Shown here piece by piece: positions 1-64,000 of a stretch of 64,000 nucleotides of DNA. Where the stretch lies: contig CAVRZA010000001.1 of NCBI GenBank assembly GCA_963725665.1, positions 512,514 through 576,513 of the forward strand, in the 5' to 3' direction. Position 1 is the stretch's first letter. Every line of letters starts with the position of its first letter. Both the position numbers and the translations under genes were made by a program. The stretch comes from an uncultured Actinomycetes bacterium (GTDB taxonomy: Bacteria; Actinomycetota; Thermoleophilia; UBA2241). Below the pieces are notes generated by a model. It did not search any database and had not been told where the DNA came from. It saw only the letters and a program-made list of their open reading frames with translations.

Positions 1-633
1 ACGGACAACCTGTACTCCTACGGGCCGGTCGACGGAGCGATCACCGAGGACGCGCCGCTCGCGGCTGCGACCCGCAAGGGGCAGGTCCGGGCGGCGGTCA
101 GGAGGGACCTTCTCGCTGCGCACCGTGACGGCCGCGTGCGCGTCGTAATCACCGGGGCCTCCGACTACTACGGCCCCTTCGGCCCCAACTCGTTCGCCGG
201 CGAGCGGTTCATGAAGCAGCTGCTCGCCGGCAAGAAGGTGCAGTGGCTCGCCGACCTCGACCAGCCGCACACCGAGAACTACCTCGACGACATGGCCCGG
301 GCCATCGTCATCCTGGGGAACAGCCAGGCGGCCGAGGGCCAGGTATGGCATCTGCCGGCAGCAGAGCTGCTGACCGGTCGGCAGTTCGTCGAGCTCGCCG
401 CGCGCGCGGCGGGGATCGAGCCGAAGTCCGCGGTCTTGAGTCGCACGACGATGCGCCTCCTCGGCTTGTTCAGTCCCCTGCTGCGAGAGATCCCCGAGCT
501 GTGGTACGAGTGGGACCGGCCGTTCGTTGTGGACGCGACCAAGTTCCAGCGGGCCTACGGGCCCTTCGAGGTCACCCCTCATCAGGAAGCTCTTCAGCAG
601 ACGGTCGGCTGGTTCCGCGAGCCGTCGTCCTGA
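1..633 (+). CDS. NAD-dependent epimerase/dehydratase (atypical SDR), 5'-truncated by window edge
   Basis: Frame 1 is open from base 1: DNLYSYGP…TRKGQVRA…ASDYYGP…YLDDMARAIV, typical of this family. Confidence 0.8.
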   Translation, partial: TDNLYSYGPVDGAITEDAPLAAATRKGQVRAAVRRDLLAAHRDGRVRVVITGASDYYGPFGPNSFAGERFMKQLLAGKKVQWLADLDQPHTENYLDDMARAIVILGNSQAAEGQVWHLPAAELLTGRQFVELAARAAGIEPKSAVLSRTTMRLLGLFSPLLREIPELWYEWDRPFVVDATKFQRAYGPFEVTPHQEALQQTVGWFREPSS

Positions 634-735
634 AAGTCCTCTCGTAGAACATCGACGGCGGACTGCTGCTCGCCCCCCTCGGTGCTATCGTCTCCAGCAG
701 AGTTCGCTAGGCTCTGCCGGGTCTCACGACTAGAC

Positions 736-2000
736 CTACTCGCCTGCGAACACCAGCCCCGCGATCAGCGCCGCCGCCTCCTCTTGCAGCGCCGGGATGG
801 CGTGTGAGTAGGTGTCGAGCGTGATTGAGACGGTCGCGTGCCCGAGGCGCTCGGAGACGACCTTGGGATGCACGCCGGCCTGCAGGGCCAGGGTCGCGTG
901 TGTATGGCGCAGGTCGTGCAGCCTGATCTGTGGCAACATCGCCTTCTTCACGGCCTGGCGGAAGTAGCGCGAGACGTCCTCGGGGTCCAGAGCCTCGCCG
1001 TTCTCGAGCGTGAACACGAGCCCCGATTCGACTCCGGCCTCCTCCCATTCACTCTGCTCGTCGAGCTGGCGCTGCGCCTGCGCCTTCAGGACCTCGACGG
1101 TCACTGGGTCGAGGGCAATGACGCGGCGGCCCTTGGCCGTCTTGGGTTCGCTCACCACGACCTCGTTCTTGATGGGGATGAGGGCGCGGCGCACCTAGAG
1201 CCGCGCTTTCTCGAGGTCGACGTCGCTCCAGCGCAGGCCGAGGGCCTCGCCTCGTCTCATGCCCGTCATCGCGATCAAATGCCAGAGGGGATGGAGGCGG
1301 TCGTCCTTCACTGAGTCCAAGAACGCCTTGAGCTGCTCCTTGGTCCAGGTGCGCATCTCCTTGGTGCCGTCGCCCTTCTTGCACGGTGGGTCGGCGGCGT
1401 CCAAGGGGTTCCTGGAGATGTGACCCCACCTGACGGCGTCCTTGCAGGCCTTGTGGAGACAGGCGTGGACGTGGTTGATGGTCATGGGGGAGAGGCCCTT
1501 CTTGCCGTTCTTCTTGCCGCTCTCGGCGAGCTTCGCGTAGAGGGCGTTGACCTGACTGCCGGTGAGCTTGGCCAGCTTCAGCGCACCGATGTGGGGCACG
1601 ATGTGGTAATCGACGTGCTGCACGTAGGAGTTGTAGGTCGAGGGGCGGATGGTGGCCTTTACGGCCGGCAGCCACTCCTTGGTCAGGTACTCCTTGACCG
1701 TCATCTTGGTCGGCGGCCGGTAGGTCTACTGTTCGACGGCGACGAGCAGCTTGTTCATGGCCGCCTGGCACTCCTTCTCGAGGGCAAAGCCGCCCTTGAT
1801 GGCGCGGCGGCGCTCGACGGTGTCGGTCAGCTCACCACCGCACCTTGGGCAGTTCTCTTTGGGTTTGCGCTCGACCCAGTATCGCTTCCTGCAGGCCGGG
1901 CAGCGCTGGGCGTCGTGCATGCCGATGTCGACGATGTACTCCCAAGAGCCGGGATCGCCCCGTCACGCTGCAGCACGAGCGTCTGGCCGCGCGTGCCACG
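736..2000 (-). pseudogene. Tyrosine recombinase/integrase (phage/ICE type), disrupted
   Basis: ORFs 1726-1920, 1195-1704 and 736-1194 share one frame, separated by TAG stops at 1726-1728 and 1195-1197. Motifs TGMRRGEALGLRWSD, PKT, HDLRHTHAT, LGH and LDTYSH are present. The N-terminus has CPAC…CPRC and an apparent frameshift upstream of ~1950, so the start is uncertain. Confidence 0.9.
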
Positions 2001-2329
2001 TTCCTCCTGTGGCTCGCGTTTGTGCGACCGGGACTCGCTGAATCGGCGTTTCCCCGCAGACTTCGGGCTTGTGATCGCGCGCTCCAGCCTGGGCACCTCT
2101 TGGCACACGTGCCTGCCGGTCATCCACTGGGCGGAGATTCGACCACGTCCACGCTTGACACGCGTTTCACAACAGCGGCGTAGTACGGACCGCCATGGGG
2201 TGAGCAGGGTCGAGGTCGGATCCCCTGGGAGCCCCGCAGTGCCTCCGACGGACCGGCACGCCACGCCATAGTGACCACTCCTACGCGGGCGCCTCGGCGA
2301 GAACGAGGCGAACTCCAAGGAGGAGTGGA

Positions 2330-3559
2330 ATGCCACAGATCAACACAGGAGACACGGCGTTCGTCCTGATCTGCGCCGCCCTCGTGGCGCTGATGACGCC
2401 GGGGCTCGCCTTCTTCTACGGCGGGCTTGTCAGGAGGAAGAACTTCCTCGCGATCATGATGCAGTCGTTCATCTCGATGGGCGTCGTGACCACGATCTGG
2501 GTGTTCTTCGGGTACTCGCTCGCGTTCTCGGGCAACGTTCTCTCCGGAGGGCTCGGGAACCTCGACTGGGCGGCGCTGACGAGCGTCGGCCACCTGCCCG
2601 GCCCGTGGGCGCCGAACATCCCGGCGCAGGCGCACTTCGTCTACCAGGAGATGTTCGCCATCATCACCCCGGCGCTCATCACCGGCGCCTTCGCCGACCG
2701 GGTGAAGTTCAAGAGTTACCTCTGGTTCCTCATCCTCTGGAGCGTCATCGTCTACATCCCGTTCGTGCACTGGATCTGGGGCGGCGGCTGGCTCATGCAG
2801 CACGGCGTGCTCGACTTCGCCGGCGGCGCCGTGGTGCACATGAGCGCCGGCTACGCGGCTCTGGCCTCGGTGTTTGTCGTCGGCCGGCGCCACTTCGGGC
2901 CCGGCGAGCGCGGCCTGCCGCACAACGTGGCCTTCGTGGCCCTCGGCACCGGCCTGCTCTGGTTCGGCTGGTTCGGCTTCAACGCCGGTTCGGCGCTGGC
3001 CGCCAACGGCATCGCCGCGCAGGCCTTCGTCAACACCGACATCGCCGGCTCGATCGCCATGTGCACCTGGCTCGCCTTGACCTGGCGGCGTGACGGCAAA
3101 CCCAGCCTCGTCGGCGCCTTGACGGGCGCCGTCGCCGGTCTCGCCTGCATCACTCCTTGCGCCGGCTACATCCCGACCTGGGCTTCGTTCATCGTCGGCC
3201 TCGGGGCGGGATCGCTCTGCTACTCCGCCGTGATCTTCAGGGAGCGGATGAAGTGGGACGACGCCCTCGACGTGTGGGCGGCGCACGGCGTCGGCGGCAC
3301 GCTCGGGATCATCCTGCTGGGCGTCTTCGCTCTCAAGTCCGTCAACCCAGCCGGCGCCGACGGCCTGATCACGGGGAGCTTCCACTTCTTCGGCTGGCAG
3401 CTGATCACCGTGGTCGTGGTGGCGGGCTACGCCTTCGTGGCCACGTTCCTGATCCTCAAGTTCCTCAACCTCTTCGGCTCTGTGCGCGTGCCCGATGCCG
3501 TCGAGCTCAAGGGCCTCGACGAGACCGAGTTCGGCGAGTCCGCATACGACCTGACGTAA
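2330..3559 (+). CDS. amtB: Ammonium transporter (Amt family)
   Basis: MTPGLAFFYGG, DFAGGAVVH, WFGWFGFNAGS, DDALDV…HG motifs; AAGGAGG RBS. Confidence 0.95.
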   Translation: MPQINTGDTAFVLICAALVALMTPGLAFFYGGLVRRKNFLAIMMQSFISMGVVTTIWVFFGYSLAFSGNVLSGGLGNLDWAALTSVGHLPGPWAPNIPAQAHFVYQEMFAIITPALITGAFADRVKFKSYLWFLILWSVIVYIPFVHWIWGGGWLMQHGVLDFAGGAVVHMSAGYAALASVFVVGRRHFGPGERGLPHNVAFVALGTGLLWFGWFGFNAGSALAANGIAAQAFVNTDIAGSIAMCTWLALTWRRDGKPSLVGALTGAVAGLACITPCAGYIPTWASFIVGLGAGSLCYSAVIFRERMKWDDALDVWAAHGVGGTLGIILLGVFALKSVNPAGADGLITGSFHFFGWQLITVVVVAGYAFVATFLILKFLNLFGSVRVPDAVELKGLDETEFGESAYDLT

Positions 3560-3698
3560 GGACGGGAGGGCGCGGCGGCGGCCGGAGGAACCGGCCCGCC
3601 GCGGCGCACCACCGACGAGGCCTGCGACTCAGGTCGCCTGCACGAGCAGGACCAGCCGGCAGGGAGTGGTCGGCCGAAGCCGATGGCCTGACGATGAC

Positions 3699-3737
3699 GG
3701 CACGGGGCGCGGAAGCTGGCTTCCGCGCCCCGTGCCC
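3699..3737 (+). terminator. GC-rich hairpin downstream of amt
   Basis: ggcacggggcgcggaagc-tg-gcttccgcgccccgtgcc is a long perfect inverted repeat. Confidence 0.55.
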
Positions 3738-3799
3738 GATTTCGGCTAGCGGCGGAGGTCCCCTTGGCTCTGGCTGAGCTCCGCGCCGGTCTGCCCTTG

Positions 3800-4001
3800 C
3801 TGACACGCTGCAAGAAGTGGCGGCGGCTCGGAGCGTAACCGCTGCCCAGGTGGCGCTCGCCTGGCTGCTGAAGCGAGACGATCATGTGATCCCCATCCCG
3901 GGAGCGACGAGGCGGAGAACTCAGGCACCCTCTCGTTGGAGCTCAGCGACGAAGAGTCTGCTGCCATCGACCGGGTATCGGCGCCGACGCCGACCAGGTA
4001 G
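3800..4001 (+). pseudogene. Aldo/keto reductase C-terminal fragment
   Basis: VTAAQVALAWLL…VIPIPGATR, then after a frameshift EN…LELSDEESAAID; no N-terminal part. Confidence 0.7.
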
Positions 4002-4078
4002 CACCACCGAGGGGCCCTCGAGCCCGTCCTGAAGAGCTGGGGCGGCAAGTAAGGAGGGCTGGCCGAGGCACGATCCCT

Positions 4079-4240
4079 CTACTTGTTTGCGAACACCGGC
4101 CCCGCGATCAGCGCTGCCGCCTCCTCCGGCATTGCCGGGATGGCGCGCGAGTAGGTGTCCAGGGTGATGGAGACGGTGGCATGCCCGAGGCGCTCGCTGA
4201 CGAGCTTGGGAAGCACGCCGGCCTGCAGGGCAAGGGTGGC
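4079..4240 (-). repeat. Integrase 3'-end remnant R2
   Basis: Diverged copy of 736-900 encoding ATL.LQAG…ERLGHATVSITLDTYSRAIPA…AAALIAGPVFANK*. Confidence 0.9.
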
Positions 4241-5022
4241 AAGTCACGGTTTGGGCGCCGACGACGGCCGAGCAGGCGGAGGCGCGATTGAACGAGATCA
4301 GGGCGTCGTTAAGGGATCTCGGGCTCGATGATGACGCCAAGCTCGCCGACTGACGCATGGAGTCGGGATCCGCCCCCGCATACGCAGACTGCCTTCCGAC
4401 ACAGCAGCGGCCGGCATGGACAGTGTGTGAGCTTTGCGTCCACCTCCAGCCCTGGGTTGAGATTGCCTGTTCTCTAGCGCCGGTTCTCTGCGTCCCGAGG
4501 TTAAGGGGCCACGTTCCCGGACTCCGTCCCCCACTCGCGGTCTTTGTGGGTTGCGGCCATCGGAGTGCCATGTGGTGTGGGCGCCGGCAAGTGTCGGCAG
4601 GGGCCGGCTTCGATGTGAGGTCGTCGAGATGAGTGGCGTCGGCATCGCGTCGGCGCAGTCGCCAGACTGCGCGCATAACGCGACGTTGTGACAACTCTTC
4701 AGGTTACGTGAACCTGTGACGCCAGCTCTGCGTGTCGCCGCTCAGGAAACGGGAATTCCTTTGTGAACCCTTAGACCGCTTTGTCACCCTTCACGCCTGA
4801 CCGCGCTCCATGCAGCACTCCTCCTTGGAGGGAGGGTGGCTACGCTGCCGGCTCGAGACGGTTACATAAGACAGTCGCCCTCCCGAGCCTCCCTCTGGTT
4901 GCTGTCACACTCGAGTTGTACAGTCGGCCTACAGGCATGAGGGGGATCAGGGGGGGATCGCTTGGAGCACCTATCATCTGACGTGGAATCCCGATCGCTA
5001 CGGCTGGGATGACCTAGTTGGC

Positions 5023-5526
5023 GCTGCGAGCGGATAGACAGTCGCGCCCCTTTCCTGCCTGTCCTTTCGGGCGTACAGTGGCGCCGTCGACAAGGGGGGG
5101 CTCATGGACAACTGGATCCTGTGGGACGACCCAACGAACGAAGACCCGGTCGGTCGCGCTGCCTCCTGCGACAGGCAACTGCGGTACTACCTCGGACAGC
5201 GCGTCTTCGACTTCATCCCTGCAGCGCACGAAGATCCGGATACTACGCACACGCTGGTCGCAGGGTACATCAACCTAACGCTCAGAGAGTGGCGCTCGCT
5301 GGTCGGGCGCGACGATGGCGTGCTGACGTTCAGACAGCCGGACGACCCCTACGAGAAGACGTATATCTTAGAGATCCCAGCGGACCCCAACGTACCCGAC
5401 GACCGGGGGGAACTCAATAGAATCGCCAAAGACGCGGCCGTCCGCCGACTCTTCCGCCATGTGCAAGCGGAACTAGTGGACAGCAACTAACCCCGAGCGA
5501 GCTGGGGCGGCCGTCGGCGTTCTGGC
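5023..5526 (+). repeat. ~500-bp unit, copy 1 (copy 2 at 23690-24195)
   Basis: Near-identical sequence from gctgcg.gcggatagacag to tcggcgttctggc. Confidence 0.95.
5104..5490 (+). CDS. Hypothetical protein, 128 aa (duplicated)
   Basis: G-rich RBS; identical protein at 23772-24158. Confidence 0.7.
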   Translation: MDNWILWDDPTNEDPVGRAASCDRQLRYYLGQRVFDFIPAAHEDPDTTHTLVAGYINLTLREWRSLVGRDDGVLTFRQPDDPYEKTYILEIPADPNVPDDRGELNRIAKDAAVRRLFRHVQAELVDSN

Positions 5527-5638
5527 CCGCAGATCCTCATGCTGTTCACAGCGGCTCTCCGAAAGATGGGGAGTCGGGTCAGCGCCCCAGGCATACGGGA
5601 GCGTACGTCGTCGTGCGACGGTGCAGAGGGGAGAGCGC

Positions 5639-7909
5639 ATGCCTGCGAAGGTGCAAGGCGAACGCGGCGAGTTGACGCCATTGCCGGCCGCCCAACGCGA
5701 TGCGGCCGCGGTCGTGGCCGACGCCGTAGCCCACGACCGCGGCGCGCTGGACGAGTGGCAGGCGAAGGCGCTGCTGGCCGGCTACGGGATCGCCGTCCCC
5801 GAGGGCGGCGTCGCGCGCAGCGAGGACGAAGCCGCGGCCATCGCCCGGCGGCTCGGCGGTCCGGTGGTCGTCAAGGCCGTCGGGCCGCGCATCACCCACA
5901 AGACAGATCGCGGCCTGGTCGCCCTTGACCTCTCCGGGGACGAGGCCGTCCGGACCGCCGCTCGCTCGCTTCTGGCGCTCACCGAAGACCAGGACGCTGT
6001 GCTGCTGGTAGAGCGGATGGTCCGGGGAGCGCGCGAGCTCATGGTCGGCATGAAGCGCGATCCTCTCTTCGGTCCGGTCGTCGTCTTCGGCGTCGGAGGG
6101 ATCTTCACCGAGGCTCACAAGGACATCGCGCTCGGCGTGACGCCGCTGGACGACCGGGACATCGAGAGCATGCTGACCGGGATCAGGGCGAGCGCGCTGC
6201 TCGACGACTTTCGTGGCCTGCCGCCCGTGGATCGCGCATTGTTGGCCGGCGCCATCCGCGCGCTCGCGCGCATCGCCGAGGACCATCCCGCCGTGACAGA
6301 GATCGACGTGAACCCCCTCATCGTGGAAGACGCGACGCCGGTGGCCGCCGACGCGCTGGTGATTCTCGATCCGGCGGGGGAGGGCGGCGCGTCCGCGTCC
6401 GCCCCCCTCCCACCTGTCGCCTCGCCCCCCGATCTGACCCCACTGTTCGCGCCGCGCGCCGTCGCGGTCGTCGGCGCCTCGGACGACCCTCTCAAATGGG
6501 GCGGCTCCCTCCTCCTCAACCTCATCGACGGCGGCTTCACCGGGGCCATCTATCCCGTGAACCGTCGTGGCGGCACGGTGTGCGGTCTACCCGCCTTCCG
6601 CAGTGTCGCGGAACTGCCGGAAGCCCCGGACCTAGCGCTGGTGACGCTGGGGGCCACCCAGGTGAACGCTGTGGTCGAGCAGTGTGGGGAGCGCGGGATC
6701 CCCGTCGTGCTCGTCGTGGCTGCGGACTACTCGGAGGCGGGAGAGGCGGGAGCCGCCGCGGAGGCGGAGCTGGCCCAAACGGCGCGGACCTCGGGCGTCA
6801 CGCTCATCGGCCCCAATTGCATGGGGCTGATCGCGACGCACAGCCGGCTCCACGCGGTCGGCTTTCTGGAGTTGCGGCCGCAGGCCGGCAGCCTGAGTGT
6901 CGTCTCCCAGTCCGGCAACATCGGGGTACAGCTCGTCGCCGCAGCCGAGCGGCGCGGCATCGGCATCGACAAATACGTGACGGTCGGCAACGAGGCGAGC
7001 ACGAGCGCGCTTGACGTGCTCGACGCGCTGCGAGACGACGCGCAGACGGCCGCCGCCCTCGTCTATCTCGAAGGAGTCGACGACGGCCGCCGTTTCCTCG
7101 ACGTCATGCGCCGCACCACGCGGCAGAAGCCGGTGGTGGTGCTGCGCGGCGGCCTGACGGAGTACGGCCGTCGCGCCGCCGCATCGCACACCGGCGCCAT
7201 GGCGGGCGCGGCCGACGTCTTCCTGGCTGCGGCCCGCCAGACCGGCTGCCTCGTGCGCACGGGCCCCGACGAGAGCCTGGACCTGGCGCTGTGCCTCACC
7301 ACACTCCCGCTGCCGCCGGGCCGCCGCGTGGCGATCATGACGCTCGGTGGAGGCTGGGGCGTGCTGGCGGCGGACGAGCTGGCCCGTAACGGCCTCGAGC
7401 TGGCCCTGTTGGAGCCTCACGTCCTCGCTGAGCTGGACAAGCTCCTGCCCGGCTACTGGAGCCGCAACAACCCCATCGACCTCGTGGCATCCATCGGCCC
7501 GGACCTCGCAGAGCGCACGCTGACGCTGCTCGCTGAGAGCGAGGCGGTGGATGCCGTCGTCGTGCTCGGTGTGCTCCACAGCCCGTCCACCGGCTGGACG
7601 TCAGACGGCGCCGCGCCCGCCGCCGGCGGACAGGGCGCGCCCGGCCGCGACCGCTTCAACCCTGCCGAGATCGCATTTCTCGAGCGCGTGACCACGCTCA
7701 TGGAGAGGACGGGCAAACCGATCGTCAACGTCCCCCTACGGGCGCTCGAGGTCGCGACCTTCCCGGGCGGCGCGCGACACGATCCGGTCATCCTCTACTC
7801 GCCGGTCGCCGCGGTACGCGCCCTCGCCGCCATGGCCTGGTACGGGGAGTACGTCGCTGCCCAGGTCGCTCCTCCGCCTCGCCGACGCGCGAAGAAGTAT
7901 CCGCGATGA
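5639..7909 (+). CDS. Acetate/acyl-CoA ligase (ADP-forming) family, ATP-grasp domain N-terminal
   Basis: N-terminal THKTDRGLV…GPVVVFGVGG…EIDVNPL; C-terminal VAVVGAS, IGPNCMG, SQSGN and ASHTGAM (phospho-His). Confidence 0.9.
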   Translation: MPAKVQGERGELTPLPAAQRDAAAVVADAVAHDRGALDEWQAKALLAGYGIAVPEGGVARSEDEAAAIARRLGGPVVVKAVGPRITHKTDRGLVALDLSGDEAVRTAARSLLALTEDQDAVLLVERMVRGARELMVGMKRDPLFGPVVVFGVGGIFTEAHKDIALGVTPLDDRDIESMLTGIRASALLDDFRGLPPVDRALLAGAIRALARIAEDHPAVTEIDVNPLIVEDATPVAADALVILDPAGEGGASASAPLPPVASPPDLTPLFAPRAVAVVGASDDPLKWGGSLLLNLIDGGFTGAIYPVNRRGGTVCGLPAFRSVAELPEAPDLALVTLGATQVNAVVEQCGERGIPVVLVVAADYSEAGEAGAAAEAELAQTARTSGVTLIGPNCMGLIATHSRLHAVGFLELRPQAGSLSVVSQSGNIGVQLVAAAERRGIGIDKYVTVGNEASTSALDVLDALRDDAQTAAALVYLEGVDDGRRFLDVMRRTTRQKPVVVLRGGLTEYGRRAAASHTGAMAGAADVFLAAARQTGCLVRTGPDESLDLALCLTTLPLPPGRRVAIMTLGGGWGVLAADELARNGLELALLEPHVLAELDKLLPGYWSRNNPIDLVASIGPDLAERTLTLLAESEAVDAVVVLGVLHSPSTGWTSDGAAPAAGGQGAPGRDRFNPAEIAFLERVTTLMERTGKPIVNVPLRALEVATFPGGARHDPVILYSPVAAVRALAAMAWYGEYVAAQVAPPPRRRAKKYPR

Positions 7910-10119
7910 TCAAGATCACGATCTATGGCCGCGGCGGCCGTGGCGGCGTGACGCTGGCCAAGCTGATCGCGGCCGCGTACTTCCTGCGTGGCAGGTATGT
8001 CCAGGCCTTCGGCCGCTACGGCGCGGAGCGCGCCGGCGCGCCGGTCCAGGCGTTTGTGCGCGTGGACGACGAGGAGATCACGGAGCACTATCCCGTCCGC
8101 GAGCCCGACCACGTGATCGTGCTGGACGCCGGCCTCATCGCGCCAGAGGCGGCCCAGGGGATGGACCCTCGGGGATGCATCGTGCTCAACACCCCGCTGC
8201 CGCCGGGCGCCTTCGAGAACGTCTTTCCCGGGCGCAACGTGGCGACCCTCGATGCGACGGCGATCGCCGTGGACAACAGGCTGGGGACGAGGGCTTTGCC
8301 CATCGTGAACACCGCGCTGCTCGGGGGTGCCGCGGAGATCCTGGGATTGTCGCTCGCCGACGCCGAGGCCGCGATCGCGCACCTCGGCCTGGGCGAGCCC
8401 AACCTGAGGGCCGCGCACACCGCGTACGACAGCATCCGCCGGGCCCTCTTGCCGGGGATCATCGTGCCGGTCGCCGCACGCCGCCCGGCCGGCAGAGCGG
8501 CGAGCATGTTCGACGAGGACATCGGCGGCCCGCCGGCGGTCCACACGGGCTCGTGGGCCACCCGTATCCCTGCCAGCGCGGCACTGACGCCGCTCTGCAG
8601 CGACGGCTGCCCGGCCGGCAACGACGTGCGGGGCTTCGTGCAGGCGATGGCGCAGCGAGACTACGAGGCCGCACTGAAGACCATCCTTGCGACCTCGCCC
8701 TTCCCGGGGACCTGCGGGCGCGTTTGTCCGGCGCCGTGCATGCAGGCGTGCTCGCGCGGCCAGCACGACGAAGCCGTGAACATCGGCGAGCTGGAGCGCC
8801 ACATCGCGGCTCGCGCGCCCTGGCCTGAGCCCACGCGACCGACTCGCCCCGAACGTCTGGCCGTGATCGGCTCAGGCCCCGCCGGCCTCAGCGCCGCGTA
8901 CCAACTCGCCAGGCTCGGCTATCCCGTGACCGTGTTCGAGGCGGGCGACGAGCTCGGCGGGCTCCTGCGCACCGGGATCCCCGCGTACAGGCTGCCCCGG
9001 GAGGTCATCGACAGCGAGATCGCCTTCATCCTTGCGCACGGCGTGCAGGTCCGCAGCGGTCACCGCGTGTCTCGCTCCCGCCTTGTCGAGCTGCGACGCG
9101 AGTATGGCGGCGTGGTCGTGGCGACGGGGCTGCAGAAGCGGCGCACCGCCGGCCTCGGCGCCGACGACCCTCGTGTGCTGCGGGCGCTCGATTTCCTCGA
9201 CAACAGCCGCACCCGGCCGCCGGACCTCCGCGGGCAACGCGTCGTCGTCGCCGGCGGCGGCAACACGGCGATCGACGCAGCTCGCGTGGCGCTGCGCCTC
9301 GGCGCCCAGGACGCGCTCGTGGTCTACCGGCGCACGCGCGCCGAGATGCCCGCGATCGCCGAGGAGATCGAGGAGGCGCTCGCCGAGGGCGTCCGCATCG
9401 AGCAGCTGGCGGCGCCTCTGCGACTGGAGGAGGCCGGTGATGGGACTGCGCTGGTCTGCCGGCGCATGACCCTCGGCAAGCCCGACAAGTCGGGACGACC
9501 GCGTCCCGTTCCGGTCGATGGTGACGACGGCTTGGCGGAGTTCCGCTGCGACACCGTCCTGCTCGCGCTCGGCCAGGCGCCGGACGGCCGTCTCTTGCCG
9601 GCAGGCTCGGTGCTCGACGAGGAGGACCTGCTGCCCGGAGCTGAAGACGCACCGGCTTGCACTGCGGGCGATCTGGTCGGGTCCGAAGGCACGGTGGCGG
9701 CGGCCATCGGCGGCGGGCGCCGGGCGGCATGGCGCCTGCACGCCGCCCTGGGCGGCGTCGAGGCGCCCTCACTCCCGGCGCCGCTGGTCGATGCCTCCGT
9801 CCTCACGTTCCGCGACGTCCCTCACGTGGCCATGGCCAGGGGCAGGCTGCGACGGCCCAGCTCGCGCAGGGCGAGCTTCCTCGAGGTGCGCCGGGGCCTC
9901 AGCGACCAGCCGGGCCGGGAGACCGCCTATGAGGAAGCGCAGCGCTGCTTCAGCTGCGGCGCCTGTACGGCGTGCGGGGACTGCGTCGTCTACTGCCCCG
10001 AAGGCATCCTCACTCACGTGGGCGACACCAGCTGCACGATCGACGAGGACTACTGCAAAGGCTGCGGGCTGTGCGTGGCACAGTGCCCGCGCAGCGCCCT
10101 CGCGATGCTGCCGACATGA
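7906..10119 (+). CDS. Fusion: 2-oxoacid oxidoreductase gamma subunit + GltD-like FAD/NAD(P) oxidoreductase + 2x[4Fe-4S] delta domain
   Basis: GRGGRGGVT…YGAERAGAPV (gamma); CGRVCPAPC, GSGPAG, GGGNTAID (GltD-like); C-terminal CxxCxxCxxxCP twice. Confidence 0.9.
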   Translation: MIKITIYGRGGRGGVTLAKLIAAAYFLRGRYVQAFGRYGAERAGAPVQAFVRVDDEEITEHYPVREPDHVIVLDAGLIAPEAAQGMDPRGCIVLNTPLPPGAFENVFPGRNVATLDATAIAVDNRLGTRALPIVNTALLGGAAEILGLSLADAEAAIAHLGLGEPNLRAAHTAYDSIRRALLPGIIVPVAARRPAGRAASMFDEDIGGPPAVHTGSWATRIPASAALTPLCSDGCPAGNDVRGFVQAMAQRDYEAALKTILATSPFPGTCGRVCPAPCMQACSRGQHDEAVNIGELERHIAARAPWPEPTRPTRPERLAVIGSGPAGLSAAYQLARLGYPVTVFEAGDELGGLLRTGIPAYRLPREVIDSEIAFILAHGVQVRSGHRVSRSRLVELRREYGGVVVATGLQKRRTAGLGADDPRVLRALDFLDNSRTRPPDLRGQRVVVAGGGNTAIDAARVALRLGAQDALVVYRRTRAEMPAIAEEIEEALAEGVRIEQLAAPLRLEEAGDGTALVCRRMTLGKPDKSGRPRPVPVDGDDGLAEFRCDTVLLALGQAPDGRLLPAGSVLDEEDLLPGAEDAPACTAGDLVGSEGTVAAAIGGGRRAAWRLHAALGGVEAPSLPAPLVDASVLTFRDVPHVAMARGRLRRPSSRRASFLEVRRGLSDQPGRETAYEEAQRCFSCGACTACGDCVVYCPEGILTHVGDTSCTIDEDYCKGCGLCVAQCPRSALAMLPT

Positions 10120-10132
10120 GGAAGGACGCGAG

Positions 10133-11308
10133 ATGACGAGAGCCGTCGTCACCGGCAACCAGGCCGCCGGCCACGCGCTCGTCGCGGCCGGCGAAGCCAA
10201 CCGCGCCGCCCGCGGCTGCGGCGGTGGCTGCTACCCCATCACGCCTCAGACCGAGATCATCGAGAACGTCATGGCGGCGCGCTTCAGCAAAGGGAGCTTC
10301 GTCGCCGTGGAATCGGAGCACAGCGCCATGGCGGTCTGCATCGGCGCCTCGCTCGCGGGAGCGCGCTCCTTCACCGCCAGCTCCTCCAACGGACTCCTGT
10401 ACATGACGGAGAACGTCTTCGCTGCCGGACTGGCACGCCTGCCCATCGTCATGGTGGTGTCCAATCGCACGATCGGTCCGCCGTGGAACATCTGGGCCGA
10501 CCACGGCGACAGCCTCGCCCTGCGCGACGCACCCTGGCTGCAGCTCTACTGCGACTCGCATCAGGACCTGGTGGACACCACCCTGCTCGCCTTTCGCGTC
10601 GCCGAGGACCCGCGCGTGCTGCTCCCCGTGATGGTGACCCAGGACGGCTTCCTCCTCTCGCACACCAGCATGGTGTGCGACCTCCCGTCGCAGGATCTCG
10701 TGGACGACTACCTGCCCCCGCTCGACCTGGCGCTGCGGGCGCGGGCCGACCACCCGCGCACCTACGGACAGATGATGAGCCCGCGCGAGACGCAGCGGCA
10801 CCGCGAGGAGATCCAGGCGGCGATGGAAAGGGTGCCCGAGGTGCTCGACGAGGCCGGCGCGGAGTTCGCGCGTGTCTTCGGCCGCCGGCCGCGCGGCGCC
10901 TTTGAGGCGCAGCACACTGCCGACGCCGACACGGTACTCATCGCCTCGGGCACCACGGTGAGCACGCTGCGCAGCGTCGTGGAGGCGCGCCGCAGCGCCG
11001 GCGAGAAGGTCGGGCTGGTGCAGCTCAAGCTCTTCCGCCCGTTCCTCAGGGACGAGCTCTCGCGCGCGATCGGCAGCGCACGGCGCGTGGCCGTGCTCGA
11101 TCGCGACCACTCGCCCGGGTCGGGCGGCGTCATGTGGAATGAGATCGCGACCAGCTTGAGGGAACGACCCGACGTGCTGCTGCAGGGCTACATCGTCGGG
11201 CTCGGCGGCGGCGAAGTCGACCCGCCGCTCATCGAGCTTGTCCTCGACGACCTCGCCGGCCGCGAACGCGCAGACGCGCCGGTCTTCTTCCCACAGGAGG
11301 TGACCTGA
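10133..11308 (+). CDS. porA: Pyruvate/2-oxoacid:ferredoxin oxidoreductase alpha subunit
   Basis: YPITPQTE, VESEHSA, TASSSNGL, DGFLLSHT, KLFRPF. Confidence 0.9.
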   Translation: MTRAVVTGNQAAGHALVAAGEANRAARGCGGGCYPITPQTEIIENVMAARFSKGSFVAVESEHSAMAVCIGASLAGARSFTASSSNGLLYMTENVFAAGLARLPIVMVVSNRTIGPPWNIWADHGDSLALRDAPWLQLYCDSHQDLVDTTLLAFRVAEDPRVLLPVMVTQDGFLLSHTSMVCDLPSQDLVDDYLPPLDLALRARADHPRTYGQMMSPRETQRHREEIQAAMERVPEVLDEAGAEFARVFGRRPRGAFEAQHTADADTVLIASGTTVSTLRSVVEARRSAGEKVGLVQLKLFRPFLRDELSRAIGSARRVAVLDRDHSPGSGGVMWNEIATSLRERPDVLLQGYIVGLGGGEVDPPLIELVLDDLAGRERADAPVFFPQEVT

Positions 11309-11310
11309 CC

Positions 11311-12216
11311 ATGGCGACCTCCCTGCCAGCGCCCGGCACGGCGCCCCGCCCTCACATCCTTCGCCCGGACAGCACCAACTGCCCCGGCTGCGCGATGTCG
11401 GTGGGCCTGCAGTGGCTCAACGAGGCGCTCGGCGCGGCGACGCCGACGCTGGTCATCCCGGCGTGCTGTGCCGCCGTCACTCCCGGGGCCTTTCCCGCCA
11501 GCGCCTACAGCGTTCCGGCCATTGAAACCACCTTCGCCAGCGCCGCCGCCGTGGCGACGGGCATCGCCCGCGTGCGACAGCTGAATGGGGAGGCCGACCC
11601 CACGATCTGCTGGGCCGGCGACGGCGGCACCTATGACATCGGCCTGGCGACGCTCTCCGCCGCCGCCGAGCGCAACGAAGATGTCCTCTACATCTGCTAC
11701 GACAACGAGATCTACGGCAACACCGGGGGCCAGCGCAGCGGCGCCACGCAGCGCGGCGCCAAGACGACCACCACCCCGCGCGGCAAGGCCGAGACCAAGA
11801 AGGACATCATGGCGATCATGGCCGCGCATCGCGTCCCTTACGCAGCGACGCTGTCGCTCGCCCACCGTGACGACTTTCTGCGCAAGATGCGTTTGGCTCT
11901 GGGCATGCCGGGCTTCCGCTTCCTGCTCATGCTGTCGCCCTGCCCGGCGGGCTGGAAGTCGGATCCCGCCGAGAGCGTCGAGCTCGTCCGCCTCGCGGTG
12001 GCCTGTGGCCTCTTCCCGCTGTACGAGGTATTCGACGGCGAGCGCTACCGCATCAACGCGCGCGCCGACGACACGCCGCTCGACGACTACTTGGGCCGAC
12101 AGGGGCGCTTCCGCTCTGTGGCGCCGGCCCTGGACGATCTGCGCGCCCAAATGGAACGCGATTGGGCGCGCCTCGATGGGCTGGCGCGGGCATTCCCGGC
12201 GGAGGCCCCCGCGTAG
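11311..12216 (+). CDS. porB: 2-oxoacid:ferredoxin oxidoreductase beta subunit (TPP-binding)
   Basis: CPGC, GDGGTYDIG…DNEIYGNTGGQRS, SPCPAGW. Confidence 0.9.
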   Translation: MATSLPAPGTAPRPHILRPDSTNCPGCAMSVGLQWLNEALGAATPTLVIPACCAAVTPGAFPASAYSVPAIETTFASAAAVATGIARVRQLNGEADPTICWAGDGGTYDIGLATLSAAAERNEDVLYICYDNEIYGNTGGQRSGATQRGAKTTTTPRGKAETKKDIMAIMAAHRVPYAATLSLAHRDDFLRKMRLALGMPGFRFLLMLSPCPAGWKSDPAESVELVRLAVACGLFPLYEVFDGERYRINARADDTPLDDYLGRQGRFRSVAPALDDLRAQMERDWARLDGLARAFPAEAPA

Positions 12217-12220
12217 CAGC

Positions 12221-12784
12221 ATGGCGCGCTCCCGTCGCTCGAGCCGGCGGCGCTCGTCGGCACGCCAGCACGTCACTCTGGTCCTCGTGATGGCCGTGAT
12301 CGCGACCCTGGCGCTCGTCGCCTGCGGCGGCTCGAGCACCACGGCAGCGACCTCGCAGAGCGCGACCACTTCGCTGGCCGCGGGTAAGACCATCTTCCAA
12401 ACGGGCGTCCTTGACGGACAGCCGATTCCGCGAACGGGCAGCAGCGGCGGTGGCATGATGAACGGCGGCGGGATGGGCGGTAGCGGAGCGAGCGGCGGCA
12501 TGATGCGCGCCGGCTGCGCGACCTGCCACGGCTCCGACGGCCACGGACGCACCACGCCGGCGTTCACTGCGCCGAACATCACCTACAGCAACCTGACCGA
12601 CCCGCAGGGCATGCTGCAGCCGGACGGTACGCGTGGCCCTACGTACACGGATGCCACGCTGCGCACAGCCGTCACGCAGGGCCTCGACCCGCAGGGCAGC
12701 CGCCTGGAGTCGCCCATGCCGCAATGGCAGCTCAGCGGCCCTCAATGGGCTGACCTGCTCGCCTACCTCAAAACGCTGCGCTGA
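12221..12784 (+). CDS. Monoheme cytochrome c lipoprotein
   Basis: Lipobox-like LVAC; heme motif CATCH; distal MPQW. Confidence 0.8.
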   Translation: MARSRRSSRRRSSARQHVTLVLVMAVIATLALVACGGSSTTAATSQSATTSLAAGKTIFQTGVLDGQPIPRTGSSGGGMMNGGGMGGSGASGGMMRAGCATCHGSDGHGRTTPAFTAPNITYSNLTDPQGMLQPDGTRGPTYTDATLRTAVTQGLDPQGSRLESPMPQWQLSGPQWADLLAYLKTLR

Positions 12785-12820
12785 AGACAGGGCGTCCCCG
12801 GCACCGGGTAAGAAGCCCCC

Positions 12821-12897
12821 ATGGTCGCCGCGAGCCTTCCCGCCGAGATCGGCCGCGCACTCAGCATGGCCTTCGCCGTGTTCTGGGAGATCCTGCC
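12821..12897 (+). pseudogene. Possible permease N-terminal fragment
   Basis: IGRALSMAFAVFWEIL resembles starts of actinobacterial permeases; similarity ends abruptly. Confidence 0.35.
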
Positions 12898-13004
12898 CAT
12901 CCCTCCCGCCCGGGCACAGTGCTATTGTCGTATGAAGAAGGCGGCCGCTGGGCCATGTCCGTCAAGGTGGTGTACGAAGGAGCTCGCTCCTCCTCGCCTG
13001 ATCC

Positions 13005-13790
13005 TCAGCCGACGGCCGCTACGAGCGCCGGCATGACCTCCTCCTCGTTTGCGTCATCGTCGCTCGCCTCGAGCTCGGCCGGGGGCCTCGTCAGCGCGGC
13101 CAGCGAGTCGGCGCTCATGTAGCGCCGCGCTACGGCCCACTCGTCGTCTTGTTCGGCGAGCACCATGCCGACGAGGCGCACGACGGCCTCGCGGCCGGGG
13201 AAGATGCCGACCACGTCGCTTCTGCGGCGGATCTCGCGGTTGAGACGCTCCTGGGGGTTGTTGGACCAGATCTGCCGCCAGTGGGCCAGCGGGAAGGCGG
13301 CGAAGGCGGTGATGTCGGGCGCTGCCCGCTCGAGCAGCTCGGCGGCGGCCGGGAAGCGCCTGGCGAGCTGCTCGGACACGCGCTCCAGCTGGGCCGCGAC
13401 CTCCGCGGCGGAGGGCTGCGCGAAGATGGTGCGCACCAGGGTGGCCACGAAGGGCTGGGCGCTGCGCGGCACGCGGGCCAGCAGGTTGCGCATGAAGTGC
13501 GTTCTGCACCTCTGCCAGCTGGCCCCGCTCAGGTGCGCGTCGATCGCCCGCGTGAGGCCGCGGTGATCATCGCTGATGACGAGCTGCACCCCGGCCAGGC
13601 CGCGGGAGGTGAGGCCGGCCAGGAAGTCGCTCCAGGCGGCCTCGTCCTCGCTTGTGAAGACGTCGAGGCCGAGGATCTCACGCAGGCCGTCAGCGCTGAC
13701 CGCCGTCGCGACCACGACGGCGACGCGCACGATACGCCCCTCTTCCCGCGTCTTCATGGCCAGTGCGTCGAGCCACAGGTACTCGATGTG
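13005..13790 (-). mobile_element. IS256-family transposase, 5'-truncated
   Basis: YLWLDA…REILG…LVISDDHRGL…WQRCRTHFMRN…IWSNNPQERLNREIRRR. Confidence 0.9.
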
Positions 13791-13937
13791 ACTGTCCTCA
13801 CTCAAGTGAGGTACCTGCCGGACCCCATTCATTGCTCCACTTCTTATGTTAGTCGCAGGGGCGCGACAGGTACCGTATCGCATGAAGAGTCTGCCAAGCG
13901 CGCCTAGACGCGTGGCCCACGACGCCGAGGAGGCACC

Positions 13938-14201
13938 ATGCCGACCGTAATCGGATATCACGATGTCAAGGACAAGGACCACTGGCTTGCCTCGCCAAAG
14001 CGCGAAGAGGTTTTCGGGCCCCTGGGGGTTACCAACATCCGCACGTTCGTCGACCCGGAGAAGCCAACCCGAGTAGCCGTGCTCATGGACGTTGCTGACA
14101 TGGACGCCCTCATGGCCGCGATGCAGACCGAAGCGATGGCCGAGGCCATGGCGTACGACGGCGTGCTGCCCGAAACCCTGGTGATCCTCGTCGAGGCGTA
14201 G
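13938..14201 (+). CDS. Small hypothetical protein, 87 aa (dimeric alpha/beta-barrel-like)
   Basis: GAGGAGG RBS, good codon usage; ends ~47 nt before remnant R3. Confidence 0.8.
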   Translation: MPTVIGYHDVKDKDHWLASPKREEVFGPLGVTNIRTFVDPEKPTRVAVLMDVADMDALMAAMQTEAMAEAMAYDGVLPETLVILVEA

Positions 14202-14248
14202 TTCACTTTCTCACTTGGCCAAGAGCCACTTGAACCACCCAGCTCGAG

Positions 14249-14379
14249 CTAGGTGGCGAACACCAGCCCGGCGATCAGCGCCCCCGCCTCCTCCTGCATC
14301 GCCGGGATGGCGTGCGAGTAGGTGTCGAGGGTGATCGAGACGGTGGCATGTCCGAGGCGCTCTGAGACGACCTTGGGAT
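14249..14379 (-). repeat. Integrase 3'-end remnant R3
   Basis: Encodes PKVVSERLGHATVSITLDTYSHAIPAMQEEAGALIAGLVFAT*. Confidence 0.95.
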
Positions 14380-14475
14380 CGCTGTCATGCCCGCTCGGTT
14401 ACAGCGCCCGCCCGGCAAGGGCGATCCTGAGATCGGTTTGCTCTGATCGCCTCGACCCAAAGGTGGCTCAGCACA

Positions 14476-14790
14476 TCAGCAGTTGTCTCGCTGCCGGCCT
14501 CGCTCCTGAGATGCCGCCAGGCGACAGGTCTCGCAGCAGTAGCGCTTCCTGGGGTTGTCCGTGAAGAAGAGAGAGCCGCAGAGAGGCGATGCGCAGACAG
14601 TCAGGAGCTCTCTCTTTGGATGACGCCGCGGCCGCGTCGCCAAACGTCGCGATTGCTGCGAGCGATGGAGCGCGCAGTAGAGCAGCGAGTTGTAGATGCT
14701 GAGGCGGGCTGAACAACCGGGAGCGGCGCACACGCGTCCGCTGGCGTAGGTCCGGGAAGGCGTTCCGAGAGCCACCACACGATGTCCCAT
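14476..14790 (-). CDS. Cys-rich putative zinc-binding protein
   Basis: CAAPGC…CALH and CASPLC…YCCETC; GGAGG RBS before ATG at 14790. Confidence 0.7.
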   Translation of the reverse strand: MGHRVVALGTPSRTYASGRVCAAPGCSARLSIYNSLLYCALHRSQQSRRLATRPRRHPKRELLTVCASPLCGSLFFTDNPRKRYCCETCRLAASQERGRQRDNC

Positions 14791-15037
14791 GACTGCAAGA
14801 CCTCCTCGTATCCGTGACCTCTTCGCTTGAAGAGGACGTCCCGAGAACATGGTTCGGCAGGGCGTCGGACCGCCGTGAGCCGGATAGACGGATATCCCAG
14901 GCGCTTGCGAGCCTCGCTTTCGCTTAGGATCCGGTCACCTCAGGCGGCATGGCAGCTGCGAATGCGGATGAGCGGGTCCTTCAGATGGCGCGCGCCGAGC
15001 CCTAGCCAGACCTGCCCTCTTGTCGCGCCTCGGCCTA

Positions 15038-15490
15038 TCAGGCCATGTAGTGCGGCGGGCCGTAACTGTCGGACTCGTCGCGCTCGACGAGCGACTCTCC
15101 GCTGCGGTGCAGGTAGCCTTTGCGGACTTCGCCATCGACGATCGCCTTGTGCTCTGCTTTCGAGTGACGGTGATGTCCATGAAGGTCGGTCTCGATGAAC
15201 TCCTTGAAGCGGGCCAAGTCGTGCGCCAGCCGCGCACTGGCGAGCTGTTCCTTGGCGCCCACGTCGGGGGCGCCACCGGGTTCGTAGAGGAACTGCACGC
15301 GGACCGTCGTTCTGCCCTCCGCGAGCTGCTCGTAGGCTACGGTCTCGTGCTTGGCCATGATCTCGCAGCTCCAGGCGTCACAGAGCAGCTTGTAGTTGCC
15401 GACGAGGACCCACTCGGTGAAGCGAGCCCACTCCGCGCGGGCTACCTCGGGCGAAACGTCCACGTCCACTGCTTGTTGGATGGAAACCAT
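15038..15490 (-). CDS. SRPBCC/cyclase-like protein
   Basis: SIQQAVDVDV…W..F at the start and DLARFKEFIE at the end are typical of SRPBCC; GGAGG RBS. Confidence 0.65.
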   Translation of the reverse strand: MVSIQQAVDVDVSPEVARAEWARFTEWVLVGNYKLLCDAWSCEIMAKHETVAYEQLAEGRTTVRVQFLYEPGGAPDVGAKEQLASARLAHDLARFKEFIETDLHGHHRHSKAEHKAIVDGEVRKGYLHRSGESLVERDESDSYGPPHYMA

Positions 15491-15604
15491 GCCTCCACCT
15501 TCCATCCGAGTGCTCCCAACCGGGAGTTGAGAGGGCTATTCCCGAGGCGCAACGGGAGGAATCTGACCGAGCGTTTGAGGGTGCCCCGCTTCGGTGGACA
15601 GTCT

Positions 15605-15673
15605 CGGGTTTGCGTGCGACTAGATGTCGAGCGTGGTCGAGACGGTGGCGTGGCCGAGTCGCTCTGAGACCAC
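15605..15673 (-). repeat. Integrase 3'-end remnant R4 (short, degenerate)
   Basis: Encodes VVSERLGHATVSTTLDI*. Confidence 0.85.
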
Positions 15674-15796
15674 GGTTCCATGTGAGCGATTGCGTGCGAT
15701 GGCCGGGAGTCGTGCGCACCCGATGCGCCCTGGCCGTCTCAGTCCCTCCCAGCCGGCAATCTTCTCCTTGTCCATCAACGCGGGAGGAGGCAGACC

Positions 15797-16550
15797 ATGT
15801 CGCACGTGATCTCACGAGACGGCACGAAGATCGCCTACGAGCAGACCGGTGAGGGCGAGGCGGTTCTGCTGATCGACGGGGCGCTGGGTTCACGGTCGTT
15901 CGGGTTCATGCCGCGACTGGCCGTGATCCTGGCGCCGCACTTCAGCGTCAAGACCTACGATCGTCGTGGCCGGGGCGAAAGTGGCGACACGCCGCCCTAA
16001 GCCGTCGCCCGCGAGGTCGAAGACATCGAGGCGCTCATCGGGCAAGCCGGAGATGCCGCGTCCCTCTTCGGCATCTCCTCGGGCGCGGCCCTCGGCCTGG
16101 AGGCGGCTCTCGGGCTCGGCGAGAAGGTCAAGTCGGTCGCCATGTACGAGCCGCCTTACAACGCCGAGGACGCGCAACTCTGGAGGGACTACGGACGGCG
16201 GCTCAGGGAGCTGCTGGCGGCGGGTCGCCGAGGCAGTGCGGTCGCGCTCTTCATGGCGTTCGTCGGTGTTCCGGCCGAGCAGATCGCGACGATGCGTGAG
16301 ACGCCCTTGTGGTCGATGCTCGAAGCCGTGGCACCGACGCTTGCCTATGACGAATCCGTTCTGGGGATGGACCGCGCCGTGCCTACCGCACGGGCGGCGG
16401 ATCCTGAGGGCGCCGGCGCTCGTGATGAACGGCGGCGAGAGCTACCCGTTCATGCGCGACACGGCAAGAGCCCTGGCGGACAGCATCCCGGCGGGGCGCT
16501 ATCACGAGCTCGAAGGCCAGCGTCACGACGTGGCCGTGGAGGCCCTGGCA
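15797..16550 (+). pseudogene. Alpha/beta hydrolase, disrupted
   Basis: SRDGTKIAY, YDRRGRGESGD, G.SSGA, MYEPP; in-frame TAA at 15998-16000, frameshift near 16400, 3' end lost. Confidence 0.85.
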
Positions 16551-16559
16551 CCCGGCCGG

Positions 16560-16872
16560 CCGACTCCGATCCCTACCACGACGCACCGACGATCATCCTG
16601 GTGCTCGCCGATCAGACCAAGGTCACGCCCGTCGAGGACGCAAGCCTCGCCCTGGGCAACATGTTCAACGCCGCCTACTCCCTGGGTCTGGGCTCCTGTT
16701 GGGTGCACCGTGAAAGGCAGATGTTCGCCAGCGACCAAGGCCAGGCGCTGCTCAAGAAGTGGGGCGTGGAGGGTGACTACGTCGTGTGGGGGCCTGCGTC
16801 CTCGGTTACCCCGAGGGCGAACACCCGCAGGCGGCCCCGCGCAAGGACGGTTCTGTGGTGATGGTGAGGTAG
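16560..16872 (+). pseudogene. Nitroreductase C-terminal fragment
   Basis: PYHDAPTIILV…EDASLALGNMFNAAYSLGLGSCWVHR…LGYP; directly joined to the hydrolase remnant. Confidence 0.8.
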
Positions 16873-16915
16873 CGTACTCAGCGCTCGCGCGCGACGATCC
16901 TTTTCTAGGCTCGAC

Positions 16916-17172
16916 CTACTTAGCTGCGAAGACCAGTTCGGCGATTCTCGTCGCCGCCTCTTCTTGCATCGCCGGGATGGCGTGCGAGTGAGTGTCGAGC
17001 GGATTGCGACGGTGACGTGCCCGAGGCGCTCGGAGACGACCGTGGGATGTACGCCCGCTTGCAGAGCAAGGGTGGCGTGGGCGTGCCGCAGGTCATGCGG
17101 CCTGATCTGCGGCAGCATCGCCTTCTTCTCTGCCCGTCGGAAGTGGCGCGTGACTGTCTCCGGGTCGAGCGC
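16916..17172 (-). repeat. Integrase 3'-end remnant R5 (longest)
   Basis: ALDPETVTRHFRRA…MLPQIRPHDLRHAHATLALQAGVHP…, then after a frameshift AIPAMQEEAATRIAELVFAAK*. Confidence 0.95.
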
Positions 17173-17223
17173 GCTGGTGTTCTTGACGGACGCCGCCACA
17201 CCCTGCGTTTGAGCCCGTTATTA

Positions 17224-17628
17224 TCACATAGCGGCGATGTTGACGATGTTGTCCTCGCTGTCCTTGAACCAGGCTGCCTTGGTGCCCTCGAACTCGGCGA
17301 TGCCGTTCACGGTCTTGAGTCCGATCTCGGGCAAGTCATAGTCCTCGAACGTCACACCCTTGGCTCGCAGATCGGCGGCGACCTCATCGAACTTGTCGCG
17401 GGGTAGGCCGAAACCCAAGGCCGTGCTCTGCGGTGCCGGCATGCCGGGGCGTTCATAGATCATGACCATGGTGCCATCGCCCGCCGTGAACATGGCCATG
17501 CCCTCGCTCGCGGGACCGGGGACGTCGCCCGGCCTGAGGCCCAACACGTCGGTGTAGAACTTCTTGGCGCGACCAAGGTCCTCGGCCCGCAGCACAGCTG
17601 CAGCCGGGTGGTCCCCGAGACTAGCCAT
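17224..17628 (-). CDS. VOC (glyoxalase/bleomycin resistance) family protein
   Basis: DLGRAKKFYTDVLGL…LRAKGVTFEDYD…AWFKDSEDNI. Confidence 0.85.
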   Translation of the reverse strand: MASLGDHPAAAVLRAEDLGRAKKFYTDVLGLRPGDVPGPASEGMAMFTAGDGTMVMIYERPGMPAPQSTALGFGLPRDKFDEVAADLRAKGVTFEDYDLPEIGLKTVNGIAEFEGTKAAWFKDSEDNIVNIAAM

Positions 17629-17815
17629 CATGCACATCCTCTCTCTCGCCTCATCGGTCACTCCCATGACTTCCCCCGTCCCCGCGTGGGAAAGCGGATT
17701 GTCGTTTGCGCTCGCTCGCGCACGCGGGTGACGCGGGCGTCGCAAGGGGCACAGTGGCGGGCGCACGCAGGACGTTGGTTTCGAGTCCAAGGGCAGGCGC
17801 TCGACGTGCAACCGT

Positions 17816-17929
17816 CTAGTTCCCCGCGAACACCAGCCCCGCGATCAGCGCCGCCGCCTCCTCCTGCATCGCCGGGATGGCGTGCGAGTAGGTGTCGAGG
17901 GTGATCGCGACGGTGGCGTGTCCGGGGCG
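17816..17929 (-). repeat. Integrase 3'-end remnant R6
   Basis: RPGHATVAITLDTYSHAIPAMQEEAAALIAGLVFAGN*. Confidence 0.95.
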
Positions 17930-18030
17930 AATCGCCACGGGCATCCCCTGTGATGGCGTCTTCACCGGCCTGTCGGACGCCGGATTGGGGGAGAACACTG
18001 CAAGACAGGGACTGAGGAGGTGTCGCGCGC

Positions 18031-18474
18031 ATGGCTCGTCTGGTGGGAATCAATCACGTAGCGCTCGAAGTCGCAGACGTCGGCGAGGCCCTTGACTGGT
18101 ACGGGCGCTTCTTCTCCTTCGATTTGCGTGGCAGAGTCGGCTCGAGGGCGGCCTTCATCGACATGGGCGACCAGTTCCTCGCGCTCATGGCGGGACGTAC
18201 GCAGCCCCCCGACGCGGTAAGGCACGTCGGGCTGGTGGTCGACGATAAGGAAGCTGTGCGACGGCAGCTCAGGCGGGAGGGCATAAGCGTGCAGGAATCC
18301 GGATCTCTGGACTTCACAGATCCCTGGGGTAACCACGTGCAGGTCGTCGACTACCGCGAGATCCAGTTCACGAAGGCCCCGTCGGTGCTGCGCGGCATGG
18401 GGCTCGAGGAGCTTGGCAAGACCGAGCAGGCGCTCGATGAGCTGCGCAAGAAGGGACTCGCCCGTGAGCCATAG
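18031..18474 (+). CDS. VOC family protein
   Basis: GINHVALEVAD…HVGLVVDD…DPWGNHVQVV. Confidence 0.9.
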   Translation: MARLVGINHVALEVADVGEALDWYGRFFSFDLRGRVGSRAAFIDMGDQFLALMAGRTQPPDAVRHVGLVVDDKEAVRRQLRREGISVQESGSLDFTDPWGNHVQVVDYREIQFTKAPSVLRGMGLEELGKTEQALDELRKKGLAREP

Positions 18475-18517
18475 CGGACTGAGGAGTCCGTGGCGGAACG
18501 AACCTCTCTGGGCTCAC

Positions 18518-18694
18518 CTACTCGCCTGCGAACACCAGCCGCGCGATCAGTGCCGCCGCCTCCTCCTGCATCGCCGGAATGGCGTGCGAGTAGGTGTCGA
18601 GCGTGATCGAGACAGTCGCCGTGTCCGAGACGTTCGCTGACGACCTTCGGGTGAACACCGGATGCAGGGCGAGGGTGGCGTGGGTGTGGCGTAG
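18518..18694 (-). repeat. Integrase 3'-end remnant R7
   Basis: LRHTHATLAL…HPKVVSERLGH…ITLDTYSHAIPAMQEEAAALIA.LVFAGE*, with small indels. Confidence 0.95.
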
Positions 18695-18939
18695 ACCGCC
18701 GTCACTCCCGCAGTGGTCGGGCTGGGACCCTCGTCGCAGTGGGCCCGGGCGGGTGCCAGGCCGGCGGCGACCGATAGCGCCGCTGCGAAGCCTCTGGTCA
18801 GCCGCCTCGGGGGGTGCGGCGGGTGCCCTATGCCCTGGCCGGGGGAATAGATAGTTGCACGGTCAAATGGCCGTGGCGTCGTGGCCGGCGAGAACAGTCT
18901 CGGCGGCGGACGCGTCCAGTCGCCAACGAGGACTATGCC

Positions 18940-19233
18940 ATGCCCGCACTCACCTCCCCGAAGACCTTCGACTGCGAGATCTGCAGCGCGGTCCTGAAGT
19001 CGCAGCGGGACCTCGACAACCATATGTGCTTGCTTCACGACGACTGCGGTGAGGCACGGCTCGGCACCCCGATCACGTTTCGCTGCGCCACCTGCGGGGA
19101 GGCCTTCGCGCGCCGCGGCGACCTGTATGCTCACCTGCGCCAGCGCCGCCACGGACACCCCGCCGAGTGGGATATGGCGCGTCCGCCGGGTGCGCAGCGC
19201 CTGCGCGGCCGGCCTGGGCGTCGCAGCGGCTGA
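18940..19233 (+). CDS. Protein with two C2H2-type zinc fingers
   Basis: FDCEICSAVLKSQRDLDNHMCLLH and FRCATCGEAFARRGDLYAHLRQRRH. Confidence 0.75.
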   Translation: MPALTSPKTFDCEICSAVLKSQRDLDNHMCLLHDDCGEARLGTPITFRCATCGEAFARRGDLYAHLRQRRHGHPAEWDMARPPGAQRLRGRPGRRSG

Positions 19234-19316
19234 CGGCCGGTCTCTGCTGTCAGCCAGTAGCGGCGGCTGACGCTCCCGATCATGCGCGGCGCCATGCTCC
19301 TTCGCGGCGCCCCCGC

Positions 19317-19460
19317 CTGTTTCGTCGCGACCAACAGCCCGGCGATCAGTGCCGCCGCCTCCTCCTGCAGCGCCGGGACGGCGTGCGAGTAGGTGTCGAG
19401 GGTGATGGAAACGGTGGCGTGACCGAGACGCTCCGAGACCACCTTGGGGTGGATGCCCGC
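19317..19460 (-). repeat. Integrase 3'-end remnant R8
   Basis: AGIHPKVVSERLGHATVSITLDTYSHAVPALQEEAAALIAGLLVATK. Confidence 0.95.
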
Positions 19461-19648
19461 GTGTGCGCCACGTGCAACGTGGTTCGAAGATAAGTAAGCC
19501 GCTTTGCAGGGAAGACTAATTTCACCAAGGACGCCGACATGACGGCCCTCAAAATAGCCGCGCGGGGAAGCTGATGTTGGCGAGATGAGTGCAGTATCCA
19601 CTCCGAGGGCTCAAAGCGGCCAGCGGAGAGCGAGGAAGGTGACTCACC

Positions 19649-20086
19649 ATGCGAGAGACCAGGCCCAAATGGATGCGTAGCAGCAAGGGCACACCGTTCA
19701 CGGGCATAGGCTCCCTGGAGGCCGACATCCTGGCCATCGTCTGGGAGAAGGACCGCGTCACCGTGCGCGACGTCTACGAGACCCTGCGCGAGCGGCGTCC
19801 GATCGCCTATACGACCGTGATGACTGTCATGAACAACCTGGTGAAGAAGAACCTGCTGGCCCAGGACAAGACGAACATCGCCTACGTCTACACGCCCGCC
19901 ATCCCCGGCGCTGAGGTGGCGCAGACGATCCTCGACAGCGTCGTCAATCGTCTGTTGGGCGGGCACGCGAACGTCGCGGTCTCGCATCTTCTGGGGCTGC
20001 GCACGACCCTGACGGCGGAGCAGACTGCCGGCCTCAAGCGTTACGCCGAGGAGCATCTCCAGGGCGATAAGCCACTTGCGGCCTAA
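19649..20086 (+). CDS. BlaI/MecI/CopY family transcriptional regulator
   Basis: GSLEADILAIVW…TVRDVYE…AYTTVMTVMNNLVKK. Confidence 0.9.
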   Translation: MRETRPKWMRSSKGTPFTGIGSLEADILAIVWEKDRVTVRDVYETLRERRPIAYTTVMTVMNNLVKKNLLAQDKTNIAYVYTPAIPGAEVAQTILDSVVNRLLGGHANVAVSHLLGLRTTLTAEQTAGLKRYAEEHLQGDKPLAA

Positions 20087-20212
20087 AGGCGAGCCTGCGC
20101 TTCACGAACGTGGGGGTCACCCGCATGCAGCACGGGATGGCAGGGGACAACGGGCGCGACCGACACCCACCGTTCTTCAGGGGGAAGCAGGTAAGGACTT
20201 GCGCCGGCGCGC

Positions 20213-20542
20213 CTACTCCACCCCGATCAGGATGTCGTCGCCCTCGACCTTGACGGGGTACGACTTGACGTCGTCCGTCTTCCCCCGGACCAACAGGACC
20301 TTGGGGCCGAGCATGTTCTTGCCCGTCCGGACGTCGAATCTGGACCCGTGACGGGGACAGGTGACGATCCCGTCCTTGATGGTCCCCTGCGACAGGGTGC
20401 CGCCCCGGTGCGTGCACGTGTCCGAGATCGCGTAGAGGCTGCCCTCGAGGTTGGCCACGAGTATGGCGCCGCCGCCGTGCTCCACTCTCAGGACGCTCCC
20501 CGGAGGGATGTCGGAGATGCGAGCCGTCTTCACGAATTCCAT
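20213..20542 (-). CDS. Rieske [2Fe-2S] ferredoxin
   Basis: CTHRG…CPRHGSRFD. Confidence 0.9.
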   Translation of the reverse strand: MEFVKTARISDIPPGSVLRVEHGGGAILVANLEGSLYAISDTCTHRGGTLSQGTIKDGIVTCPRHGSRFDVRTGKNMLGPKVLLVRGKTDDVKSYPVKVEGDDILIGVE

Positions 20543-20702
20543 GGGCCACCTCCCGCACACTTCCGGCGCTGACTGTCTCCGCGCCGGCACCACGTCATCA
20601 TACCCGCGCGTTCTCGATCGACGGTAGGGCAGCGAACGACCGCGGCCAGTTGTGCTCCCGGCGGTTCGCCGTCGAGTCGACGGCCGAGGCCGGCGTTGTC
20701 GT

Positions 20703-20821
20703 CTATCTGGCCGCAAAGACCAGCTCCGCGATCCTGGCCGCCGCCTCTTCCTGCGTCGCCGGGATGGCGTCGAGCGCCCGGGCCATGCCGGCGTCTCGAT
20801 CACCCTCGATACCTACTCGCA
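20703..20821. repeat. Integrase 3'-end remnant R9 with internal ~50-bp inversion
   Basis: 20703-20770 on minus encodes AIPATQEEAAARIAELVFAAR*; 20771-20821 on plus encodes ERPGHAGVSITLDTYS. Confidence 0.9.
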
Positions 20822-21059
20822 ATCCCCCGCCAAATCAGGTGATTGCGATGCTGTCGCGGCATGCCAGGAGAATGGTGCTTTCCGCTCCGGCCACAGCCTC
20901 CTCTGATCCCGTTATCACCGGGCCCCGCGAGGCCCCTGGCGGGGCGCCTTCTCTCTGCAGGGGCGACGGCCCGCCGGTCACATGCTAGACGACGGGTCGG
21001 GGTATAGTGCGAGGTTGAGTGTGCGGTCTACGTTGTCGATAGATGAAGAGACCTCCTGG

Positions 21060-22238
<1,179 letters not shown>

Positions 22239-22678
22239 CCCCCGTCGCGGAGATCACATGCCGGCGCTGCCTGGTTTCATGGGGGGAGTGTCCGTGGCGG
22301 TGGGGGAAAACCCTCGTGAGGCCTCTCCCAGTCTACGCTCCCTGAGGCCGAGCACAAGGAGGGCAGTGAGACCGGCAGCGACAGCGAGAAGCGCCGCGGT
22401 TGTACCTAGCTGTCACTCGACGAATGAGAGGCGCTCTGGGATCCCCTGTGGTTTCACTCACCCGGCATTGGCTCGTCGCCGCGCCACCTGGCCGAGAACG
22501 CCGACGCCATTCGCCAAGACTGGCCCCGCATCCCTCTCCTGGGTCTCAGCCGATGCCCCCCTCGCCTCCGCCGACCTCGACCGCCGTGTCGTGGCGCTGC
22601 TTGACATCCAATCTCCGGTGGTCGGGGTCAGTTGGAGTAAGGCATCCATCCCGCGCGTAAGTAGCGCCGACATGGGAA

Positions 22679-22715
22679 GCGCCCGCCGGGCCGGCTTGGC
22701 CGGCCCGGCGGGCGC
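22679..22715 (-). terminator. Hairpin downstream of csp
   Basis: gcgcccgccgggccggc-ttg-gccggcccggcgggcgc. Confidence 0.55.
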
Positions 22716-22728
22716 GCACGAGCTTGCG

Positions 22729-22926
22729 TCAGACGGGCTTCACGTTGACGGCCTGCGGGCCCTTCTGGCCCTCAGTCACGTCGAACTCGACGGCCTGGCC
22801 CTCAGCAAGCGTCCCGACTCCCGGGGCAAGCTCGTTGGCGTGCACGAACACGTCCTTGCCCTCTTCCTGCTCGATGAAGCCGTAGCCCTTCTGTACGCTG
22901 AACCATTTCACTTTGCCTTGAGCCAC
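22729..22926 (-). CDS. Cold-shock protein
   Basis: [27 protein letters not shown]. Confidence 0.95.
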
Positions 22927-23109
22927 CTTGTACTCCTCGTCTCATGAGCGTGTCCGCGGCGACTGTCGAGGCAACGATGCGCGCTCTTCTCCGATGCGCT
23001 GCTTACGACGGATGTCACAGCGCAACCAGCTGCCTCACTGTACGCTCTCTCCGCCTTCGGGGGAATCGGGTATCGGCAAAGGGGGCCGACGGCAGAGGAA
23101 GCGACGGCC

Positions 23110-23414
23110 TCAGCGTGGACGGCGACGGCCGCGTCTGTCGACCCCGCTGCCGGTCATGACATAGGGCAGCAGCGCCATCTCGCGGGCGCGCTTGATGGCG
23201 AGGGCGACCTGGCGCTGATGGCGCCGGCAGGAGCCAGTGGTGCGCGGCGGCTTGATCTTGCCCTTGTCGTTGATGAAGCGGCGCAGGACGGTGGAGTCCT
23301 TGTAGTCGACCTCGTCGATCTTCTCCTTGCAGAAGTGGCAGTAGCGACGGCGTGAGGGGTCCAAGGGACGGTCCCTCTTCTTCTCGGGCCGCGACTTGCC
23401 TTGCGGCTCGGCAT
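23110..23414 (-). pseudogene. rpsR: 30S ribosomal protein S18 (Zn-binding type), start codon out of frame
   Basis: RRRYCHFC…VDYKD…LRRFI…GKI…C.RHQRQVALAIKRAREMALLPY. The RBS plus ATG at 23414 is in another frame, consistent with a 1-nt indel (mutation or sequencing error). Confidence 0.85.
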
Positions 23415-23561
23415 GCTGGTTCCTTTCTCGGCCGCCTAGGCGAGCGGGCGTGCTGGTGGGAGGCTCAGCATGTCCCCATGAGAGTTGCTGCACAAGACCC
23501 ACAGGCTGGGACGGGCTGCCTTGGGCAGGCGTTGCCAAGGGCGTCACTCGATCGCGCCTCC

Positions 23562-23656
23562 TGCAGGCTGCGCAGGCCGTCGCCGTCGGGCGGCGCCGCC
23601 GTGACCGCCACCTGCTCACCGCGCTCGTTGAGCAGGCAAACGTCCAAGCGCTTCCT
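23562..23656 (-). mobile_element. IS110-family transposase N-terminal fragment
   Basis: RKRLDVCLLNERGEQVAVTAAPPDGDGLRSL resembles the sequence after the GLD motif of IS110 transposases. Confidence 0.6.
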
Positions 23657-23689
23657 TGTCGGCGGCGACGGTCGAGCATCGCGACAAGG

Positions 23690-24195
23690 GCTGCGGGCGG
23701 ATAGACAGTCGCGCCCCTTTCCTGCCTGTCCTTTCGGGCGTACAGTGGCGCCGTCGACAAAGGGGGGGGTCATGGACAACTGGATCCTGTGGGACGACCC
23801 AACGAACGAAGACCCGGTCGGTCGCGCTGCCTCCTGCGACAGGCAACTGCGGTACTACCTCGGACAGCGCGTCTTCGACTTCATCCCTGCAGCGCACGAA
23901 GATCCGGATACTACGCACACGCTGGTCGCAGGGTACATCAACCTAACGCTCAGAGAGTGGCGCTCGCTGGTCGGGCGCGACGATGGCGTGCTGACGTTCA
24001 GACAGCCGGACGACCCCTACGAGAAGACGTATATCTTAGAGATCCCAGCGGACCCCAACGTACCCGACGACCGGGGGGAACTCAATAGAATCGCCAAAGA
24101 CGCGGCCGTCCGCCGACTCTTCCGCCATGTGCAAGCGGAACTAGTGGACAGCAACTAACCCCGAGCGAGCTGGGGCGGCCTATCGGCGTTCTGGC
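23690..24195 (+). repeat. ~500-bp unit, copy 2
   Basis: Near-identical to 5023-5526. Confidence 0.95.
23772..24158 (+). CDS. Hypothetical protein, 128 aa (duplicate of 5104-5490)
   Basis: Identical translation MDNWILWDD…ELVDSN. Confidence 0.7.
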   Translation: MDNWILWDDPTNEDPVGRAASCDRQLRYYLGQRVFDFIPAAHEDPDTTHTLVAGYINLTLREWRSLVGRDDGVLTFRQPDDPYEKTYILEIPADPNVPDDRGELNRIAKDAAVRRLFRHVQAELVDSN

Positions 24196-24256
24196 TGGGA
24201 ATCCGTCGCGACGAGCACGATGGAGAGCGCGACGAGGGCGGCGACGAGCAGGAGCG

Positions 24257-27200
24257 TCATCGGCGCGCGCCATCTAGCTGGCATACGGCGAAGGCTCCTT
24301 GCTGTATGAGGAGCCGGCACTCCTCGGGAGGAAGCGGGGGGCTAAAGAGGTACCCCTGAGCTTCGTCGCAGCCGCGCTGGACGAGGACGTCGACGGCCTC
24401 CTGCGTCTCCACGCCTTCGGCGACGACGCCCACGCCCGTGGCGTGGGCGAGATCGATGACCGCGGCCACGATGGCCAGGTCGTCGGCGTCGTCGGGGATA
24501 TCGCGAACAAACGAGCGGTCGATCTTGAGCCTGCTGACGGACAACTCTCGCAGCTGTGTGAGCGAGGAGTACCCCGTGCCGAAGTCGTCGAGGGCGATCG
24601 TCACACCGCAGTCGCGCAAGGCGGCGGTTGCTCGCCGGGCGGCAGCGGGATCGGCGAAGGCCGCCGTCTCGGTCACCTCGGCCTCCAGTAGACGGTGGGG
24701 CAGTCCGCTGCGGCGGAGAGCGCGCTCCACGACCGCCAGGATGTCGAGCTCACCTTCGCCCGCTGAGTCCATAGACCCGCGTTTGCCGTTCACCGGTGCC
24801 GTCGCCTGGCTCGGCTGCAGCTGGCGTGCAGACAGATTGACGGCCAGCCGAAGGTCGAAGCCGAACAGGTCGATCCACTCCTTCACCTGCCGGCAGGCCG
24901 TCCCGAGCACCCACGCGCCGATGGGAACGATCAGGCCCGTCTCCTCCGCCAAGGGGATGAAGTCCAGCGGAGGGATGAGCCCCCGGTCGGGGTGCTGCCA
25001 GCGCACAAGCGCCTCGACCCCGACGATCCTGCCCTCCCTCAGGTCCACCTGCGGCTGGTAGTGGAGGGTCAACTGATTCTCTTCTATCGCCACTCGCAAG
25101 TCGTGCTCCAGCGCGAGCCTTTCGGCTGCCAGGGAGTTCATGCTCATCTCGTAGAAACGGCAGTCGTTGCCGCCGATCTTCTTCGCCCGACGCATGGCCC
25201 TGTCGGCGTTCTTGATGATCTCGGCGGGGTCAGTGCCATCGTCGGGGCACAGCGAGAGCCCGATGCTGGCGCTGATATGGAACGTGTGCCCATCGACCTG
25301 CCACTCGTCGCGAAGCGTCTTCAGGACCTTCTGCGCGGCGACGAGTGCGTCCTCTTCCCCCTTCAGGCCGGGCAAGAGCACCAGGAACTCGTCGCCGCCC
25401 GACCTCGCCACGGTGTCGTCCTCGCGCACGGCGTGCGTCAACCGCTCGGCGATCGACTTCAGAAGCTCATCGGCGCCGCTGCGACCCAGCAGGTCGTTGA
25501 TGTGCTCGAACCGGTCGAGGTCGACCACCGCGACCGCCAGCTTCCGCCTGGTACGCCCGACGGCGGAGATGGCCCGCTCGAGGCGGTCACTGTAGAGCGT
25601 CCGGTTGGGCAGACCGGTGAGGGTGTCGAAGAAGGCTGACCGCTCCATCTGTTCGCGGGCGCGCTTCTGATCCGTGAGGTCATTGAGGGCGATGATGCAG
25701 CCCGTGACCTCTCCCGACGTGTCCAAGAGCGGCGCCGCCCGCGCCGACACCCACAGGTCCGCTCCGCTCAGGGTGGCGTGGTAGGGTCCCTCGTAGGACG
25801 ATTCACCCCCCCTGAACGCATCCCGGCAGAGCTTGAGAAGTGCAGGATCCACGGACGATTCCATCTTGAAGCCGATCAAGGTATCGCGTGAGGTCCGCAG
25901 AATCTCGAGGTAGCGGTCGTTACACTCCGTCATCACGAGGTCGCGGTCGACGAAACAGGCCCCGACCGGCGACTGCTCGAAGAGGGCCTTGTGGAGCTGC
26001 TCCGACTCCAGCAGCGACAGCTCGGCCTTCTTGCGCTCCGTGATGTCGCGTGAGATCAGCTGGAGGACGGTCCGACCGTCCTGCTCGTTCAGTCGCACGC
26101 TGGCCTCGACCGGGAAGTCGCTGCCGTCGCGGCGCCGGTGGTTGCTCTCGAACACAAGGCTCCCCTCACTACGAAGCTCGCGCATCAGCTCCTCGGGACT
26201 GTACCGCGACGTCGGCGCGAGAAGATCGCGCATGCTCCGCCCTACGAGACCGTCATCGGCGTAGCCGTACCCCGCGACGGCTCGATCGTTGGCCTCGAGC
26301 ACGGTGAGGTCCCCATCGAGGAGCAGGATCATGTCGTTCGCGTACTTGCTGAGGAACTCGTTGCGCTCGTCGCCGCGATGGCGCTCAACCTGTTCCTCAT
26401 AGAGGCGACCCAACGCCTTGTATTCACGCGACCGCCAGAGGTAGTGGATCACGAGCGCGACGGCGAGTACGAGCGCGCCGACCAGCCCGACGATCGTCAG
26501 CACCCATTGTCCGAGACCCGCGTAGATCTCGCTGCGGTTGATCTTCGTGACGATGAACCAATCCGACGAAGGTACGCTGCGTACCGCCGCGAGGACCTCG
26601 ATGCCACGGTAGTCCCGCGTGTCGAACACGCCCTCCTTGCCTTCGACGGCCAGGCTGGCGGCAAGCTGGGCGTTCGAGATGGGCAGATAGAAGCGTAGTG
26701 GTGCGCCGGCCTGGTACCGGAGAGTGCTCAGATACTCGAGGCGGACGCCATTGCGACGCACGAGGAGGCTCTCGCCGGTCTCCGACTGAAGGGGCCAGCG
26801 AGCGACCAGAGGATACAGGTACCTCTCGGGGTCGACGCGCAGGACCAGGACTCCTAAGGAACGCGCTCCGGAGCGGCCGACGAGCGGCGTCGCGAAATCG
26901 AGGACGGGCCTGCCACGCGACAGCAGGAAGTCGCACGCCGAGCGGTCGTGGTCGGAGAGAGCGGCTTCGAGGAGGGCCGGTGAAGTCGATCCCGGCCGTC
27001 GGTCACCGGGACCGGCCAGCAGCACGTTCCCAGACGCATCGACGATGAAAGCGGACGTGAAACCGTAGTCCTCGACAAAAGAGGCCAGCCAGCGCCGCGT
27101 CCTCTCCCGAGCCCGCGGTGCGTGCCGCGCGACATACTCCGCCGCTGCGGCGACATCGAGTGCGTCGTTGCCGGCCACGGCAACGTCGGCGCGGCGTTCC

Positions 27201-27493
27201 GCCAGCCAGTGAGTGATCTCACCAGCCTTCAGGGCCTCGATGGATTGAAGTCTCCCGGCGGCCTGCTGCCGAGCGACACCTGTCCGGTATTCATAGAGGA
27301 TGTGCGCCAGCACGGCGAGAGCCGATGCCAGGGCGAGGCACACGAAGAGCATAGTGAGTGCCCGGACGGGAGAGGCTCGCGCGATCGCGGCCGCACTGCG
27401 CGCGCGATCGCCCGCCGTGCTTCTCGATCCGCTCACCAACAGACGCTCCCAACGCTCGCCTGACCTTCGAAGCGGGCGCAGCACCACCGGCAT
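24257..27493 (-). CDS. Membrane PAS-PAS-GGDEF-EAL diguanylate cyclase/phosphodiesterase
   Basis: Two TM segments; PAS domains; DTLTGLPNR; GGDEF; EAL; DDFGTGYSSL; AEGVE. Start uncertain. Confidence 0.95.
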   Translation of the reverse strand: MPVVLRPLRRSGERWERLLVSGSRSTAGDRARSAAAIARASPVRALTMLFVCLALASALAVLAHILYEYRTGVARQQAAGRLQSIEALKAGEITHWLAERRADVAVAGNDALDVAAAAEYVARHAPRARERTRRWLASFVEDYGFTSAFIVDASGNVLLAGPGDRRPGSTSPALLEAALSDHDRSACDFLLSRGRPVLDFATPLVGRSGARSLGVLVLRVDPERYLYPLVARWPLQSETGESLLVRRNGVRLEYLSTLRYQAGAPLRFYLPISNAQLAASLAVEGKEGVFDTRDYRGIEVLAAVRSVPSSDWFIVTKINRSEIYAGLGQWVLTIVGLVGALVLAVALVIHYLWRSREYKALGRLYEEQVERHRGDERNEFLSKYANDMILLLDGDLTVLEANDRAVAGYGYADDGLVGRSMRDLLAPTSRYSPEELMRELRSEGSLVFESNHRRRDGSDFPVEASVRLNEQDGRTVLQLISRDITERKKAELSLLESEQLHKALFEQSPVGACFVDRDLVMTECNDRYLEILRTSRDTLIGFKMESSVDPALLKLCRDAFRGGESSYEGPYHATLSGADLWVSARAAPLLDTSGEVTGCIIALNDLTDQKRAREQMERSAFFDTLTGLPNRTLYSDRLERAISAVGRTRRKLAVAVVDLDRFEHINDLLGRSGADELLKSIAERLTHAVREDDTVARSGGDEFLVLLPGLKGEEDALVAAQKVLKTLRDEWQVDGHTFHISASIGLSLCPDDGTDPAEIIKNADRAMRRAKKIGGNDCRFYEMSMNSLAAERLALEHDLRVAIEENQLTLHYQPQVDLREGRIVGVEALVRWQHPDRGLIPPLDFIPLAEETGLIVPIGAWVLGTACRQVKEWIDLFGFDLRLAVNLSARQLQPSQATAPVNGKRGSMDSAGEGELDILAVVERALRRSGLPHRLLEAEVTETAAFADPAAARRATAALRDCGVTIALDDFGTGYSSLTQLRELSVSRLKIDRSFVRDIPDDADDLAIVAAVIDLAHATGVGVVAEGVETQEAVDVLVQRGCDEAQGYLFSPPLPPEECRLLIQQGAFAVCQLDGARR

Positions 27494-27713
27494 ACCACCG
27501 GCATGAGAAGACGTGGGCGCGGAGCCCGTTCACGGGGGCTATCGGCAATAAGGCTCTTTGGGTTTAGGGAGAAGTCCTGCACAAAACGCCCGGGGCGCCA
27601 GGCGAACATCGATGGCGCCGCGAAAGGCGGCCTTTGTCGTGCTGACGGGCAGACAGGGCGAAACCAAAGGAGTCGATGCCCTCGGTCACTGATTTCCTTG
27701 ACGAGCAGAGCCT

Positions 27714-27759
27714 GTCTGCAAGACCTCCATCACCGATTCGACTCCGGTCGTCGCCTCCA
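27714..27759 (+). pseudogene. tRNA-Cys(GCA) 3'-half remnant (att-like)
   Basis: gtctGCAagacc…accgaTTCGActccggtcgtcgcctCCA; no D-arm or 5' acceptor strand. Confidence 0.65.
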
Positions 27760-28157
27760 AGAACTCTCCTGCAAAGCGGCATCTTCTGCGCGCGTAACTG
27801 GGCAGTCGTTCGGCCGTTGCCGACATCCTCGCCGACAGTCTCACCGTGCCGCGTCAACAGACGGCCAGAACTCCTGCAATATGTGGTGCCCCGACCGACT
27901 CCGTGCGCCGATACTGCTGCCGACATTGGCGGCGGCAGAGACGGTCCTGAGCTACCTTCTTTGCGACCGTTGGTCGTCCAGAGTTCCAGGGGATCTGGAC
28001 GACCGCCTGCTGGGCGTGATTGCCCGCTGCGACAGTTGTTCACGGAGGAGGGGTGGGAAGCTTCGCCGCCAGGCGCGTCCCGAGGAGCTTCGCTACGTCA
28101 CCGAGGCACTCACCCTGCGCCAGGGCAGTCTCGCCGCCGCCAAACGCCACTCGACGG

Positions 28158-28391
28158 CTAGTGGCGCATCCCGAGCAGCTTCTCGATGTCGATCGAGGCC
28201 GCGACCGCGTCGATCGGTCCCTTCTCCAGCCACTGGCCGTCGAGCGGGTCGCGCTCATGCTCGGAGCTGCTGATGCAGTACATGCGCACGGACTCCGGCG
28301 TGATCGCCTTGGCGCGGCGCTTGTGCTGCTTGCGCAGCGCCTCCGCAAGGGCCTTGGCTCGGGTGCGGCTCATCATGTAACACTCCATCAT
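28158..28391 (-). CDS. Small hypothetical protein
   Basis: AGGAGG RBS; GC3-rich codons. Confidence 0.6.
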   Translation of the reverse strand: MMECYMMSRTRAKALAEALRKQHKRRAKAITPESVRMYCISSSEHERDPLDGQWLEKGPIDAVAASIDIEKLLGMRH

Positions 28392-28908
28392 GCCTCCTGC
28401 CCTTGCTGTGACGTGTTCGGTCTGTATCGGCCGGCGGGGGGCGACCTGTAAGGGGGCGTGTGAAACCCCGTGGTGGCGGTGCCGCAGCGGCGGCCTCCGC
28501 GCGCCGCCCACGAGAGGACCCGATCGCAAGCCCGGATACGAGAACAGGATCTGTGGCGTCGGTGGACGATGCTAAAGTTCGCGCGAACTTTGCCGATACA
28601 GAAGGAAACCTCCTGTGTGGGGCGGCAGGGTGCCAAAGGCACTGCCGCCCCCTTTGCTGTCTGGAGCTCAGACTCCTCCACCTTCTCTCCGCTCGTACGC
28701 GGCGCGCGGCTGTCTCCCTATCGCAATCATGCAGGAGGGCCGTTTTGAGAGGAGGCCCGACCACACGCCTCGCGGCTACGTGTCAGTCCGCGGGCGCCGC
28801 CGAGGCGGCGACGAAGGGACGGCCGGTGTTGGACGTCCAGCCGAGCAGGCTGTAGCGGTTAAAGGCCGCCCAGCCACCGAGGTCGGCCACGGCCACGGTG
28901 AGGCGCGG

Positions 28909-29856
28909 CTATTCGCTCCCAGGGGCCTCGCCGGCGCTGGCGAGAAGGTCGACGACCCGGCGCGCGCAGCGGTCACCGGGGTCAAGAGATGGGTTCAGGA
29001 TCGTGACGTCGGCGCCGAGCAGCGCCGGCGAGAGCAGTAGCGGGCGCAGCAGCTCTGCCGTCTGCCGCCAATCCGGTCCGCCGGGGAGCGGGTCGTCGAC
29101 CGCCGGCATCGCCTCGCCGTCGATCACGTCCAGGTCGACGTGCAGCCAGAAGCGCCCTGGGTTGGCGGCGAGCTCGGCGGCCACGCGCTGTCCGGTGTGC
29201 CCAGGGCCCTCGGCGAGGAGGCTCGCCGACGCGATGATGCGCAGGCCGGGCGCCAGGCGGCGCGGGTCGGGCGACCCGTTGCTGCGGGCGAAGGCCGAGT
29301 CTCGAACGCCGAGCGCCACGGCGTCTACGTCGCGGAACAGGGGCGCAGCGGGCACGTCTGGGAGGAGCCCCGCGGGGCCATGGCCGGTGACGATCGCCAG
29401 CTCCATGTCGGCGACGCAGCCGCTGAGTGAGGACTGCCCGTCGTAGAAGTCCTCGTGACCGTCGACGAAGGCCAGCCCGGCGCGCCCGGCGACCTCGCGC
29501 ACGGCGAGGCCGGCGCCGAGCAGAACGGCGCAGCAGCCACCGACCACGAGCGGGCGCTCCCCGAAGCGCAGGAGGGGCAGGAGCGCGTCCCGCAAACGGA
29601 GGCTGACGGCTGCCACCTCGGCCGGGCCGCGCACCCCGGTGAGTGGGTCGCGCGTGCCGCGCACGGGGCCGGCCTGCACGTCGCCGCGGTCGCGCACCCC
29701 GAGCGCCGCGATGAGGCCCATGCGTCGCAGCGCCGCCGGCATGCGGTTGCAGCCCTCTTCCAGCCCCTCTGAGTCGATCGGTACGCCGATCGCGCTCGTG
29801 AACACCGTCGTCATCCTGGCGGATGCCTCCTCGCTGCGGTCTCTCCGCTCGCTCAT
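28909..29856 (-). CDS. Arginase/ureohydrolase family protein
   Basis: VGGCC, FVDGHEDF, HVDLDVID. Confidence 0.85.
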   Translation of the reverse strand: MSERRDRSEEASARMTTVFTSAIGVPIDSEGLEEGCNRMPAALRRMGLIAALGVRDRGDVQAGPVRGTRDPLTGVRGPAEVAAVSLRLRDALLPLLRFGERPLVVGGCCAVLLGAGLAVREVAGRAGLAFVDGHEDFYDGQSSLSGCVADMELAIVTGHGPAGLLPDVPAAPLFRDVDAVALGVRDSAFARSNGSPDPRRLAPGLRIIASASLLAEGPGHTGQRVAAELAANPGRFWLHVDLDVIDGEAMPAVDDPLPGGPDWRQTAELLRPLLLSPALLGADVTILNPSLDPGDRCARRVVDLLASAGEAPGSE

Positions 29857-30368
29857 ACCCGGGTCCAGGATCGGCCACTCCGACGCGCCTGGTAGCTGGG
29901 GTCGCCCGGCTCCACGAGGCGCGACCCGAACCGCGGGGAGGCCTTCCGAGGAGCCGCCGCGGCGGCGGCGCGACGCTCAGCGAAGGCACTCCGCCACCGG
30001 CGTCGGCATCGCGTGACGCGTCAGTCCAAGCGGAGAGTGGTGCTGTCGCTGCCGGCGCATGGGCTAGACGGGGAGGATGCCTTGACGGATCGACCGTCAG
30101 CCCAAGAACGTGGCCCGTATGCGAGAGATAGAAGCGGTGTCCCGGTCATATGAACCGCGCGCAAGCACGCCGCTTCCACCTCTGGCGCAGCACCCGTGGA
30201 CTCTGCAGCCCGCTGGGCAGGGTGCCGTCGATAGCGCGAGGGTCCCATTGGTTGATGTCGGAGGTAGAATCAGTGCGAAGAGCATCGCAGCGGGGTCGGA
30301 CATATGGCGGGGACAGAAGACCGTCGCCGATCGAGGACTGTCCGGCTCTTGAGAAGCGAGGAACGCGT

Positions 30369-31196
30369 ATGCATCGCCACGACCCCGCGAGCGACCGCGC
30401 ACAGGTACGGACTGCACTGCTGCTCGCCGCCGGCGTGGGCAGCCGGCTGGCGCCGTTGACCGACGCGCTGCCGAAGTGCCTCGTCTCCGTGAGCGGCGTG
30501 CCGATCCTCGAGCGACTGGTGCGCTCCCTCGACGGTCACGGGATCGAGCGCCTGGTCATCGTCACGGGCTACAAGGGCGAGACGATACGCGACTACCTCG
30601 GCGAGAGCTTCGACGGCATCGCCATCGAGTACATCGTCAGCCCGCTGTTCGAGACCACCAACAACATCTACTCGCTGTGGCTGGCGCGACACCTGATCGA
30701 CGAACCGTTCCTGCTGGTGGAGAGCGATCTCGTCTTCGACGAGCATCTGCTGGCGCCGCTGCTGCAGCCCGAACGGATCGCCGTCTCCAGGCAGCTGCCG
30801 TGGATGGGCGGCACGACGGTCACGCTCGACAGGGACGGCAACGTCAACGCCTTCTACCCGCCGCCGCCGGGGGTCTACGGCCAGCACTGCACCGACAGCG
30901 GCCACTTCATGGCGGTCAACATCTGCAGCCTCGCGCGCGACACCTGGGGCGCTGTCTGCGAGCGACTCGACCAGCATGTGGCAGCCGGCCAGACCGGCTG
31001 CTTCTACGAGTCCGTGTTCGAGGAGATGGCCGCCGACGGCAGCATGGCCCTCGCGGCCGTGATCTTCCCCGCCGAACGTTGGTACGAGATCGACACGCCG
31101 GCCGATCTGGAGGCGGCCGAGCTGGTGTTCCCAAGGCATCTGCACGCCGCAGGAGGGTCGGGGCGGCGGAGTCTCGGCGACGGCGTGACGGGGTGA
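30369..31196 (+). CDS. Phosphocholine cytidylyltransferase-like NTP transferase
   Basis: LLAAGVGSRL…PKCL…TTNNIYSL…WYEIDT. Confidence 0.9.
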   Translation: MHRHDPASDRAQVRTALLLAAGVGSRLAPLTDALPKCLVSVSGVPILERLVRSLDGHGIERLVIVTGYKGETIRDYLGESFDGIAIEYIVSPLFETTNNIYSLWLARHLIDEPFLLVESDLVFDEHLLAPLLQPERIAVSRQLPWMGGTTVTLDRDGNVNAFYPPPPGVYGQHCTDSGHFMAVNICSLARDTWGAVCERLDQHVAAGQTGCFYESVFEEMAADGSMALAAVIFPAERWYEIDTPADLEAAELVFPRHLHAAGGSGRRSLGDGVTG

Positions 31197-31858
31197 GCCG
31201 GGGCGGCGGTGCAAGCCGGGGCGCCGCGCGGCCGCCGGCAGGTCCCGGGTCCATGCTCGCGTTCGCCCGGGACCTGCCCAACGTGTGCTCGCTGGCCGGG
31301 CTCCTCGCTGCGCTGCTCGGGCTCTACTTCGCGATCCGCGGCGTCTACCCGGCGGCCATGATGGCACTGCTCTGGGCGGTCGTCTTTGACTGGAGCGACG
31401 GCCTCATCGCGCGACGCATGAAAGGACGCACGGCCGATCAGCGGGCTTTCGGCGCCCAGCTCGACTCACTGATCGACGTCGTCAGCTTCAGCGTCGCGCC
31501 CGCGCTGCTGCTCCTGAGCGTCGGGCGCTTCAGCTTCTGGTTCGTCCCCGGCGCCTTCGTGATCCTCGCTACGGGGGTCATCCGCCTGAGTCACTTCAAC
31601 GTCTTCGGGCTGCTCGACGATTCGACCTACCGGGGGTTGGCGCTCGACAACAACGTCATCGTCCTGGCGCTCCTCTTTATCTTCGAGCCAGTCGTCGGCG
31701 CGACGATCTTCGCCACCGTCCTCTACGTCGCCTTGATGGTGCTGGCCGCCCTCAACGTGGCTCCGATCAAGACGCCCAAGCTCGGCGGGCGCTGGTACTA
31801 CGCCGTCATCCTGTATGCACTCGTGCTGAGCGGGGTCTACGGGTGGCAGCTGACGTAG
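31193..31858 (+). CDS. CDP-alcohol phosphatidyltransferase
   Basis: DWSDGLIAR…FGAQLDSLIDVVSF; overlaps the upstream stop (GTGA). Confidence 0.9.
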   Translation: MSRGGGASRGAARPPAGPGSMLAFARDLPNVCSLAGLLAALLGLYFAIRGVYPAAMMALLWAVVFDWSDGLIARRMKGRTADQRAFGAQLDSLIDVVSFSVAPALLLLSVGRFSFWFVPGAFVILATGVIRLSHFNVFGLLDDSTYRGLALDNNVIVLALLFIFEPVVGATIFATVLYVALMVLAALNVAPIKTPKLGGRWYYAVILYALVLSGVYGWQLT

Positions 31859-31964
31859 CCGACTGGGCGAGGGGCGACCCACGACCGGTGGCTCGGCCCA
31901 CGCGCCGTCGATCGGCGGGTAGCGCCCTGCCGGCGCCGCCACGTGCGCGCACCTCGCCGCCCTT

Positions 31965-32073
31965 CGGCGTAAGTCGCCACTCCGTCGCGCAGAGCCGGGT
32001 CAGGAACCGCCGGTCTTGGCTCACGAACAGGAGCGCGCGCGGTGCTTCGGCGAGCGCGTCTTCGAGCGGAATG
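31965..32073 (-). pseudogene. ABC-F ATPase C-terminal fragment
   Basis: LEDALAEAPRALLFVSQDRRFL matches the VSHDR H-loop region. Confidence 0.6.
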
Positions 32074-32497
32074 GGTGGCCGGCCTGGCTTGAACGCACGG
32101 CTGGCCCCGTGACCTCCACCCGCAGGCCCGCGACCTCTATGCTGAAGGGCACACAGACTCCCGCGGCCGCCTGCCAGAGGTACACCCTCGCAGGCGACCT
32201 GAGAGGGGCTCAGTGAAAGCCAACATCGTCGTCTGCCAGGGCAAGGAAGAAGACGAAGGCGATGAGCTTCGCTTGCTCCGCAACCGCTAGCCCGACGTGG
32301 TCGCGCCCTGCACGACGTCAACCACGACGAGATCGTGCTCGTCGAGCTGGACGCCATGCCGCGGCTCAGTATCGCGTTCATCGCCTGGGCGAACGGGGTG
32401 AGCCCTGAACTGATCGGCGACGGGGCGAAGCGAAGCGCCGCCCCGGGTGCGCCAACAGAACGGGTAAGATCTCCTTCGTTCATCCACTTGCGAGGAC

Positions 32498-32551
32498 ATG
32501 GACGTGGGCAAGAAGGTTCTCTTCGTCTGCAGTCACAACAGCGCGCGTAGC
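32498..32551 (+). pseudogene. ArsC/LMW-PTP N-terminal fragment
   Basis: KKVLFVCSHNSARS P-loop, then similarity stops. Confidence 0.65.
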
Positions 32552-32871
32552 CCGCCTGAGGTGTCGGCGCTCGAGCATCCAGCCATTGCCGCCGTAACGA
32601 GCGCGCTCAGACAGATCACGAACACGACTACGAGTGCGTGCCGAGCCATGAACCACTCCTTCACCGAGGAGTCTGCACCCACCGGCGGGAGGTCTCAAGA
32701 CCCCACCGGCGGTGGCTCGCTGGCCGACCAAGCGCATCCAGCGGACGGCCGCCAGCGGTAGGATGGAATGCGGCACATCGGCCGCCGTTGATGCGCAAGC
32801 CGTTGGGTGGCGCGGCCCATTTCCGCGATTCGAGCGCATGGTTCCTCGGGCCTATTAGAGGGAGGCAAGTC

Positions 32872-33147
32872 GTGGTCGCCAAGCGTCAGATCGATACAGA
32901 GGAAGCTCGCAAGGTCGGCACCACGCTGGGGATAGACTGGAGCGAGGTCGATCTCCAGCAGTTCCGTCGTGGCCTTGAGGTGGAGCTCGAGCACGGCGCC
33001 CAGGATGCGGAGACCAACGTCACGAACGACGACCTTACGCTTACCGGCAAGATCGCCTGGGCGCATCTCAAGGAGTTCCCAGACTACTACTCTCGTCTGG
33101 GCACGATGGAAACGGAGGCCGATGCCTACTGGGCCTCCCGCCGCTAG
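32872..33147 (+). CDS. DUF5661-like protein
   Basis: QFRRGLEVELEHG…NVTNDD…GKIAWAHLKEFPDYY; GGAGG RBS. Confidence 0.8.
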   Translation: MVAKRQIDTEEARKVGTTLGIDWSEVDLQQFRRGLEVELEHGAQDAETNVTNDDLTLTGKIAWAHLKEFPDYYSRLGTMETEADAYWASRR

Positions 33148-33223
33148 CGCGCCACCTGCCCCACGTTTCCGCCGGAGAGGGTGAGGTCTGGCCTGGACGT
33201 GGAGCACGAAACAGCTCGCGACG

Positions 33224-33628
33224 CTATTGTGAAAAATACTGTCGAACTTTCGCCGCGATCTGACGATCTGTCATCTTGTCAACTGTCTCAATGCCTACGA
33301 TTCGTGCGCCGAGGTTGCTCTTTTCAAGACGTTCCTTCAGTTCGCCCTTGGCCTCGCCAGGACCAAATATAATAATAGAGTCCGCATCACGAATACTCGC
33401 GATTACCGCGTCGTAGTAGATATTGAGATGTCCCGTGTAACTTCTTTGGCGGCTATCACTTTGTGGTACTTGTTGTGATTCATAGGTACCTTTGAGAGGT
33501 GAATCACCGGAGCGGCTGTAATGTTTTTCTACCTTGGATATTATCAGTCCTATCTCCTCACCTTCGTCCGTAACGGCAACAACAATAGCCTTCGTATGGT
33601 CAACCCACAGACCAACTTGTGTTCCCAT
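33224..33628 (-). CDS. Hypothetical protein, eRF1-domain-2/host-attachment-like
   Basis: GLWVDHTKA…IFGPGEAKGEL…DKMTDRQIAAKVR; visibly AT-richer than flanks. Confidence 0.75.
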   Translation of the reverse strand: MGTQVGLWVDHTKAIVVAVTDEGEEIGLIISKVEKHYSRSGDSPLKGTYESQQVPQSDSRQRSYTGHLNIYYDAVIASIRDADSIIIFGPGEAKGELKERLEKSNLGARIVGIETVDKMTDRQIAAKVRQYFSQ

Positions 33629-33759
33629 CGGTATCTCCTTTGTCTAATGGTTCCACCCAACAACGAGTTCTGCAGTCTGCATAGCCCGCGAAACGAAGAC
33701 CGTCCGCTTCCATAGGCTCTAGCGCCGTTCGCAGTCCCGCTGCGGGAAAGAGGCCTGGG

Positions 33760-34116
33760 CTAGCGCGGCCTTCGCGTGCGCCAGCGGAACAACGCACCGA
33801 TGACCACGCCCAGCAACAGGCCGAGGATCGCAGAGAAGAGCACCAGCCAGACAAGCGATACCGACGAGGTACCGAACACCCAGCTGACCCTGACGTGGCC
33901 CGTGTTTGCCACCGCCAGCGCGACCAAGAAGACGAGCAGCGCGACCGCCACGACGAGGTAGAGGTAGAGGCGCACCCGATGGGCCCTGCGGGCGAACCGG
34001 GCGCCGCCTGTCTCAGCTGCGGGTGCAGTCCCTGTCGAGGCAGCGTTGCCCGCGAGACGATCGGCGGCCGACGCTTGCGACTCCGGTTGGCGCGGTGATT
34101 GTTCGCCGGAATCCAT
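33760..34116 (-). CDS. LapA/DUF1049 family membrane protein
   Basis: TM - ANT..V.VSWVF - TM pattern. Confidence 0.75.
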   Translation of the reverse strand: MDSGEQSPRQPESQASAADRLAGNAASTGTAPAAETGGARFARRAHRVRLYLYLVVAVALLVFLVALAVANTGHVRVSWVFGTSSVSLVWLVLFSAILGLLLGVVIGALFRWRTRRPR

Positions 34117-34615
34117 CTTGACCCTCCTCCTCGAGCGTACATGTCGACGTCAAAGGGACCGCCGGTGACGACAGCACCTTGAGCGGCGATGGCCATTGAC
34201 CATTGTGTCGTCCCCGGCGGTCTCAGACAAATCGACCGACCGCGTCGTCGGCGCCGGTCACGAGCGACTGCGGCGTTGATTGTCAGGCGTCAATGAGTAG
34301 GCTGGCAGAGGTGGGCGGATCGCGGCTGGGCCCCGGTCTCGGCGATGCGTTTGCGGCCGCGAGGAGAACGAGGAGGCCCAGATGGAGAGCCCGAGCTCTT
34401 CCGACAGTGACTACCAGGTGAACGTCAAGGCCGAGATTCTGCTCGAGCACCTGACGAAAGAGGTCGAGGAGATCAAGTGGCTTCTCGCACCCGCCTCGGA
34501 CACGGGAGTCTCTCCGGACTCCGTAGGGTGCATCTGAGTCGCAGACGGCGAGACTCCCCGTTGCGGCAACGCCGCAGGTGCCCAAGTGGAGAATAACGAG
34601 AAGAAGGAGCGCGCG

Positions 34616-34822
34616 ATGCCGATCATCGAGGTCAAGCTTTGGGCAGGCCGGACTCGGGAGCAGAAGGCCGAGCTGGCGCGACGGTTCACCGAGGCCATGG
34701 TCGAGGTCGTCGGCTGCCCACCCAAGGCCGTCAGCGTCGTCTTTGAGGACTACCCCCAGGGCGACTGGGCCGAGGGCGGCGTGCTCGCCGACGAGTGGGG
34801 TTCTCGTACTCAGGATATGTGA
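34616..34822 (+). CDS. 4-oxalocrotonate tautomerase family
   Basis: MP start (catalytic Pro1), GRTREQK, WAEGG. Confidence 0.9.
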   Translation: MPIIEVKLWAGRTREQKAELARRFTEAMVEVVGCPPKAVSVVFEDYPQGDWAEGGVLADEWGSRTQDM

Positions 34823-34985
34823 CAAGGGAGGGGTGTGACGATAGGCTCGGCGGCTACCGACCATGACCGAGTGATTCCGGCGTTTCTGCCCCCCAGGACC
34901 CTGATGCAGATACGCCGGATTCGTCCGTCCGTGGCGCTGCAGTCGGCCCTAGGCGTATCGTGCCCGTGAAGCGGTCAAGAGCGAG

Positions 34986-35879
34986 GTGGCGCGCGAGATG
35001 AAGCTTGAGGAGTGGAAGAAGGCCGTGGTGCACCTTGAGGCCGCCGCTGACGAGGCGACCTTCGAGGAGAGGATGGCGAGTCCGCTCCTCGTGGGTCGCG
35101 ACCTGCGATTCGGCGGCACAGCCCTCTACGTGAGGGACGGCGAGAAGCGTTACCTAGTCACTGCACGCCACGTACTCACTGACCCGGAGGTCGCCGCCCG
35201 GGGCCTTCCCGACCTCGCCGCCCGCGACCTGTCTGACGAGCAGCAGCGCAAGATCATGGATGGCTGGATCTTCGGGGTAGTCTTCCGCGTGCCGGGATTG
35301 GACGAGTTCAAGTCGAATCCCACGGCGACACCGGAGTTCCTTATGGACCTCGGGGCAGGCGACCCGCGGACGGCTCCCTATTCGTTCTCCAGCCAGTACA
35401 TCGATCTCGCGGTCATCTCGTTCAATGGCCAGAGCTCGACGGCTACTGGGAGGTTCGCAGCCGACCTGGACCGTGCTGGCTATCATGCTGTGCCCCTTGA
35501 GCAAGTCGGGGACGAACCCACCGCCGAGGGCGCAGAGATCTTCTCCGTCGGCTTTCCAGCCGCCTCCGTTCTCGGGGAACGAGATCTTCACCCAGCGCAA
35601 GCCTACTGGGCTTCGAAGTTCGTGTCTCTCCCGGTGTTCGCGTTCGGGCGAGTGGCGATGCTTCATTCAGGCCTCGACTCGTTTTGGGGGGATATCAGCA
35701 TCTACCCCGGAGCCGGCGGCGGCCCGGTCGTACAGGACGACCGGCTAGTCGGCATCGTCTCTGCGCCGGCGAGCGTCGAGGACGTCAGGATTCCCTATGC
35801 ACGCATCACCAAGGCTAGGCACATCAGGGCGCTGATCGAAGAGCAAGATCGAAAGGACTCAGGCGAGTCTGGGTTGTGA
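34986..35879 (+). CDS. Trypsin-like peptidase domain protein (nucleophile motif altered)
   Basis: LVTARHV, DLAVI, GFP, YPGAGGGPV…LVGIV. Confidence 0.75.
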   Translation: MAREMKLEEWKKAVVHLEAAADEATFEERMASPLLVGRDLRFGGTALYVRDGEKRYLVTARHVLTDPEVAARGLPDLAARDLSDEQQRKIMDGWIFGVVFRVPGLDEFKSNPTATPEFLMDLGAGDPRTAPYSFSSQYIDLAVISFNGQSSTATGRFAADLDRAGYHAVPLEQVGDEPTAEGAEIFSVGFPAASVLGERDLHPAQAYWASKFVSLPVFAFGRVAMLHSGLDSFWGDISIYPGAGGGPVVQDDRLVGIVSAPASVEDVRIPYARITKARHIRALIEEQDRKDSGESGL

Positions 35880-36467
35880 ATCGCCGGCGCGCGATCGCAC
35901 CCAGAAACCGAGGCTGCTGCCAGCTTCAGGTGTAGCGCTTCGGCTTTCGGCCCCGAGGCTAGTCGAACACGGGGCCTCGATACGGCGCGCCCTTCGCCTT
36001 GCACGGCTTGCAGAGCACCCCGAATCGCTGGCCCACTTTGACCACGGTGAGTCGTGAACGGGACGACACGATGTGCCGAGAGCCGTACCCGCCGTGGCCG
36101 GGGCAGGTGAGTCCGCAGGCCAGCCGCCACCGGAACAGCACACGTTCGATGACGGGCCTGGGGATGCGGTGAGCGGGGTTCGGGCAATGGAGCACGCCGC
36201 AGGTGGAGCAGGGCGGATCCGGCGTCCAGGAGGTCACGGGAGAGCTCCTTCCTCTAGGTATTCCTCGATAGCATAGCCGAGAGGACTCTGGCGGCGGCCG
36301 TCTGCGAGGATCGCCTTCCTCCGACACGCACTCGGCCTGTCTGATAGACACACCCCATTGCCGACATCTTGCCGACGGGCAGCATCGGCGCATTTGCGGC
36401 CCGTTTCGTGGTCTCGTCTGCACAATCGGGGAAGCCTCTGCCTAGTAGCACGGGGCGACACGGAGAG

Positions 36468-36863
36468 ATGATGACCGCAAGCGCACCCGCATCGCCGCGC
36501 AGGCATCGACCGCAGCTGCCCTGGTTCTTCGCCTGGGTGGCGGTCGGAGTCGGTCTCGCTCTGGGGATCTCTGCTCTCGGCATCTTCGCCGTGCCGCTGG
36601 CCCTGCTGGTGACCATCTTGCTGATCGTGCGCCATCACGCCGACCGTTCGGCCCTTGGCGTCCCTGTCGGGGTGGGGCTGCTCGCGCTCTATGTGGCCTA
36701 CGTACAGCGCAAGGGGCCGGGTACGGTGTACTGGCACACGGCCACGGCGAGCGGTGCAGAACAATACCTCGACCCGCGCCCCTGGCTGGTCGCGGGCCTG
36801 CTGCTCGTCGCTGTCGGCTTCGTTGCCTTTCTCTGGGCCCAGCGCCGCTCCGCTGGAGGCTAG
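36468..36863 (+). CDS. Hypothetical membrane protein
   Basis: About four hydrophobic segments; ends ~34 nt before remnant R10. Confidence 0.7.
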   Translation: MMTASAPASPRRHRPQLPWFFAWVAVGVGLALGISALGIFAVPLALLVTILLIVRHHADRSALGVPVGVGLLALYVAYVQRKGPGTVYWHTATASGAEQYLDPRPWLVAGLLLVAVGFVAFLWAQRRSAGG

Positions 36864-36897
36864 GAGAGGCGGTACCTGCAGACGCTGAGCGTCACGC

Positions 36898-37033
36898 CTG
36901 TCGGCGAACGCCAGCTCCGCAATCAGCGCCGCCGCCTCCTCCTGCATCGCCGGGATGGCGTGCGAGTAGGTGTCGAGCGTGATCGCGACGGTGGCGGGGG
37001 CGAGGCGCTCGGAGACGACCTTGGGGTCGATGC
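36898..37033 (-). repeat. Integrase 3'-end remnant R10
   Basis: PKVVSERLAPATVAITLDTYSHAIPAMQEEAAALIAELAFAD. Confidence 0.95.
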
Positions 37034-37073
37034 GCTGCCCCAGCCTTGCTGTGGTCGCGCCTTGACGTGATGT

Positions 37074-37391
37074 CTACTCGAGTACGCTGCGCAGCTTCTC
37101 CATCTCCTCGGGGAAGTAAGCGACATAGCCAACGGGCACTCGATGGTCTACTGCCTCCAGCACCTTCCGACATCCCTCCGGACCGAAGTCGTCGCACAGC
37201 TCGATGAAGTCAACGTTCTCCTCCTCCACAGCGGCCCTGGCTACCATGCAGCCTTCCTCCTGATTGCTCACGCCAACGACCGTCATCTTGCCCTGGGGCG
37301 TGTCCATGGCCATATGATGCTGGCCGGCGGGGCAGCCCTCCGTCGCGAAGACAAACATCCAATCGAATGTGCTCACAGCGAATGTGCTCAC
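37074..37391 (-). CDS. DUF6506-like protein
   Basis: VVGV…VDFIELCDDFG…VPVGYV; 15-bp tandem duplication at the start. Confidence 0.65.
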   Translation of the reverse strand: MSTFAVSTFDWMFVFATEGCPAGQHHMAMDTPQGKMTVVGVSNQEEGCMVARAAVEEENVDFIELCDDFGPEGCRKVLEAVDHRVPVGYVAYFPEEMEKLRSVLE

Positions 37392-37705
37392 AGATCCATC
37401 CCCCTTCTTGTTGATAGGCACCTGCCGCCTTCCGCTCGCACTCTCAACCAACCGCGGTTTGTCGAACGATTGGGGTCCAACGTAATGCACGCAGCGGCGG
37501 ACTCGGGCTTGTCAACATAGCCCACTCCCAGCATGCAGCTTCGCGACGACCATCGCACGTTGACCTACGGCCGGGTTCTCGCCGCCGATTGCAGGGCTTG
37601 CCGGCGGTGGGGTTAACATAGAAGGTGGACCGATGAATGGGGTCTGGTAAACCGTAGCCTTCGCAGCGTTGGCATACGGGCCCGCTCCCACAACAAGGAG
37701 GAAAA

Positions 37706-38086
37706 GTGCCTCAAGGTACAGTCAAATGGTTCTCGACCCAGAAGGGCTACGGGTTCATCACGCAGGATGAGGGCGGCGACATCTTCGTCCATATCACCGG
37801 CCTCGCCCCCGGCACGACCGGCCTCGACGAGAACCAGCGCGTCGAGTTCGAGCTGAGCGAGGGTCGCAGGGGCCCGCAGGCGACCAACGTCAAGCCGCCA
37901 GCCGCCGAAAAGGCGGCCCACGACGAGCCGCCGGCCGCCGAAGAGGCGACCCACGACGAGCCGCCGGCCGCCGAAGAGGCGACCCACGACGAGCCGCCGG
38001 CCGTCGAAGAAGCGACCCACGACGAGCCGCCGGCCGTCGAAGAAGCGACCCACGACGAGCCGCCGGCCGCCGAAGACGAAGAGTAG
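37706..38086 (+). CDS. Cold-shock protein with acidic repeat tail
   Basis: GTVKWF…KGYGFI…IFVH…GPQATNV followed by (EPPAAEEATHD)n. Confidence 0.9.
   Translation: MPQGTVKWFSTQKGYGFITQDEGGDIFVHITGLAPGTTGLDENQRVEFELSEGRRGPQATNVKPPAAEKAAHDEPPAAEEATHDEPPAAEEATHDEPPAVEEATHDEPPAVEEATHDEPPAAEDEE
37892..38076 (+). repeat. 33-bp coding tandem repeat, ~5.5 copies
   Basis: gagccgccggccg(c/t)cgaaga(g/a)gcgacccacgac units, head to tail. Confidence 0.95.
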
Positions 38087-38103
38087 AGCGCGCGTCGAGG
38101 GCA

Positions 38104-38129
38104 GCGGGGTGGCTTTCGGGCCACCCCGC
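38104..38129 (+). terminator. Hairpin after csp
   Basis: gcggggtggc-tttcgg-gccaccccgc. Confidence 0.55.
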
Positions 38130-38671
38130 AGGAACGGCGCTGTCTATCGCAACGCACGCCTCACGGCGGCGATCGATCTCCTTCTGACCTGCGACACCAT
38201 TGCTGACGCGGTCAGGATCACCAAGGAGCGCCCCGGCAGCCAGTAGTGTCGGCACGATGCCGACGAGACGCCTCAGCACGGCCGGACACGGCTGGGCACA
38301 ACCCATCACGGGGACGGCGCAGAACCTTGGACTGTGCAGCAATCGCGCACGGCCGCCTACAGCCGGTCACCCTTGTCGCGTGTTTCCAAAAAACACTCCA
38401 CGTCGGCGCCCGGCCGTGTCCCTGGCGGCGGAAATCGCAATACAACTGCCGCCACTGGCCGCGTTTTCGTTATGGGCCATGGGGCTTGATTGGGTGGCGC
38501 TGTTCTTGCGGCCGACCACTGGCTCACGGTTGGATGGGAGGATGCCGGCCTCGAGCTCGCTCCAACGTAGGCCAAGAGCTCACCCCTCCGGCTTGTGTCG
38601 GTGGCCCCGGGCAGCAGAGAATGGGCCTCCGTGTCTGTCTGCCTAGCGCAATCGACGTCAGGACAAGGGTA

Positions 38672-39286
38672 GTGAACAAGCTCATCATGCTCGACTTCGA
38701 CGGCGTCATCGCCGATTCGCTGGAGGCTACTTGCGCCGCGACGATTGCAGTGATGCGGAAGCACGGCGTTGCGAGCCTGACCTCGCGGGACGCGGTGCTC
38801 CGATTGGATGATTCCAACTGGTTCGATGGTCTGCGGGAGGCTGGCGTGCCGCTTGGGACCGTAGAGGAGGTCTTTGACGTCGTCGCCGAGGCCGTCTCCA
38901 CCGGCGGGTCCGTGCCATACGCGACCATGCCAGGCGTAATCGCTCGTTTGGCGGAACGTCACCGTATCCTCATCGTCACCTCAAATCGAACCGACATCGT
39001 TGAATCATTCCTGGCCCAATGGAACATTATGGGTGTCAGTGAGGTGCTCGGCGGCGACAAGGGGACCAGCAAGGTCCGCAAGATCGGCGCAGCAGTGCGC
39101 CGGCACGCAGGCGCAGACGGCAGGTGGTTCGTGGGCGACAGTGTTGGCGACATCGTCGAAGGCCGACTGGCTGGGGTTGGCACGATCGCCGCCGCATGGG
39201 GCTGGCACCCATTAGAGCAGCTTAGGAGAGCTTCGCCCCATCGTATCGCTGGAGCGCCCAGCGATTTGCTCAGACTTCTGCTCTAG
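38672..39286 (+). CDS. HAD-family hydrolase
   Basis: LDFDGVIADS, VTSN, K, VGDSVGDI. Confidence 0.9.
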   Translation: MNKLIMLDFDGVIADSLEATCAATIAVMRKHGVASLTSRDAVLRLDDSNWFDGLREAGVPLGTVEEVFDVVAEAVSTGGSVPYATMPGVIARLAERHRILIVTSNRTDIVESFLAQWNIMGVSEVLGGDKGTSKVRKIGAAVRRHAGADGRWFVGDSVGDIVEGRLAGVGTIAAAWGWHPLEQLRRASPHRIAGAPSDLLRLLL

Positions 39287-39456
39287 CTTCTGCGCAGACC
39301 TTGAGGTGCGTTCTGGTGTCGACCTGTGTCCGGGGACGTAATGCTGGCTGACAATCGAACGCCTGAGCACGGCCAGGTACTGAGCCTGTGCAGAACCTTG
39401 GACTGTGCAGCACCATTGCGTCCAGAGGAGCACCGTCCGTCACGTCTTCTGCATGA

Positions 39457-39501
39457 TTCCTAGACCTGGTGTCGTAGGTCCGATTCCTACCGGGGGCACC
39501 A
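39457..39501 (+). pseudogene. tRNA-Arg(CCT) 3'-half remnant (att-like)
   Basis: ttCCTagacctggtgtcgtaggtccgattcctaccgggggcaCCA: T-stem gtagg/cctac and CCA end; no 5' half. Confidence 0.7.
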
Positions 39502-39540
39502 GCTTTCCCCTGAGTATGGCTCGATCGTTCCAACGCTTCC

Positions 39541-40941
39541 TCACGACATCCCCTCTCCTTGGTTAACGGGGTGGCGACTGTGGTCCGCCGAGTCACGCGA
39601 AACCCCGGTGAACAGCACGGCGACCCGCGCATCAGGAGGAATCAAACCTTCTCCGCGAAGCTTGGACAGGCCGGCTAGCCCCGCGGAGCCGGTTGCGTCG
39701 ACGGCGATGCCCGTGGCCTCGACGGCCAAGGCATTCGCATCGGCGAGCGCGAGCTCGCTCACGACCACAGGCCGGCCGCCAGTCTTGAGCATGGCCTCGA
39801 CCACCGCGAGCCAATCGTAGGTCTCGTCGTCGAGGATGCCGTGCGCGATGCTGAGTGGAGTCGCCTCCCACGGCCACATGAACGATGCTCGGTGGCGGGC
39901 GGCGTCGCGCAGAACCGCATGTAGTGCAGCGGGCCCGGACCCCGCCGGTAGCCGCTCGGCCACCAAGTCGAAGGCCCGCTTCAAAGGCCATGCACCCTCT
40001 GTTTGCACCGTGTGCAGGCGCGGCGCGCGAGGCAGGATTCCCAGGCTGACGGTCTCGGCGAAAGCGGCGGCGACGGAGCTGGCCAGTGCGCCGCCACCCA
40101 CTTGGATCACCACATCGTCCAGCTCGGCGCCTGCCGCCGCGAGACCCGCGACGATCTCGTAGCCGATCGTCTCGCCACCTTCGATCGCCAGGCCGTTCTC
40201 GTTGCCCTGGCACGTAAACGGCAGGGCCCCCGCCGCAAGCGCCGCCTGGAGCGCTACGAACGCGGGGTCCCCAGGCACGCCTGGCTCTCGCCGACAGACG
40301 TGCACGTCGACCCTCAGCGCGCTGAGGTGCGCCACAACTCTCGAGTCGGCGTCGACGGGAACGAACGCGTGTAGCTGGCGACGTCCTGCCGCCGCCACGA
40401 CAGCTGCGGCCAGCGCCGCGTTGCCACAGCTCGCAATCGCAAGGTTCGGTCGCGCCGCTGTGCCCACAAGGCCGAGCCGTTCGACCACCTCCAGGTGAAG
40501 GAGCAATCCGAACAAGTGGCGGGCCTTGTGCGAGCCGGAAACGTTGTCGGTCTCGTTCTTCACCCAGAGCGGCCCAGAGAGCCCGACGCGCTCCCCCAGG
40601 GCCGGCCACGCCGCGAAAGGCGTCGCCGAGAACCCGTGCCCGTCGACGCGCGCGACCTCAGCGTCGAGCTGTCGCACTAAGGAGACGAAGGCCTCGTCCC
40701 CCATACCATGGCCGCGAGCCACGTGGTATGCGTGCAAGAACGCCCGGTAGCGGATGAAGGGATTGGGTTCGGGATCGCCACGGGGGAACTCGACGGCGCC
40801 GGGGTCGAGCTCGCGTCGCAGCACGTGATCACAACCGTCGCCTGCGTTCGGACAGCGGAACGGGTATGGTTCGGCTGGATCCTGAACCGCGCCGCAACCG
40901 CTGCAGACGATCCGGCTTCCCCCTGAGACTGCAGCGCTCAC
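39541..40941 (-). CDS. PLP-dependent enzyme, threonine-synthase-like
   Basis: N-terminal CSGC…CP; VKNETDNVSGSHKAR; ASCGNA; VGGGAL. Confidence 0.85.
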   Translation of the reverse strand: MSAAVSGGSRIVCSGCGAVQDPAEPYPFRCPNAGDGCDHVLRRELDPGAVEFPRGDPEPNPFIRYRAFLHAYHVARGHGMGDEAFVSLVRQLDAEVARVDGHGFSATPFAAWPALGERVGLSGPLWVKNETDNVSGSHKARHLFGLLLHLEVVERLGLVGTAARPNLAIASCGNAALAAAVVAAAGRRQLHAFVPVDADSRVVAHLSALRVDVHVCRREPGVPGDPAFVALQAALAAGALPFTCQGNENGLAIEGGETIGYEIVAGLAAAGAELDDVVIQVGGGALASSVAAAFAETVSLGILPRAPRLHTVQTEGAWPLKRAFDLVAERLPAGSGPAALHAVLRDAARHRASFMWPWEATPLSIAHGILDDETYDWLAVVEAMLKTGGRPVVVSELALADANALAVEATGIAVDATGSAGLAGLSKLRGEGLIPPDARVAVLFTGVSRDSADHSRHPVNQGEGMS

Positions 40942-42437
40942 AGCTGGTCGAGAATCCCGCTGCGAGCGTTCAACTCATCGATCATCCCATCCCACACGGG
41001 GACGATCTCTCGTATCGCTGTCCAGAAGGACGGCTCCTTGCGGACACAGAAATCGTCCACTGATACGCCCTGCTGCTCGACCCATGTGAAGTAGCCGAGA
41101 TTGAAGATACGCTCGCGCTCAGTCAGCGTCGGCTCGAGCAGATGGTCAGTGGTCGCTCCGAGGATGTGTTCGCCGAAGACTTCGCCGGCGGCGACCTCAT
41201 CGAATCCATTGGGGAAGTACTCTGCGAGACCCAGCGCGCTTTCGCTCGCATACATCGCGGCCCCGTCCGTGGCGACCGTCACGACGGCGTCGTCGGGACC
41301 GTAGCCGAAGTACTTCGCGGTCTTGATGGCTGCGAGCACGTTGCAGATGCTCGAGAGCCCGAGCGAGGACAGCGCCTCGAGCGATGCCGCATCGACACCC
41401 CTGCGCGAAGCCAAGTAGGCGAGCCCCGCGGCGGTGTTGAACAGTATTTCCAGCCGGTCCGTGGCGCGGTCCGACACGGCAACCACGAGATCCACATTCA
41501 TGATGTTGTGAATCAGCGGGATGTGCTTGTCGCCGATTCCTTGGATGTTGTGCTCGCCGAATCCGTTGTACAGCATCGTCGGGCACTCAAGCGCCTCGAC
41601 GGCCACGACTTTGGAGCCGAAGCGTTCCTTCAGGTAGTCGCCCGCCGCAATCGTGCCCGCCGACCCTGTTGCCGAGGTGAAGGCGCGCAGCCGCAGTCCA
41701 GGGTTTGCATCGGCCATCGCCTGGAACACCCGCTCAAGCGCAGCACCGGTTGCGTAGTAGTGAACGAGGTGGTTTCCGAACTCGCTGAATTGGTTGAAGA
41801 CGACATTGGCCGGGTCGGCCGACAGACGGGCGCATTCATCGTAGATCTCCTTGACGTTGCTCTCGGTCCCCGGTGTTCGAACGATGTCCGACCGATCGGC
41901 CACCCAGGCCTCGAGCCACTCGAAGCGCTCGCGGCTCATCCCCTCGGGAAGCACCGCGACCCCGCGGCATCCCATGAGTCGCGAGATCGCGACTCCGCCT
42001 CGACAGTAGTTCCCAGTCGAGGGCCAGATCGCGCGCTGGCGCGTGGGATCGAACTGGCCGGTGATGACGCGCGGGGCCAGACAGCCGTAGGCGGCGAGCA
42101 CCTTGTGGGCCCGGATCATGGGGAATCGGTCGCCAAGCGCCACGACGATCGGGCTCTCGACGCCTGTGAGCGAAGGAGGCAAGACTATGTGTTGCGGCAC
42201 CGGCACGAGGCCGGTGCGCCGGTGGTCGTTGAACCAGTGAATGCGGAAGAGATTCAGGGGATGCGCATCGTCGGGGCCGATCTCGGCGAGCGCCTCGCGC
42301 ACGCCTCGAGGGATGAGGCTTGGGTCTGTGAGCTGTGCGAAGGTCGGGAGTGCGACGCGCGCTTCTCGGAAGCGGCCGATGGTGCGCGCATACACGTCGC
42401 GGTCGACCAGCTCCCCCTCGAGGCCAAAGCGTTGCAT
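40938..42437 (-). CDS. PLP-dependent fold-type II enzyme (cysteine-synthase/TrpB-like)
   Basis: AHKV, WPSTGNY, ATGSAGT, HNIQGIG; GGAGGAG RBS before ATG at 42437. Confidence 0.85.
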   Translation of the reverse strand: MQRFGLEGELVDRDVYARTIGRFREARVALPTFAQLTDPSLIPRGVREALAEIGPDDAHPLNLFRIHWFNDHRRTGLVPVPQHIVLPPSLTGVESPIVVALGDRFPMIRAHKVLAAYGCLAPRVITGQFDPTRQRAIWPSTGNYCRGGVAISRLMGCRGVAVLPEGMSRERFEWLEAWVADRSDIVRTPGTESNVKEIYDECARLSADPANVVFNQFSEFGNHLVHYYATGAALERVFQAMADANPGLRLRAFTSATGSAGTIAAGDYLKERFGSKVVAVEALECPTMLYNGFGEHNIQGIGDKHIPLIHNIMNVDLVVAVSDRATDRLEILFNTAAGLAYLASRRGVDAASLEALSSLGLSSICNVLAAIKTAKYFGYGPDDAVVTVATDGAAMYASESALGLAEYFPNGFDEVAAGEVFGEHILGATTDHLLEPTLTERERIFNLGYFTWVEQQGVSVDDFCVRKEPSFWTAIREIVPVWDGMIDELNARSGILDQL

Positions 42438-42471
42438 CACTGTCTCCTCCACTCTGACCTGTGCCACAACG

Positions 42472-42575
42472 TGAACCGTCCCGGGTTCAGTCGAGGCTCA
42501 GGTGCTTGAGTGCTTGCCGTGGAGGTTGCGATGATAGCAGTCCGACGTCTTGAGCTGAGGTGACGCTGCGGTTGT
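42472..42575 (-). mobile_element. IS3-family (IS51/IS6110-like) right-end remnant
   Basis: TGAACCGTCCCGGGTTCAGTCGAGGCTC resembles the TGAACCGCCCCGG… terminal IR; no transposase body. Confidence 0.6.
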
Positions 42576-42668
42576 CTCGTATCCCACTTGACGGAACGCG
42601 TCCCTTATCTGCCAAGAACATGGACAAGACGGCTGTGCGGGCTACGTTACCTCGGGGAGGTGCTGACT

Positions 42669-43640
42669 GTGAACAAATACCATCCGGTTGATTCCCTTAA
42701 GACGCCGAAGTTCTGCGGCATAAGGACGTTCATGCGTCTGCCGGCCGTGCAGACGACAGAAGATGTAGACGTTGCCATCGTCGGCATTCCTTTTGATACC
42801 GGTGCCAGTTACCGCACCGGACAGAGATTCGGTCCCGGAGCCATCAGGGACATATCTGTGATGATCCGCAGACACAATCGACTCCTCGACATCAGCACCT
42901 TCGATCACATCTCCGGCGTCGACTACGGGGATATCGACGTGGTGCCCGGCGACATCGAGGAAACGTACAGACTGATAGAAGAAGGACTGCGGCCGATCGT
43001 CGATGCCGGAGTGATCCCGGTATGCCTTGGTGGAGACCACTCCATCACTCTGGGAGAGCTGAGAGCCGTGGCGAGGAAACACGGCCCCGTAGCGCTGGTC
43101 CACTTCGACGCCCACACAGATACCGATGACCAGCCCTTCGGGCTCAAGTACAACCACGGCACGCCCTTCACATGGGCGGTCAAGGAAGGGCTCATAGACC
43201 CTGGCCGTTCGATCTCGGTCGGCATTAGGGGGTCGATGTATCACCCCCACGAGATGGGGGACTCCGAAGACCTGGGGCTGAAGGTCATCACGGCTGATGA
43301 CATGAGGAAGCTCGGCTTGCCCGAAGTGGCTCGGCAGATCAGGGAGAGGGCCGGAGAAGCACTCGTGTTCTTCTCCTTCGATATCGACTTCGTGGACCCC
43401 TCCTGTGCACCCGGGACCGGGACACCGGAGCTGGAGGGCTTCAACAGTCACGAGGCTCTTTCGCTCGTACGCGACATAGGTGATTTGAGCTTTGTGGCCT
43501 TCGATATCGTGGAAGTGCTGCCCGCGTTCGACCCTGCTCAGACGACCGCCTACCTGGCGGCTCATGTGGGGTGCGAGTTCGCGTCGATCATTGCGGTCCA
43601 CAAGAGGGATGGCGCGGCGTACCTGAGCAGACTGGGATGA
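42669..43640 (+). CDS. speB: Agmatinase
   Basis: GQRFGPGAIR, GGDHSIT, HFDAHTD, HGTPF, FDIDFVDP..APGTGTP. Confidence 0.9.
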   Translation: MNKYHPVDSLKTPKFCGIRTFMRLPAVQTTEDVDVAIVGIPFDTGASYRTGQRFGPGAIRDISVMIRRHNRLLDISTFDHISGVDYGDIDVVPGDIEETYRLIEEGLRPIVDAGVIPVCLGGDHSITLGELRAVARKHGPVALVHFDAHTDTDDQPFGLKYNHGTPFTWAVKEGLIDPGRSISVGIRGSMYHPHEMGDSEDLGLKVITADDMRKLGLPEVARQIRERAGEALVFFSFDIDFVDPSCAPGTGTPELEGFNSHEALSLVRDIGDLSFVAFDIVEVLPAFDPAQTTAYLAAHVGCEFASIIAVHKRDGAAYLSRLG

Positions 43641-44344
43641 GGGCGACGCCGCGGAACGCCAAGACACCAGTCGTCATGTCGTGGAGCGGCGGCAAGGACT
43701 CCGCGCTCGCCTTGTGGACACTCCAGGGCGAGCCGCACCTTGAGGTGCGAGCCCTGCTCACGACCGTGACCGAGGAGTTCGACCGCATCAGCATGCACGG
43801 CGTGCGCAGCGCGCTGCTCGACTGTCAGGCCGCCCTGCTTGGGCTGCCCGTGGTCCGCGTGAGCATCCCGCCGGACTGCTCCAACGAGCTCTACGAGGAA
43901 CGCATGGCTGCGGCTCTGGCGCAGCCCCTCATCGCCGGCGTAGAGCACTACGCGTTCGGTGACCTCTTCTTGGACGACGTGCGCACCTACCGCGAGGAGC
44001 GCCTTGAGGCTGTGGACAAGCGGTGCCTCTTTCCCCTCTGGGGACGCGACACGCGTGAACTCGCACGGACCTTCATCGCCGCCGGATTTGGCGGCCTCCT
44101 CACGTGCGTCGATACGGCAAAGCTCGACGGCTCCTTCGCCGGCCGCCTCTTCGATGCCTCGTTGCTTGCCGACCTGCCCGCCGGCGTTGACCCCTGCGGC
44201 GAGCGGGGCGAGTTCCACTCCTTCGTCTTTGCCGGGCCGATCTTCAGTCGCGCGATCCCCATTGAGAGCGGCGAGACTGTCGTTCGCGATGGCTTTGCCT
44301 TCTGCGACGTGCGCTCGACCGACCAGCCTGGGGGCTCATCGTGA
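43637..44344 (+). CDS. Dph6/MJ0570-related ATP pyrophosphatase
   Basis: SWSGGKDS PP-loop; FGDLFL; DPCGERGEFHS. Confidence 0.9.
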   Translation: MRATPRNAKTPVVMSWSGGKDSALALWTLQGEPHLEVRALLTTVTEEFDRISMHGVRSALLDCQAALLGLPVVRVSIPPDCSNELYEERMAAALAQPLIAGVEHYAFGDLFLDDVRTYREERLEAVDKRCLFPLWGRDTRELARTFIAAGFGGLLTCVDTAKLDGSFAGRLFDASLLADLPAGVDPCGERGEFHSFVFAGPIFSRAIPIESGETVVRDGFAFCDVRSTDQPGGSS

Positions 44345-44599
44345 CGATGAAGATCGCCGTCGCCCTCGTAGGTAAGGCGGTCTCATGCAAACGCCCTGCA
44401 AACGGAGCCACCGCTTGGGCACGGCACCTGATGGCGCTACCTGGTGACCATTGGAGGCCCTTCCAATTCGCCCACGAGGAGAGACAGTGGTAACGCCTCC
44501 GAGCGCCGCGTGCTACGCTGCAAAGCAGCGCGCTCGCCGGCGCCCCCGGCCGGGCAGTCGCTGCTGTGCCCGGGGACGTCTCGCTTTCAGGGAGGACCC

Positions 44600-44782
44600 G
44601 TGAGGCTCGAAGATCTGCTCGGCAAGCACGTCCGCTACAAGGGCGAGGAGGGGCACGTCGTGGAGGGGCACTCCGGCGAGCGGGCATCGGTCGTGGTGAG
44701 CGTCCGCGCCGCGGACGACGTGGCGCGCCGGAACGTGACCGTGCCGGAGCGCGAATGGGGGGAGCTCGAGCTCCTCGACTAG
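44600..44782 (+). CDS. Small hypothetical protein, 60 aa
   Basis: GGAGG RBS plus GTG; GC3-rich codons. Confidence 0.55.
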   Translation: MRLEDLLGKHVRYKGEEGHVVEGHSGERASVVVSVRAADDVARRNVTVPEREWGELELLD

Positions 44783-44826
44783 GATCTTAGGCGAGTGAGG
44801 GCCGCGCCTGAGCCGCTGACGTTGCC

Positions 44827-45042
44827 CTACGCCGCCTCGTCCAAGAGCAGGAACAGGTGCTCTCGCTTTGAGTAGCGGTGAACGCTGCCGCAGCGAGGGC
44901 AGCGATGAACTGTGTCGCAGTCTTCGAGCTCCACAAAGACGTCCGGCGACAGCTGGGTCGACGTGACGAAGAACGCGCCACAGCCGCCGTTCTTGCACTC
45001 GACTCCCAGGAGGTGGGACATGCGGCTCTGCTCAGGCAGCAT
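44827..45042 (-). CDS. Small zinc-ribbon protein
   Basis: CKNGGC…CPRC. Confidence 0.55.
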   Translation of the reverse strand: MLPEQSRMSHLLGVECKNGGCGAFFVTSTQLSPDVFVELEDCDTVHRCPRCGSVHRYSKREHLFLLLDEAA

Positions 45043-45328
45043 CCTTCGCCTCCTGCGCCGTAACGACGGGGCGATTCGGAAGCGCGTGCAGCAACGCGCG
45101 ATGGCGGCCCCAGGAGGGCGTCGCCGCGCAGGCGGAGCAGACCGCTGCGGCACGTCCATCCAGCTTCACTTGAAAGACCTTCTCTCCGAGGATGATCGTC
45201 TCCCCGCAGTGGTCGCAGATGCGCGTGCCCCAGAGCCGTTCGAGCACCTCGGCTTCGCGTCGAGCTGCGTCGCGCCCTTGGTCTGCGATTGCTGGTTCGG
45301 TGCCTGAGAACGCCCTCTGATCTCCCAT
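45032..45328 (-). CDS. Small Cys-rich protein
   Basis: CDHC…CSAC; overlaps the next gene. Confidence 0.55.
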   Translation of the reverse strand: MGDQRAFSGTEPAIADQGRDAARREAEVLERLWGTRICDHCGETIILGEKVFQVKLDGRAAAVCSACAATPSWGRHRALLHALPNRPVVTAQEAKDAA

Positions 45329-45384
45329 GATGCCCTTCCACGCCCGCGCCGCGGCTCCTACCTCGCGACATGTTGCCGCTCAGT

Positions 45385-45411
45385 TACCCCTCTCGCGAGT
45401 CCTGCCAAACC
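45385..45411 (-). promoter_or_regulatory. SigB/SigF-type promoter candidate
   Basis: Minus strand GGTTT-N17-GGGTA, ~56 nt upstream of ATG at 45328. Confidence 0.5.
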
Positions 45412-45488
45412 AGCACGACTCACGTACGAGGACTACGGTAACCGGCTCCAAAGGCCGTCGCACAGCCTCATGGCGATAGGGAGACGCG

Positions 45489-45521
45489 CACCAGCCCCGT
45501 GATCAGCGTCGCCGCCTCGTC
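45489..45521 (-). repeat. Integrase 3'-end remnant R11 (very short)
   Basis: caccagccccgtgatcagcgtcgccgcctcgtc encodes DEAATLITGLV. Confidence 0.6.
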
Positions 45522-45867
45522 TGGAGGCCGCACCCTGGTTTGTCTCAGGCCTTCTCGTGGCAGTGCTTCCGAATGCGAGGAGATGCGGAGATGGCGACGC
45601 GACACGGGCACGCAACGCGGCACGAAAGCGCAGGCCTTGCCGGTCGGCCGCACGAGCCCGCTCCGGTCCCTGCCCGCAACCTTCAAGTCTACGACGCGGT
45701 TCTGGGGCCGTCCGACTGTCTCGTTGATCGCCCCTTCAGCGACCCCGGGGAGACGGTCGGCGACGCGCTCGTCATGGCCGACATGCTGGCGCGCGAACGC
45801 GTCGTCGCTCGGACATGGCCGCGCGGCGGTCAGGGGCCCGGAATCAGCGAGAAGACCGTGGCGGGCA

Positions 45868-47582
45868 GATTGGTTTTTGGTCGTGTAAAACGCGTCAAAG
45901 ATCTTGCCCAGCTTGTCGGGAGGAATGCCCATTCCGGAATCTCGACCCATACTTTGACGGCGGAATTGCCATTCAGCGCGGCCTTGATCGACATTTTTCC
46001 CGCGCCTGGTTCGCAGGTCTGCATGGCATCGATTGCGTTCATCGCAAGGTTCAAAATGACCTGCTGGAGATGATGTGATCGCCGCGGACGACAAAGCGGC
46101 CGATCTCCTGATCCGCGACGAGCCCGATTCCTTCTTAAATGCCTCGGGCCCCACGATCTGAAGGGTGTCGTGAACGACCTCGCCAAGATCGATTTCCTCC
46201 AGTTCATCTTCGCTTTTTTTCTTCAACAGCGCGCGCAGGTGGCTGATGATCTGCGCGGCGCGCTCATTGTCCCGAAGAATATTGGAAAGTATCTGTTCGG
46301 CCCTTGCGACGTTCTCGGGGGATCAGCGCCGAGATAAAGCATTGCTGCCTCAGCGTAGCTCTGGATGGCACCGAGAGGTTGATTTAACTCGTGCGCGATG
46401 GAGGCCGACAAAGTCCCGGCGACGGCAGTGCGGTTCAAATGAATGACTTCCAGTAGCCGGTCGCGCAACTCTAATTCTGCGGCCTGGCGGCGGCGTCGCT
46501 CAATAATCAATCCCCCGATCACGGCGGCCTGCGCGAGCACGATGATCGCAATCGAAATTATCTGCCAATGGTACTGTTCCCAGAGATCAAATTGATGAAA
46601 TTGGATATCGCTGTCCGATGGCAGCCGGGACGTGCTCAGCTCCACCGCTTGATCGGTCGTTCGTCGAGTCGATACATTTGAGGTGGGAATTGTTTGGCGA
46701 GGAACTGTAGCAAGATTATTGCTCGACAGAAGTTTCAATGCGGATCCGCCGTCGCTGCACCCTCCTCGTTTTCCCAACTGTCCATATATCCGCCTACGAT
46801 TTCCACGCCCAAATAGCTGCTGATTGGCGAATAAACGGGCGCGGGCGAAATCGTTGCGACACTTGCAGCTACTTCGGGCGGGACACGCGCCCGCCCGGTG
46901 CGATCGACGAAAACAAACGACATGACTGCAATCGGATCTTTCGGCAGCTGCGAGACTTGTTTTAGCATCTCATCGTATGGAAGACCTTCAATGTAATTGA
47001 TTGTATAGCGGTCGCTATATGGTTGCAGCTCGCGGCGCGCATCATCCAACCATTGTCGGTCGTAGTCACTCGCTCCACCGATGACGGCAACATTGCGGGC
47101 TTTCGGTTGAAGCTGCCGTGCCAGCTCCAGCTCCCCAAAACTGTATTCTGTAGCGACAAAAAAGGTCGTCGAAGTGGTCTGTCTTTGTGACCTCCCTTGC
47201 GGGCACATTGGCAATGATGGTTCGGACGTTCGGAGCGAGAGCACTGCGGTTCTGGCCAAGAACGGAATTGCGGCGCGGCCCAGTGCGATCAGTATATCGG
47301 GCGGGGCTTCCTGGTATACTTTCCGGCAAGATATTCAGCCGTTTGATCGATATGCCTTTGGCTTGGAAGCCGCACCAGCTCCATGTAGTCGATAAATATC
47401 TCGAAACGCTCCGTCGTCTTTTCGCTGAGGCGCTGTTTGAATGCCTCAATGGTGCGCATAGCGGCCGGCTGGTTGGGTGAAAGGCTTTCCAGAAAAGAGA
47501 TTCGTCGCAGCTGCGTCTCCGCGGCCGAAACACCAATCGTGGCCGCGATCAGAAGGGCGAAGGATGTCAAACCCGCGCGCAT
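45868..47582 (-). pseudogene. Sensor histidine kinase (alphaproteobacterial type), multiply frameshifted and 3'-truncated
   Basis: Pieces in several frames: periplasmic domain, TM, SIAHELNQPL, LQQVILNLAMNA, DSGMGIP…IFDAFYTTK; the G2 box is missing. Confidence 0.85.
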
Positions 47583-47970
47583 CCAGTTCGCTTTCGAAAA
47601 AGGCTACACACTGAAAAAGCGCCGTACACGTCTGCCTGACGGCGAGAGTATTCACTGTAACGTTGTCTTAGTTGCACCAAAACCAGCCCCGACCACCTTA
47701 CTAGCAACACGAGCGTTTCGGAGTGTCTTCGACCCAAATCGCTCCCACGACAAAAGGCACGAGTGGGCATTACGGCCTTGAATTAGGGCGGCTGCGAGCC
47801 GAATACCACGAACTAATCACGAACATGTGACGGACCGGGCTGCCTCAAAGGGAAGTTTCGGACAGCGGTCTTTTTCGGCAGGTTGATGCCGTAGGGAGCG
47901 CGTACTTCCGATCAATTCTGCTGCGCAACCTGAAGGCAATGCGAACAACGACAGCTCGGAAAGGTCTGCC

Positions 47971-49677
47971 ATGAGAAAAGTTTGTATCGGCCTGCTTACA
48001 TTCGTTGTCACAGTGATCGCCGCATGTATGCCGGCATCCGCGCAGCTCCCTCAGAAGCCCAACGTCCTCTTCATCATGGGTGATGACATCGGCATCATGC
48101 AGCCGAGCATTTATCACCGGGGTTTGATGGTCGGTGAAACGCCCAACATCGATCGCATCGGCAATGAGGGTGCGATCTTCATGACGTATTACGCAGAGCA
48201 AAGCTGCACCGCCGGACGTACCGCGTTCTTTACCGGCATGCATCCAATACGCGCAGGGATGGTTATGCCCCAGTTGCCGGGTGCGACAAGCTCCCTGTTG
48301 CCCGGCACACCATCGCTGGCGAAGGCGTTGCTCGATTTAGGGTACAACACGGCCGAGTTCGGCAAGAACCACTTGGGCGACAAGGCGGCTTCGCTCCCGA
48401 CCGCTCACGGTGTCCAGGAATTCTGGGGTTATTTGTATCACCTCGACGCGATGCAGGGCGTAAGCTTCCCCGACATCAACAAGTCCGCGACAGAACAGAC
48501 CGTCGTACCGCCATGCAAGAACACGCCCGTCCGCGGGCTCTCCGATCCGCCGGGCGCGGTCGATCCCAGAACCGCGCTGTGCATGACGCCGCCGCGGCCG
48601 GTTATCTCGTGCACGTCCTCCAACGGTACGGAGCAAAACCAGACCTGTAAGGACGAGGGTCCTCTAACGCTGGAACGTTCGAAGACCGTAGACGAGGAAA
48701 TCTCCGCCAAGGTCGTCGACTACCTTGACCGCAATGATCCAAAGAAGACGAACAAGCCGTTCTTCGTCTGGTACAACCCCGCGCGCATGCATATCACGAC
48801 GGTGTTCTCGCCGAAGTACGAAGCGATGCTGGGCGAGAAGGGCGGCAAGGACTGGGGCATCAACGAAGTCGGGATGAAGCAGCTCGACGACAACATCGGC
48901 GTCGTGCTCAAGAAGCTGCAGGACATTGGGCAGCTCGACAACACAATCGTTGTCTTTACGACCGACAACGGGGCCGAAGCCATCACTTATCCGGACGGCG
49001 GCGTTACTCCGTTCCGCGGCGGCAAGCTCACAACCTGGGAAGGCGGCATGCGGGCGCCGCTCGTCGTGCGGTGGCCGGGCCATATCAAGCCGGGTACCGT
49101 AAAAACTGAGATCGTGTCGGGCTTGGATTGGCTGCCAACACTGGTTGACATTGCCGGTGGCCCGAAAGGCGACGGCTTAAAGAAGCAGATAGAGGCCGGA
49201 CAGTATCCAGGCTTCGTCAAGACGACGCTCGACGGCGTGGATCAGCGAGCTTACCTGGAAGGCCAGGGTCCGTCAGCGCGCGATTATCTGTACTATTGGA
49301 CAGGTACGCACCCGTCGGCGGTCCGCTACAAGAACTGGAAGTTTTACTACACGATGGCGCCATCCTCAGCGACGGGTGGATTGACGGGGACGGTGACTTA
49401 TCACTGGACCCAGGTCGACAACATCAAGCGCGATCCGTTTGAACAGGCCGTTGCCGAAGATCAAAAGACACTGCTCGGGATGGGCGGCGCAATCGCGGCG
49501 CCGAGCACGGCTTATATATACGACTGGAACTTGGTGCCGATCGGACAGCTCCTCTGGCTGAAGGAACTTGAAACCTTCCGCACGTTCCCGGCCCTGCAAT
49601 CCCCAGCGAGCTACAATCTCGACCAGATCATCCATGCCATGCAGGAAGCAAGGACCATCAGCCACGCAGGCGACTAG
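47971..49677 (+). CDS. Arylsulfatase
   Basis: KPNVLFIMGDDIG, SCTAGR (FGly motif), GKNHLG, TTDNG; signal peptide. Confidence 0.95.
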   Translation: MRKVCIGLLTFVVTVIAACMPASAQLPQKPNVLFIMGDDIGIMQPSIYHRGLMVGETPNIDRIGNEGAIFMTYYAEQSCTAGRTAFFTGMHPIRAGMVMPQLPGATSSLLPGTPSLAKALLDLGYNTAEFGKNHLGDKAASLPTAHGVQEFWGYLYHLDAMQGVSFPDINKSATEQTVVPPCKNTPVRGLSDPPGAVDPRTALCMTPPRPVISCTSSNGTEQNQTCKDEGPLTLERSKTVDEEISAKVVDYLDRNDPKKTNKPFFVWYNPARMHITTVFSPKYEAMLGEKGGKDWGINEVGMKQLDDNIGVVLKKLQDIGQLDNTIVVFTTDNGAEAITYPDGGVTPFRGGKLTTWEGGMRAPLVVRWPGHIKPGTVKTEIVSGLDWLPTLVDIAGGPKGDGLKKQIEAGQYPGFVKTTLDGVDQRAYLEGQGPSARDYLYYWTGTHPSAVRYKNWKFYYTMAPSSATGGLTGTVTYHWTQVDNIKRDPFEQAVAEDQKTLLGMGGAIAAPSTAYIYDWNLVPIGQLLWLKELETFRTFPALQSPASYNLDQIIHAMQEARTISHAGD

Positions 49678-49818
49678 GGTCAATTTGCCAAAGACGGTCG
49701 CGCGAGCGAGCCGACGAGTTGGCCTGACCGATACGAATAGAAGACGTTGCCGGGCTATCCAAAAAGACCGCCCGGCAGCCGACGGTGCTGGCCCACTCAT
49801 GACCAAAATGGAGTGTTT

Positions 49819-50532
49819 ATGATGCCTCGAGCCACGCCTGTTTCTGCGATCTTCTTTGCGGTTCTATTTACGTCAGTCACTGCGATCGCACAGACGGCAC
49901 CAAGTCCCCAACCCGGGTCAACGCCCGCGTTAAAGGCTATTGGCGCATCCACCTCGGCCAAACCGGAGATGGAACCGTCGTTGATTGTCTTAAATTCGCA
50001 CGGCGCAACTCTGCAAGGCGACAAGCTCACGCTCACCGGCATTTCGCCTAACGCAATCGTGTTCGCCGATCGGCCGATACGGGCCGCCGGGCACGCGCTT
50101 ACCGCTCACCTCCTGGAGGAGTGGGCGAGCGGCGATAGTTTCGGCAAGGATCCACCAAATGCGACGGTTTCGGCACTTAGTAAGGATGCTTCAACGAACC
50201 GCGATGCGGTCGTCGTATTGAAGTCGCCCAAGCTCGACGGTGACAAGCTGACTTTCGACGTGCAGGTCCTCGAAGGAAACCTGAACGGCACAGATGGTCC
50301 GGCTGCCGTATTCATCGATATCATCGGGCTACCGTTCACGCCGCTTTCGTATGCCGGCGTCGCCCGTCGTACAGCGCGTCGCGCTGCATGGTATGGCGCT
50401 GCTGGAGCCTATGGCGCGGCAGCCGCTTATGGTGCGGCGGCGGCCTACCGCGCAGCCGCTTACGGGTATCCACCGCCGCCTTACTACGCTCGCCCTGCGT
50501 GCGGTTATTACCCTTACCCGCCTTGCTACTGA
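49819..50532 (+). CDS. Secreted hypothetical protein
   Basis: Signal peptide; FADRP, PPNAT; PLSYAGVARRTARR tail. Confidence 0.8.
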   Translation: MMPRATPVSAIFFAVLFTSVTAIAQTAPSPQPGSTPALKAIGASTSAKPEMEPSLIVLNSHGATLQGDKLTLTGISPNAIVFADRPIRAAGHALTAHLLEEWASGDSFGKDPPNATVSALSKDASTNRDAVVVLKSPKLDGDKLTFDVQVLEGNLNGTDGPAAVFIDIIGLPFTPLSYAGVARRTARRAAWYGAAGAYGAAAAYGAAAAYRAAAYGYPPPPYYARPACGYYPYPPCY

Positions 50533-50578
50533 GGCGCCCGATACAGCGCGATTACATCTCACGGGAGAATTTCATCCG

Positions 50579-51061
50579 ATGTCACGAACATGTTCAGCAC
50601 TGCTGGCACTCGCTCTGATCGCAATGACGGCCGCGTCTGCCGACGCTCAATCACCCAACTGGACGCAGGCGGGCATGCTGCGTTGCCGGCTCAACCCGAG
50701 CATCGGGTTCATCATCGCCGGCCACCAGTCGATGGAATGTCAGTTCACGCAAAATGCGCAGGTCCCGCCGCAGCCCTATGCCGGCGCAATTAACACTGTG
50801 GGCATCGATATCGGCATCTCGGCGGGTGGTGTCCTCGCCTGGGCCGTTCTTTCCCCAACGGTCGGCGTGCCGTTCGGCGCACTCGCCGGTGATTATGTGG
50901 GAGCGACCGCGGACGCCGCCCTTGGTCTCGGCGTCGGCACCAACGTGCTGGTCGGGGGATCCGGGCGCACCATTGCACTTCAGCCAATCTCGGTAGAGGG
51001 CTCGGTTGCCCTCAATGTTGCTGTCGGCGTTGCCGCTCTCAAACTGCGACCGCTGCCTTGA
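50579..51061 (+). CDS. DUF992 domain protein
   Basis: G.L.C…GIDIG…LAWAV…GTNVLVGGS…LQPISVEG. Confidence 0.85.
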   Translation: MSRTCSALLALALIAMTAASADAQSPNWTQAGMLRCRLNPSIGFIIAGHQSMECQFTQNAQVPPQPYAGAINTVGIDIGISAGGVLAWAVLSPTVGVPFGALAGDYVGATADAALGLGVGTNVLVGGSGRTIALQPISVEGSVALNVAVGVAALKLRPLP

Positions 51062-51146
51062 ACGCAAAAGTCTACGAGAACTTGTGCAAGCGCTTTCGTC
51101 GTTAATTTTATTTTAGAGCGAGCTGCAACTCGAATTGGGGGACACG

Positions 51147-51872
51147 ATGCTTCACAACAGATCAGCACTCTTCGTCGCCGCGGCATTGGCAGTCGGGCTC
51201 GCGCAAACCGCGTCAGCCGCCGACTTGCCGCGCCGGCCTGCACCGGCCCCGCTGCTGTCACCCACACCGGTCTACAACTGGACCGGAATTTACCTTGGCT
51301 TGAACGGCGGAGGCGGCTGGGGGCGACAGGACCCGCTCAATCTGATCACCAACCGGTTCGATGGCCAGTCCGTTGATTTTTCCGGCGGCGTGTTCGGCGG
51401 AACGGCGGGCGCTCAAATTCAATCGGGCCACGTCGTTTTAGGCTTTGAGGCCGATCTCGATTGGGCCAACTTGAAGGGGTCCGGTACGTTCATTCCGAGT
51501 GCAGGTGGCCTGCCTCTTACGCCGTCTGCCGTCAGCGCGAGCACCAATATCGACTGGGAAGCAACGGCCCGGATGCGCGTCGGATACGCCCAGGAGAACT
51601 GGCTTTTCTATGCGACCGGCGGCCTTGCATTGTTAGGCGCTAAATCCACCTTCGCTCCGGCGGTCGGAGTTTCCTGCGGCACATTTGGAATTATCAACTG
51701 CTCTGGCACGAGCAAGCAGGTCGGCGCAGTCCTGGGAGCGGGTGTTGAATACGGCATAACGCAAAATGTCAGTGCGAAGCTTGAATATCTCTATATTACG
51801 GCAGCTTCACTCGACATCTCGCATCACAGCGAAATACGTGCCGGCCTGAATTATCGGTTCGGCGGACTGTAG
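51147..51872 (+). CDS. Omp25/RopB-type outer-membrane beta-barrel
   Basis: AADLP…YNWTGIYLG…GAGVEYG…AGLNYRF. Confidence 0.9.
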   Translation: MLHNRSALFVAAALAVGLAQTASAADLPRRPAPAPLLSPTPVYNWTGIYLGLNGGGGWGRQDPLNLITNRFDGQSVDFSGGVFGGTAGAQIQSGHVVLGFEADLDWANLKGSGTFIPSAGGLPLTPSAVSASTNIDWEATARMRVGYAQENWLFYATGGLALLGAKSTFAPAVGVSCGTFGIINCSGTSKQVGAVLGAGVEYGITQNVSAKLEYLYITAASLDISHHSEIRAGLNYRFGGL

Positions 51873-51944
51873 GCGCGCGAAATCGCCATTTGCGGCAATT
51901 ACCCCGTCGTCCCGGACGTTCAAAAGAATTTTGGGAGAAATCGT

Positions 51945-52307
51945 ATGCGAAAAACTCTGATCCCCACTGCGGCGGGCCTCACGTTGTCCTTCATCAATAC
52001 AAATGCCAGCGCTCAAGTTGATCTGAGCACTTACGCGGACGCTGAAGGATACCTCGATGTTCAGACATTGAGCTGCGCGCAACTCGCCGGAACGTGGCAA
52101 GACCAGGCTGATTTGCTCACGACCTGGTATAGCGGCTGGTACAACGGACTTGCGAAGAAGCACTATCTCAACATCGGCCGGTCGAAGGAAACGGAACACG
52201 AGGTGATCGTGTATTGTAAAGCAAATCCGCAGGTGAAAATCATCGAGGCCATCGACATCGTCTTTAAGAAGTGGCGAGCTGAGCGCGGTATCATTATCGC
52301 GAAGTAA
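51945..52307 (+). CDS. HdeA/HdeB family periplasmic protein
   Basis: LSCAQL…WYSGWY…YCKANP. Confidence 0.7.
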   Translation: MRKTLIPTAAGLTLSFINTNASAQVDLSTYADAEGYLDVQTLSCAQLAGTWQDQADLLTTWYSGWYNGLAKKHYLNIGRSKETEHEVIVYCKANPQVKIIEAIDIVFKKWRAERGIIIAK

Positions 52308-52666
52308 TGATCTATCGCCGAAGGCAAAACGTGATGCGAGGCAAATGCGTACGAATTTGGCTTGCTGTTGTGGCGACGTTTTTCGTTGCCGGACCAACCC
52401 ATGCGCAAAACTACAATCCTCCCTGGTGTGCAATTGCGGACAACGACGGCAACCTGAATTGCGCTTACGCCAGTGAACAGCAATGCCGGCAAACCTTGAG
52501 CGGGATTGGCGGAGAGTGCGTTCGCAATCCGGCTGGCAATAGCCTGCAGGTACCGGCAAGCCCTCCTTCTTCAGAAAATGCGCAGGGGTTGTTGCCTCTC
52601 CAATTGGAAAGTCCGGGTCCCCCGCCTGGGCTTGGTGGCTCAGCGGGGCCGGGGCCTCCGCCGTAA
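52307..52666 (+). CDS. DUF3551 domain protein
   Basis: PWCA…NCAY.SEQQC…SGIGGECVRNP; start may be later. Confidence 0.8.
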   Translation: MIYRRRQNVMRGKCVRIWLAVVATFFVAGPTHAQNYNPPWCAIADNDGNLNCAYASEQQCRQTLSGIGGECVRNPAGNSLQVPASPPSSENAQGLLPLQLESPGPPPGLGGSAGPGPPP

Positions 52667-52697
52667 CGAGTCGTATTTGCGGTTTGTGATGGAGACA

Positions 52698-53120
52698 ATG
52701 ATGCCGATCTATCGCGCGCTCATAGGGTTTGTGTTGCTGGGCTTCAGCGCTTCCCTTGTGGCCGCGCAACAACAACAGGTTATTGTTATTCCGAACAATA
52801 TGTTTACAGCTGCAGGCTTCATGGTGAAGTACGCGACCACGCCGGAAAAGCGCGCACTCCTGAATTCATTGCCGCCCGACAAGCTCGTCAAGCGGACAAA
52901 GGATGGAATCGTCTACTACGTGTACGCCGATGCGGCGCGTTGCAATTGCGCCTATGTCGGAACGGCACAGGCCTACGCGGCCTATCAGAACGGACCGTTT
53001 GATCCGGGCGCCGGTGGCCCCAACAATGCCCTGCAAACGATCGACAGCGATGTCCCCGAGCCCTACGTGCCCGCGAATATCTACCCAAGCATAGACAGCA
53101 TTTTACAGCCGGATTTTTGA
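52698..53120 (+). CDS. Secreted hypothetical protein
   Basis: Signal peptide; AAGF…YYVYAD..CNCAYVG. Confidence 0.7.
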   Translation: MMPIYRALIGFVLLGFSASLVAAQQQQVIVIPNNMFTAAGFMVKYATTPEKRALLNSLPPDKLVKRTKDGIVYYVYADAARCNCAYVGTAQAYAAYQNGPFDPGAGGPNNALQTIDSDVPEPYVPANIYPSIDSILQPDF

Positions 53121-53163
53121 TATCCGTGAAAGCAAGGTCTGCCGGTGGAATAAGGCGCGACGG

Positions 53164-53427
53164 TCATCCGCGCACGGCAGTACACTGGAAGCGGGCGCAA
53201 TCCTGGTAGACGGCCCGACACTCTGAAGATGATATCTGCTTCAAGGACCGGCAGTCGCGATATCGTGCGCGACAGGCATTTATACATTGCTGTTTTGCGG
53301 TCTGAGCGGCAGCCAAGACGGTGGGTGCGCCATCAGCGTCCCGCGCAATAGCTGTTCCCTGGCTTGCTAATAGATGTACCGCGAAGAGTACGAAGACGAC
53401 GGCAAACGAACGCTTGCTGCAGTTCAT
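53164..53427 (-). CDS. Small secreted Cys-rich protein
   Basis: Signal peptide; six regularly spaced Cys. Confidence 0.6.
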   Translation of the reverse strand: MNCSKRSFAVVFVLFAVHLLASQGTAIARDADGAPTVLAAAQTAKQQCINACRARYRDCRSLKQISSSECRAVYQDCARFQCTAVRG

Positions 53428-53447
53428 GGCTTGGCCCCCGAATGTTG

Positions 53448-53684
53448 TCAGCAATTGCGTGCTGTTCCGATCATACACCTTTGGACGCATAGCTCGATTT
53501 GGTCCGCTGGCAATCCCATTTTGATCTGATTGTTGCGGCAACACGTATATCAGGCCTTTTCCGATTTACCCTTCTTCGCAGCCAACTCATTTGATGGCTG
53601 CGACACTGTCTGAGCGGGCGACACGCCGGTGGGTATGGTGAAAAGGAACGCGGCGCTGACAACAAGAACTAGTGGCGATCGCAT
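53448..53684 (-). pseudogene. Small secreted Cys-rich protein with in-frame TGA
   Basis: GAGGAGG RBS; signal peptide; KA*YTCCR…C…C…C continues in frame past the TGA at 53550-53552. Confidence 0.45.
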
Positions 53685-53793
53685 TTGATCCTCCTCTTCT
53701 GGTAAGCGGTTTATTGCTCCTGTGTTCACTCGCCGCGGCAATGGCCAGCTTTGCAAACGGTGGTTCCGCCTTGAGATCCACTGCGTTGGGTAC

Positions 53794-55246
53794 CTACTTC
53801 ACGGGGAACAGAAGCGCGATCGAGGTGCGCAATTGCCAGTCTGCTGTGCCGGTCGGGCGTATTGCATTGTAGTACGCGGCAATCGATGCGTTTATCGGTT
53901 GATCGCCCACTCGGAATACGCGACCGAAGCCACCGCCGACCGGCACGGTCCATTTCTCACCTGCCGCTGCGAGCCAGTTCACCGTGATGATCGGTGACGT
54001 GGTCAAGTACCAGCCGTGCTCCATGTTGTAGTTGACGAATGGCTGGGCGAGGCCGGTATTCACCGCCGGCCGCAACGAATTGCCGCCAACCGACCACTGA
54101 TTGTTGAGCAGCACGCCGAGCACCCAATGCCCTGGCGTCGTCAGGAACACGGCCGTCGGGCCGAACAGAGACTCTGCCCGTCCCGAGAATAGGATCGCTG
54201 GCGGATGGAACGGTGAAGACAGGGCCCACACCCCAGATCAGTTTGCCTGGCTTCGTCGGCGACAGGAACAGCGATTGGGTAATATCGCCAATACCGTTGG
54301 TGCTGCTGTCTATCGCCGGATCGGGTTGGCTGACCAACGGAATGATGGTGCGCGAGATGACGTTCCAGTCTTCGTTCAGGTGCATTGGAACGACCGGCTG
54401 GATATTGAGTATTTCCTGCGTGCGGTTGAAAGGCCCCGAATTAAAATTCGTATTGCTCTGGAATGGCAAGCTCACAAGATCCGCGATCGGATTCTGCGAT
54501 TGCTTCTGCAGTTCTTCATCTTTTGCCGACGCACCTGGATGACCGGCGCGCGACGGCTCAGCCGCAGCGGTGACACCGCTCTCGAATTTATAGTTGGCAC
54601 CAAACTTGACCATCTGGACGTCGTGGCTCAGCGCCAGCGCCGGGCCTGTGGCGGAATTCCAGTTTGAGAGCGCGAGATAGTCGTATTCGAGTTTGACCGT
54701 CCAATGCGGCTTGAAGCCGTATTCGATACCTCCGCCAATCAGCCAGCCACCATTGGTGCTCGACCCGCTCCAACTCGGCGAGCCCGGAACGTTCACGATG
54801 GCCTCGCTTCCCACCCAGCCGCCGCCCAGCTTGGCGAAAACAAGCCAGCGGTCGTTCACGAGGCCAATGCGGCCCGCCACCGTGCTCATCCAGTGGTTGC
54901 TGACTGAGCCTAACGTCGGAGCGGAAAGTGTTGGATGATTGAAACTTGCCCAATCGACGTCGCCTTCGGCCCCCAGCAGAACGTGGCCGGCTTGAAAATT
55001 ATAACCGGCCTGAACGCCGCCGATGAGCTCGGTGATGCCGCCATAGACGTTGTTGCCGGGAATGTTCAGGCTACCACTTGTCCAGCCTCCGCCAAAATTC
55101 GCGCCGACATAAAACCCGGACCAGTTGTAGGGCGGCGGTGCGGCCGGCGTTTTTTCGACCGGGGCCTTCGTGGGTAAATCCGATGCGCGAGCGGATGCGC
55201 TGAATAATCCTAGAGCCGCGATGCCTGCCAGAAGGAGTATTTTCAC
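53794..55246 (-). CDS. Omp25-type barrel fused to a second outer-membrane barrel domain; frameshift near 54170
   Basis: YNWSGFYVG…KFGANYKF, then QNPIADL…NIQPVVP…GIGDI…; C-terminus (WTVPVGGG…WQLR…LLFP) is in another frame. Confidence 0.8.
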
Positions 55247-55433
55247 GGTGCCCCCCGATTCGAGCCGGGTCGCTCGGCCTGCTGGGCCGATACACAGGAC
55301 AATTTTATGACAAGGGCCGGGACAATAGTATTGCCCCAAGGGGCATGTGTACTGCCAGCACAGTTTACCGCGAATGCCGGCTTTGGGTCATGAGTGGTCC
55401 GCGCAACCCGATCGTTATCCGAAAACTTGCACC

Positions 55434-55706
55434 CTAATTCAGCCGCTGCACGCGTGCGGCCATATCAGGGGACAATGTCATCCGGTAGGAACGATGTTCG
55501 CAGCGAAGGACCCATACCGCTACGTCCGGCTTTGAACGCTTTGCATCTCGCTTTGCACTGACCGGCTTATCGCAGCGCTGGCCCTGGTCGCGGATTTGAA
55601 TTGCGAGTAATTCCTTCGCCGTTTCTTGTGCAGCGACTTCAAGTGTCGCGGTCGCGTTGATAATAAGCGCGAATAGCGCGAGCCAAACGCTCCTGGTTGT
55701 GCGCAT
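55434..55706 (-). CDS. Secreted hypothetical protein
   Basis: Signal peptide; QIRDQG..CDKP…WVLRC. Confidence 0.7.
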   Translation of the reverse strand: MRTTRSVWLALFALIINATATLEVAAQETAKELLAIQIRDQGQRCDKPVSAKRDAKRSKPDVAVWVLRCEHRSYRMTLSPDMAARVQRLN

Positions 55707-55842
55707 GGTTGAGTCCCTGGTTTTGAGGTGCGAAACAATTTAGCAGTGCTAAAGTGCCGTCGAGCGTAGCAAATTAGGCTATTCGTGTGCACAGGGTCGA
55801 TCCTGATATTGATCAAAAGGACGTATTTGAACGATAGGCGCT

Positions 55843-56673
55843 CTACTTCGAATTGGTGGCTTGCGGTCCGGGCGAGAGGAGGGCGGCGATTGCCTCCCAC
55901 GCAACATTTTTCAAGTCGACGAGCGGCGGGTTGTCGAGTTCCGCCGTTGTCTCGGCTTTCACGTTGCAGCCCTCGACAAGCCGTGAAATCTTGATTTCAC
56001 CATCCGTATAGTACCGGTCACCTTCGCCGTTCCGGCCATTCAGTGTGGGACCAACGCCGGAGACTTCATAGATCGCCTCAACAACCTTTGCGGCTTTCAG
56101 GTCAGCAGTGAGCTGGTTTCGCTCGGCATCGATATCGGGCGCGATGTGATGGGTGACCTGCGCCGTCAGGTGGCTCAGGCCCACGCCGCGATCGAACGTC
56201 GCGGAGCCAAGCCAGACGGGCCTTCCTTCGTCGCCCCGTTTCAATACCTCCCAGAACCGCACATGCTGGCGGCGATCGGCGCTGGTGCCGTCAGGTTTTT
56301 CGAAGGCCAGGTCTTCTGCTCGGCCTTGATAAAAGAGTGTGCTCACCGGGGCGTCCCGGTACGGCCGATCGAGGACGACACTGCCTACAATCGCGAGACT
56401 CGATCGCAGCGTAATTGGATCGGCGGGATACCAGCCGGCCGCGTGTATTGCACACAACACATCTTCTTTTGATCCGACCAGTCCGACATTGATGGCATCA
56501 CCCGGAATGCCCTGCGCCGTCCGCGTCACCATTGTGAGGCCTGCGAGGCCCTTTTGATGCTCGTAATGGGTCCAGGCCAACGGCAGCACAATGTAGGCGA
56601 GCAGGCCGTAGCCGCCGATAATTGCAGCAACGGCGATAAGTGCGATCTTCGTCCTTGAACGCCGGGGTGCCAT
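55843..56673 (-). CDS. LssY C-terminal domain protein
   Basis: GDAINVGLVG, AAGW, DLAFEK, HVRFW, THHIAPDIDAER. Confidence 0.85.
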   Translation of the reverse strand: MAPRRSRTKIALIAVAAIIGGYGLLAYIVLPLAWTHYEHQKGLAGLTMVTRTAQGIPGDAINVGLVGSKEDVLCAIHAAGWYPADPITLRSSLAIVGSVVLDRPYRDAPVSTLFYQGRAEDLAFEKPDGTSADRRQHVRFWEVLKRGDEGRPVWLGSATFDRGVGLSHLTAQVTHHIAPDIDAERNQLTADLKAAKVVEAIYEVSGVGPTLNGRNGEGDRYYTDGEIKISRLVEGCNVKAETTAELDNPPLVDLKNVAWEAIAALLSPGPQATNSK

Positions 56674-56798
56674 TGTGAAAGCCTAGCGAAATCTCGCTGA
56701 TCCCGACAGTGCAAGCGCGTTTCTGGATTGTTGCGGCCTGATATATGCTGCGATCGGGGACGCGCGAAATTTAGCGCGAATTGGCGGGATATCTGGCC

Positions 56799-57560
56799 GT
56801 GCACACTGCTGTCATTTCATCGATTGTTTTGGCGCTGATCATCGCGGGCGCGCTGCTGGGCGCGTTTATCCGGACATTGCTGTCGGAGCAGCATCTGGAT
56901 TCCGACACTAAAGACGTCATCAAGATGTCTGTCGGGCTGATTGCCACACTTTCGGCTCTTGTTCTCGGATTGCTGATCGCGACCGGAAAAACGTCCTTCG
57001 ATGCAAGAGTCACGCAAGTCAGGCAGATCGCGGCTAACGCCGTCCTGCTTGATCAAACGCTCGCGCAATATGGTAACGACGCCGCGAATGCCCGTGTTGC
57101 GCTTCGTCAGACGTTCGGTTTGATGGTCGACCGAATATGGAATGAAAATAACGCGATATCGCGGGGTCCAAGCCCGTTCCAGATGACGGGTGCGGCTGAC
57201 TCATTCATCCATAGCCTCGTCAATCTTCCGGCGACGACGGATTTTCAGCGCGCGCTGAAAACAGAAATCGTGGGCATCGCCAACGAAATCGCGAAAGATC
57301 GACTGTCGCTCTTTGTGCAAGGGCGCGATACGATTTCCATGCCGTTTTTGACAGTATTGGTGTTTTGGCTCACCGTGATTTTTGCCGTCTTCGCCCTGCT
57401 GACGCGACTCAACATACTGGTCTCCGTCATTATGTTGCTGTGCGCCGTGTCAGTGTCCGGTTCGATTTTCCTCATTCTGGACATGAACAGACCGTTTGAC
57501 GGGATGATGAGGATCCCCAGCGCGCAAATGCGCAGTGCTTTGCCACCGCTCAGTCCGTGA
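56799..57560 (+). CDS. DUF4239-like membrane protein
   Basis: GLIATLSALVLG…LILDMNRPFDG. Confidence 0.8.
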   Translation: MHTAVISSIVLALIIAGALLGAFIRTLLSEQHLDSDTKDVIKMSVGLIATLSALVLGLLIATGKTSFDARVTQVRQIAANAVLLDQTLAQYGNDAANARVALRQTFGLMVDRIWNENNAISRGPSPFQMTGAADSFIHSLVNLPATTDFQRALKTEIVGIANEIAKDRLSLFVQGRDTISMPFLTVLVFWLTVIFAVFALLTRLNILVSVIMLLCAVSVSGSIFLILDMNRPFDGMMRIPSAQMRSALPPLSP

Positions 57561-58975
57561 TCGCGATGACTTCCGCTCGAGAGCGTTTGTTTATGGGTGA
57601 AATAGTGTACCGCGCGGTCGTTCTGGCGCTCGCACTGCAGCTTGCAGCGTGCGCTGCCACATTCAATGAGCCGATCAATTTGCCCGTGGCCTCCAATGCG
57701 GCAATCGTGCCGCCTTTGACGCCGCCTGACGTCGCGGGCGATACGGTTGTGGCACTGGCATTCTCCGGTGGCGGCACACGTGCGGCGGCGTTTGCCTATG
57801 GCGCCATGCGCGGCCTCGATCGCCTGCCGGCCAAGGGACGTGGGACGTATTTCGACCGGGTTATTTTCATTTCCGGCGTATCGGGTGGGTCGGTTGCCGC
57901 CGGTTACTTCGGTTTGAAAGGGCGTGCGGCGCTCGCTGACTTCCGCGAACGATTCCTGTTGAGGAACGCCGAGGAAGAACTCAGCACCAGCATCAGTGTG
58001 GTGAACCTGGCCAAAGGTTTCGGGGGCGGGGTCAATGATTCCTCGCGGCTGGCAGGTTGGCTCGATCAACACTTATACGAGGGGGCGACACTCGCCGATC
58101 TTTATCAACCGGGAAAACCAATTATCTGGCTCAATGCTTCGGATCTCTACAATCGCACGCCATTTCTATTTTCTCCGGTGACCTTCGAAGCCTTGTGCAG
58201 CGACCCGCGCAAATATCCGATCTCGCAAGCGGTTGCTGCTTCAGCGGCCGTTCCCGTGGCCTTCGTTCCAATCGTGCTCGCCAGCTTCTCCGGCTCATGT
58301 AGTGCGCCGTTGCCGCCGTGGGTTGATCGCGTCCTGGCCGACCGGAATGCCGGGGCCCAAGTCCGCGCTTTTGCGCAGGCCCTCAAGCGATATCGGGATC
58401 CTGAACAAATCCGCTTCGTTAAGCTGGCCGACGGCGGCATCACCGATAATTTCGGACTGTCCGGAGTCACCATCGCCCGCGAGGCTGCCGGATTACCTTA
58501 TGCACCCCTGACGCGTGACAGGGCCGTGCGACTGCGGCACCTGGTCTTCATCGTGGTCAATTCCGGTTTGGCGCCGCAGGGAGAATGGGCGCAGACCGTT
58601 CAAGGCCCGTCAGGAAAAGAGATGATCGGTGCGCTCACCGACACAGCCATTAATTCCGCGGTGCGCAGCGGGTTCGATGCCTTCCGGCTAACCGTCAAGA
58701 ACTGGGAAGACGACACGCGGAAGTGGCGATGTCGCTTATCCCGCGCCGAGGCGGCAAAGCTTGGCGCTACAGGGGATTGGCGCTGCAGCAACATCAGTTT
58801 TGATGTGGTGGAGATCTCTTTTGCGCAAATGGATCCGGCGCGCGCGGCAAGGCTCGACCGCGTGCCGACCAGTTTTCATTTGCCGGAAGAAGAAGTCGAT
58901 CTGGTTGCCCAGGCAGGTACCGATACGTTGCTGGCACATCCCACCGTGCGTGCTGTCCTTGGCAAAGTGAATTGA
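57557..58975 (+). CDS. Patatin-like phospholipase (lipoprotein)
   Basis: SGGGTRAA, GVSGGS, DGG; start uncertain. Confidence 0.9.
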   Translation: MIAMTSARERLFMGEIVYRAVVLALALQLAACAATFNEPINLPVASNAAIVPPLTPPDVAGDTVVALAFSGGGTRAAAFAYGAMRGLDRLPAKGRGTYFDRVIFISGVSGGSVAAGYFGLKGRAALADFRERFLLRNAEEELSTSISVVNLAKGFGGGVNDSSRLAGWLDQHLYEGATLADLYQPGKPIIWLNASDLYNRTPFLFSPVTFEALCSDPRKYPISQAVAASAAVPVAFVPIVLASFSGSCSAPLPPWVDRVLADRNAGAQVRAFAQALKRYRDPEQIRFVKLADGGITDNFGLSGVTIAREAAGLPYAPLTRDRAVRLRHLVFIVVNSGLAPQGEWAQTVQGPSGKEMIGALTDTAINSAVRSGFDAFRLTVKNWEDDTRKWRCRLSRAEAAKLGATGDWRCSNISFDVVEISFAQMDPARAARLDRVPTSFHLPEEEVDLVAQAGTDTLLAHPTVRAVLGKVN

Positions 58976-59091
58976 CGGCTTGACCGGTCGCGTAAAGCCC
59001 CAAAACGTCATTACTGCAGGGCTTTCAGGGGGAGGGTGGTCCGCCCCAATTTGCATGGCAACCAAACGGAACTTCGCCCGTTATCAAGGCC

Positions 59092-60237
59092 ATGGATCAA
59101 AGCACCCCCAAGGCGGCACAACGGCGCGCGGAAAGGCCCGATGAAGACCGCCGCGCCCGTGCGGCACGTTTTGCCCTCGCAGTCAGTGATCCACAACCGG
59201 TCGCGGAAGTCGCGCGGATTTGGCGCACCGCCGCCCAGTCGGCGACCATTGGCATGTTCATCGTCGTCCTGATCGGGGCGCTTTACCTCGCGCGTCCCAT
59301 CCTGCTGCCGGTGGCATCGGCCTTCGTTGTGGCCATGATGCTTGGGCCGCTGTCGGCGCACGCGGAGCGCCATCGCATCCCGTCGCTGCTATCAGCAATT
59401 GTGCTGTGGCTGTTGGTGATCGCGGTGTTCTACGGCGTCATCGTGCTCGTGGCGGCGCCGGTGGTGGATTGGATCGGCAAAGCGCCTGATATCGGCCGCA
59501 ACATTCAGGAAAAACTGCATGTGCTCGACCGGCCGCTCGCCGCGCTTCAGGAGATGCGCGATGCACTTCTGCCGTCCGACAAGAAGGGCAGCCTCGGCGT
59601 CGATATCATGACTTTCGTTCAGCCGGCCGTATTGGTCGTTACGCCAGCAATCGGTCAGACCTTTATCTTTTTCGGGACGCTGTTCTTCATGCTGCTCGGC
59701 CGCTCCCATCTTCGGCGCGTGCTGGTCATCTTTTTCGACCAGCGCGACGCGCGTCTACGCACGCTCAAGATCATGAATGACATCGAACATAATCTGACGG
59801 GCTATCTGAGCATCGTCGCGGTAATCAACGTTGCGGTTGGGATTTGCGGCGGCGTCGCTGCGTGGGTGGCGGGACTTCCAGATCCTGTTGCATGGGCGGT
59901 GCTCGGATTTATTCTCAATTTCATTCCCTACATCGGCGCACTGATCATGGAGGCTGCATTGTTCATGGTCGGTTTGGTGACATTCCCGACGCTGACACAC
60001 GCGCTGATCGCGCCACTGCTCTTCCTCGCACTGGCGACGCTGGAAGGACATTTTGTCACGCCGAGCATCATGGGACGCAAATTAACTCTAAATCCGCTCA
60101 CGGTCTTTCTGTCACTTATATTCTGGACGTGGTTGTGGGGCCCGATTGGCGCCTTCCTGGCCGTGCCGCTGCTCATTATGGCGCTGGTCGTGATTGACCA
60201 TCTGTTTCCCGAGGATGGCCGGGAATTGCCGGCCTAG
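59092..60237 (+). CDS. AI-2E family transporter
   Basis: LNFIPYIG…EGHFVTP…LNPL…WLWGPIGAFLAVP. Confidence 0.9.
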   Translation: MDQSTPKAAQRRAERPDEDRRARAARFALAVSDPQPVAEVARIWRTAAQSATIGMFIVVLIGALYLARPILLPVASAFVVAMMLGPLSAHAERHRIPSLLSAIVLWLLVIAVFYGVIVLVAAPVVDWIGKAPDIGRNIQEKLHVLDRPLAALQEMRDALLPSDKKGSLGVDIMTFVQPAVLVVTPAIGQTFIFFGTLFFMLLGRSHLRRVLVIFFDQRDARLRTLKIMNDIEHNLTGYLSIVAVINVAVGICGGVAAWVAGLPDPVAWAVLGFILNFIPYIGALIMEAALFMVGLVTFPTLTHALIAPLLFLALATLEGHFVTPSIMGRKLTLNPLTVFLSLIFWTWLWGPIGAFLAVPLLIMALVVIDHLFPEDGRELPA

Positions 60238-60293
60238 CGTGGCGGACCCGGGCGGGCTAGACACTGGGGACCGCGCTCGCCTCGATCCCCCCG

Positions 60294-60824
60294 ATGGATA
60301 TTCACGTAATCGTCCAAGATACCGTCGACTTTGTCCGCACCAACCAGGCCTGGGCGGTGCCGGTCGTTTTTGCGCTGGCGTTCGGCGAGTCGCTCGCCTT
60401 TATATCGCTCTTGATTCCCGCCTGGGGCGCGTTGGTTGCGATCGGCGCCCTGATCGGCTCGAGCGGAATTAAATTCTGGCCAATCTGGGTCTCGGCCTCG
60501 CTCGGTGCCGCTTTCGGCGACTGGCTGTCTTACTGGATCGGGCTCAAACTCGAACACACCGTCGCGAATGTGTGGCCGCTATCGCGTCATCCCGATCTGA
60601 TTCCGCGCGGCGAAATTTTCATGAAGAAGTGGGGTATCCCCGGCATCTTCATTGGTCGTTTTTTTGGGCCCTTACGGGCATCGGTGCCGTTGATTGCGGG
60701 CATTTTCGAAATGCCGTTCTGGCGCTTTCAACTCGCCAATTTCAGCTCGGCCTTTGTCTGGGCTGCCGTGCTGCTCACAATTGGCGATGGTATTTCCAAA
60801 GCAGTGAAGTGGATTTGGTGGTAA
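60294..60824 (+). CDS. DedA family protein
   Basis: FGES…GDWLSYWIG…GRFFGPLRA. Confidence 0.9.
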   Translation: MDIHVIVQDTVDFVRTNQAWAVPVVFALAFGESLAFISLLIPAWGALVAIGALIGSSGIKFWPIWVSASLGAAFGDWLSYWIGLKLEHTVANVWPLSRHPDLIPRGEIFMKKWGIPGIFIGRFFGPLRASVPLIAGIFEMPFWRFQLANFSSAFVWAAVLLTIGDGISKAVKWIWW

Positions 60825-60830
60825 TCGCAT

Positions 60831-60862
60831 AAAAAAATCCGCCGGGCTTTTGGCCCGGCGAA
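60831..60862. terminator. Terminator between convergent genes
   Basis: A7 run plus cgccgggc-tttt-ggcccggcg hairpin. Confidence 0.65.
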
Positions 60863-60878
60863 TGATTGAGACCGTTTT

Positions 60879-61847
60879 TTATCGGCTGAGCTGGATCAGG
60901 CGGATTTCGCCTTTGACCAGATCGGGTACGGCCACCATCAAGCCTTGCTCATTCGGGAAAGCGCAGAAATCGGCCGGACCTTTGAAGTCGCCGGCAAGCT
61001 TCTGCATGCCGTCCTTCTTGTTCCAGCGCGTGAGGGAGCCGGTCTTCCAGTCGGTGAAAAGAATGTCGCCGTTCCGCATCTGGTAGAGCCCGTCGAGCAG
61101 GCCGAATTCATCCGTCAGTGCGACCGGGGCGTTGCCCGCCACCATCGAATAGATGGCGCGCGGATTGTCTTTATCCTTGAGGCCCACCATCAACAGCACG
61201 CCGCCTTTGCCAGGGAAGAGTCCATTTGGATTGATGGCCTTGTCCATGACTGGCATGCCAGCTTTCCCAGCGAAAGGCCCATTTGGGTTGACGGCTTTGT
61301 CTTTGAACACCACTCTGATCGTCGGCGCCGATTTCGATTTCAGGAAATCGGCCGGCTCCACGCGCACCAACTGGTCGGAGCGGTTGTCGCTCACATAAAG
61401 TGCGCCCTTCATCCAGGTCACGTCATTGGCGAAGACGACTCCTGGCAATTCCAGTTTTTTGCCTTCCTTGGTCTTGAGGTCGAAAACCCAGATCGCGTCG
61501 ATGTCGGTCACCCAAAGCCGGTTGCCGCGGATCCAGAGTCCCTTCGGCTTGTTGAGCACCTGGCCCTTGGCCGGAAGGAAGCCGTCTTCCAGAATTTTCC
61601 CGTCGAGTGAAACCTTGGTGATCTTGCCCTTGCCGTCCTTGTCGCCTGACTTGAGTTCGGGCCCAAAGTCGCTGGTGTAATAAGCCTTGCCCCTGGGATC
61701 ATAGGCGACGGACTCAACGTGACCAAAGCCGGTGACGGTTTTGTCGGAAAGCACCTTTATATCTTTCGCCGACGCGGCGGGCGCGACTGCGAATTGAAAC
61801 GCGGCAAAACTAGAGAGCATGACCGCAGCAAAGACTATTCTTGTCAT
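60879..61847 (-). CDS. Secreted beta-propeller (SMP-30/gluconolactonase-like)
   Basis: ESV, NKPKGL, FANDV, NPNGL, DGL, GPAD repeats. Confidence 0.75.
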   Translation of the reverse strand: MTRIVFAAVMLSSFAAFQFAVAPAASAKDIKVLSDKTVTGFGHVESVAYDPRGKAYYTSDFGPELKSGDKDGKGKITKVSLDGKILEDGFLPAKGQVLNKPKGLWIRGNRLWVTDIDAIWVFDLKTKEGKKLELPGVVFANDVTWMKGALYVSDNRSDQLVRVEPADFLKSKSAPTIRVVFKDKAVNPNGPFAGKAGMPVMDKAINPNGLFPGKGGVLLMVGLKDKDNPRAIYSMVAGNAPVALTDEFGLLDGLYQMRNGDILFTDWKTGSLTRWNKKDGMQKLAGDFKGPADFCAFPNEQGLMVAVPDLVKGEIRLIQLSR

Positions 61848-61923
61848 GATTGTCCCCCGGAAATGGCTATCGAGAATCCGCCGGGATTTTCATCCCGGCG
61901 GATCGGATTTCAGTGCGAGGCGA

Positions 61924-62463
61924 CTACTTCAATCCCGCAACGCCTGCCTGTGAGATGGTATCGTCCTGCGAGCCGGTGCCGCCACTGGCGCCAACAGCAC
62001 CAATAATCTTGCCATCGACGATCAATGGATTGCCGCCGCGCGAGAGGATCACGTCGTCGAGCGTCGACAGGTAGGCAAAGTAGGGCCCTTTAGCGAACAA
62101 CCGTTCAAATACGACCGTCGGACGCCGATAGCGCGCGGCTGTGCGCGCCTTGTGCTGCGAGATCGAGATCGACGCGATCTGACAGTTGTCTTGCCGCTCG
62201 AAGTAAACGAGTTCGCCGTACGGATCGACGACAGCGACGCACATCGTGTTCCAATTCCGTTTTTTGGCTTCCGCGATAGCGGCCGCCGCAACCTTTTTGG
62301 CCGTCTCGTTATTGATCGCGGCGCCTATGGCGGGCCCGGACGATGCTTCCGGTACAGGGCCATCATTCGGATTATTCGGATCAGGCGGCACTTGCGCAAA
62401 AGCGGCCGAACTTATCAGCAGCGCAGCGCCCAGGGCGCCCGCCAACATAGTCAAACGACGCAT
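61924..62463 (-). CDS. GlcG/HbpS heme-binding protein
   Basis: VAVVD.GEL…KARTA…GG.PL…IGAVGASG. Confidence 0.9.
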   Translation of the reverse strand: MRRLTMLAGALGAALLISSAAFAQVPPDPNNPNDGPVPEASSGPAIGAAINNETAKKVAAAAIAEAKKRNWNTMCVAVVDPYGELVYFERQDNCQIASISISQHKARTAARYRRPTVVFERLFAKGPYFAYLSTLDDVILSRGGNPLIVDGKIIGAVGASGGTGSQDDTISQAGVAGLK

Positions 62464-62644
62464 ATTTACTCCCTCCCAAGTGATTGATTATCCCGGTGGA
62501 CCCGGTCGGGCTCTTGTCCCGCGTTGAGTATCGCAGGACTATCCCCGCGGGTAGCTTAGCCAACCGTTTGGCATTCGCCTATATGGTTTGCCGTATTCCG
62601 GATAAGGAATATGGCCTGACATCAGGGGTTATTGCGCGGCCGCC

Positions 62645-64000
62645 ATGACCGAAACCGCTTTCGAAGCTGCACTCACGGCGCGCACGGCGGATATGCTCGA
62701 CGCCTGCACGCGCTGCGGGAAATGTGTCGAGGTCTGTCCCGTGGCGAAGCCCGCGGGCGTCGGCGACGCGACTCCAGAAAGCGTGATTTCCGGCGTGCTC
62801 GATATCGTTCGTACGGGCGAAGGACCGGCAGCATCGAAGGCCTGGGCCAAGGGCTGCGCGTTGACTGGCGATTGCATCGCCGCCTGCGGCGACGGCGTTA
62901 ATCCGCGGTTCCTATTGGCAATGGCGCGCGTGGCTCTTGCAAAACAGTCAGTTGAGCTGCGCGACAGGCGCAAGCAGGGCATCGAGAATTTCCGGTTGAT
63001 CGCGGACGGCGTCAACGTGCTGGCGCGCATGCAGCTCGATGAAGACGAACTCGCGCGGCTCGGGCAGCAGGTTAATGAGCGATTGCAGAATGGGTCGACT
63101 GCGAAGCCCGGCGAGCGGCCGGATTTCGTCTTCTACACCGGCTGCAATGTGCTCAAGACGCCGCATATGGCGCTGATCGCGCTAGATATGATGGATGCTC
63201 TTGGTGTGACTTACCGCGTCATGGGTGGCCCGACCCATTGTTGCGGCGTGATCCAATTGCGTGCCGGCGACACAGATGTGTCCGGCCGCGTCGCCAGCAA
63301 TTCGCTCGACAAGCTCGCAGAAGGAAAGACCGGCGTTATTTCGTGGTGCGCGAGCTGCCACGTGCAGTTCACCGAGACCACGATCCCGACCGTCGAGAAG
63401 GTGAGGGGCTCGCGGCCGTTCGAGATGACGCCATTCATGTTGTTTCTGAAGACCAGGTTCGAAGACCTTCGGCCGATGCTCAAAAATCCCGTGCCTATGC
63501 GGATCGCTTTGCACAAGCATCCGGGGGTCAAGGGCGTGGTCGAGGCCGGCACCGAACTGTTGCGCATGGTGCCCGGCATAGAGATCGTCGACCTGCATCA
63601 GCCGGCGGTTGGTCTCATGAGCAACGCGCTCAATGCACTGCCGGACTACAAACGCGGCCTCCAGCTTGCGGAACTGGAAGCCGCCGAGGCTGCCAGCGTG
63701 GATGTTCTGGTGGCGATCTATCATGTTGATCACCGGGAACTGTGCGCGCACGAACGGGACTGGCCGTTCCGCATTATCAATATTCTGGACATCGTGGGGT
63801 CCAGTATGGGCCTCCATCACGACGATCATTTCAAACGCCTGAAGATCATGCAGGATGCCGATGCGATCGTGGCCGACTGCAAGGATATGATCGACGCCTA
63901 TCGCATTGACCCGGTGATGGCGCGTTCAGTGGTGGTCAAGGCGATGCTCAATGAGCAGCCATTGCCGCTGGTTGGACAGCGGCTTGACCGGGCGAAGGGT
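62645..64000 (+). CDS. Fe-S protein with CCG domain (HdrD/GlpC-like), 3'-truncated by window edge
   Basis: CTRCGKCVEVCP, CALTGDCIAAC, YTGC, HCCG, WCASC; open to the end. Confidence 0.85.
   Translation, partial: MTETAFEAALTARTADMLDACTRCGKCVEVCPVAKPAGVGDATPESVISGVLDIVRTGEGPAASKAWAKGCALTGDCIAACGDGVNPRFLLAMARVALAKQSVELRDRRKQGIENFRLIADGVNVLARMQLDEDELARLGQQVNERLQNGSTAKPGERPDFVFYTGCNVLKTPHMALIALDMMDALGVTYRVMGGPTHCCGVIQLRAGDTDVSGRVASNSLDKLAEGKTGVISWCASCHVQFTETTIPTVEKVRGSRPFEMTPFMLFLKTRFEDLRPMLKNPVPMRIALHKHPGVKGVVEAGTELLRMVPGIEIVDLHQPAVGLMSNALNALPDYKRGLQLAELEAAEAASVDVLVAIYHVDHRELCAHERDWPFRIINILDIVGSSMGLHHDDHFKRLKIMQDADAIVADCKDMIDAYRIDPVMARSVVVKAMLNEQPLPLVGQRLDRAKG

Follow-up and report, generated by a model that had tools for sequence, protein, structure and literature searches.

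The DNA of an uncultured soil actinobacterium from a Thermoleophilia family contains a two-tier gene-collecting locus. Its first tier is an island-accretion hot spot of the classical kind at a tRNA-Arg(CCT) gene, complete with attL/attR and attP arms of its own. In the second tier, dozens of small modules are bounded by copies of the 3' end, or tail, of the gene for the islands' own tyrosine integrase, which is presumably also the enzyme of this tier. The tail-bounded modules look like an undescribed mode of gene collecting. The window is the whole stretch of 64,000 nucleotides that was analysed; w denotes window coordinates, C1 contig coordinates and q the coordinates of the integrase query, which comprised the integrase locus (window 700–2000, minus strand; integrase stop at q1263–1265) and was compared with the window by blastn. 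Eighty-nine genomes of the family were used for comparison.

The tRNA-Arg(CCT) hot spot

The tRNA-Arg(CCT) gene (C1 468624–468699) forms one end of an 83-kb hot spot, and displaced tRNA 3' fragments lie on the plus strand at C1 495675–495753, 503854–503925 and 551970–552025. The last of these belongs to the outermost attR (Table 1); it matches positions 32–87 of the tRNA query at 95%, and no P' arm follows it. The tRNA copies of the hot spot are otherwise flanked by conserved attP arms. The genome thus holds four tRNA copies, the gene and three fragments, versus 29 integrase tails. Among 11 fetched stretches, the tRNA-Arg(CCT) gene stands at the array end in five, and the gene or fragments reaching from the anticodon loop to the 3' end occur in 10, in all 10 on the strand opposite to the integrase copies. 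A P arm (~100 nt) and a P' arm (~90–130 nt) are conserved in most aligned islands of eight genomes. The locus therefore has what characterises a tRNA-island array: an intact tRNA gene with co-oriented 3' fragments, attP arms and an island integrase. Between the integrase tail and the tRNA identity block with its arms are 0.5–4.3 kb of unrelated DNA.

The integrase and its tails

The integrase gene INT2 is a single frame interrupted by two in-frame TAG codons (w1195–1197 and w1726–1728). The pieces of the pseudogene match PF00589 (5.7e-16) and Phage_int_SAM_3/PF14659 (2.9e-10), and a further PF00589 match encloses one TAG, so that both the catalytic and the core-binding domain of a phage/ICE-type tyrosine integrase are found. 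Its last codons bear a 26-nt tail block with its 3' edge at w746. The system is a fossil in the source genome because all four full-length integrase copies in the whole genome are pseudogenes. Unbroken integrases of the same family are present in related genomes, and their C-terminal extensions differ between copies; one intact relative is 30–39% identical to Bacillus and Paenibacillus phage/plasmid integrases over 85–100% of its length. The islands of G014 and G024:C4 contain the family integrase as their sole full-length PF00589 match.

Besides the self match, the query has 10 partial matches in the window, all on the minus strand (Table 1). The initial annotation had described a degraded integrase with about 10 partial 3' copies, and every one of its coordinates agrees with ours to within 10 nt. 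It had also called the copies co-oriented save for a small inverted piece in its repeat R9; this piece is real but weak and adjoins the copy at 20713, which is R9 if the integrase is counted as R1. Eight of the 10 copies begin at or before q1190 and hence keep the catalytic Tyr codon, as had been said of most; the codon is absent from the copies at w20713 and w45489. Also as annotated, no 5' or middle-only integrase fragments were found in the window by blastn. The match at w45489–45522 lies beyond the tRNA-bounded hot spot, where a lower-GC stretch begins.

Table 1. Features of the window. Query positions and identities refer to the integrase query.
Feature	Position (w)	Strand	Match or basis
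INT2, full-length tyrosine integrase pseudogene	736–1920	minus	frame reading, Pfam matches
INT2 unit (3,343 bp): tail, ammonium transporter gene, INT2	746–4088	minus	
Ammonium transporter gene	2330–3559	plus	Ammonium_transp 2.7e-114
Integrase 3' fragment	4079–4240	minus	q1104–1265, 86%
10.2-kb module	4089–14255	minus	cargo list, block edges
IS256-family (Transposase_mut) gene, in 10.2-kb module	13005–13982		
Integrase 3' fragment	14256–14379	minus	q1132–1255, 91%
Degenerate integrase fragment	15605–15673	minus	q1140–1208, 83%; last 47 nt and terminal 26-mer gone
Integrase 3' fragment	16910–17172	minus	q1008–1271, 82%, indels
Integrase 3' fragment, block6	17823–17929	minus	q1152–1258, 91%; edge w17826
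Cassette Y (702 bp): tail, glyoxalase-family gene, fragment	17826–18527	minus	
Glyoxalase-family gene of cassette Y	18031–18474	plus	
Integrase 3' fragment	18516–18694	minus	q1089–1267, 86%
Integrase 3' fragment	19327–19463	minus	q1119–1255, 85%
Short integrase 3' fragment	20713–20770	minus	q1198–1255, 83%
16.2-kb module	20713–36903	minus	
Inverted piece adjoining 20713 copy	20792–20818	plus	27 nt, 89%, E=0.066
Integrase 3' fragment	36904–37025	minus	q1134–1255, 90%
Outermost attR: P arm (~100 nt), then tRNA 3' fragment (w39457–39512)	39357–39512	plus	
Tail-like match, status uncertain	45489–45522	minus	34 nt, q1217–1250, 91%

The array is larger than had been annotated, and the tRNA hot spot had been overlooked. 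Thirty HSPs define 29 copies, two of them full-length, over 85 kb (C1 473081–558035), on the minus strand throughout. Over the whole genome, the depth of integrase-query matches is 27.9 at q1200–1255 versus at most 2.5 anywhere in q60–1060, and partial matches to 3' ends outnumber those to other parts by 28 to 11 in the genome and by 46 to 4 in the arrays of relatives. The copies are co-oriented in 34 of 34 multi-copy stretches, and 31 of 58 tail-to-tail intervals measure 1.4 kb or less. For 12 of 26 source-genome tails the best match is in another genome, which points to serial acquisition.

The terminal 26-mer, allowing up to three mismatches, occurs 23 times in the source genome and is present in 41 of the 89 family genomes, in all of which the reversed control pattern gave no match; chance similarity is excluded as the source of the tail copies. 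An assembly artefact is likewise very unlikely. The source is a metagenome-assembled genome with 5.04% contamination as judged from marker genes, but the same architecture recurs in independent assemblies of at least eight genomes and in a separate metagenome contig, and the copies are 80–93% identical, hence not collapsed repeats.

Modules between tails range from 0.4 to 16 kb, and the called genes of the small ones lie on both strands. No tRNA-type att site (tRNA fragment) was found in the INT2 unit. The 10.2-kb module carries genes for an ADP-forming acyl-CoA synthetase, a 2-oxoacid:ferredoxin oxidoreductase-like protein and a TPP enzyme, and the 16.2-kb module those for a sigma-70 paralogue, a cold-shock protein, a GGDEF/EAL/PAS protein, an arginase-family protein, a nucleotidyltransferase, a tautomerase and a trypsin-like peptidase. 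Cassette Y has a paralogue at C1 499060–500431 and is also present in a strain-level metagenome contig, L112.

The tail block

The conserved part of the tail ends in the 26-nt block GCGCTGATCGCGGGGCTGGTGTTCGC, encoding ..ALIAGLVF-A. The tail copies have ragged 5' ends and a common 3' edge two to three codons ahead of the stop, and among 69 aligned sites from eight genomes, conservation ceases after ..TTCGC. A homologous stop codon persists beyond this edge, at exactly codon +3 in 83 of 143 cases, so the sharpness of the edge is partly just that of the gene end. In every lineage, the block is positioned precisely at the integrase stop. Many blocks are merely 27–45 nt long, and 31 of 66 fragments of at least 90 nt contain frameshifting indels; by their sequence, the fragments read as decaying pseudogene pieces.

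Among 25 intact integrases, there is no sign of extra nucleotide constraint, synonymous-codon conservation being 0.75 in the last 12 columns versus 0.72 gene-wide; in the fragments, the last 26 nt are only slightly better conserved than the remainder (0.878 versus 0.827). Dyad symmetry, a conserved right half-site and hairpins were not found at the tail sites. Folding of the 69 sites with DNA parameters gave mean z-scores of -0.57 and -0.50 for the two strands, with z < -2 in 6% and 9%. The similarity of the block to the tRNA att core is insignificant, 471 of 2000 shuffles scoring as well.

Recombination breakpoints

Homology breaks at the block edge in three comparisons within the genome: C1 498205–498891 with 526772–527459 (98%), 473084–473822 with 500432–501167 (97%) and 503423–503751 with 530329–530657 (95%). 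In the first, the fragment at w14256–14379 together with 560 bp upstream is the 98% paralogue of C1 498205–498891. Two array segments of the source genome hold the same module order, as after segmental duplication. Between genomes, G106:C47 and G105:C13 have integrases that are 75% identical, yet they have 5,566 bp in common at 96.4%, starting at a block; their upstream blocks are unlike each other right up to the edge, and the right end of the common segment lies away from any block.

Contig L112 has a 1.4-kb epimerase cassette in common (1,495 bp at 96.3%) with other neighbours on both flanks, and both breakpoints are block edges. The upstream fragment in L112 has the diagnostic bases of block6 at all sites but one, and the tail has those of INT2; at w17826, the block6 edge, L112 is joined to the INT2 tail instead. 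It follows from these bases that the source genome has 17,080 bp (w746–17825) absent from L112. Both parents are identical over the 38 nt in which the crossover falls, and homologous recombination could therefore be its origin. In assembled contigs of four peat/wetland metagenome runs, there is a depth peak at the w17823 block, followed by heterogeneous sequence and loose ends at w17816–17828; these contigs showed neither a circular form nor an excision junction. One cassette is found on two G001 contigs with the same cargo and a different terminal fragment, which indicates that the array is shaped by deletions as well.

The homology breakpoints lie 0 to +8 nt past ..TTCGC, ahead of the stop at +8 to +10. 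We conclude that integrase tails are module boundaries. Enrichment of 3' ends only, co-orientation, and presence or absence bounded by repeats had been named in the initial annotation as signs of a cassette platform built through the integrase 3' end; all three are observed, the last as the 17,080-bp difference and as changes of neighbour at tails between strains and genomes. Of that proposal, the tail as a real and recurrent boundary stands, and we infer the catalytic step, the integrase acting on its own tail.

Proposed mechanism and alternatives

The reading that we favour, with a probability of roughly 55%, is that a second recombination site overlapping the integrase stop, as in Mx8, stacks autonomous modules together with 5'-truncated non-autonomous ones. 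Integrative islands of one family have entered the tRNA-Arg(CCT) gene serially, in its 3' half, producing the hot spot out to the displaced tRNA fragment at w39457–39512, and inside these islands the modules are delimited by repeats of the 3' end of the integrase gene itself. The block and the ~7 variable bases after it would constitute the second att site of the island integrase, overlapping the stop codon. A circular module (tail, cargo, integrase or remnant, block) could then recombine with any resident block; modules would stack head to tail in a single orientation, and each event would exchange the final residues of the integrase upstream. Modules with a 5'-less integrase could still be moved in trans as long as they retained the block, which would explain the near-exclusive survival of 3' ends. 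Tail swapping predicts varied C-terminal extensions, and those of the intact relatives do vary. The simple form of the model also predicts a block directly beside the P' arm, and the unrelated DNA found there counts against it. So do the decay of the fragments and their unconstrained block, the stop codon that persists past the edge, the tail sites free of dyad symmetry, a conserved right half-site and hairpins, the L112 crossover in identical sequence, the right end of the G106/G105 segment, the deletions in G001 and the four broken full-length copies. The depth peak at w17823 and the tails with their best match in another genome count in its favour.

A possible but clearly less probable explanation dispenses with any site-specific reaction at the tail: both large and small related islands insert serially at tRNA-Arg, their integrases are later truncated, and the tails are passive direct repeats through which homologous recombination deletes, duplicates or exchanges segments. 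The hot spot is truly a tRNA accretion site, and so the serial insertion of related islands, which the initial annotation had given as its alternative, is also true at this higher level. The frameshifted fragments, the block free of extra nucleotide constraint, the retention of the gene's own stop codon, the L112 crossover inside identical sequence and the repeated module order all speak for decay, as do the islands of G024:C4, with roughly a single integrase or fragment for each tRNA-bounded island, and the tycheposons, for which fragmented integrases in tRNA islands are reported too (10.1101/2020.12.28.424599). However, decay of one integrase per island cannot yield 29 tails to four tRNA copies; some 25 deletions would be needed, each losing the P-core-P' junction and sparing the adjacent integrase 3' end. 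Random deletion, moreover, predicts equal numbers of 3' and of 5' or middle pieces, which the 46:4 and 28:11 ratios contradict. Blocks of 27–45 nt are a poor substrate for homologous recombination, and the dissimilar upstream blocks of G106 and G105 leave no identity tract for a crossover.

It is improbable that the block serves as the recombination site of a different enzyme, be it the Xer recombinases of the host or some unrecognised protein, with the integrase end merely carrying it. The integrase already owns a well-defined tRNA-type attP with arm repeats, which the block does not significantly resemble, and each scanned genome has two Xer-like genes (best PF00589 matches). Nevertheless, the arrays are accompanied by no other recombinase gene in the islands checked, where PF00589 matches only the integrase and its fragments, and co-evolution with the integrase is the simplest explanation for a block placed precisely at its stop in all lineages.

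We give practically no credence to a true integron, with IntI, attI and attC cassettes. The overall picture of many small modules, a repeated site and a nearby integrase recalls one, and glyoxalase-type cargo, which is common in integrons, is present. Against this, an intact relative, P0001, scored 38.8 bits (cut-off 265) and 22.9 bits (cut-off 435) with the NCBIfam integron-integrase models; any driver is thus a non-IntI integrase, as had been annotated. The sites do not fold, cargo genes occupy both strands, and the repeats are located at the integrase gene's 3' end and past it rather than upstream. Together, these features refute the assignment. The label "integron-like" consequently fails on IntI, attC folding, cassette orientation and array position, each of the defining features tested. 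What the locus has in common with integrons is a functional analogy only, the serial capture of small modules, each with a recombination site, beside a tyrosine recombinase gene; it differs in having its site at the recombinase 3' end and in that some modules carry a whole integrase.

Comparison with known systems

In the accretion of ICEs with cis-mobilizable elements (CIMEs), non-autonomous elements that have kept att sites but no functional integrase stand in tandem with autonomous elements and can be mobilised in trans. The att repeat of a CIME is a host-gene or tRNA end, whereas here it would be the integrase's own end; we know of no description of CIME arrays of tens of units.

Tandem tRNA-gene island arrays (Islander-type; Prochlorococcus tycheposons) have an intact tRNA gene at one end and displaced 3' fragments (PMC4383910, 10.1101/2020.12.28.424599). 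They have in common with the present locus these fragments as direct repeats, an island tyrosine integrase and integrase remnants, newcomers that push older islands outward, and accessory, nutrient-related cargo. Here, in contrast, a second repeat, the integrase 3' end, far more numerous than the tRNA copies, subdivides the islands and marks recombination breakpoints.

Phage Mx8 has its attP within int, and integration alters the Int C-terminus (PMC6070905, PMC4383910); SSV-type archaeal integrases have attP inside the integrase ORF (PMC8371274, PMC7253208). Both use the in-gene site to target tRNA genes, and integrases of the SSV type are split in two. They resemble our proposal in a crossover region within the integrase coding sequence, so that the int 3' end is rewritten. 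Unlike in Mx8, the tail is not the site used for tRNA integration, being 0.5–4.3 kb away from the tRNA identity block and without significant similarity to the tRNA in its own block; the integrase here appears to own a separate tRNA-type attP too. Only the last two to three codons would change, and the partner would be another integrase tail copy.

Copies of the integrase gene

The window ends where its contig does (contig C1 of the source genome G000, 512514-576513). The full-length integrase pseudogene within it, INT2, is a tyrosine integrase gene in a single frame with two in-frame TAG codons, and pieces of it match the Phage_integrase and N-terminal SAM-like domains. Against the NCBIfam models the integrase protein stays below every cut-off, and it is not an integron integrase. 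Its identity to phage and plasmid integrases of Bacillus and Paenibacillus is 30-39%. Comparison of the integrase locus with the window by blastn returned the ten further 3'-end matches of the initial annotation at the same positions, all on the minus strand, and the inverted piece described there is a 27-nt scrap adjoining the copy at w20713 (w, window coordinate). The catalytic Tyr codon is kept in eight of these ten partial copies; the copy at w15605 lacks the last 47 nt of the gene.

Across the whole genome, the same query gave 30 HSPs representing 29 copies, one of them full length in addition to INT2, all on the minus strand of C1. The suspected enrichment of 3' ends is borne out by the query depth, which is 27.9 at query positions 1200-1255 against at most 2.5 upstream of position 1060. 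Stops or frameshifts interrupt all four full-length copies in G000, of which two are on C1, one on C2 and one on C6; several relatives retain intact copies, which differ in their C-terminal extensions.

Paralogous integrases or fragments are also found convergent with tRNA-Phe on C2 and with tRNA-Arg(TCT) on C8, where the integrase end would be only about 84 nt from the tRNA gene. This suggests an ancestral layout in which int directly adjoined attP. Weak partial Phage_integrase matches lie just upstream of the tRNA-Arg(CCT) gene, on the side opposite the array.

Positions of the principal features in G000 (C, contig; w, window coordinate)
Feature	Position	Strand	Remark
tRNA-Arg(CCT) gene	C1 468624-468699		ARAGORN
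Partial tRNA copy	C1 495675
Partial tRNA copy	C1 503854
Partial tRNA copy	C1 551970 (w39457-39512)		in window
Integrase copies on C1	C1 473081-558035	-	29 copies
Full-length pseudogene INT2	w736-1920	-
Full-length pseudogene	C1 478166-479397	-
Full-length pseudogene	C2 585531-586725
Full-length pseudogene	C6 269826-271015
Weak Phage_integrase matches	C1 464246-468484	+
Integrase convergent with tRNA-Phe	C2 578775-586725
Integrase convergent with tRNA-Arg(TCT)	C8 58775-59127
Seven-module island	C1 495753-503854		8 kb, tRNA-bounded
Epimerase-like module	w1-633 and upstream
Segment additional to L112	w746-17825		INT2, ammonium transporter, 10-kb module, copies w4079, w14256, w15605, w16910
Integrase fragment block6	w17823-17929	-
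Sigma-70 gene	w21060-22238		99% copy at C3 start
Cold-shock region	w22729-22926		93-95% copy at C3 start
Sigma-70/cold-shock copies	C3 9000-29300
Integrase-tail fragment	C3 6495-6574
Direct repeat	w5023-5526 (C1 517536-518039)
Direct repeat	w23690-24195 (C1 536203-536708)
Transposase gene	w13005-13982		IS256 family (Transposase_mut)
Low-GC region	w46000-64000		to contig end
Histidine kinase	~w45468-47259		apparently broken
Large-ORF regions	C1 488776-495317; C1 504134-508639		outside window

Island accretion at a tRNA gene

The locus is a textbook case of islands accreting in tandem at a tRNA gene, a process described in sections of PMC4383910; comparable accretion is attributed to tycheposons in parts of 10.1101/2020.12.28.424599. 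The tRNA-Arg(CCT) gene ends five of the 11 fetched arrays, and partial copies of it, extending from the anticodon loop as far as the 3' end, occur at scattered positions in ten of the 11 stretches, invariably on the opposite strand to the integrase copies. A conserved arm about 100 nt long lies before each tRNA copy, and another, 90-130 nt long, lies after it and carries TTGCCGAC repeats. This downstream arm is missing from the copy in the window, which we therefore take to be the outermost attR. In the islands of two relatives, G014 and G024 (contig C4), the integrase under study is the only full-length integrase, and the 23.7-kb island of G014 also contains a DnaB-like helicase, a ParB-like methylase and other mobile-element genes. 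No conserved gene was found between the tRNA and the first block, where the ORFs are unrelated among six stretches of five genomes. Serial insertion of related islands, which the initial annotation had offered as its alternative, is thus true at the level of the tRNA islands.

Within the islands, G000 has 29 integrase tails for four tRNA copies. One tRNA-bounded island consists almost wholly of seven tail-bounded modules and contains no integrase, and 31 of 58 tail-to-tail intervals are 1.4 kb or shorter. The decay of a single integrase per island is therefore insufficient to account for the tails. Random deletion is likewise insufficient, since surviving 3' ends outnumber other parts of the integrase about tenfold.

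The window carries accessory cargo with no relation to mobility, namely an ammonium transporter, an acyl-CoA synthetase, an oxidoreductase, two glyoxalase-family proteins, a BlaI-like repressor, a Rieske protein, a sigma factor, cold-shock proteins, a GGDEF/EAL protein and arginases. Of 80 metagenome loci with homologues of the glyoxalase cargo, 79 are without an integrase block; the gene is ordinary outside the lineage. The sigma-70 gene and cold-shock region recur on other contigs: nearly identical at the start of C3, in an island-like region that shares this cargo with the C1 array and contains an integrase-tail fragment as well, and in weaker form on C4 and C6. A 506-bp direct repeat (99% identity) is found in two different large modules.

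Anatomy of the tail

In an alignment of 69 copies from eight genomes, conservation climbs towards a 26-nt block close to the stop codon and ends after its terminal ..TTCGC. The 5' ends are ragged: the 141 unique copies comprise 36 of full length and 105 partial ones, the latter spanning a continuous range of 31-997 nt with a median near 100. Bases past the edge are variable yet still homologous, an in-frame stop falling exactly three codons past it in 83 of 143 unique copies and within three codons in 98, with 2 and 11 stops in the other two frames. The sharpness of the edge is therefore due in part to the poorly conserved last two codons of the gene. The fragments are decaying, as frameshifting indels in 31 of the 66 that are at least 90 nt long attest. 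Strong extra constraint on the block was seen neither at synonymous sites of 25 intact genes (0.75 over the final 12 columns, 0.72 over the whole gene) nor in fragment identity, where the excess is small (0.878 in the block against 0.827 elsewhere); neither comparison was taken to favour a functional site.

A disguised tRNA core was rejected, local alignment of the block with tRNA-Arg giving just CTGGTG(T)TCGC, a result equalled by 471 of 2000 shuffles. The block shows no excess folding of the kind expected of an attC-like hairpin. The tail-like match at w45489, only 34 nt long, lies outside the tRNA-bounded hot spot and was considered as a primordial attB.

Tails as module boundaries and breakpoints

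Tails bound the modules and coincide with breakpoints. Paralogous modules in G000 share 95-98% identity as far as the block edge, past which they are unrelated. In the congeneric genomes G106 (contig C47) and G105 (contig C13), whose integrases are 75% identical and whose upstream DNA is about 71% identical, a common segment of 5,566 bp at 96.4% starts at a block; the blocks upstream of it differ up to the edge, and homology resumes about 5 nt past it. The right end of this segment is not at a block.

L112, a strain-level metagenome contig of a close relative found through its glyoxalase cargo and the only informative one of those 80 loci, shares the epimerase-like module with the window (96.3% over 1,495 bp) and is unrelated downstream of that module's own block. 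Upstream, in place of INT2, it has a 107-nt fragment corresponding to block6, with the glyoxalase cassette behind. This fragment is block6-like at all diagnostic bases but one, and its bases past ..TTCGC are all of INT2-tail type, which places the switch point within the last 38 nt, identical in both parents. Relative to L112, G000 has 17,080 extra bases bounded by two tails: the repeat-bounded presence/absence polymorphism that the initial annotation had proposed to look for. Some 340 nt past its own copy of the w14256 block, on the downstream side, L112 also goes over to different DNA.

The sequencing runs identified contained only 8-13% of the sampled words, and four peat or wetland runs were compared through their assembled contigs; joints with sides of 21-38 nt were not counted as evidence. 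Depth peaks at the block near w17823, and at w17816-17828 the contigs branch into heterogeneous sequence. Elsewhere, one cassette occurs on two contigs of a single genome with the same cargo and a different terminal fragment, and the DNA beside the downstream attP arm is variable, 0.5-4.3 kb long and free of blocks.

Distribution among relatives

Of 41 genomes, G000 and 40 relatives, 25 contain matches to the 165-nt integrase 3' end. Its terminal 26-mer, with up to three mismatches, occurs in 41 of 89 family genomes at up to 32 copies per genome, and a reversed control pattern in none of the 89. Copies numbering 164 were located in 65 of 91 fetched stretches, which partly overlap, the same genomes having been fetched twice; co-orientation extends to all 34 stretches with two or more copies. 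Record titles describe the carriers as uncultured Thermoleophilia or Actinomycetota of peat, bog and soil. The best match of 12 of 26 G000 tails is in another genome, which argues for serial acquisition rather than amplification in place. An exact 23-mer search of viral_contigs for a free or viral form gave no matches. Records labelled Candidatus Cryosericum septentrionale and Acidobacteria bacterium (loci L048, L055, L041 and L053) contain integrases with 66-87% identity to the family, reflecting either cross-phylum transfer or mis-binned contigs.

A proposed second attachment site in the integrase gene

We propose that the block and about seven variable bases form a second attachment site of the integrase. 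Such a site would overlap the stop codon, as the Mx8 attachment site does according to passages of PMC6070905. Circular modules, each made up of a tail, cargo, an integrase or its remnant and a block, would recombine with resident blocks; modules bearing remnants would be moved in trans, which may explain why they are over-represented. Each event would alter the last residues of the upstream integrase, whose natural C-terminal extensions do vary, and could tune its activity, by analogy with Mx8. The variable junction bases may parallel the heterologous coupling sequences of Tn916-type elements. We put the probability of site-specific recombination by the integrase at the tail block at roughly 55%. 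The fuller scheme is held more tentatively, at rather less than even odds: a second integron-like tier in Actinomycetota, in which a tRNA-targeting integrase of phage or ICE type would also use its own last codons as an attachment site, stacking, in the interval from its gene to the tRNA, modules of about 1 kb that each contain 27 nt or more of the site, with every capture rewriting its C-terminal residues.

Several observations fit this mechanism poorly, namely the block-free DNA at the attP arm, the right end of the G106/G105 segment, the swapped terminal fragment and the 38 nt of L112. Homologous recombination within those 38 identical bases could have made the L112 crossover, and decay combined with such recombination might explain the tails generally; we regard this as unlikely, though a serious competitor, in view of the 29:4 ratio of tails to tRNA copies and the roughly tenfold 3' bias. 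That some other enzyme acts on the tail site is less probable still, a PF00589 scan having revealed no second recombinase in the islands. The locus works like an integron and is not one, since all integron features tested failed; the integron explanation is accordingly hardly credible, and the label 'integron-like' in the initial annotation fell with it. An artefact is just as implausible.

Site-specific recombination at the block, if correct, would share with Mx8 a crossover inside int, as we infer it here; the locus differs in having a separate attP of tRNA type. It belongs to the known class of tRNA-island accretion, within which module arrays of integrase 3' ends appear to be new; we found no description of such ends as module boundaries in the main texts of open-access papers and preprints. 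To our knowledge, integrons are the only well-understood platform that gathers single-gene modules by site-specific recombination. They rely on folded attC sites and on a single specialised clade of integrases. Should an ordinary island integrase be able to build such arrays out of copies of the end of its own gene, modular gene capture would have arisen on more than one occasion and along a much simpler path. This would explain how the abundant uncultured Thermoleophilia of soil and peat gather genes for transport, redox, stress and regulation, and a site as short as about 35 nt with a cognate enzyme would be interesting as a tool for recombination. Should the enzymatic step be wrong, integrase remnants can still be breakpoints of strain-level variation in gene content, and the locus is of real interest for the biology of mobile elements.

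Further features of the contig

The low-GC region begins just past w45489; its GC content is 55-60%, against 66-74% before it and 68% genome-wide, and its genes include a sulfatase and an AI-2E family transporter, with the histidine kinase at its start. Either the region is a foreign island or the MAG has a chimeric join here. The IS256-family gene appears to be 5'-truncated. Outside the window, island cargo includes three very large ORFs (1,043-1,501 aa), two of which contain internal nucleotide repeats of 72-81% identity.

Follow-up and report, generated by a model that had tools for sequence, protein, structure and literature searches.

Repeats in a cassette-like array of an uncultured Thermoleophilia bacterium encode the C-terminal end of a tyrosine integrase

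The repeats that separate a dense run of small genes in this genome, read on the minus strand, encode the C-terminal end of a phage-type tyrosine integrase. This gene end recurs many times over, and the soil actinobacterium thus seems to pile up small mobile units at the tail of its own integrase, as integrons do with cassettes. We favor, with a probability of roughly 0.6, tandem site-specific accretion at an attachment (att) site in the integrase 3′ end, followed by decay to integrase-less cassettes. The array is integron-like in outcome but is not an integron; it is a new form of accretion array. A literature search found no integron in Thermoleophilia and, to our knowledge, integrons are scarce in Actinomycetota generally; therefore, how small genes are assembled in these soil bacteria is poorly understood.

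A repeat search over the whole window (the 64,000-nt stretch of DNA analyzed) gave the direct-repeat families D1, D2 and D4, with copies starting at 730, 4073, 14240, 15605, 16910, 17810, 18512, 19311, 20697 and 36888. Seven of the ten starts fall inside 14.2-20.8 kb at intervals of 1365, 1305, 900, 702, 799 and 1386 nt, in agreement with the original prediction of a dense core of seven repeats spaced by ~0.7-1.4 kb. The core accounts for only a small fraction of the array. On C1, the contig that carries the window in its own genome (G000), tblastn, blastn and nhmmer located 26 strong copies and 1 weak copy. All 27 have minus-strand orientation and lie within C1:473075-558035 (a span of about 76-85 kb), and the rest of the 3.7-Mb genome has only 6 more. 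The copies in the window are as follows.

737..1800, minus strand: full-length integrase pseudogene with two in-frame TAG codons, its final codons being a repeat copy (translation/codon check; tblastn; Pfam PF14659 + PF00589)
4080..4240, minus strand: integrase 3′ stub (tblastn; nhmmer)
14250..14379, minus strand: integrase 3′ stub (nhmmer core profile, C1:526763-526839; tblastn, aa 312-352); the core is 14250-14326 and integrase-like sequence goes on to about 14379
15605..15673, minus strand: internal integrase fragment, about aa 311-343, partial and without the terminal core (blastn q40-108; tblastn; alignment)
16917..17202, minus strand: integrase 3′ stub, about aa 260-352 (Pfam Phage_integrase on ORF 16777-17199; tblastn; nhmmer)
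17817..17938, minus strand: integrase 3′ stub (tblastn; alignment; self-blast; nhmmer)
18519..18694, minus strand: integrase 3′ stub (tblastn; self-blast; nhmmer)
19320..19493, minus strand: integrase 3′ stub (tblastn; nhmmer)
20704..20821, minus strand: minimal stub (core 20704-20770) head-to-head with an inverted integrase-like piece (20771-20821), the blastn matches on the two strands meeting at 20770/20771 (blastn both strands; nhmmer)
36898..37067, minus strand: integrase 3′ stub, the last strong copy of the array (tblastn; nhmmer)
45489..45522, minus strand: tentative weak minimal core, matching at 31/34 nt, at the edge of a high-GC block (repeat family D6; nhmmer E=6.8e-4; context)

The copies at 737 and 4080 bracket a 3.3-kb unit of integrase and ammonium transporter. 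The stub at 18519..18694 and the VOC gene next to it at lower coordinates make up a duplicated block, 93% identical to C1:499903-500597, and the upstream flank of the stub at 17817..17938 is common to copies at C1:499050 and C1:503422.

The identity of the repeat follows from its translation. Its minus strand encodes the last 15-90 residues of the integrase (…LDTYSHAIPAMQEEAAALIAGLVFA…*), and ORFs that end with the repeat match Pfam Phage_integrase (PF00589). In an alignment of 29 copies the reading frame is kept and many differences between copies are synonymous. The translations contain the tyrosine-recombinase motifs RRGEAL, HDLRHTHA and LGHATV..LDTYSH (the R…HxxR…H…Y pattern), and full integrase copies keep all domains (PF14659 + PF00589; Pfam). 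What all copies have in common is only the last 35-66 nt of the ORF, in the order GAGGCGGCGGCGCTGATCGCGGGGCTGGTGTTCGC, 2-3 variable codons and TAG, positioned just past the catalytic tyrosine codon; homology between copies stops 2-3 codons ahead of the integrase stop. In several genomes minimal copies retain just this core. The anatomy suggests an att site within the integrase ORF. Third-codon-position conservation at the site is 0.77 and 0.69, against 0.44-0.83 elsewhere in 18 full-length integrase genes. This is not clearly raised, and therefore a DNA-level constraint beyond coding is not shown. The expectation of a non-coding site resembling attC was overturned by the Pfam match and the alignment, and eight DNA folds (four copies, both strands) gave no significant single-strand hairpin (z +0.08 to -1.7).

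The genes of the dense core were identified mainly by Pfam:

13938..14201, plus strand: ORF of 87 aa without a family match, also site-adjacent in metagenome contig L104
16142..16861, plus strand: ORF with a nitroreductase piece (Pfam)
17224..17811, minus strand: VOC/glyoxalase-family gene (Pfam)
18031..18474, plus strand: VOC/glyoxalase-family gene (Pfam; self-blast)
18814..19233, plus strand: C2H2 zinc-finger protein (Pfam)
19649..20086, plus strand: BlaI/Penicillinase_R-family repressor (Pfam)
20213..20803, minus strand: Rieske [2Fe-2S] protein (Pfam)

The nitroreductase piece, both VOC proteins, the C2H2 finger, BlaI and Rieske had thus been named correctly beforehand; a Zn protein, an SRPBCC protein and a hydrolase had also been named and were not borne out. 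Eight ORFs between 13938 and 16991 gave no credible Pfam match (E<=5); one of them, 14476-14850, matched at 7.7 bits (E 4.1). Minus-strand cargo genes do exist, as had been noted, as a minority (18 of the 61 called cargo genes). Plus-strand stops said to lie just ahead of repeats were recovered at 633, 14201, 18474, 19233 and 36863; two others were misplaced (16872, found at 16861, and 4001, found at 4032). For the comparison with a null, genes were called with our own crude codon-usage caller around the 26 sites of the contig. At 20 of these a called gene lies within 300 nt on the low-coordinate side, and 17 of the 20 genes are on the plus strand and so run toward the repeat (binomial p=0.0026 against 0.5, but only 0.12 against the array-wide plus bias of 43:18). 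The convergent genes end a median of 56 nt from the repeat. Over all 26 sites the median gap is 99 nt, and when sites were placed at random in non-genic space 5000 times, no median was as small, so the distances are non-random. The proposal that gene plus site is the unit therefore stands as regards repeats bordering one- or two-gene units, a one-directional array, non-random geometry and the re-ordering of these units in a related metagenome contig, and falls as regards an attC-like site.

By sequence comparison, similar arrays are present in related uncultured Thermoleophilia genomes. The integrase/repeat was matched in 22 of 41 searched genomes, G000 included, and five relatives have at least 15-21 matches each, no more than 21 candidates being scored in any genome. 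Within the fetched loci the matches are all on the same strand (nhmmer), with one exception in L086. In the arrays the stubs lie downstream of the integrase 3′ end and are co-oriented with the integrase. One relative's array is headed by an uninterrupted integrase frame of 484 aa, with 8 same-strand fragments downstream (G024:C1). In G014 and G024:C4 the integrase adjoins an excisionase-family gene, and helicase, ParB-methylase and SSB genes are also found in one or the other; the G014 unit, about 22 kb long, has one site at either end. In 6 genomes of 5 genera, tRNA-Arg(CCT) has an array or a lone site 1.1-4.4 kb away. In one of the searched genomes (G012) only a solitary 40-nt minimal site is found near this tRNA gene, and it may be an empty site.

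In the favored accretion scheme, the 3′ end of the integrase gene would be the attachment site of that same integrase. Mobile units, from 3 kb with integrase and one gene up to about 22 kb with excisionase and helicase, would enter the tail of a resident integrase copy by site-specific recombination, the primary chromosomal site being 1-4 kb from tRNA-Arg(CCT). In a circular unit, cargo and integrase genes would converge, the site lying where the two genes end. Every insertion would restore the integrase frame with a new tail and add one integrase-tail stub, and repeated insertion would produce a one-directional tandem array. Later deletions would strip the integrase bodies to leave site-flanked one- or two-gene units, akin to cis-mobilizable elements and cassette-like in behavior, and site-to-site recombination would duplicate, delete and re-order them. 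The junctions examined bear on this scheme. The metagenome contig L104 has G000 cassettes, 92-96% identical, in a different order, and one of its junctions changes parent within a 36-nt block identical in both parents. In G000 itself, the site C1:500420 is a mosaic, its high side matching a cupin unit and its low side a VOC unit. What the sequences show is what the repeat encodes, how far the one-directional array extends and how widely it occurs in relatives, the uninterrupted integrase ahead of one relative's array, the mosaic junctions within the site and the changed cassette order. That the integrase catalyzes the events, where strands are exchanged and that circles are intermediates, we infer.

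The closest precedent is accretion with decay to CIMEs, as described for ICESt1/ICESt3 at the 3′ end of fda in Streptococcus thermophilus. In the sections of that account used here (PMC5704250), the target gene's 3′ end is contained in direct repeats, integrase-less units keep both att sites, and arrays grow one way. The units here are likewise flanked by direct repeats with a target-gene 3′ end (29-copy alignment; nhmmer census), and some have the integrase (plus excisionase in G014 and G024:C4) while others have lost both. The differences are that the repeated end belongs to the element family's own integrase gene, that 26 sites over 76 kb make a far longer array, with most units of 1-2 genes, and that the units examined lack genes for conjugation or mobilization (relaxase, coupling protein, T4SS or FtsK-like Tra; Pfam on crude gene calls).

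An att site inside the recombinase's own gene is otherwise a feature of the archaeal suicidal SSV-type integrases, which, as far as the cited part of the source goes, are exclusively archaeal, are described by Pfam PF16795 and target tRNA genes (PMC8371274). The shared outcome is a compact module of integrase and site. Here the host is bacterial, the domains are PF14659 + PF00589, and there is no Int(N)/Int(C) split. The stubs start after or near the Tyr codon; with the site after the catalytic Tyr, only the last <=19 codons would be swapped and the gene would stay unsplit, as opposed to the SSV type.

Composite SCC/SCCmec islands occupy the 3′ end of rlmH (according to the part of PMC13739063 drawn on here).

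Tycheposon islands are found at tRNA genes in Prochlorococcus. Like the present array, SCC and tycheposon islands stack cassettes, some of them recombinase-less, at the 3′ end of one gene with short direct repeats between them. The target in those systems is a housekeeping or tRNA gene rather than a recombinase gene, and the recombinases belong to other families.

An att site in the recombinase's own 3′ codons would make a very compact, self-targeting module that can yield 76-kb hypervariable regions. It would also account for the dozens of integrase-tail 'pseudogenes' in these genomes, a pattern that annotation pipelines would discard. Should the integrase act on the site of about 40 bp, it would provide a new, simply defined recombination tool and a new model for the origin of cassette systems from decaying mobile elements. 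A bolder reading, possible but held only tentatively, is that Thermoleophilia have a second, independently evolved system of cassette capture. In it a lambda-type integrase would use its own last ~40 nt as both docking and cassette site, and would take up integrase-less one-gene circles, stacking and re-ordering them by tRNA-Arg(CCT) with its tail rewritten at each capture. If true, this would be the bacterial, non-suicidal counterpart of the archaeal integrases with att in their own gene.

The nearest rival to accretion is a true capture platform working as an integron does, in which small integrase-less circles with a tail site are captured and excised by a resident integrase at its own 3′ end. 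We consider it unlikely, although much of the array would suit it: the many tiny units (sites 520-900 nt apart in the window and in L021/L024); minimal sites without integrase remnant (profile starts 9-15 and 33-38); the uninterrupted integrase at the head of the array in G024:C1; and cargo like that of integrons (VOC, cupin, SnoaL, YCII). The difference in cassette order between relatives that are 92-96% identical would suit it too. Several findings tell against capture, and in part against accretion as well. The upstream edge of the integrase remnant is a continuum (about -25 to +38 in profile coordinates), which fits random deletion and not a fixed exchange point; together with the units that hold a whole integrase, it points to descent from integrase-bearing elements. 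Neither circles nor empty sites appeared in the Logan contigs of four runs, which gave only joints from one repeat to another and varied loose ends at 17816-17826. The expected association of cargo homologs with the repeat mostly failed as well: it was present at 1 of 80 metagenome loci encoding VOC homologs, that of the closest homolog (95% identity), and 79 lacked the site. Moreover, L104 junction J3 is a microhomology deletion away from any site, a sign that ordinary decay is active.

More improbable is that site-specific recombination has had no part, now or for most of the array, and that elements gathered at a hotspot, integrases decayed and RecA-dependent unequal crossing-over took place between tails of 60-160 nt. 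Several observations do lean this way, and they also weigh against accretion. The G000 array has two full-length integrase copies and one half copy, all broken; no uninterrupted close integrase was seen in G000, the copies having in-frame TAG codons or frameshifts, so that this array may now be a fossil. Errors in long-read assembly could account for some of the frameshifts. Duplicated units in G000 are colinear at an offset of 27-35 kb (self-blast), resembling a tandem segmental duplication with its junction in the site, and could stem from one such event. At L104 junctions J0 and J1 the exchange intervals do not overlap if all mismatches are taken at face value, a pattern that homologous recombination between repeats would yield, and synonymous-site conservation is not extra at the site. 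However, random decay predicts N-terminal and internal pieces to be as common as 3′ ones, and the other fragments comprise ~24 3′-terminal stubs against about 2-3 internal pieces, with no N-terminal piece seen (tblastn, blastn). Nor can homologous exchange produce new stubs or new cargo. The copies differ by 10-25% and so are not recent duplicates of each other, and solitary minimal sites and copies of 35-45 nt recur at the tRNA-linked locus in several genera.

The array shares with integrons a one-directional stack of small, mostly single-gene accessory units, placed beside a tyrosine recombinase and re-ordered between close relatives. A classical integron, with IntI and attC-flanked cassettes, can nevertheless be dismissed despite the small cassettes and integron-like cargo, as it was refuted on the defining features tested: the integrase is not IntI (two uninterrupted relatives' integrases scored 41.5 and 43 bits with TIGR02249 against a cut-off of 265, and 28.9 and 26.2 bits with NF011946 against 435); the stubs follow the integrase on its downstream side and in its orientation, whereas an integron array runs from attI upstream of a divergent intI; the site is double-stranded coding DNA where the recombinase gene itself ends, and not a folded attC; and the cargo mostly converges on the site, with many stubs holding integrase remnants.

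Two smaller features complete the picture of the core. An IS has inserted in the array, a Mutator-family transposase gene at 13005..13982 (minus strand; Pfam), and the VOC gene at 18031..18474 has paralogs at C1:499933-500376 and, truncated, at C1:503xxx.

Rather than being non-coding, the repeat that separates the small cargo genes forms the coding 3′ end of a gene for a tyrosine integrase. A repeat search of the window returned direct-repeat families starting at 730, 4073, 14240, 15605, 16910, 17810, 18512, 19311, 20697 and 36888. Translated on the minus strand, the copies read …ITLDTYSHAIPAMQEEAAALIAGLVFA, then 2-3 variable residues and a stop, and the minus-strand ORFs that end in the repeat match the C-terminal end of Pfam Phage_integrase. 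At the first copy, this match and a SAM-like domain together identify a whole integrase gene. The integrase features are as follows (window positions unless marked C1, the contig).

736-1194, minus strand: ORF matching Phage_integrase profile positions 55-168 (Pfam)
1195-1704, minus strand: N-terminal SAM-like domain, just upstream of ORF 736-1194 (Pfam)
737-1800, minus strand: whole integrase gene copy with two in-frame TAG codons, one of two full-length copies
C1:478166-479307, minus strand: the other full-length copy
C1:483850-484329, minus strand: the single half copy
16777-17199, minus strand: ORF matching Phage_integrase profile positions 102-160 of 172 (Pfam)
About 24 places, minus strand: 3′-terminal stubs in which ~0-220 nt of the integrase precede the core, the 3′-terminal part of the frame common to all copies
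45489-45522 (C1:558002), minus strand: weak site, tentative

The source genome (G000; 3.73 Mb, 68% GC, 12 contigs), in which the window occupies C1:512514-576513, was searched with tblastn (integrase query with X at both stops), blastn and an nhmmer core profile, and the three methods agree. Strong copies (E<1e-10) number 26 on C1, which has one weak copy as well; all of these are on the minus strand, and only six copies lie in the rest of the genome. The original prediction of a repeat array is thereby confirmed, and the array is larger than had been noted: the strong copies run from C1:473075 to C1:549487, ~76 kb that begin 39 kb upstream of the window. The dense core of seven repeats (13938-20821) is thus a small fraction of the whole. 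By tblastn, blastn and alignment, the terminal core is missing from only 2-3 pieces in the array, and N-terminal integrase fragments were not found there at all. Every close integrase copy in G000 is broken by in-frame TAG codons or frameshifts; part of the frameshifts may be assembly errors.

Two irregularities of the array should be noted. At 20770/20771, an inverted integrase-like piece (20771-20821, plus strand) stands head-to-head against a minimal site (20704-20770, minus strand), a joint that would not be the product expected of simple site-specific inversion. For the weak site a possible original target, the 3′ end of a gene for a histidine kinase, was considered; the site lies ~300 nt past the decayed kinase domain, and the idea was dropped. 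Apart from the ~33-nt site, the low-GC stretch with the decayed kinase (45400-47600) has no counterpart in 40 relatives. The GC content of 46000-64000 is 55-60%, against 68% genome-wide, and this part may be an island of foreign DNA or the chimeric end of the contig.

The anatomy of the site was examined by alignment of 29 copies and by anchoring more than 100 profile hits from G000 and its relatives. The downstream edge is sharp: homology extends up to …GGTGTTCGC, behind which come 6-7 variable bases that most copies follow with TAG. Upstream, the ends form a continuum: some copies extend into the integrase body and others end at scattered points. One group ends directly ahead of …CGCACGCC|ATCCCGG (profile start 9-15), and five copies keep only GAGGCGGCGGCGCTGATCGCGGGGCTGGTGTTCGC and the tail (profile start 33-38). 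In 18 full-length genes, conservation of codon positions 1 and 2 is high through GLVFA and then drops from 0.87 to 0.38. Third positions in the same genes, a test for a site acting at the DNA level, gave no clear peak (0.77 and 0.69 vs. 0.44-0.83 elsewhere).

The accretion model for integrative elements (PMC5704250) is the best fit to the array. What would be new, relative to that model, is that the target-gene end repeated in the array belongs to the integrase gene itself. The att core would then lie within the integrase reading frame, just past the catalytic tyrosine, and each insertion would exchange just the last few codons of the integrase. According to the review PMC8371274, integrases that have an att site within their own gene are known from archaea only, where integration splits and inactivates the gene; the present system would then be their counterpart in bacteria, one that leaves the gene undisrupted. 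The literature searched, which lay outside subscription journals and supplements, contained no account of arrays built from integrase 3′ ends.

The geometry of the cargo genes was assessed with our own crude codon-usage gene calls, for 61 genes and 26 sites. Most genes (43 of the 61) are on the plus strand, opposite to the integrase, and 17 of the 20 that lie within 300 nt of the low side of a site converge on it, with a median gap of 56 nt. Over all 26 sites the median gap is 99 nt, and none of 5000 random placements in non-genic space gave one as small; the stop-to-repeat spacing is non-random, as had been anticipated. The unit between sites 737 and 4080 consists of the integrase and an ammonium transporter, nothing more, and the two genes are convergent in circular permutation. 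Such an arrangement of cargo and integrase accounts for the closeness of gene stops to the integrase stop. The description of the units as gene plus site, in an array shaped by recombination, was right.

Present-day exchange may proceed by homologous recombination or by an integrase. Several observations mark the sites as junctions of recombination. On its high side (core, integrase remnant, cupin gene) the C1:500420 site agrees with C1:473081, and on the low side (tail and VOC gene) with window position 18516. The duplicates in G000 are colinear, offset by 27-35 kb, and could therefore go back to a single old segmental duplication. Homologues of the VOC cargo (65-95% identity) were followed in metagenomes, in the expectation that they would sit beside the same repeat; this was mostly not borne out, as 79 of 80 loci have no site. 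The one exception is a metagenome contig (L104) whose VOC gene is 95% identical. It has four sites, all on the strand expected, and two of them flank the gene, 134 nt upstream and 50 nt downstream. Units of G000 recur on this contig at 92-96% nucleotide identity and in changed sequence: epimerase-like gene, site, VOC, site, cupin, 87-aa ORF, site. In G000 these units are at window -404..633, window 18031, C1:500793 and window 13938, separated by as much as tens of kb.

Junction J1 of this contig follows the window-737 copy through the tail and the window-17823 copy beyond a 36-nt block (GAGGAGGCGGCGGCGCTGATCGCGGGGCTGGTGTTC, coding strand), which is identical in both parents and the same as the minimal core. 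Strand exchange is thereby put within GAGGAGGCGGCGGCGCTGATCGCGGGGCTGGTGTTC, and the pair C1:498205 / window 14256 suggests exchange after ...GCGCTGAT. The mismatches within the core at J0, at face value, would shift the exchange further upstream; they, the colinear duplicates of G000 and J3, a microhomology deletion away from any site, are at odds with a purely site-specific scheme. J1 gave no support to another candidate for the core, a small inverted repeat around GCC-ATCCC-GGCG.

The small units may move independently as circles, which would be integron-like, or they may be remnants only. Public runs covered 0.08-0.14 of the stretch; their short Logan contigs contain repeat-to-repeat joints, and no circular form or empty site was readable in them. 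An integron proper can be dismissed, the label being wrong on every defining feature tested: two uninterrupted integrases from relatives score 41.5 and 43 bits as IntI (TIGR02249, cut-off 265), and none of eight DNA folds shows significant attC-like single-strand folding (z +0.08 to -1.7). Rfam at gathering thresholds has no match in 93.5 kb of array.

Related uncultured Thermoleophilia have such sites too. A 125-nt site query matches 22 of 41 genomes, G000 included, and 17 of 24 in the same family, with at least 15-21 matches each in G001, G004, G008, G011 and G024. Within a fetched locus all sites are on one strand (e.g., 8/8, 6/6, 5/5), the single exception being in L086. Apart from the integrase, the sites and a small number of cassettes, there is almost no synteny between G000 and its relatives across the array. 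The integrase frame of G024:C1 (484 aa) is uninterrupted, and eight same-strand fragments follow across the next 62 kb. An excisionase-family gene (HTH_17) adjoins the integrase in G014:C1 and G024:C4, that of G014 scoring near the TIGR01764 cut-off (28.5 against 28.8). Both loci have ParB/DNA-methylase genes; G024:C4 also has SSB, and G014 a DnaB/AAA_25 helicase-like gene. In G014, a ~22-kb segment is flanked by a half-integrase site and the site of a full integrase; among the genes of this unit are some of the defence or conflict type, for T5orf172/DUF4041, the immunity protein Imm8 and a fragment with RHS repeats (L016:9802-14255).

In six genomes, ARAGORN places a tRNA-Arg(CCT) near the terminal site, with the integrase reading toward it, at these distances.

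G003: 1.1 kb
G015: 1.9 kb
G012: 1.9 kb
G024:C4: 2.7 kb
G014: 3.5 kb
G000: 4.4 kb

The site itself has no similarity to this tRNA (best local score 9). G012 has only one match to the 125-nt query. Near its tRNA stands a solitary 40-nt minimal site (core, tail and TAG) without an integrase nearby; this may be a scar or a docking site that is empty. Between the tRNA and the solitary site there is a SIR2-like gene. A ~280-nt element is repeated in the G000 array (C1:495543-495816, i.e., L002:11543-11816, and C1:503763-503989), occurs in the arrays of G024, G010 and G003, and, via the G012 locus, matches the tRNA-Arg(CCT) region at C1:468529-468791. The element is probably what remains of an att site belonging to a second integrase family, one that targets this tRNA. 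A plus-strand fragment of a second-family integrase is at C1:467465-467779.

By Pfam, the cargo of the units includes VOC (3), cupin (2), SnoaL (3), YCII and zinc ribbon, together with a C2H2 finger, BlaI, Rieske and a nitroreductase piece. Zinc-type dehydrogenases, arginase-family proteins and an FAD/BBE oxidase also occur, as do MFS, GNAT, an ammonium transporter, a cluster for 2-oxoacid:ferredoxin oxidoreductase and giant WD40 and beta-propeller proteins. Eight ORFs between 13938 and 16991 have no credible Pfam match at E<=5 (one weak, 7.7 bits), and the 'Zn protein', 'SRPBCC' and 'hydrolase' named there earlier are therefore unconfirmed. At 18814-19233, a bacterial ORF carried as a cassette matches the eukaryote type of C2H2 zinc finger (PF00096, E=4e-8). 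Between two sites, 21060-23364 encodes a complete sigma-70 (regions 1.1-4), a cold-shock protein and a ribosomal protein S18 paralogue. Zinc-regulon paralogues may belong to the ancestral locus, because a znuABC-fur cluster adjoins the far end of the array. A 506-nt direct repeat (5023-5526 and 23690-24195, 99% identical), whose ORFs (5104-5490, 23745-24158) have no Pfam match, encloses 18.7 kb with the dense core and the sigma-70, cold-shock and S18 genes. Finally, six tandem 33-nt repeats at 37845-38108 form the repeated acidic/proline-rich tail of a cold-shock-domain ORF (37706-38086).
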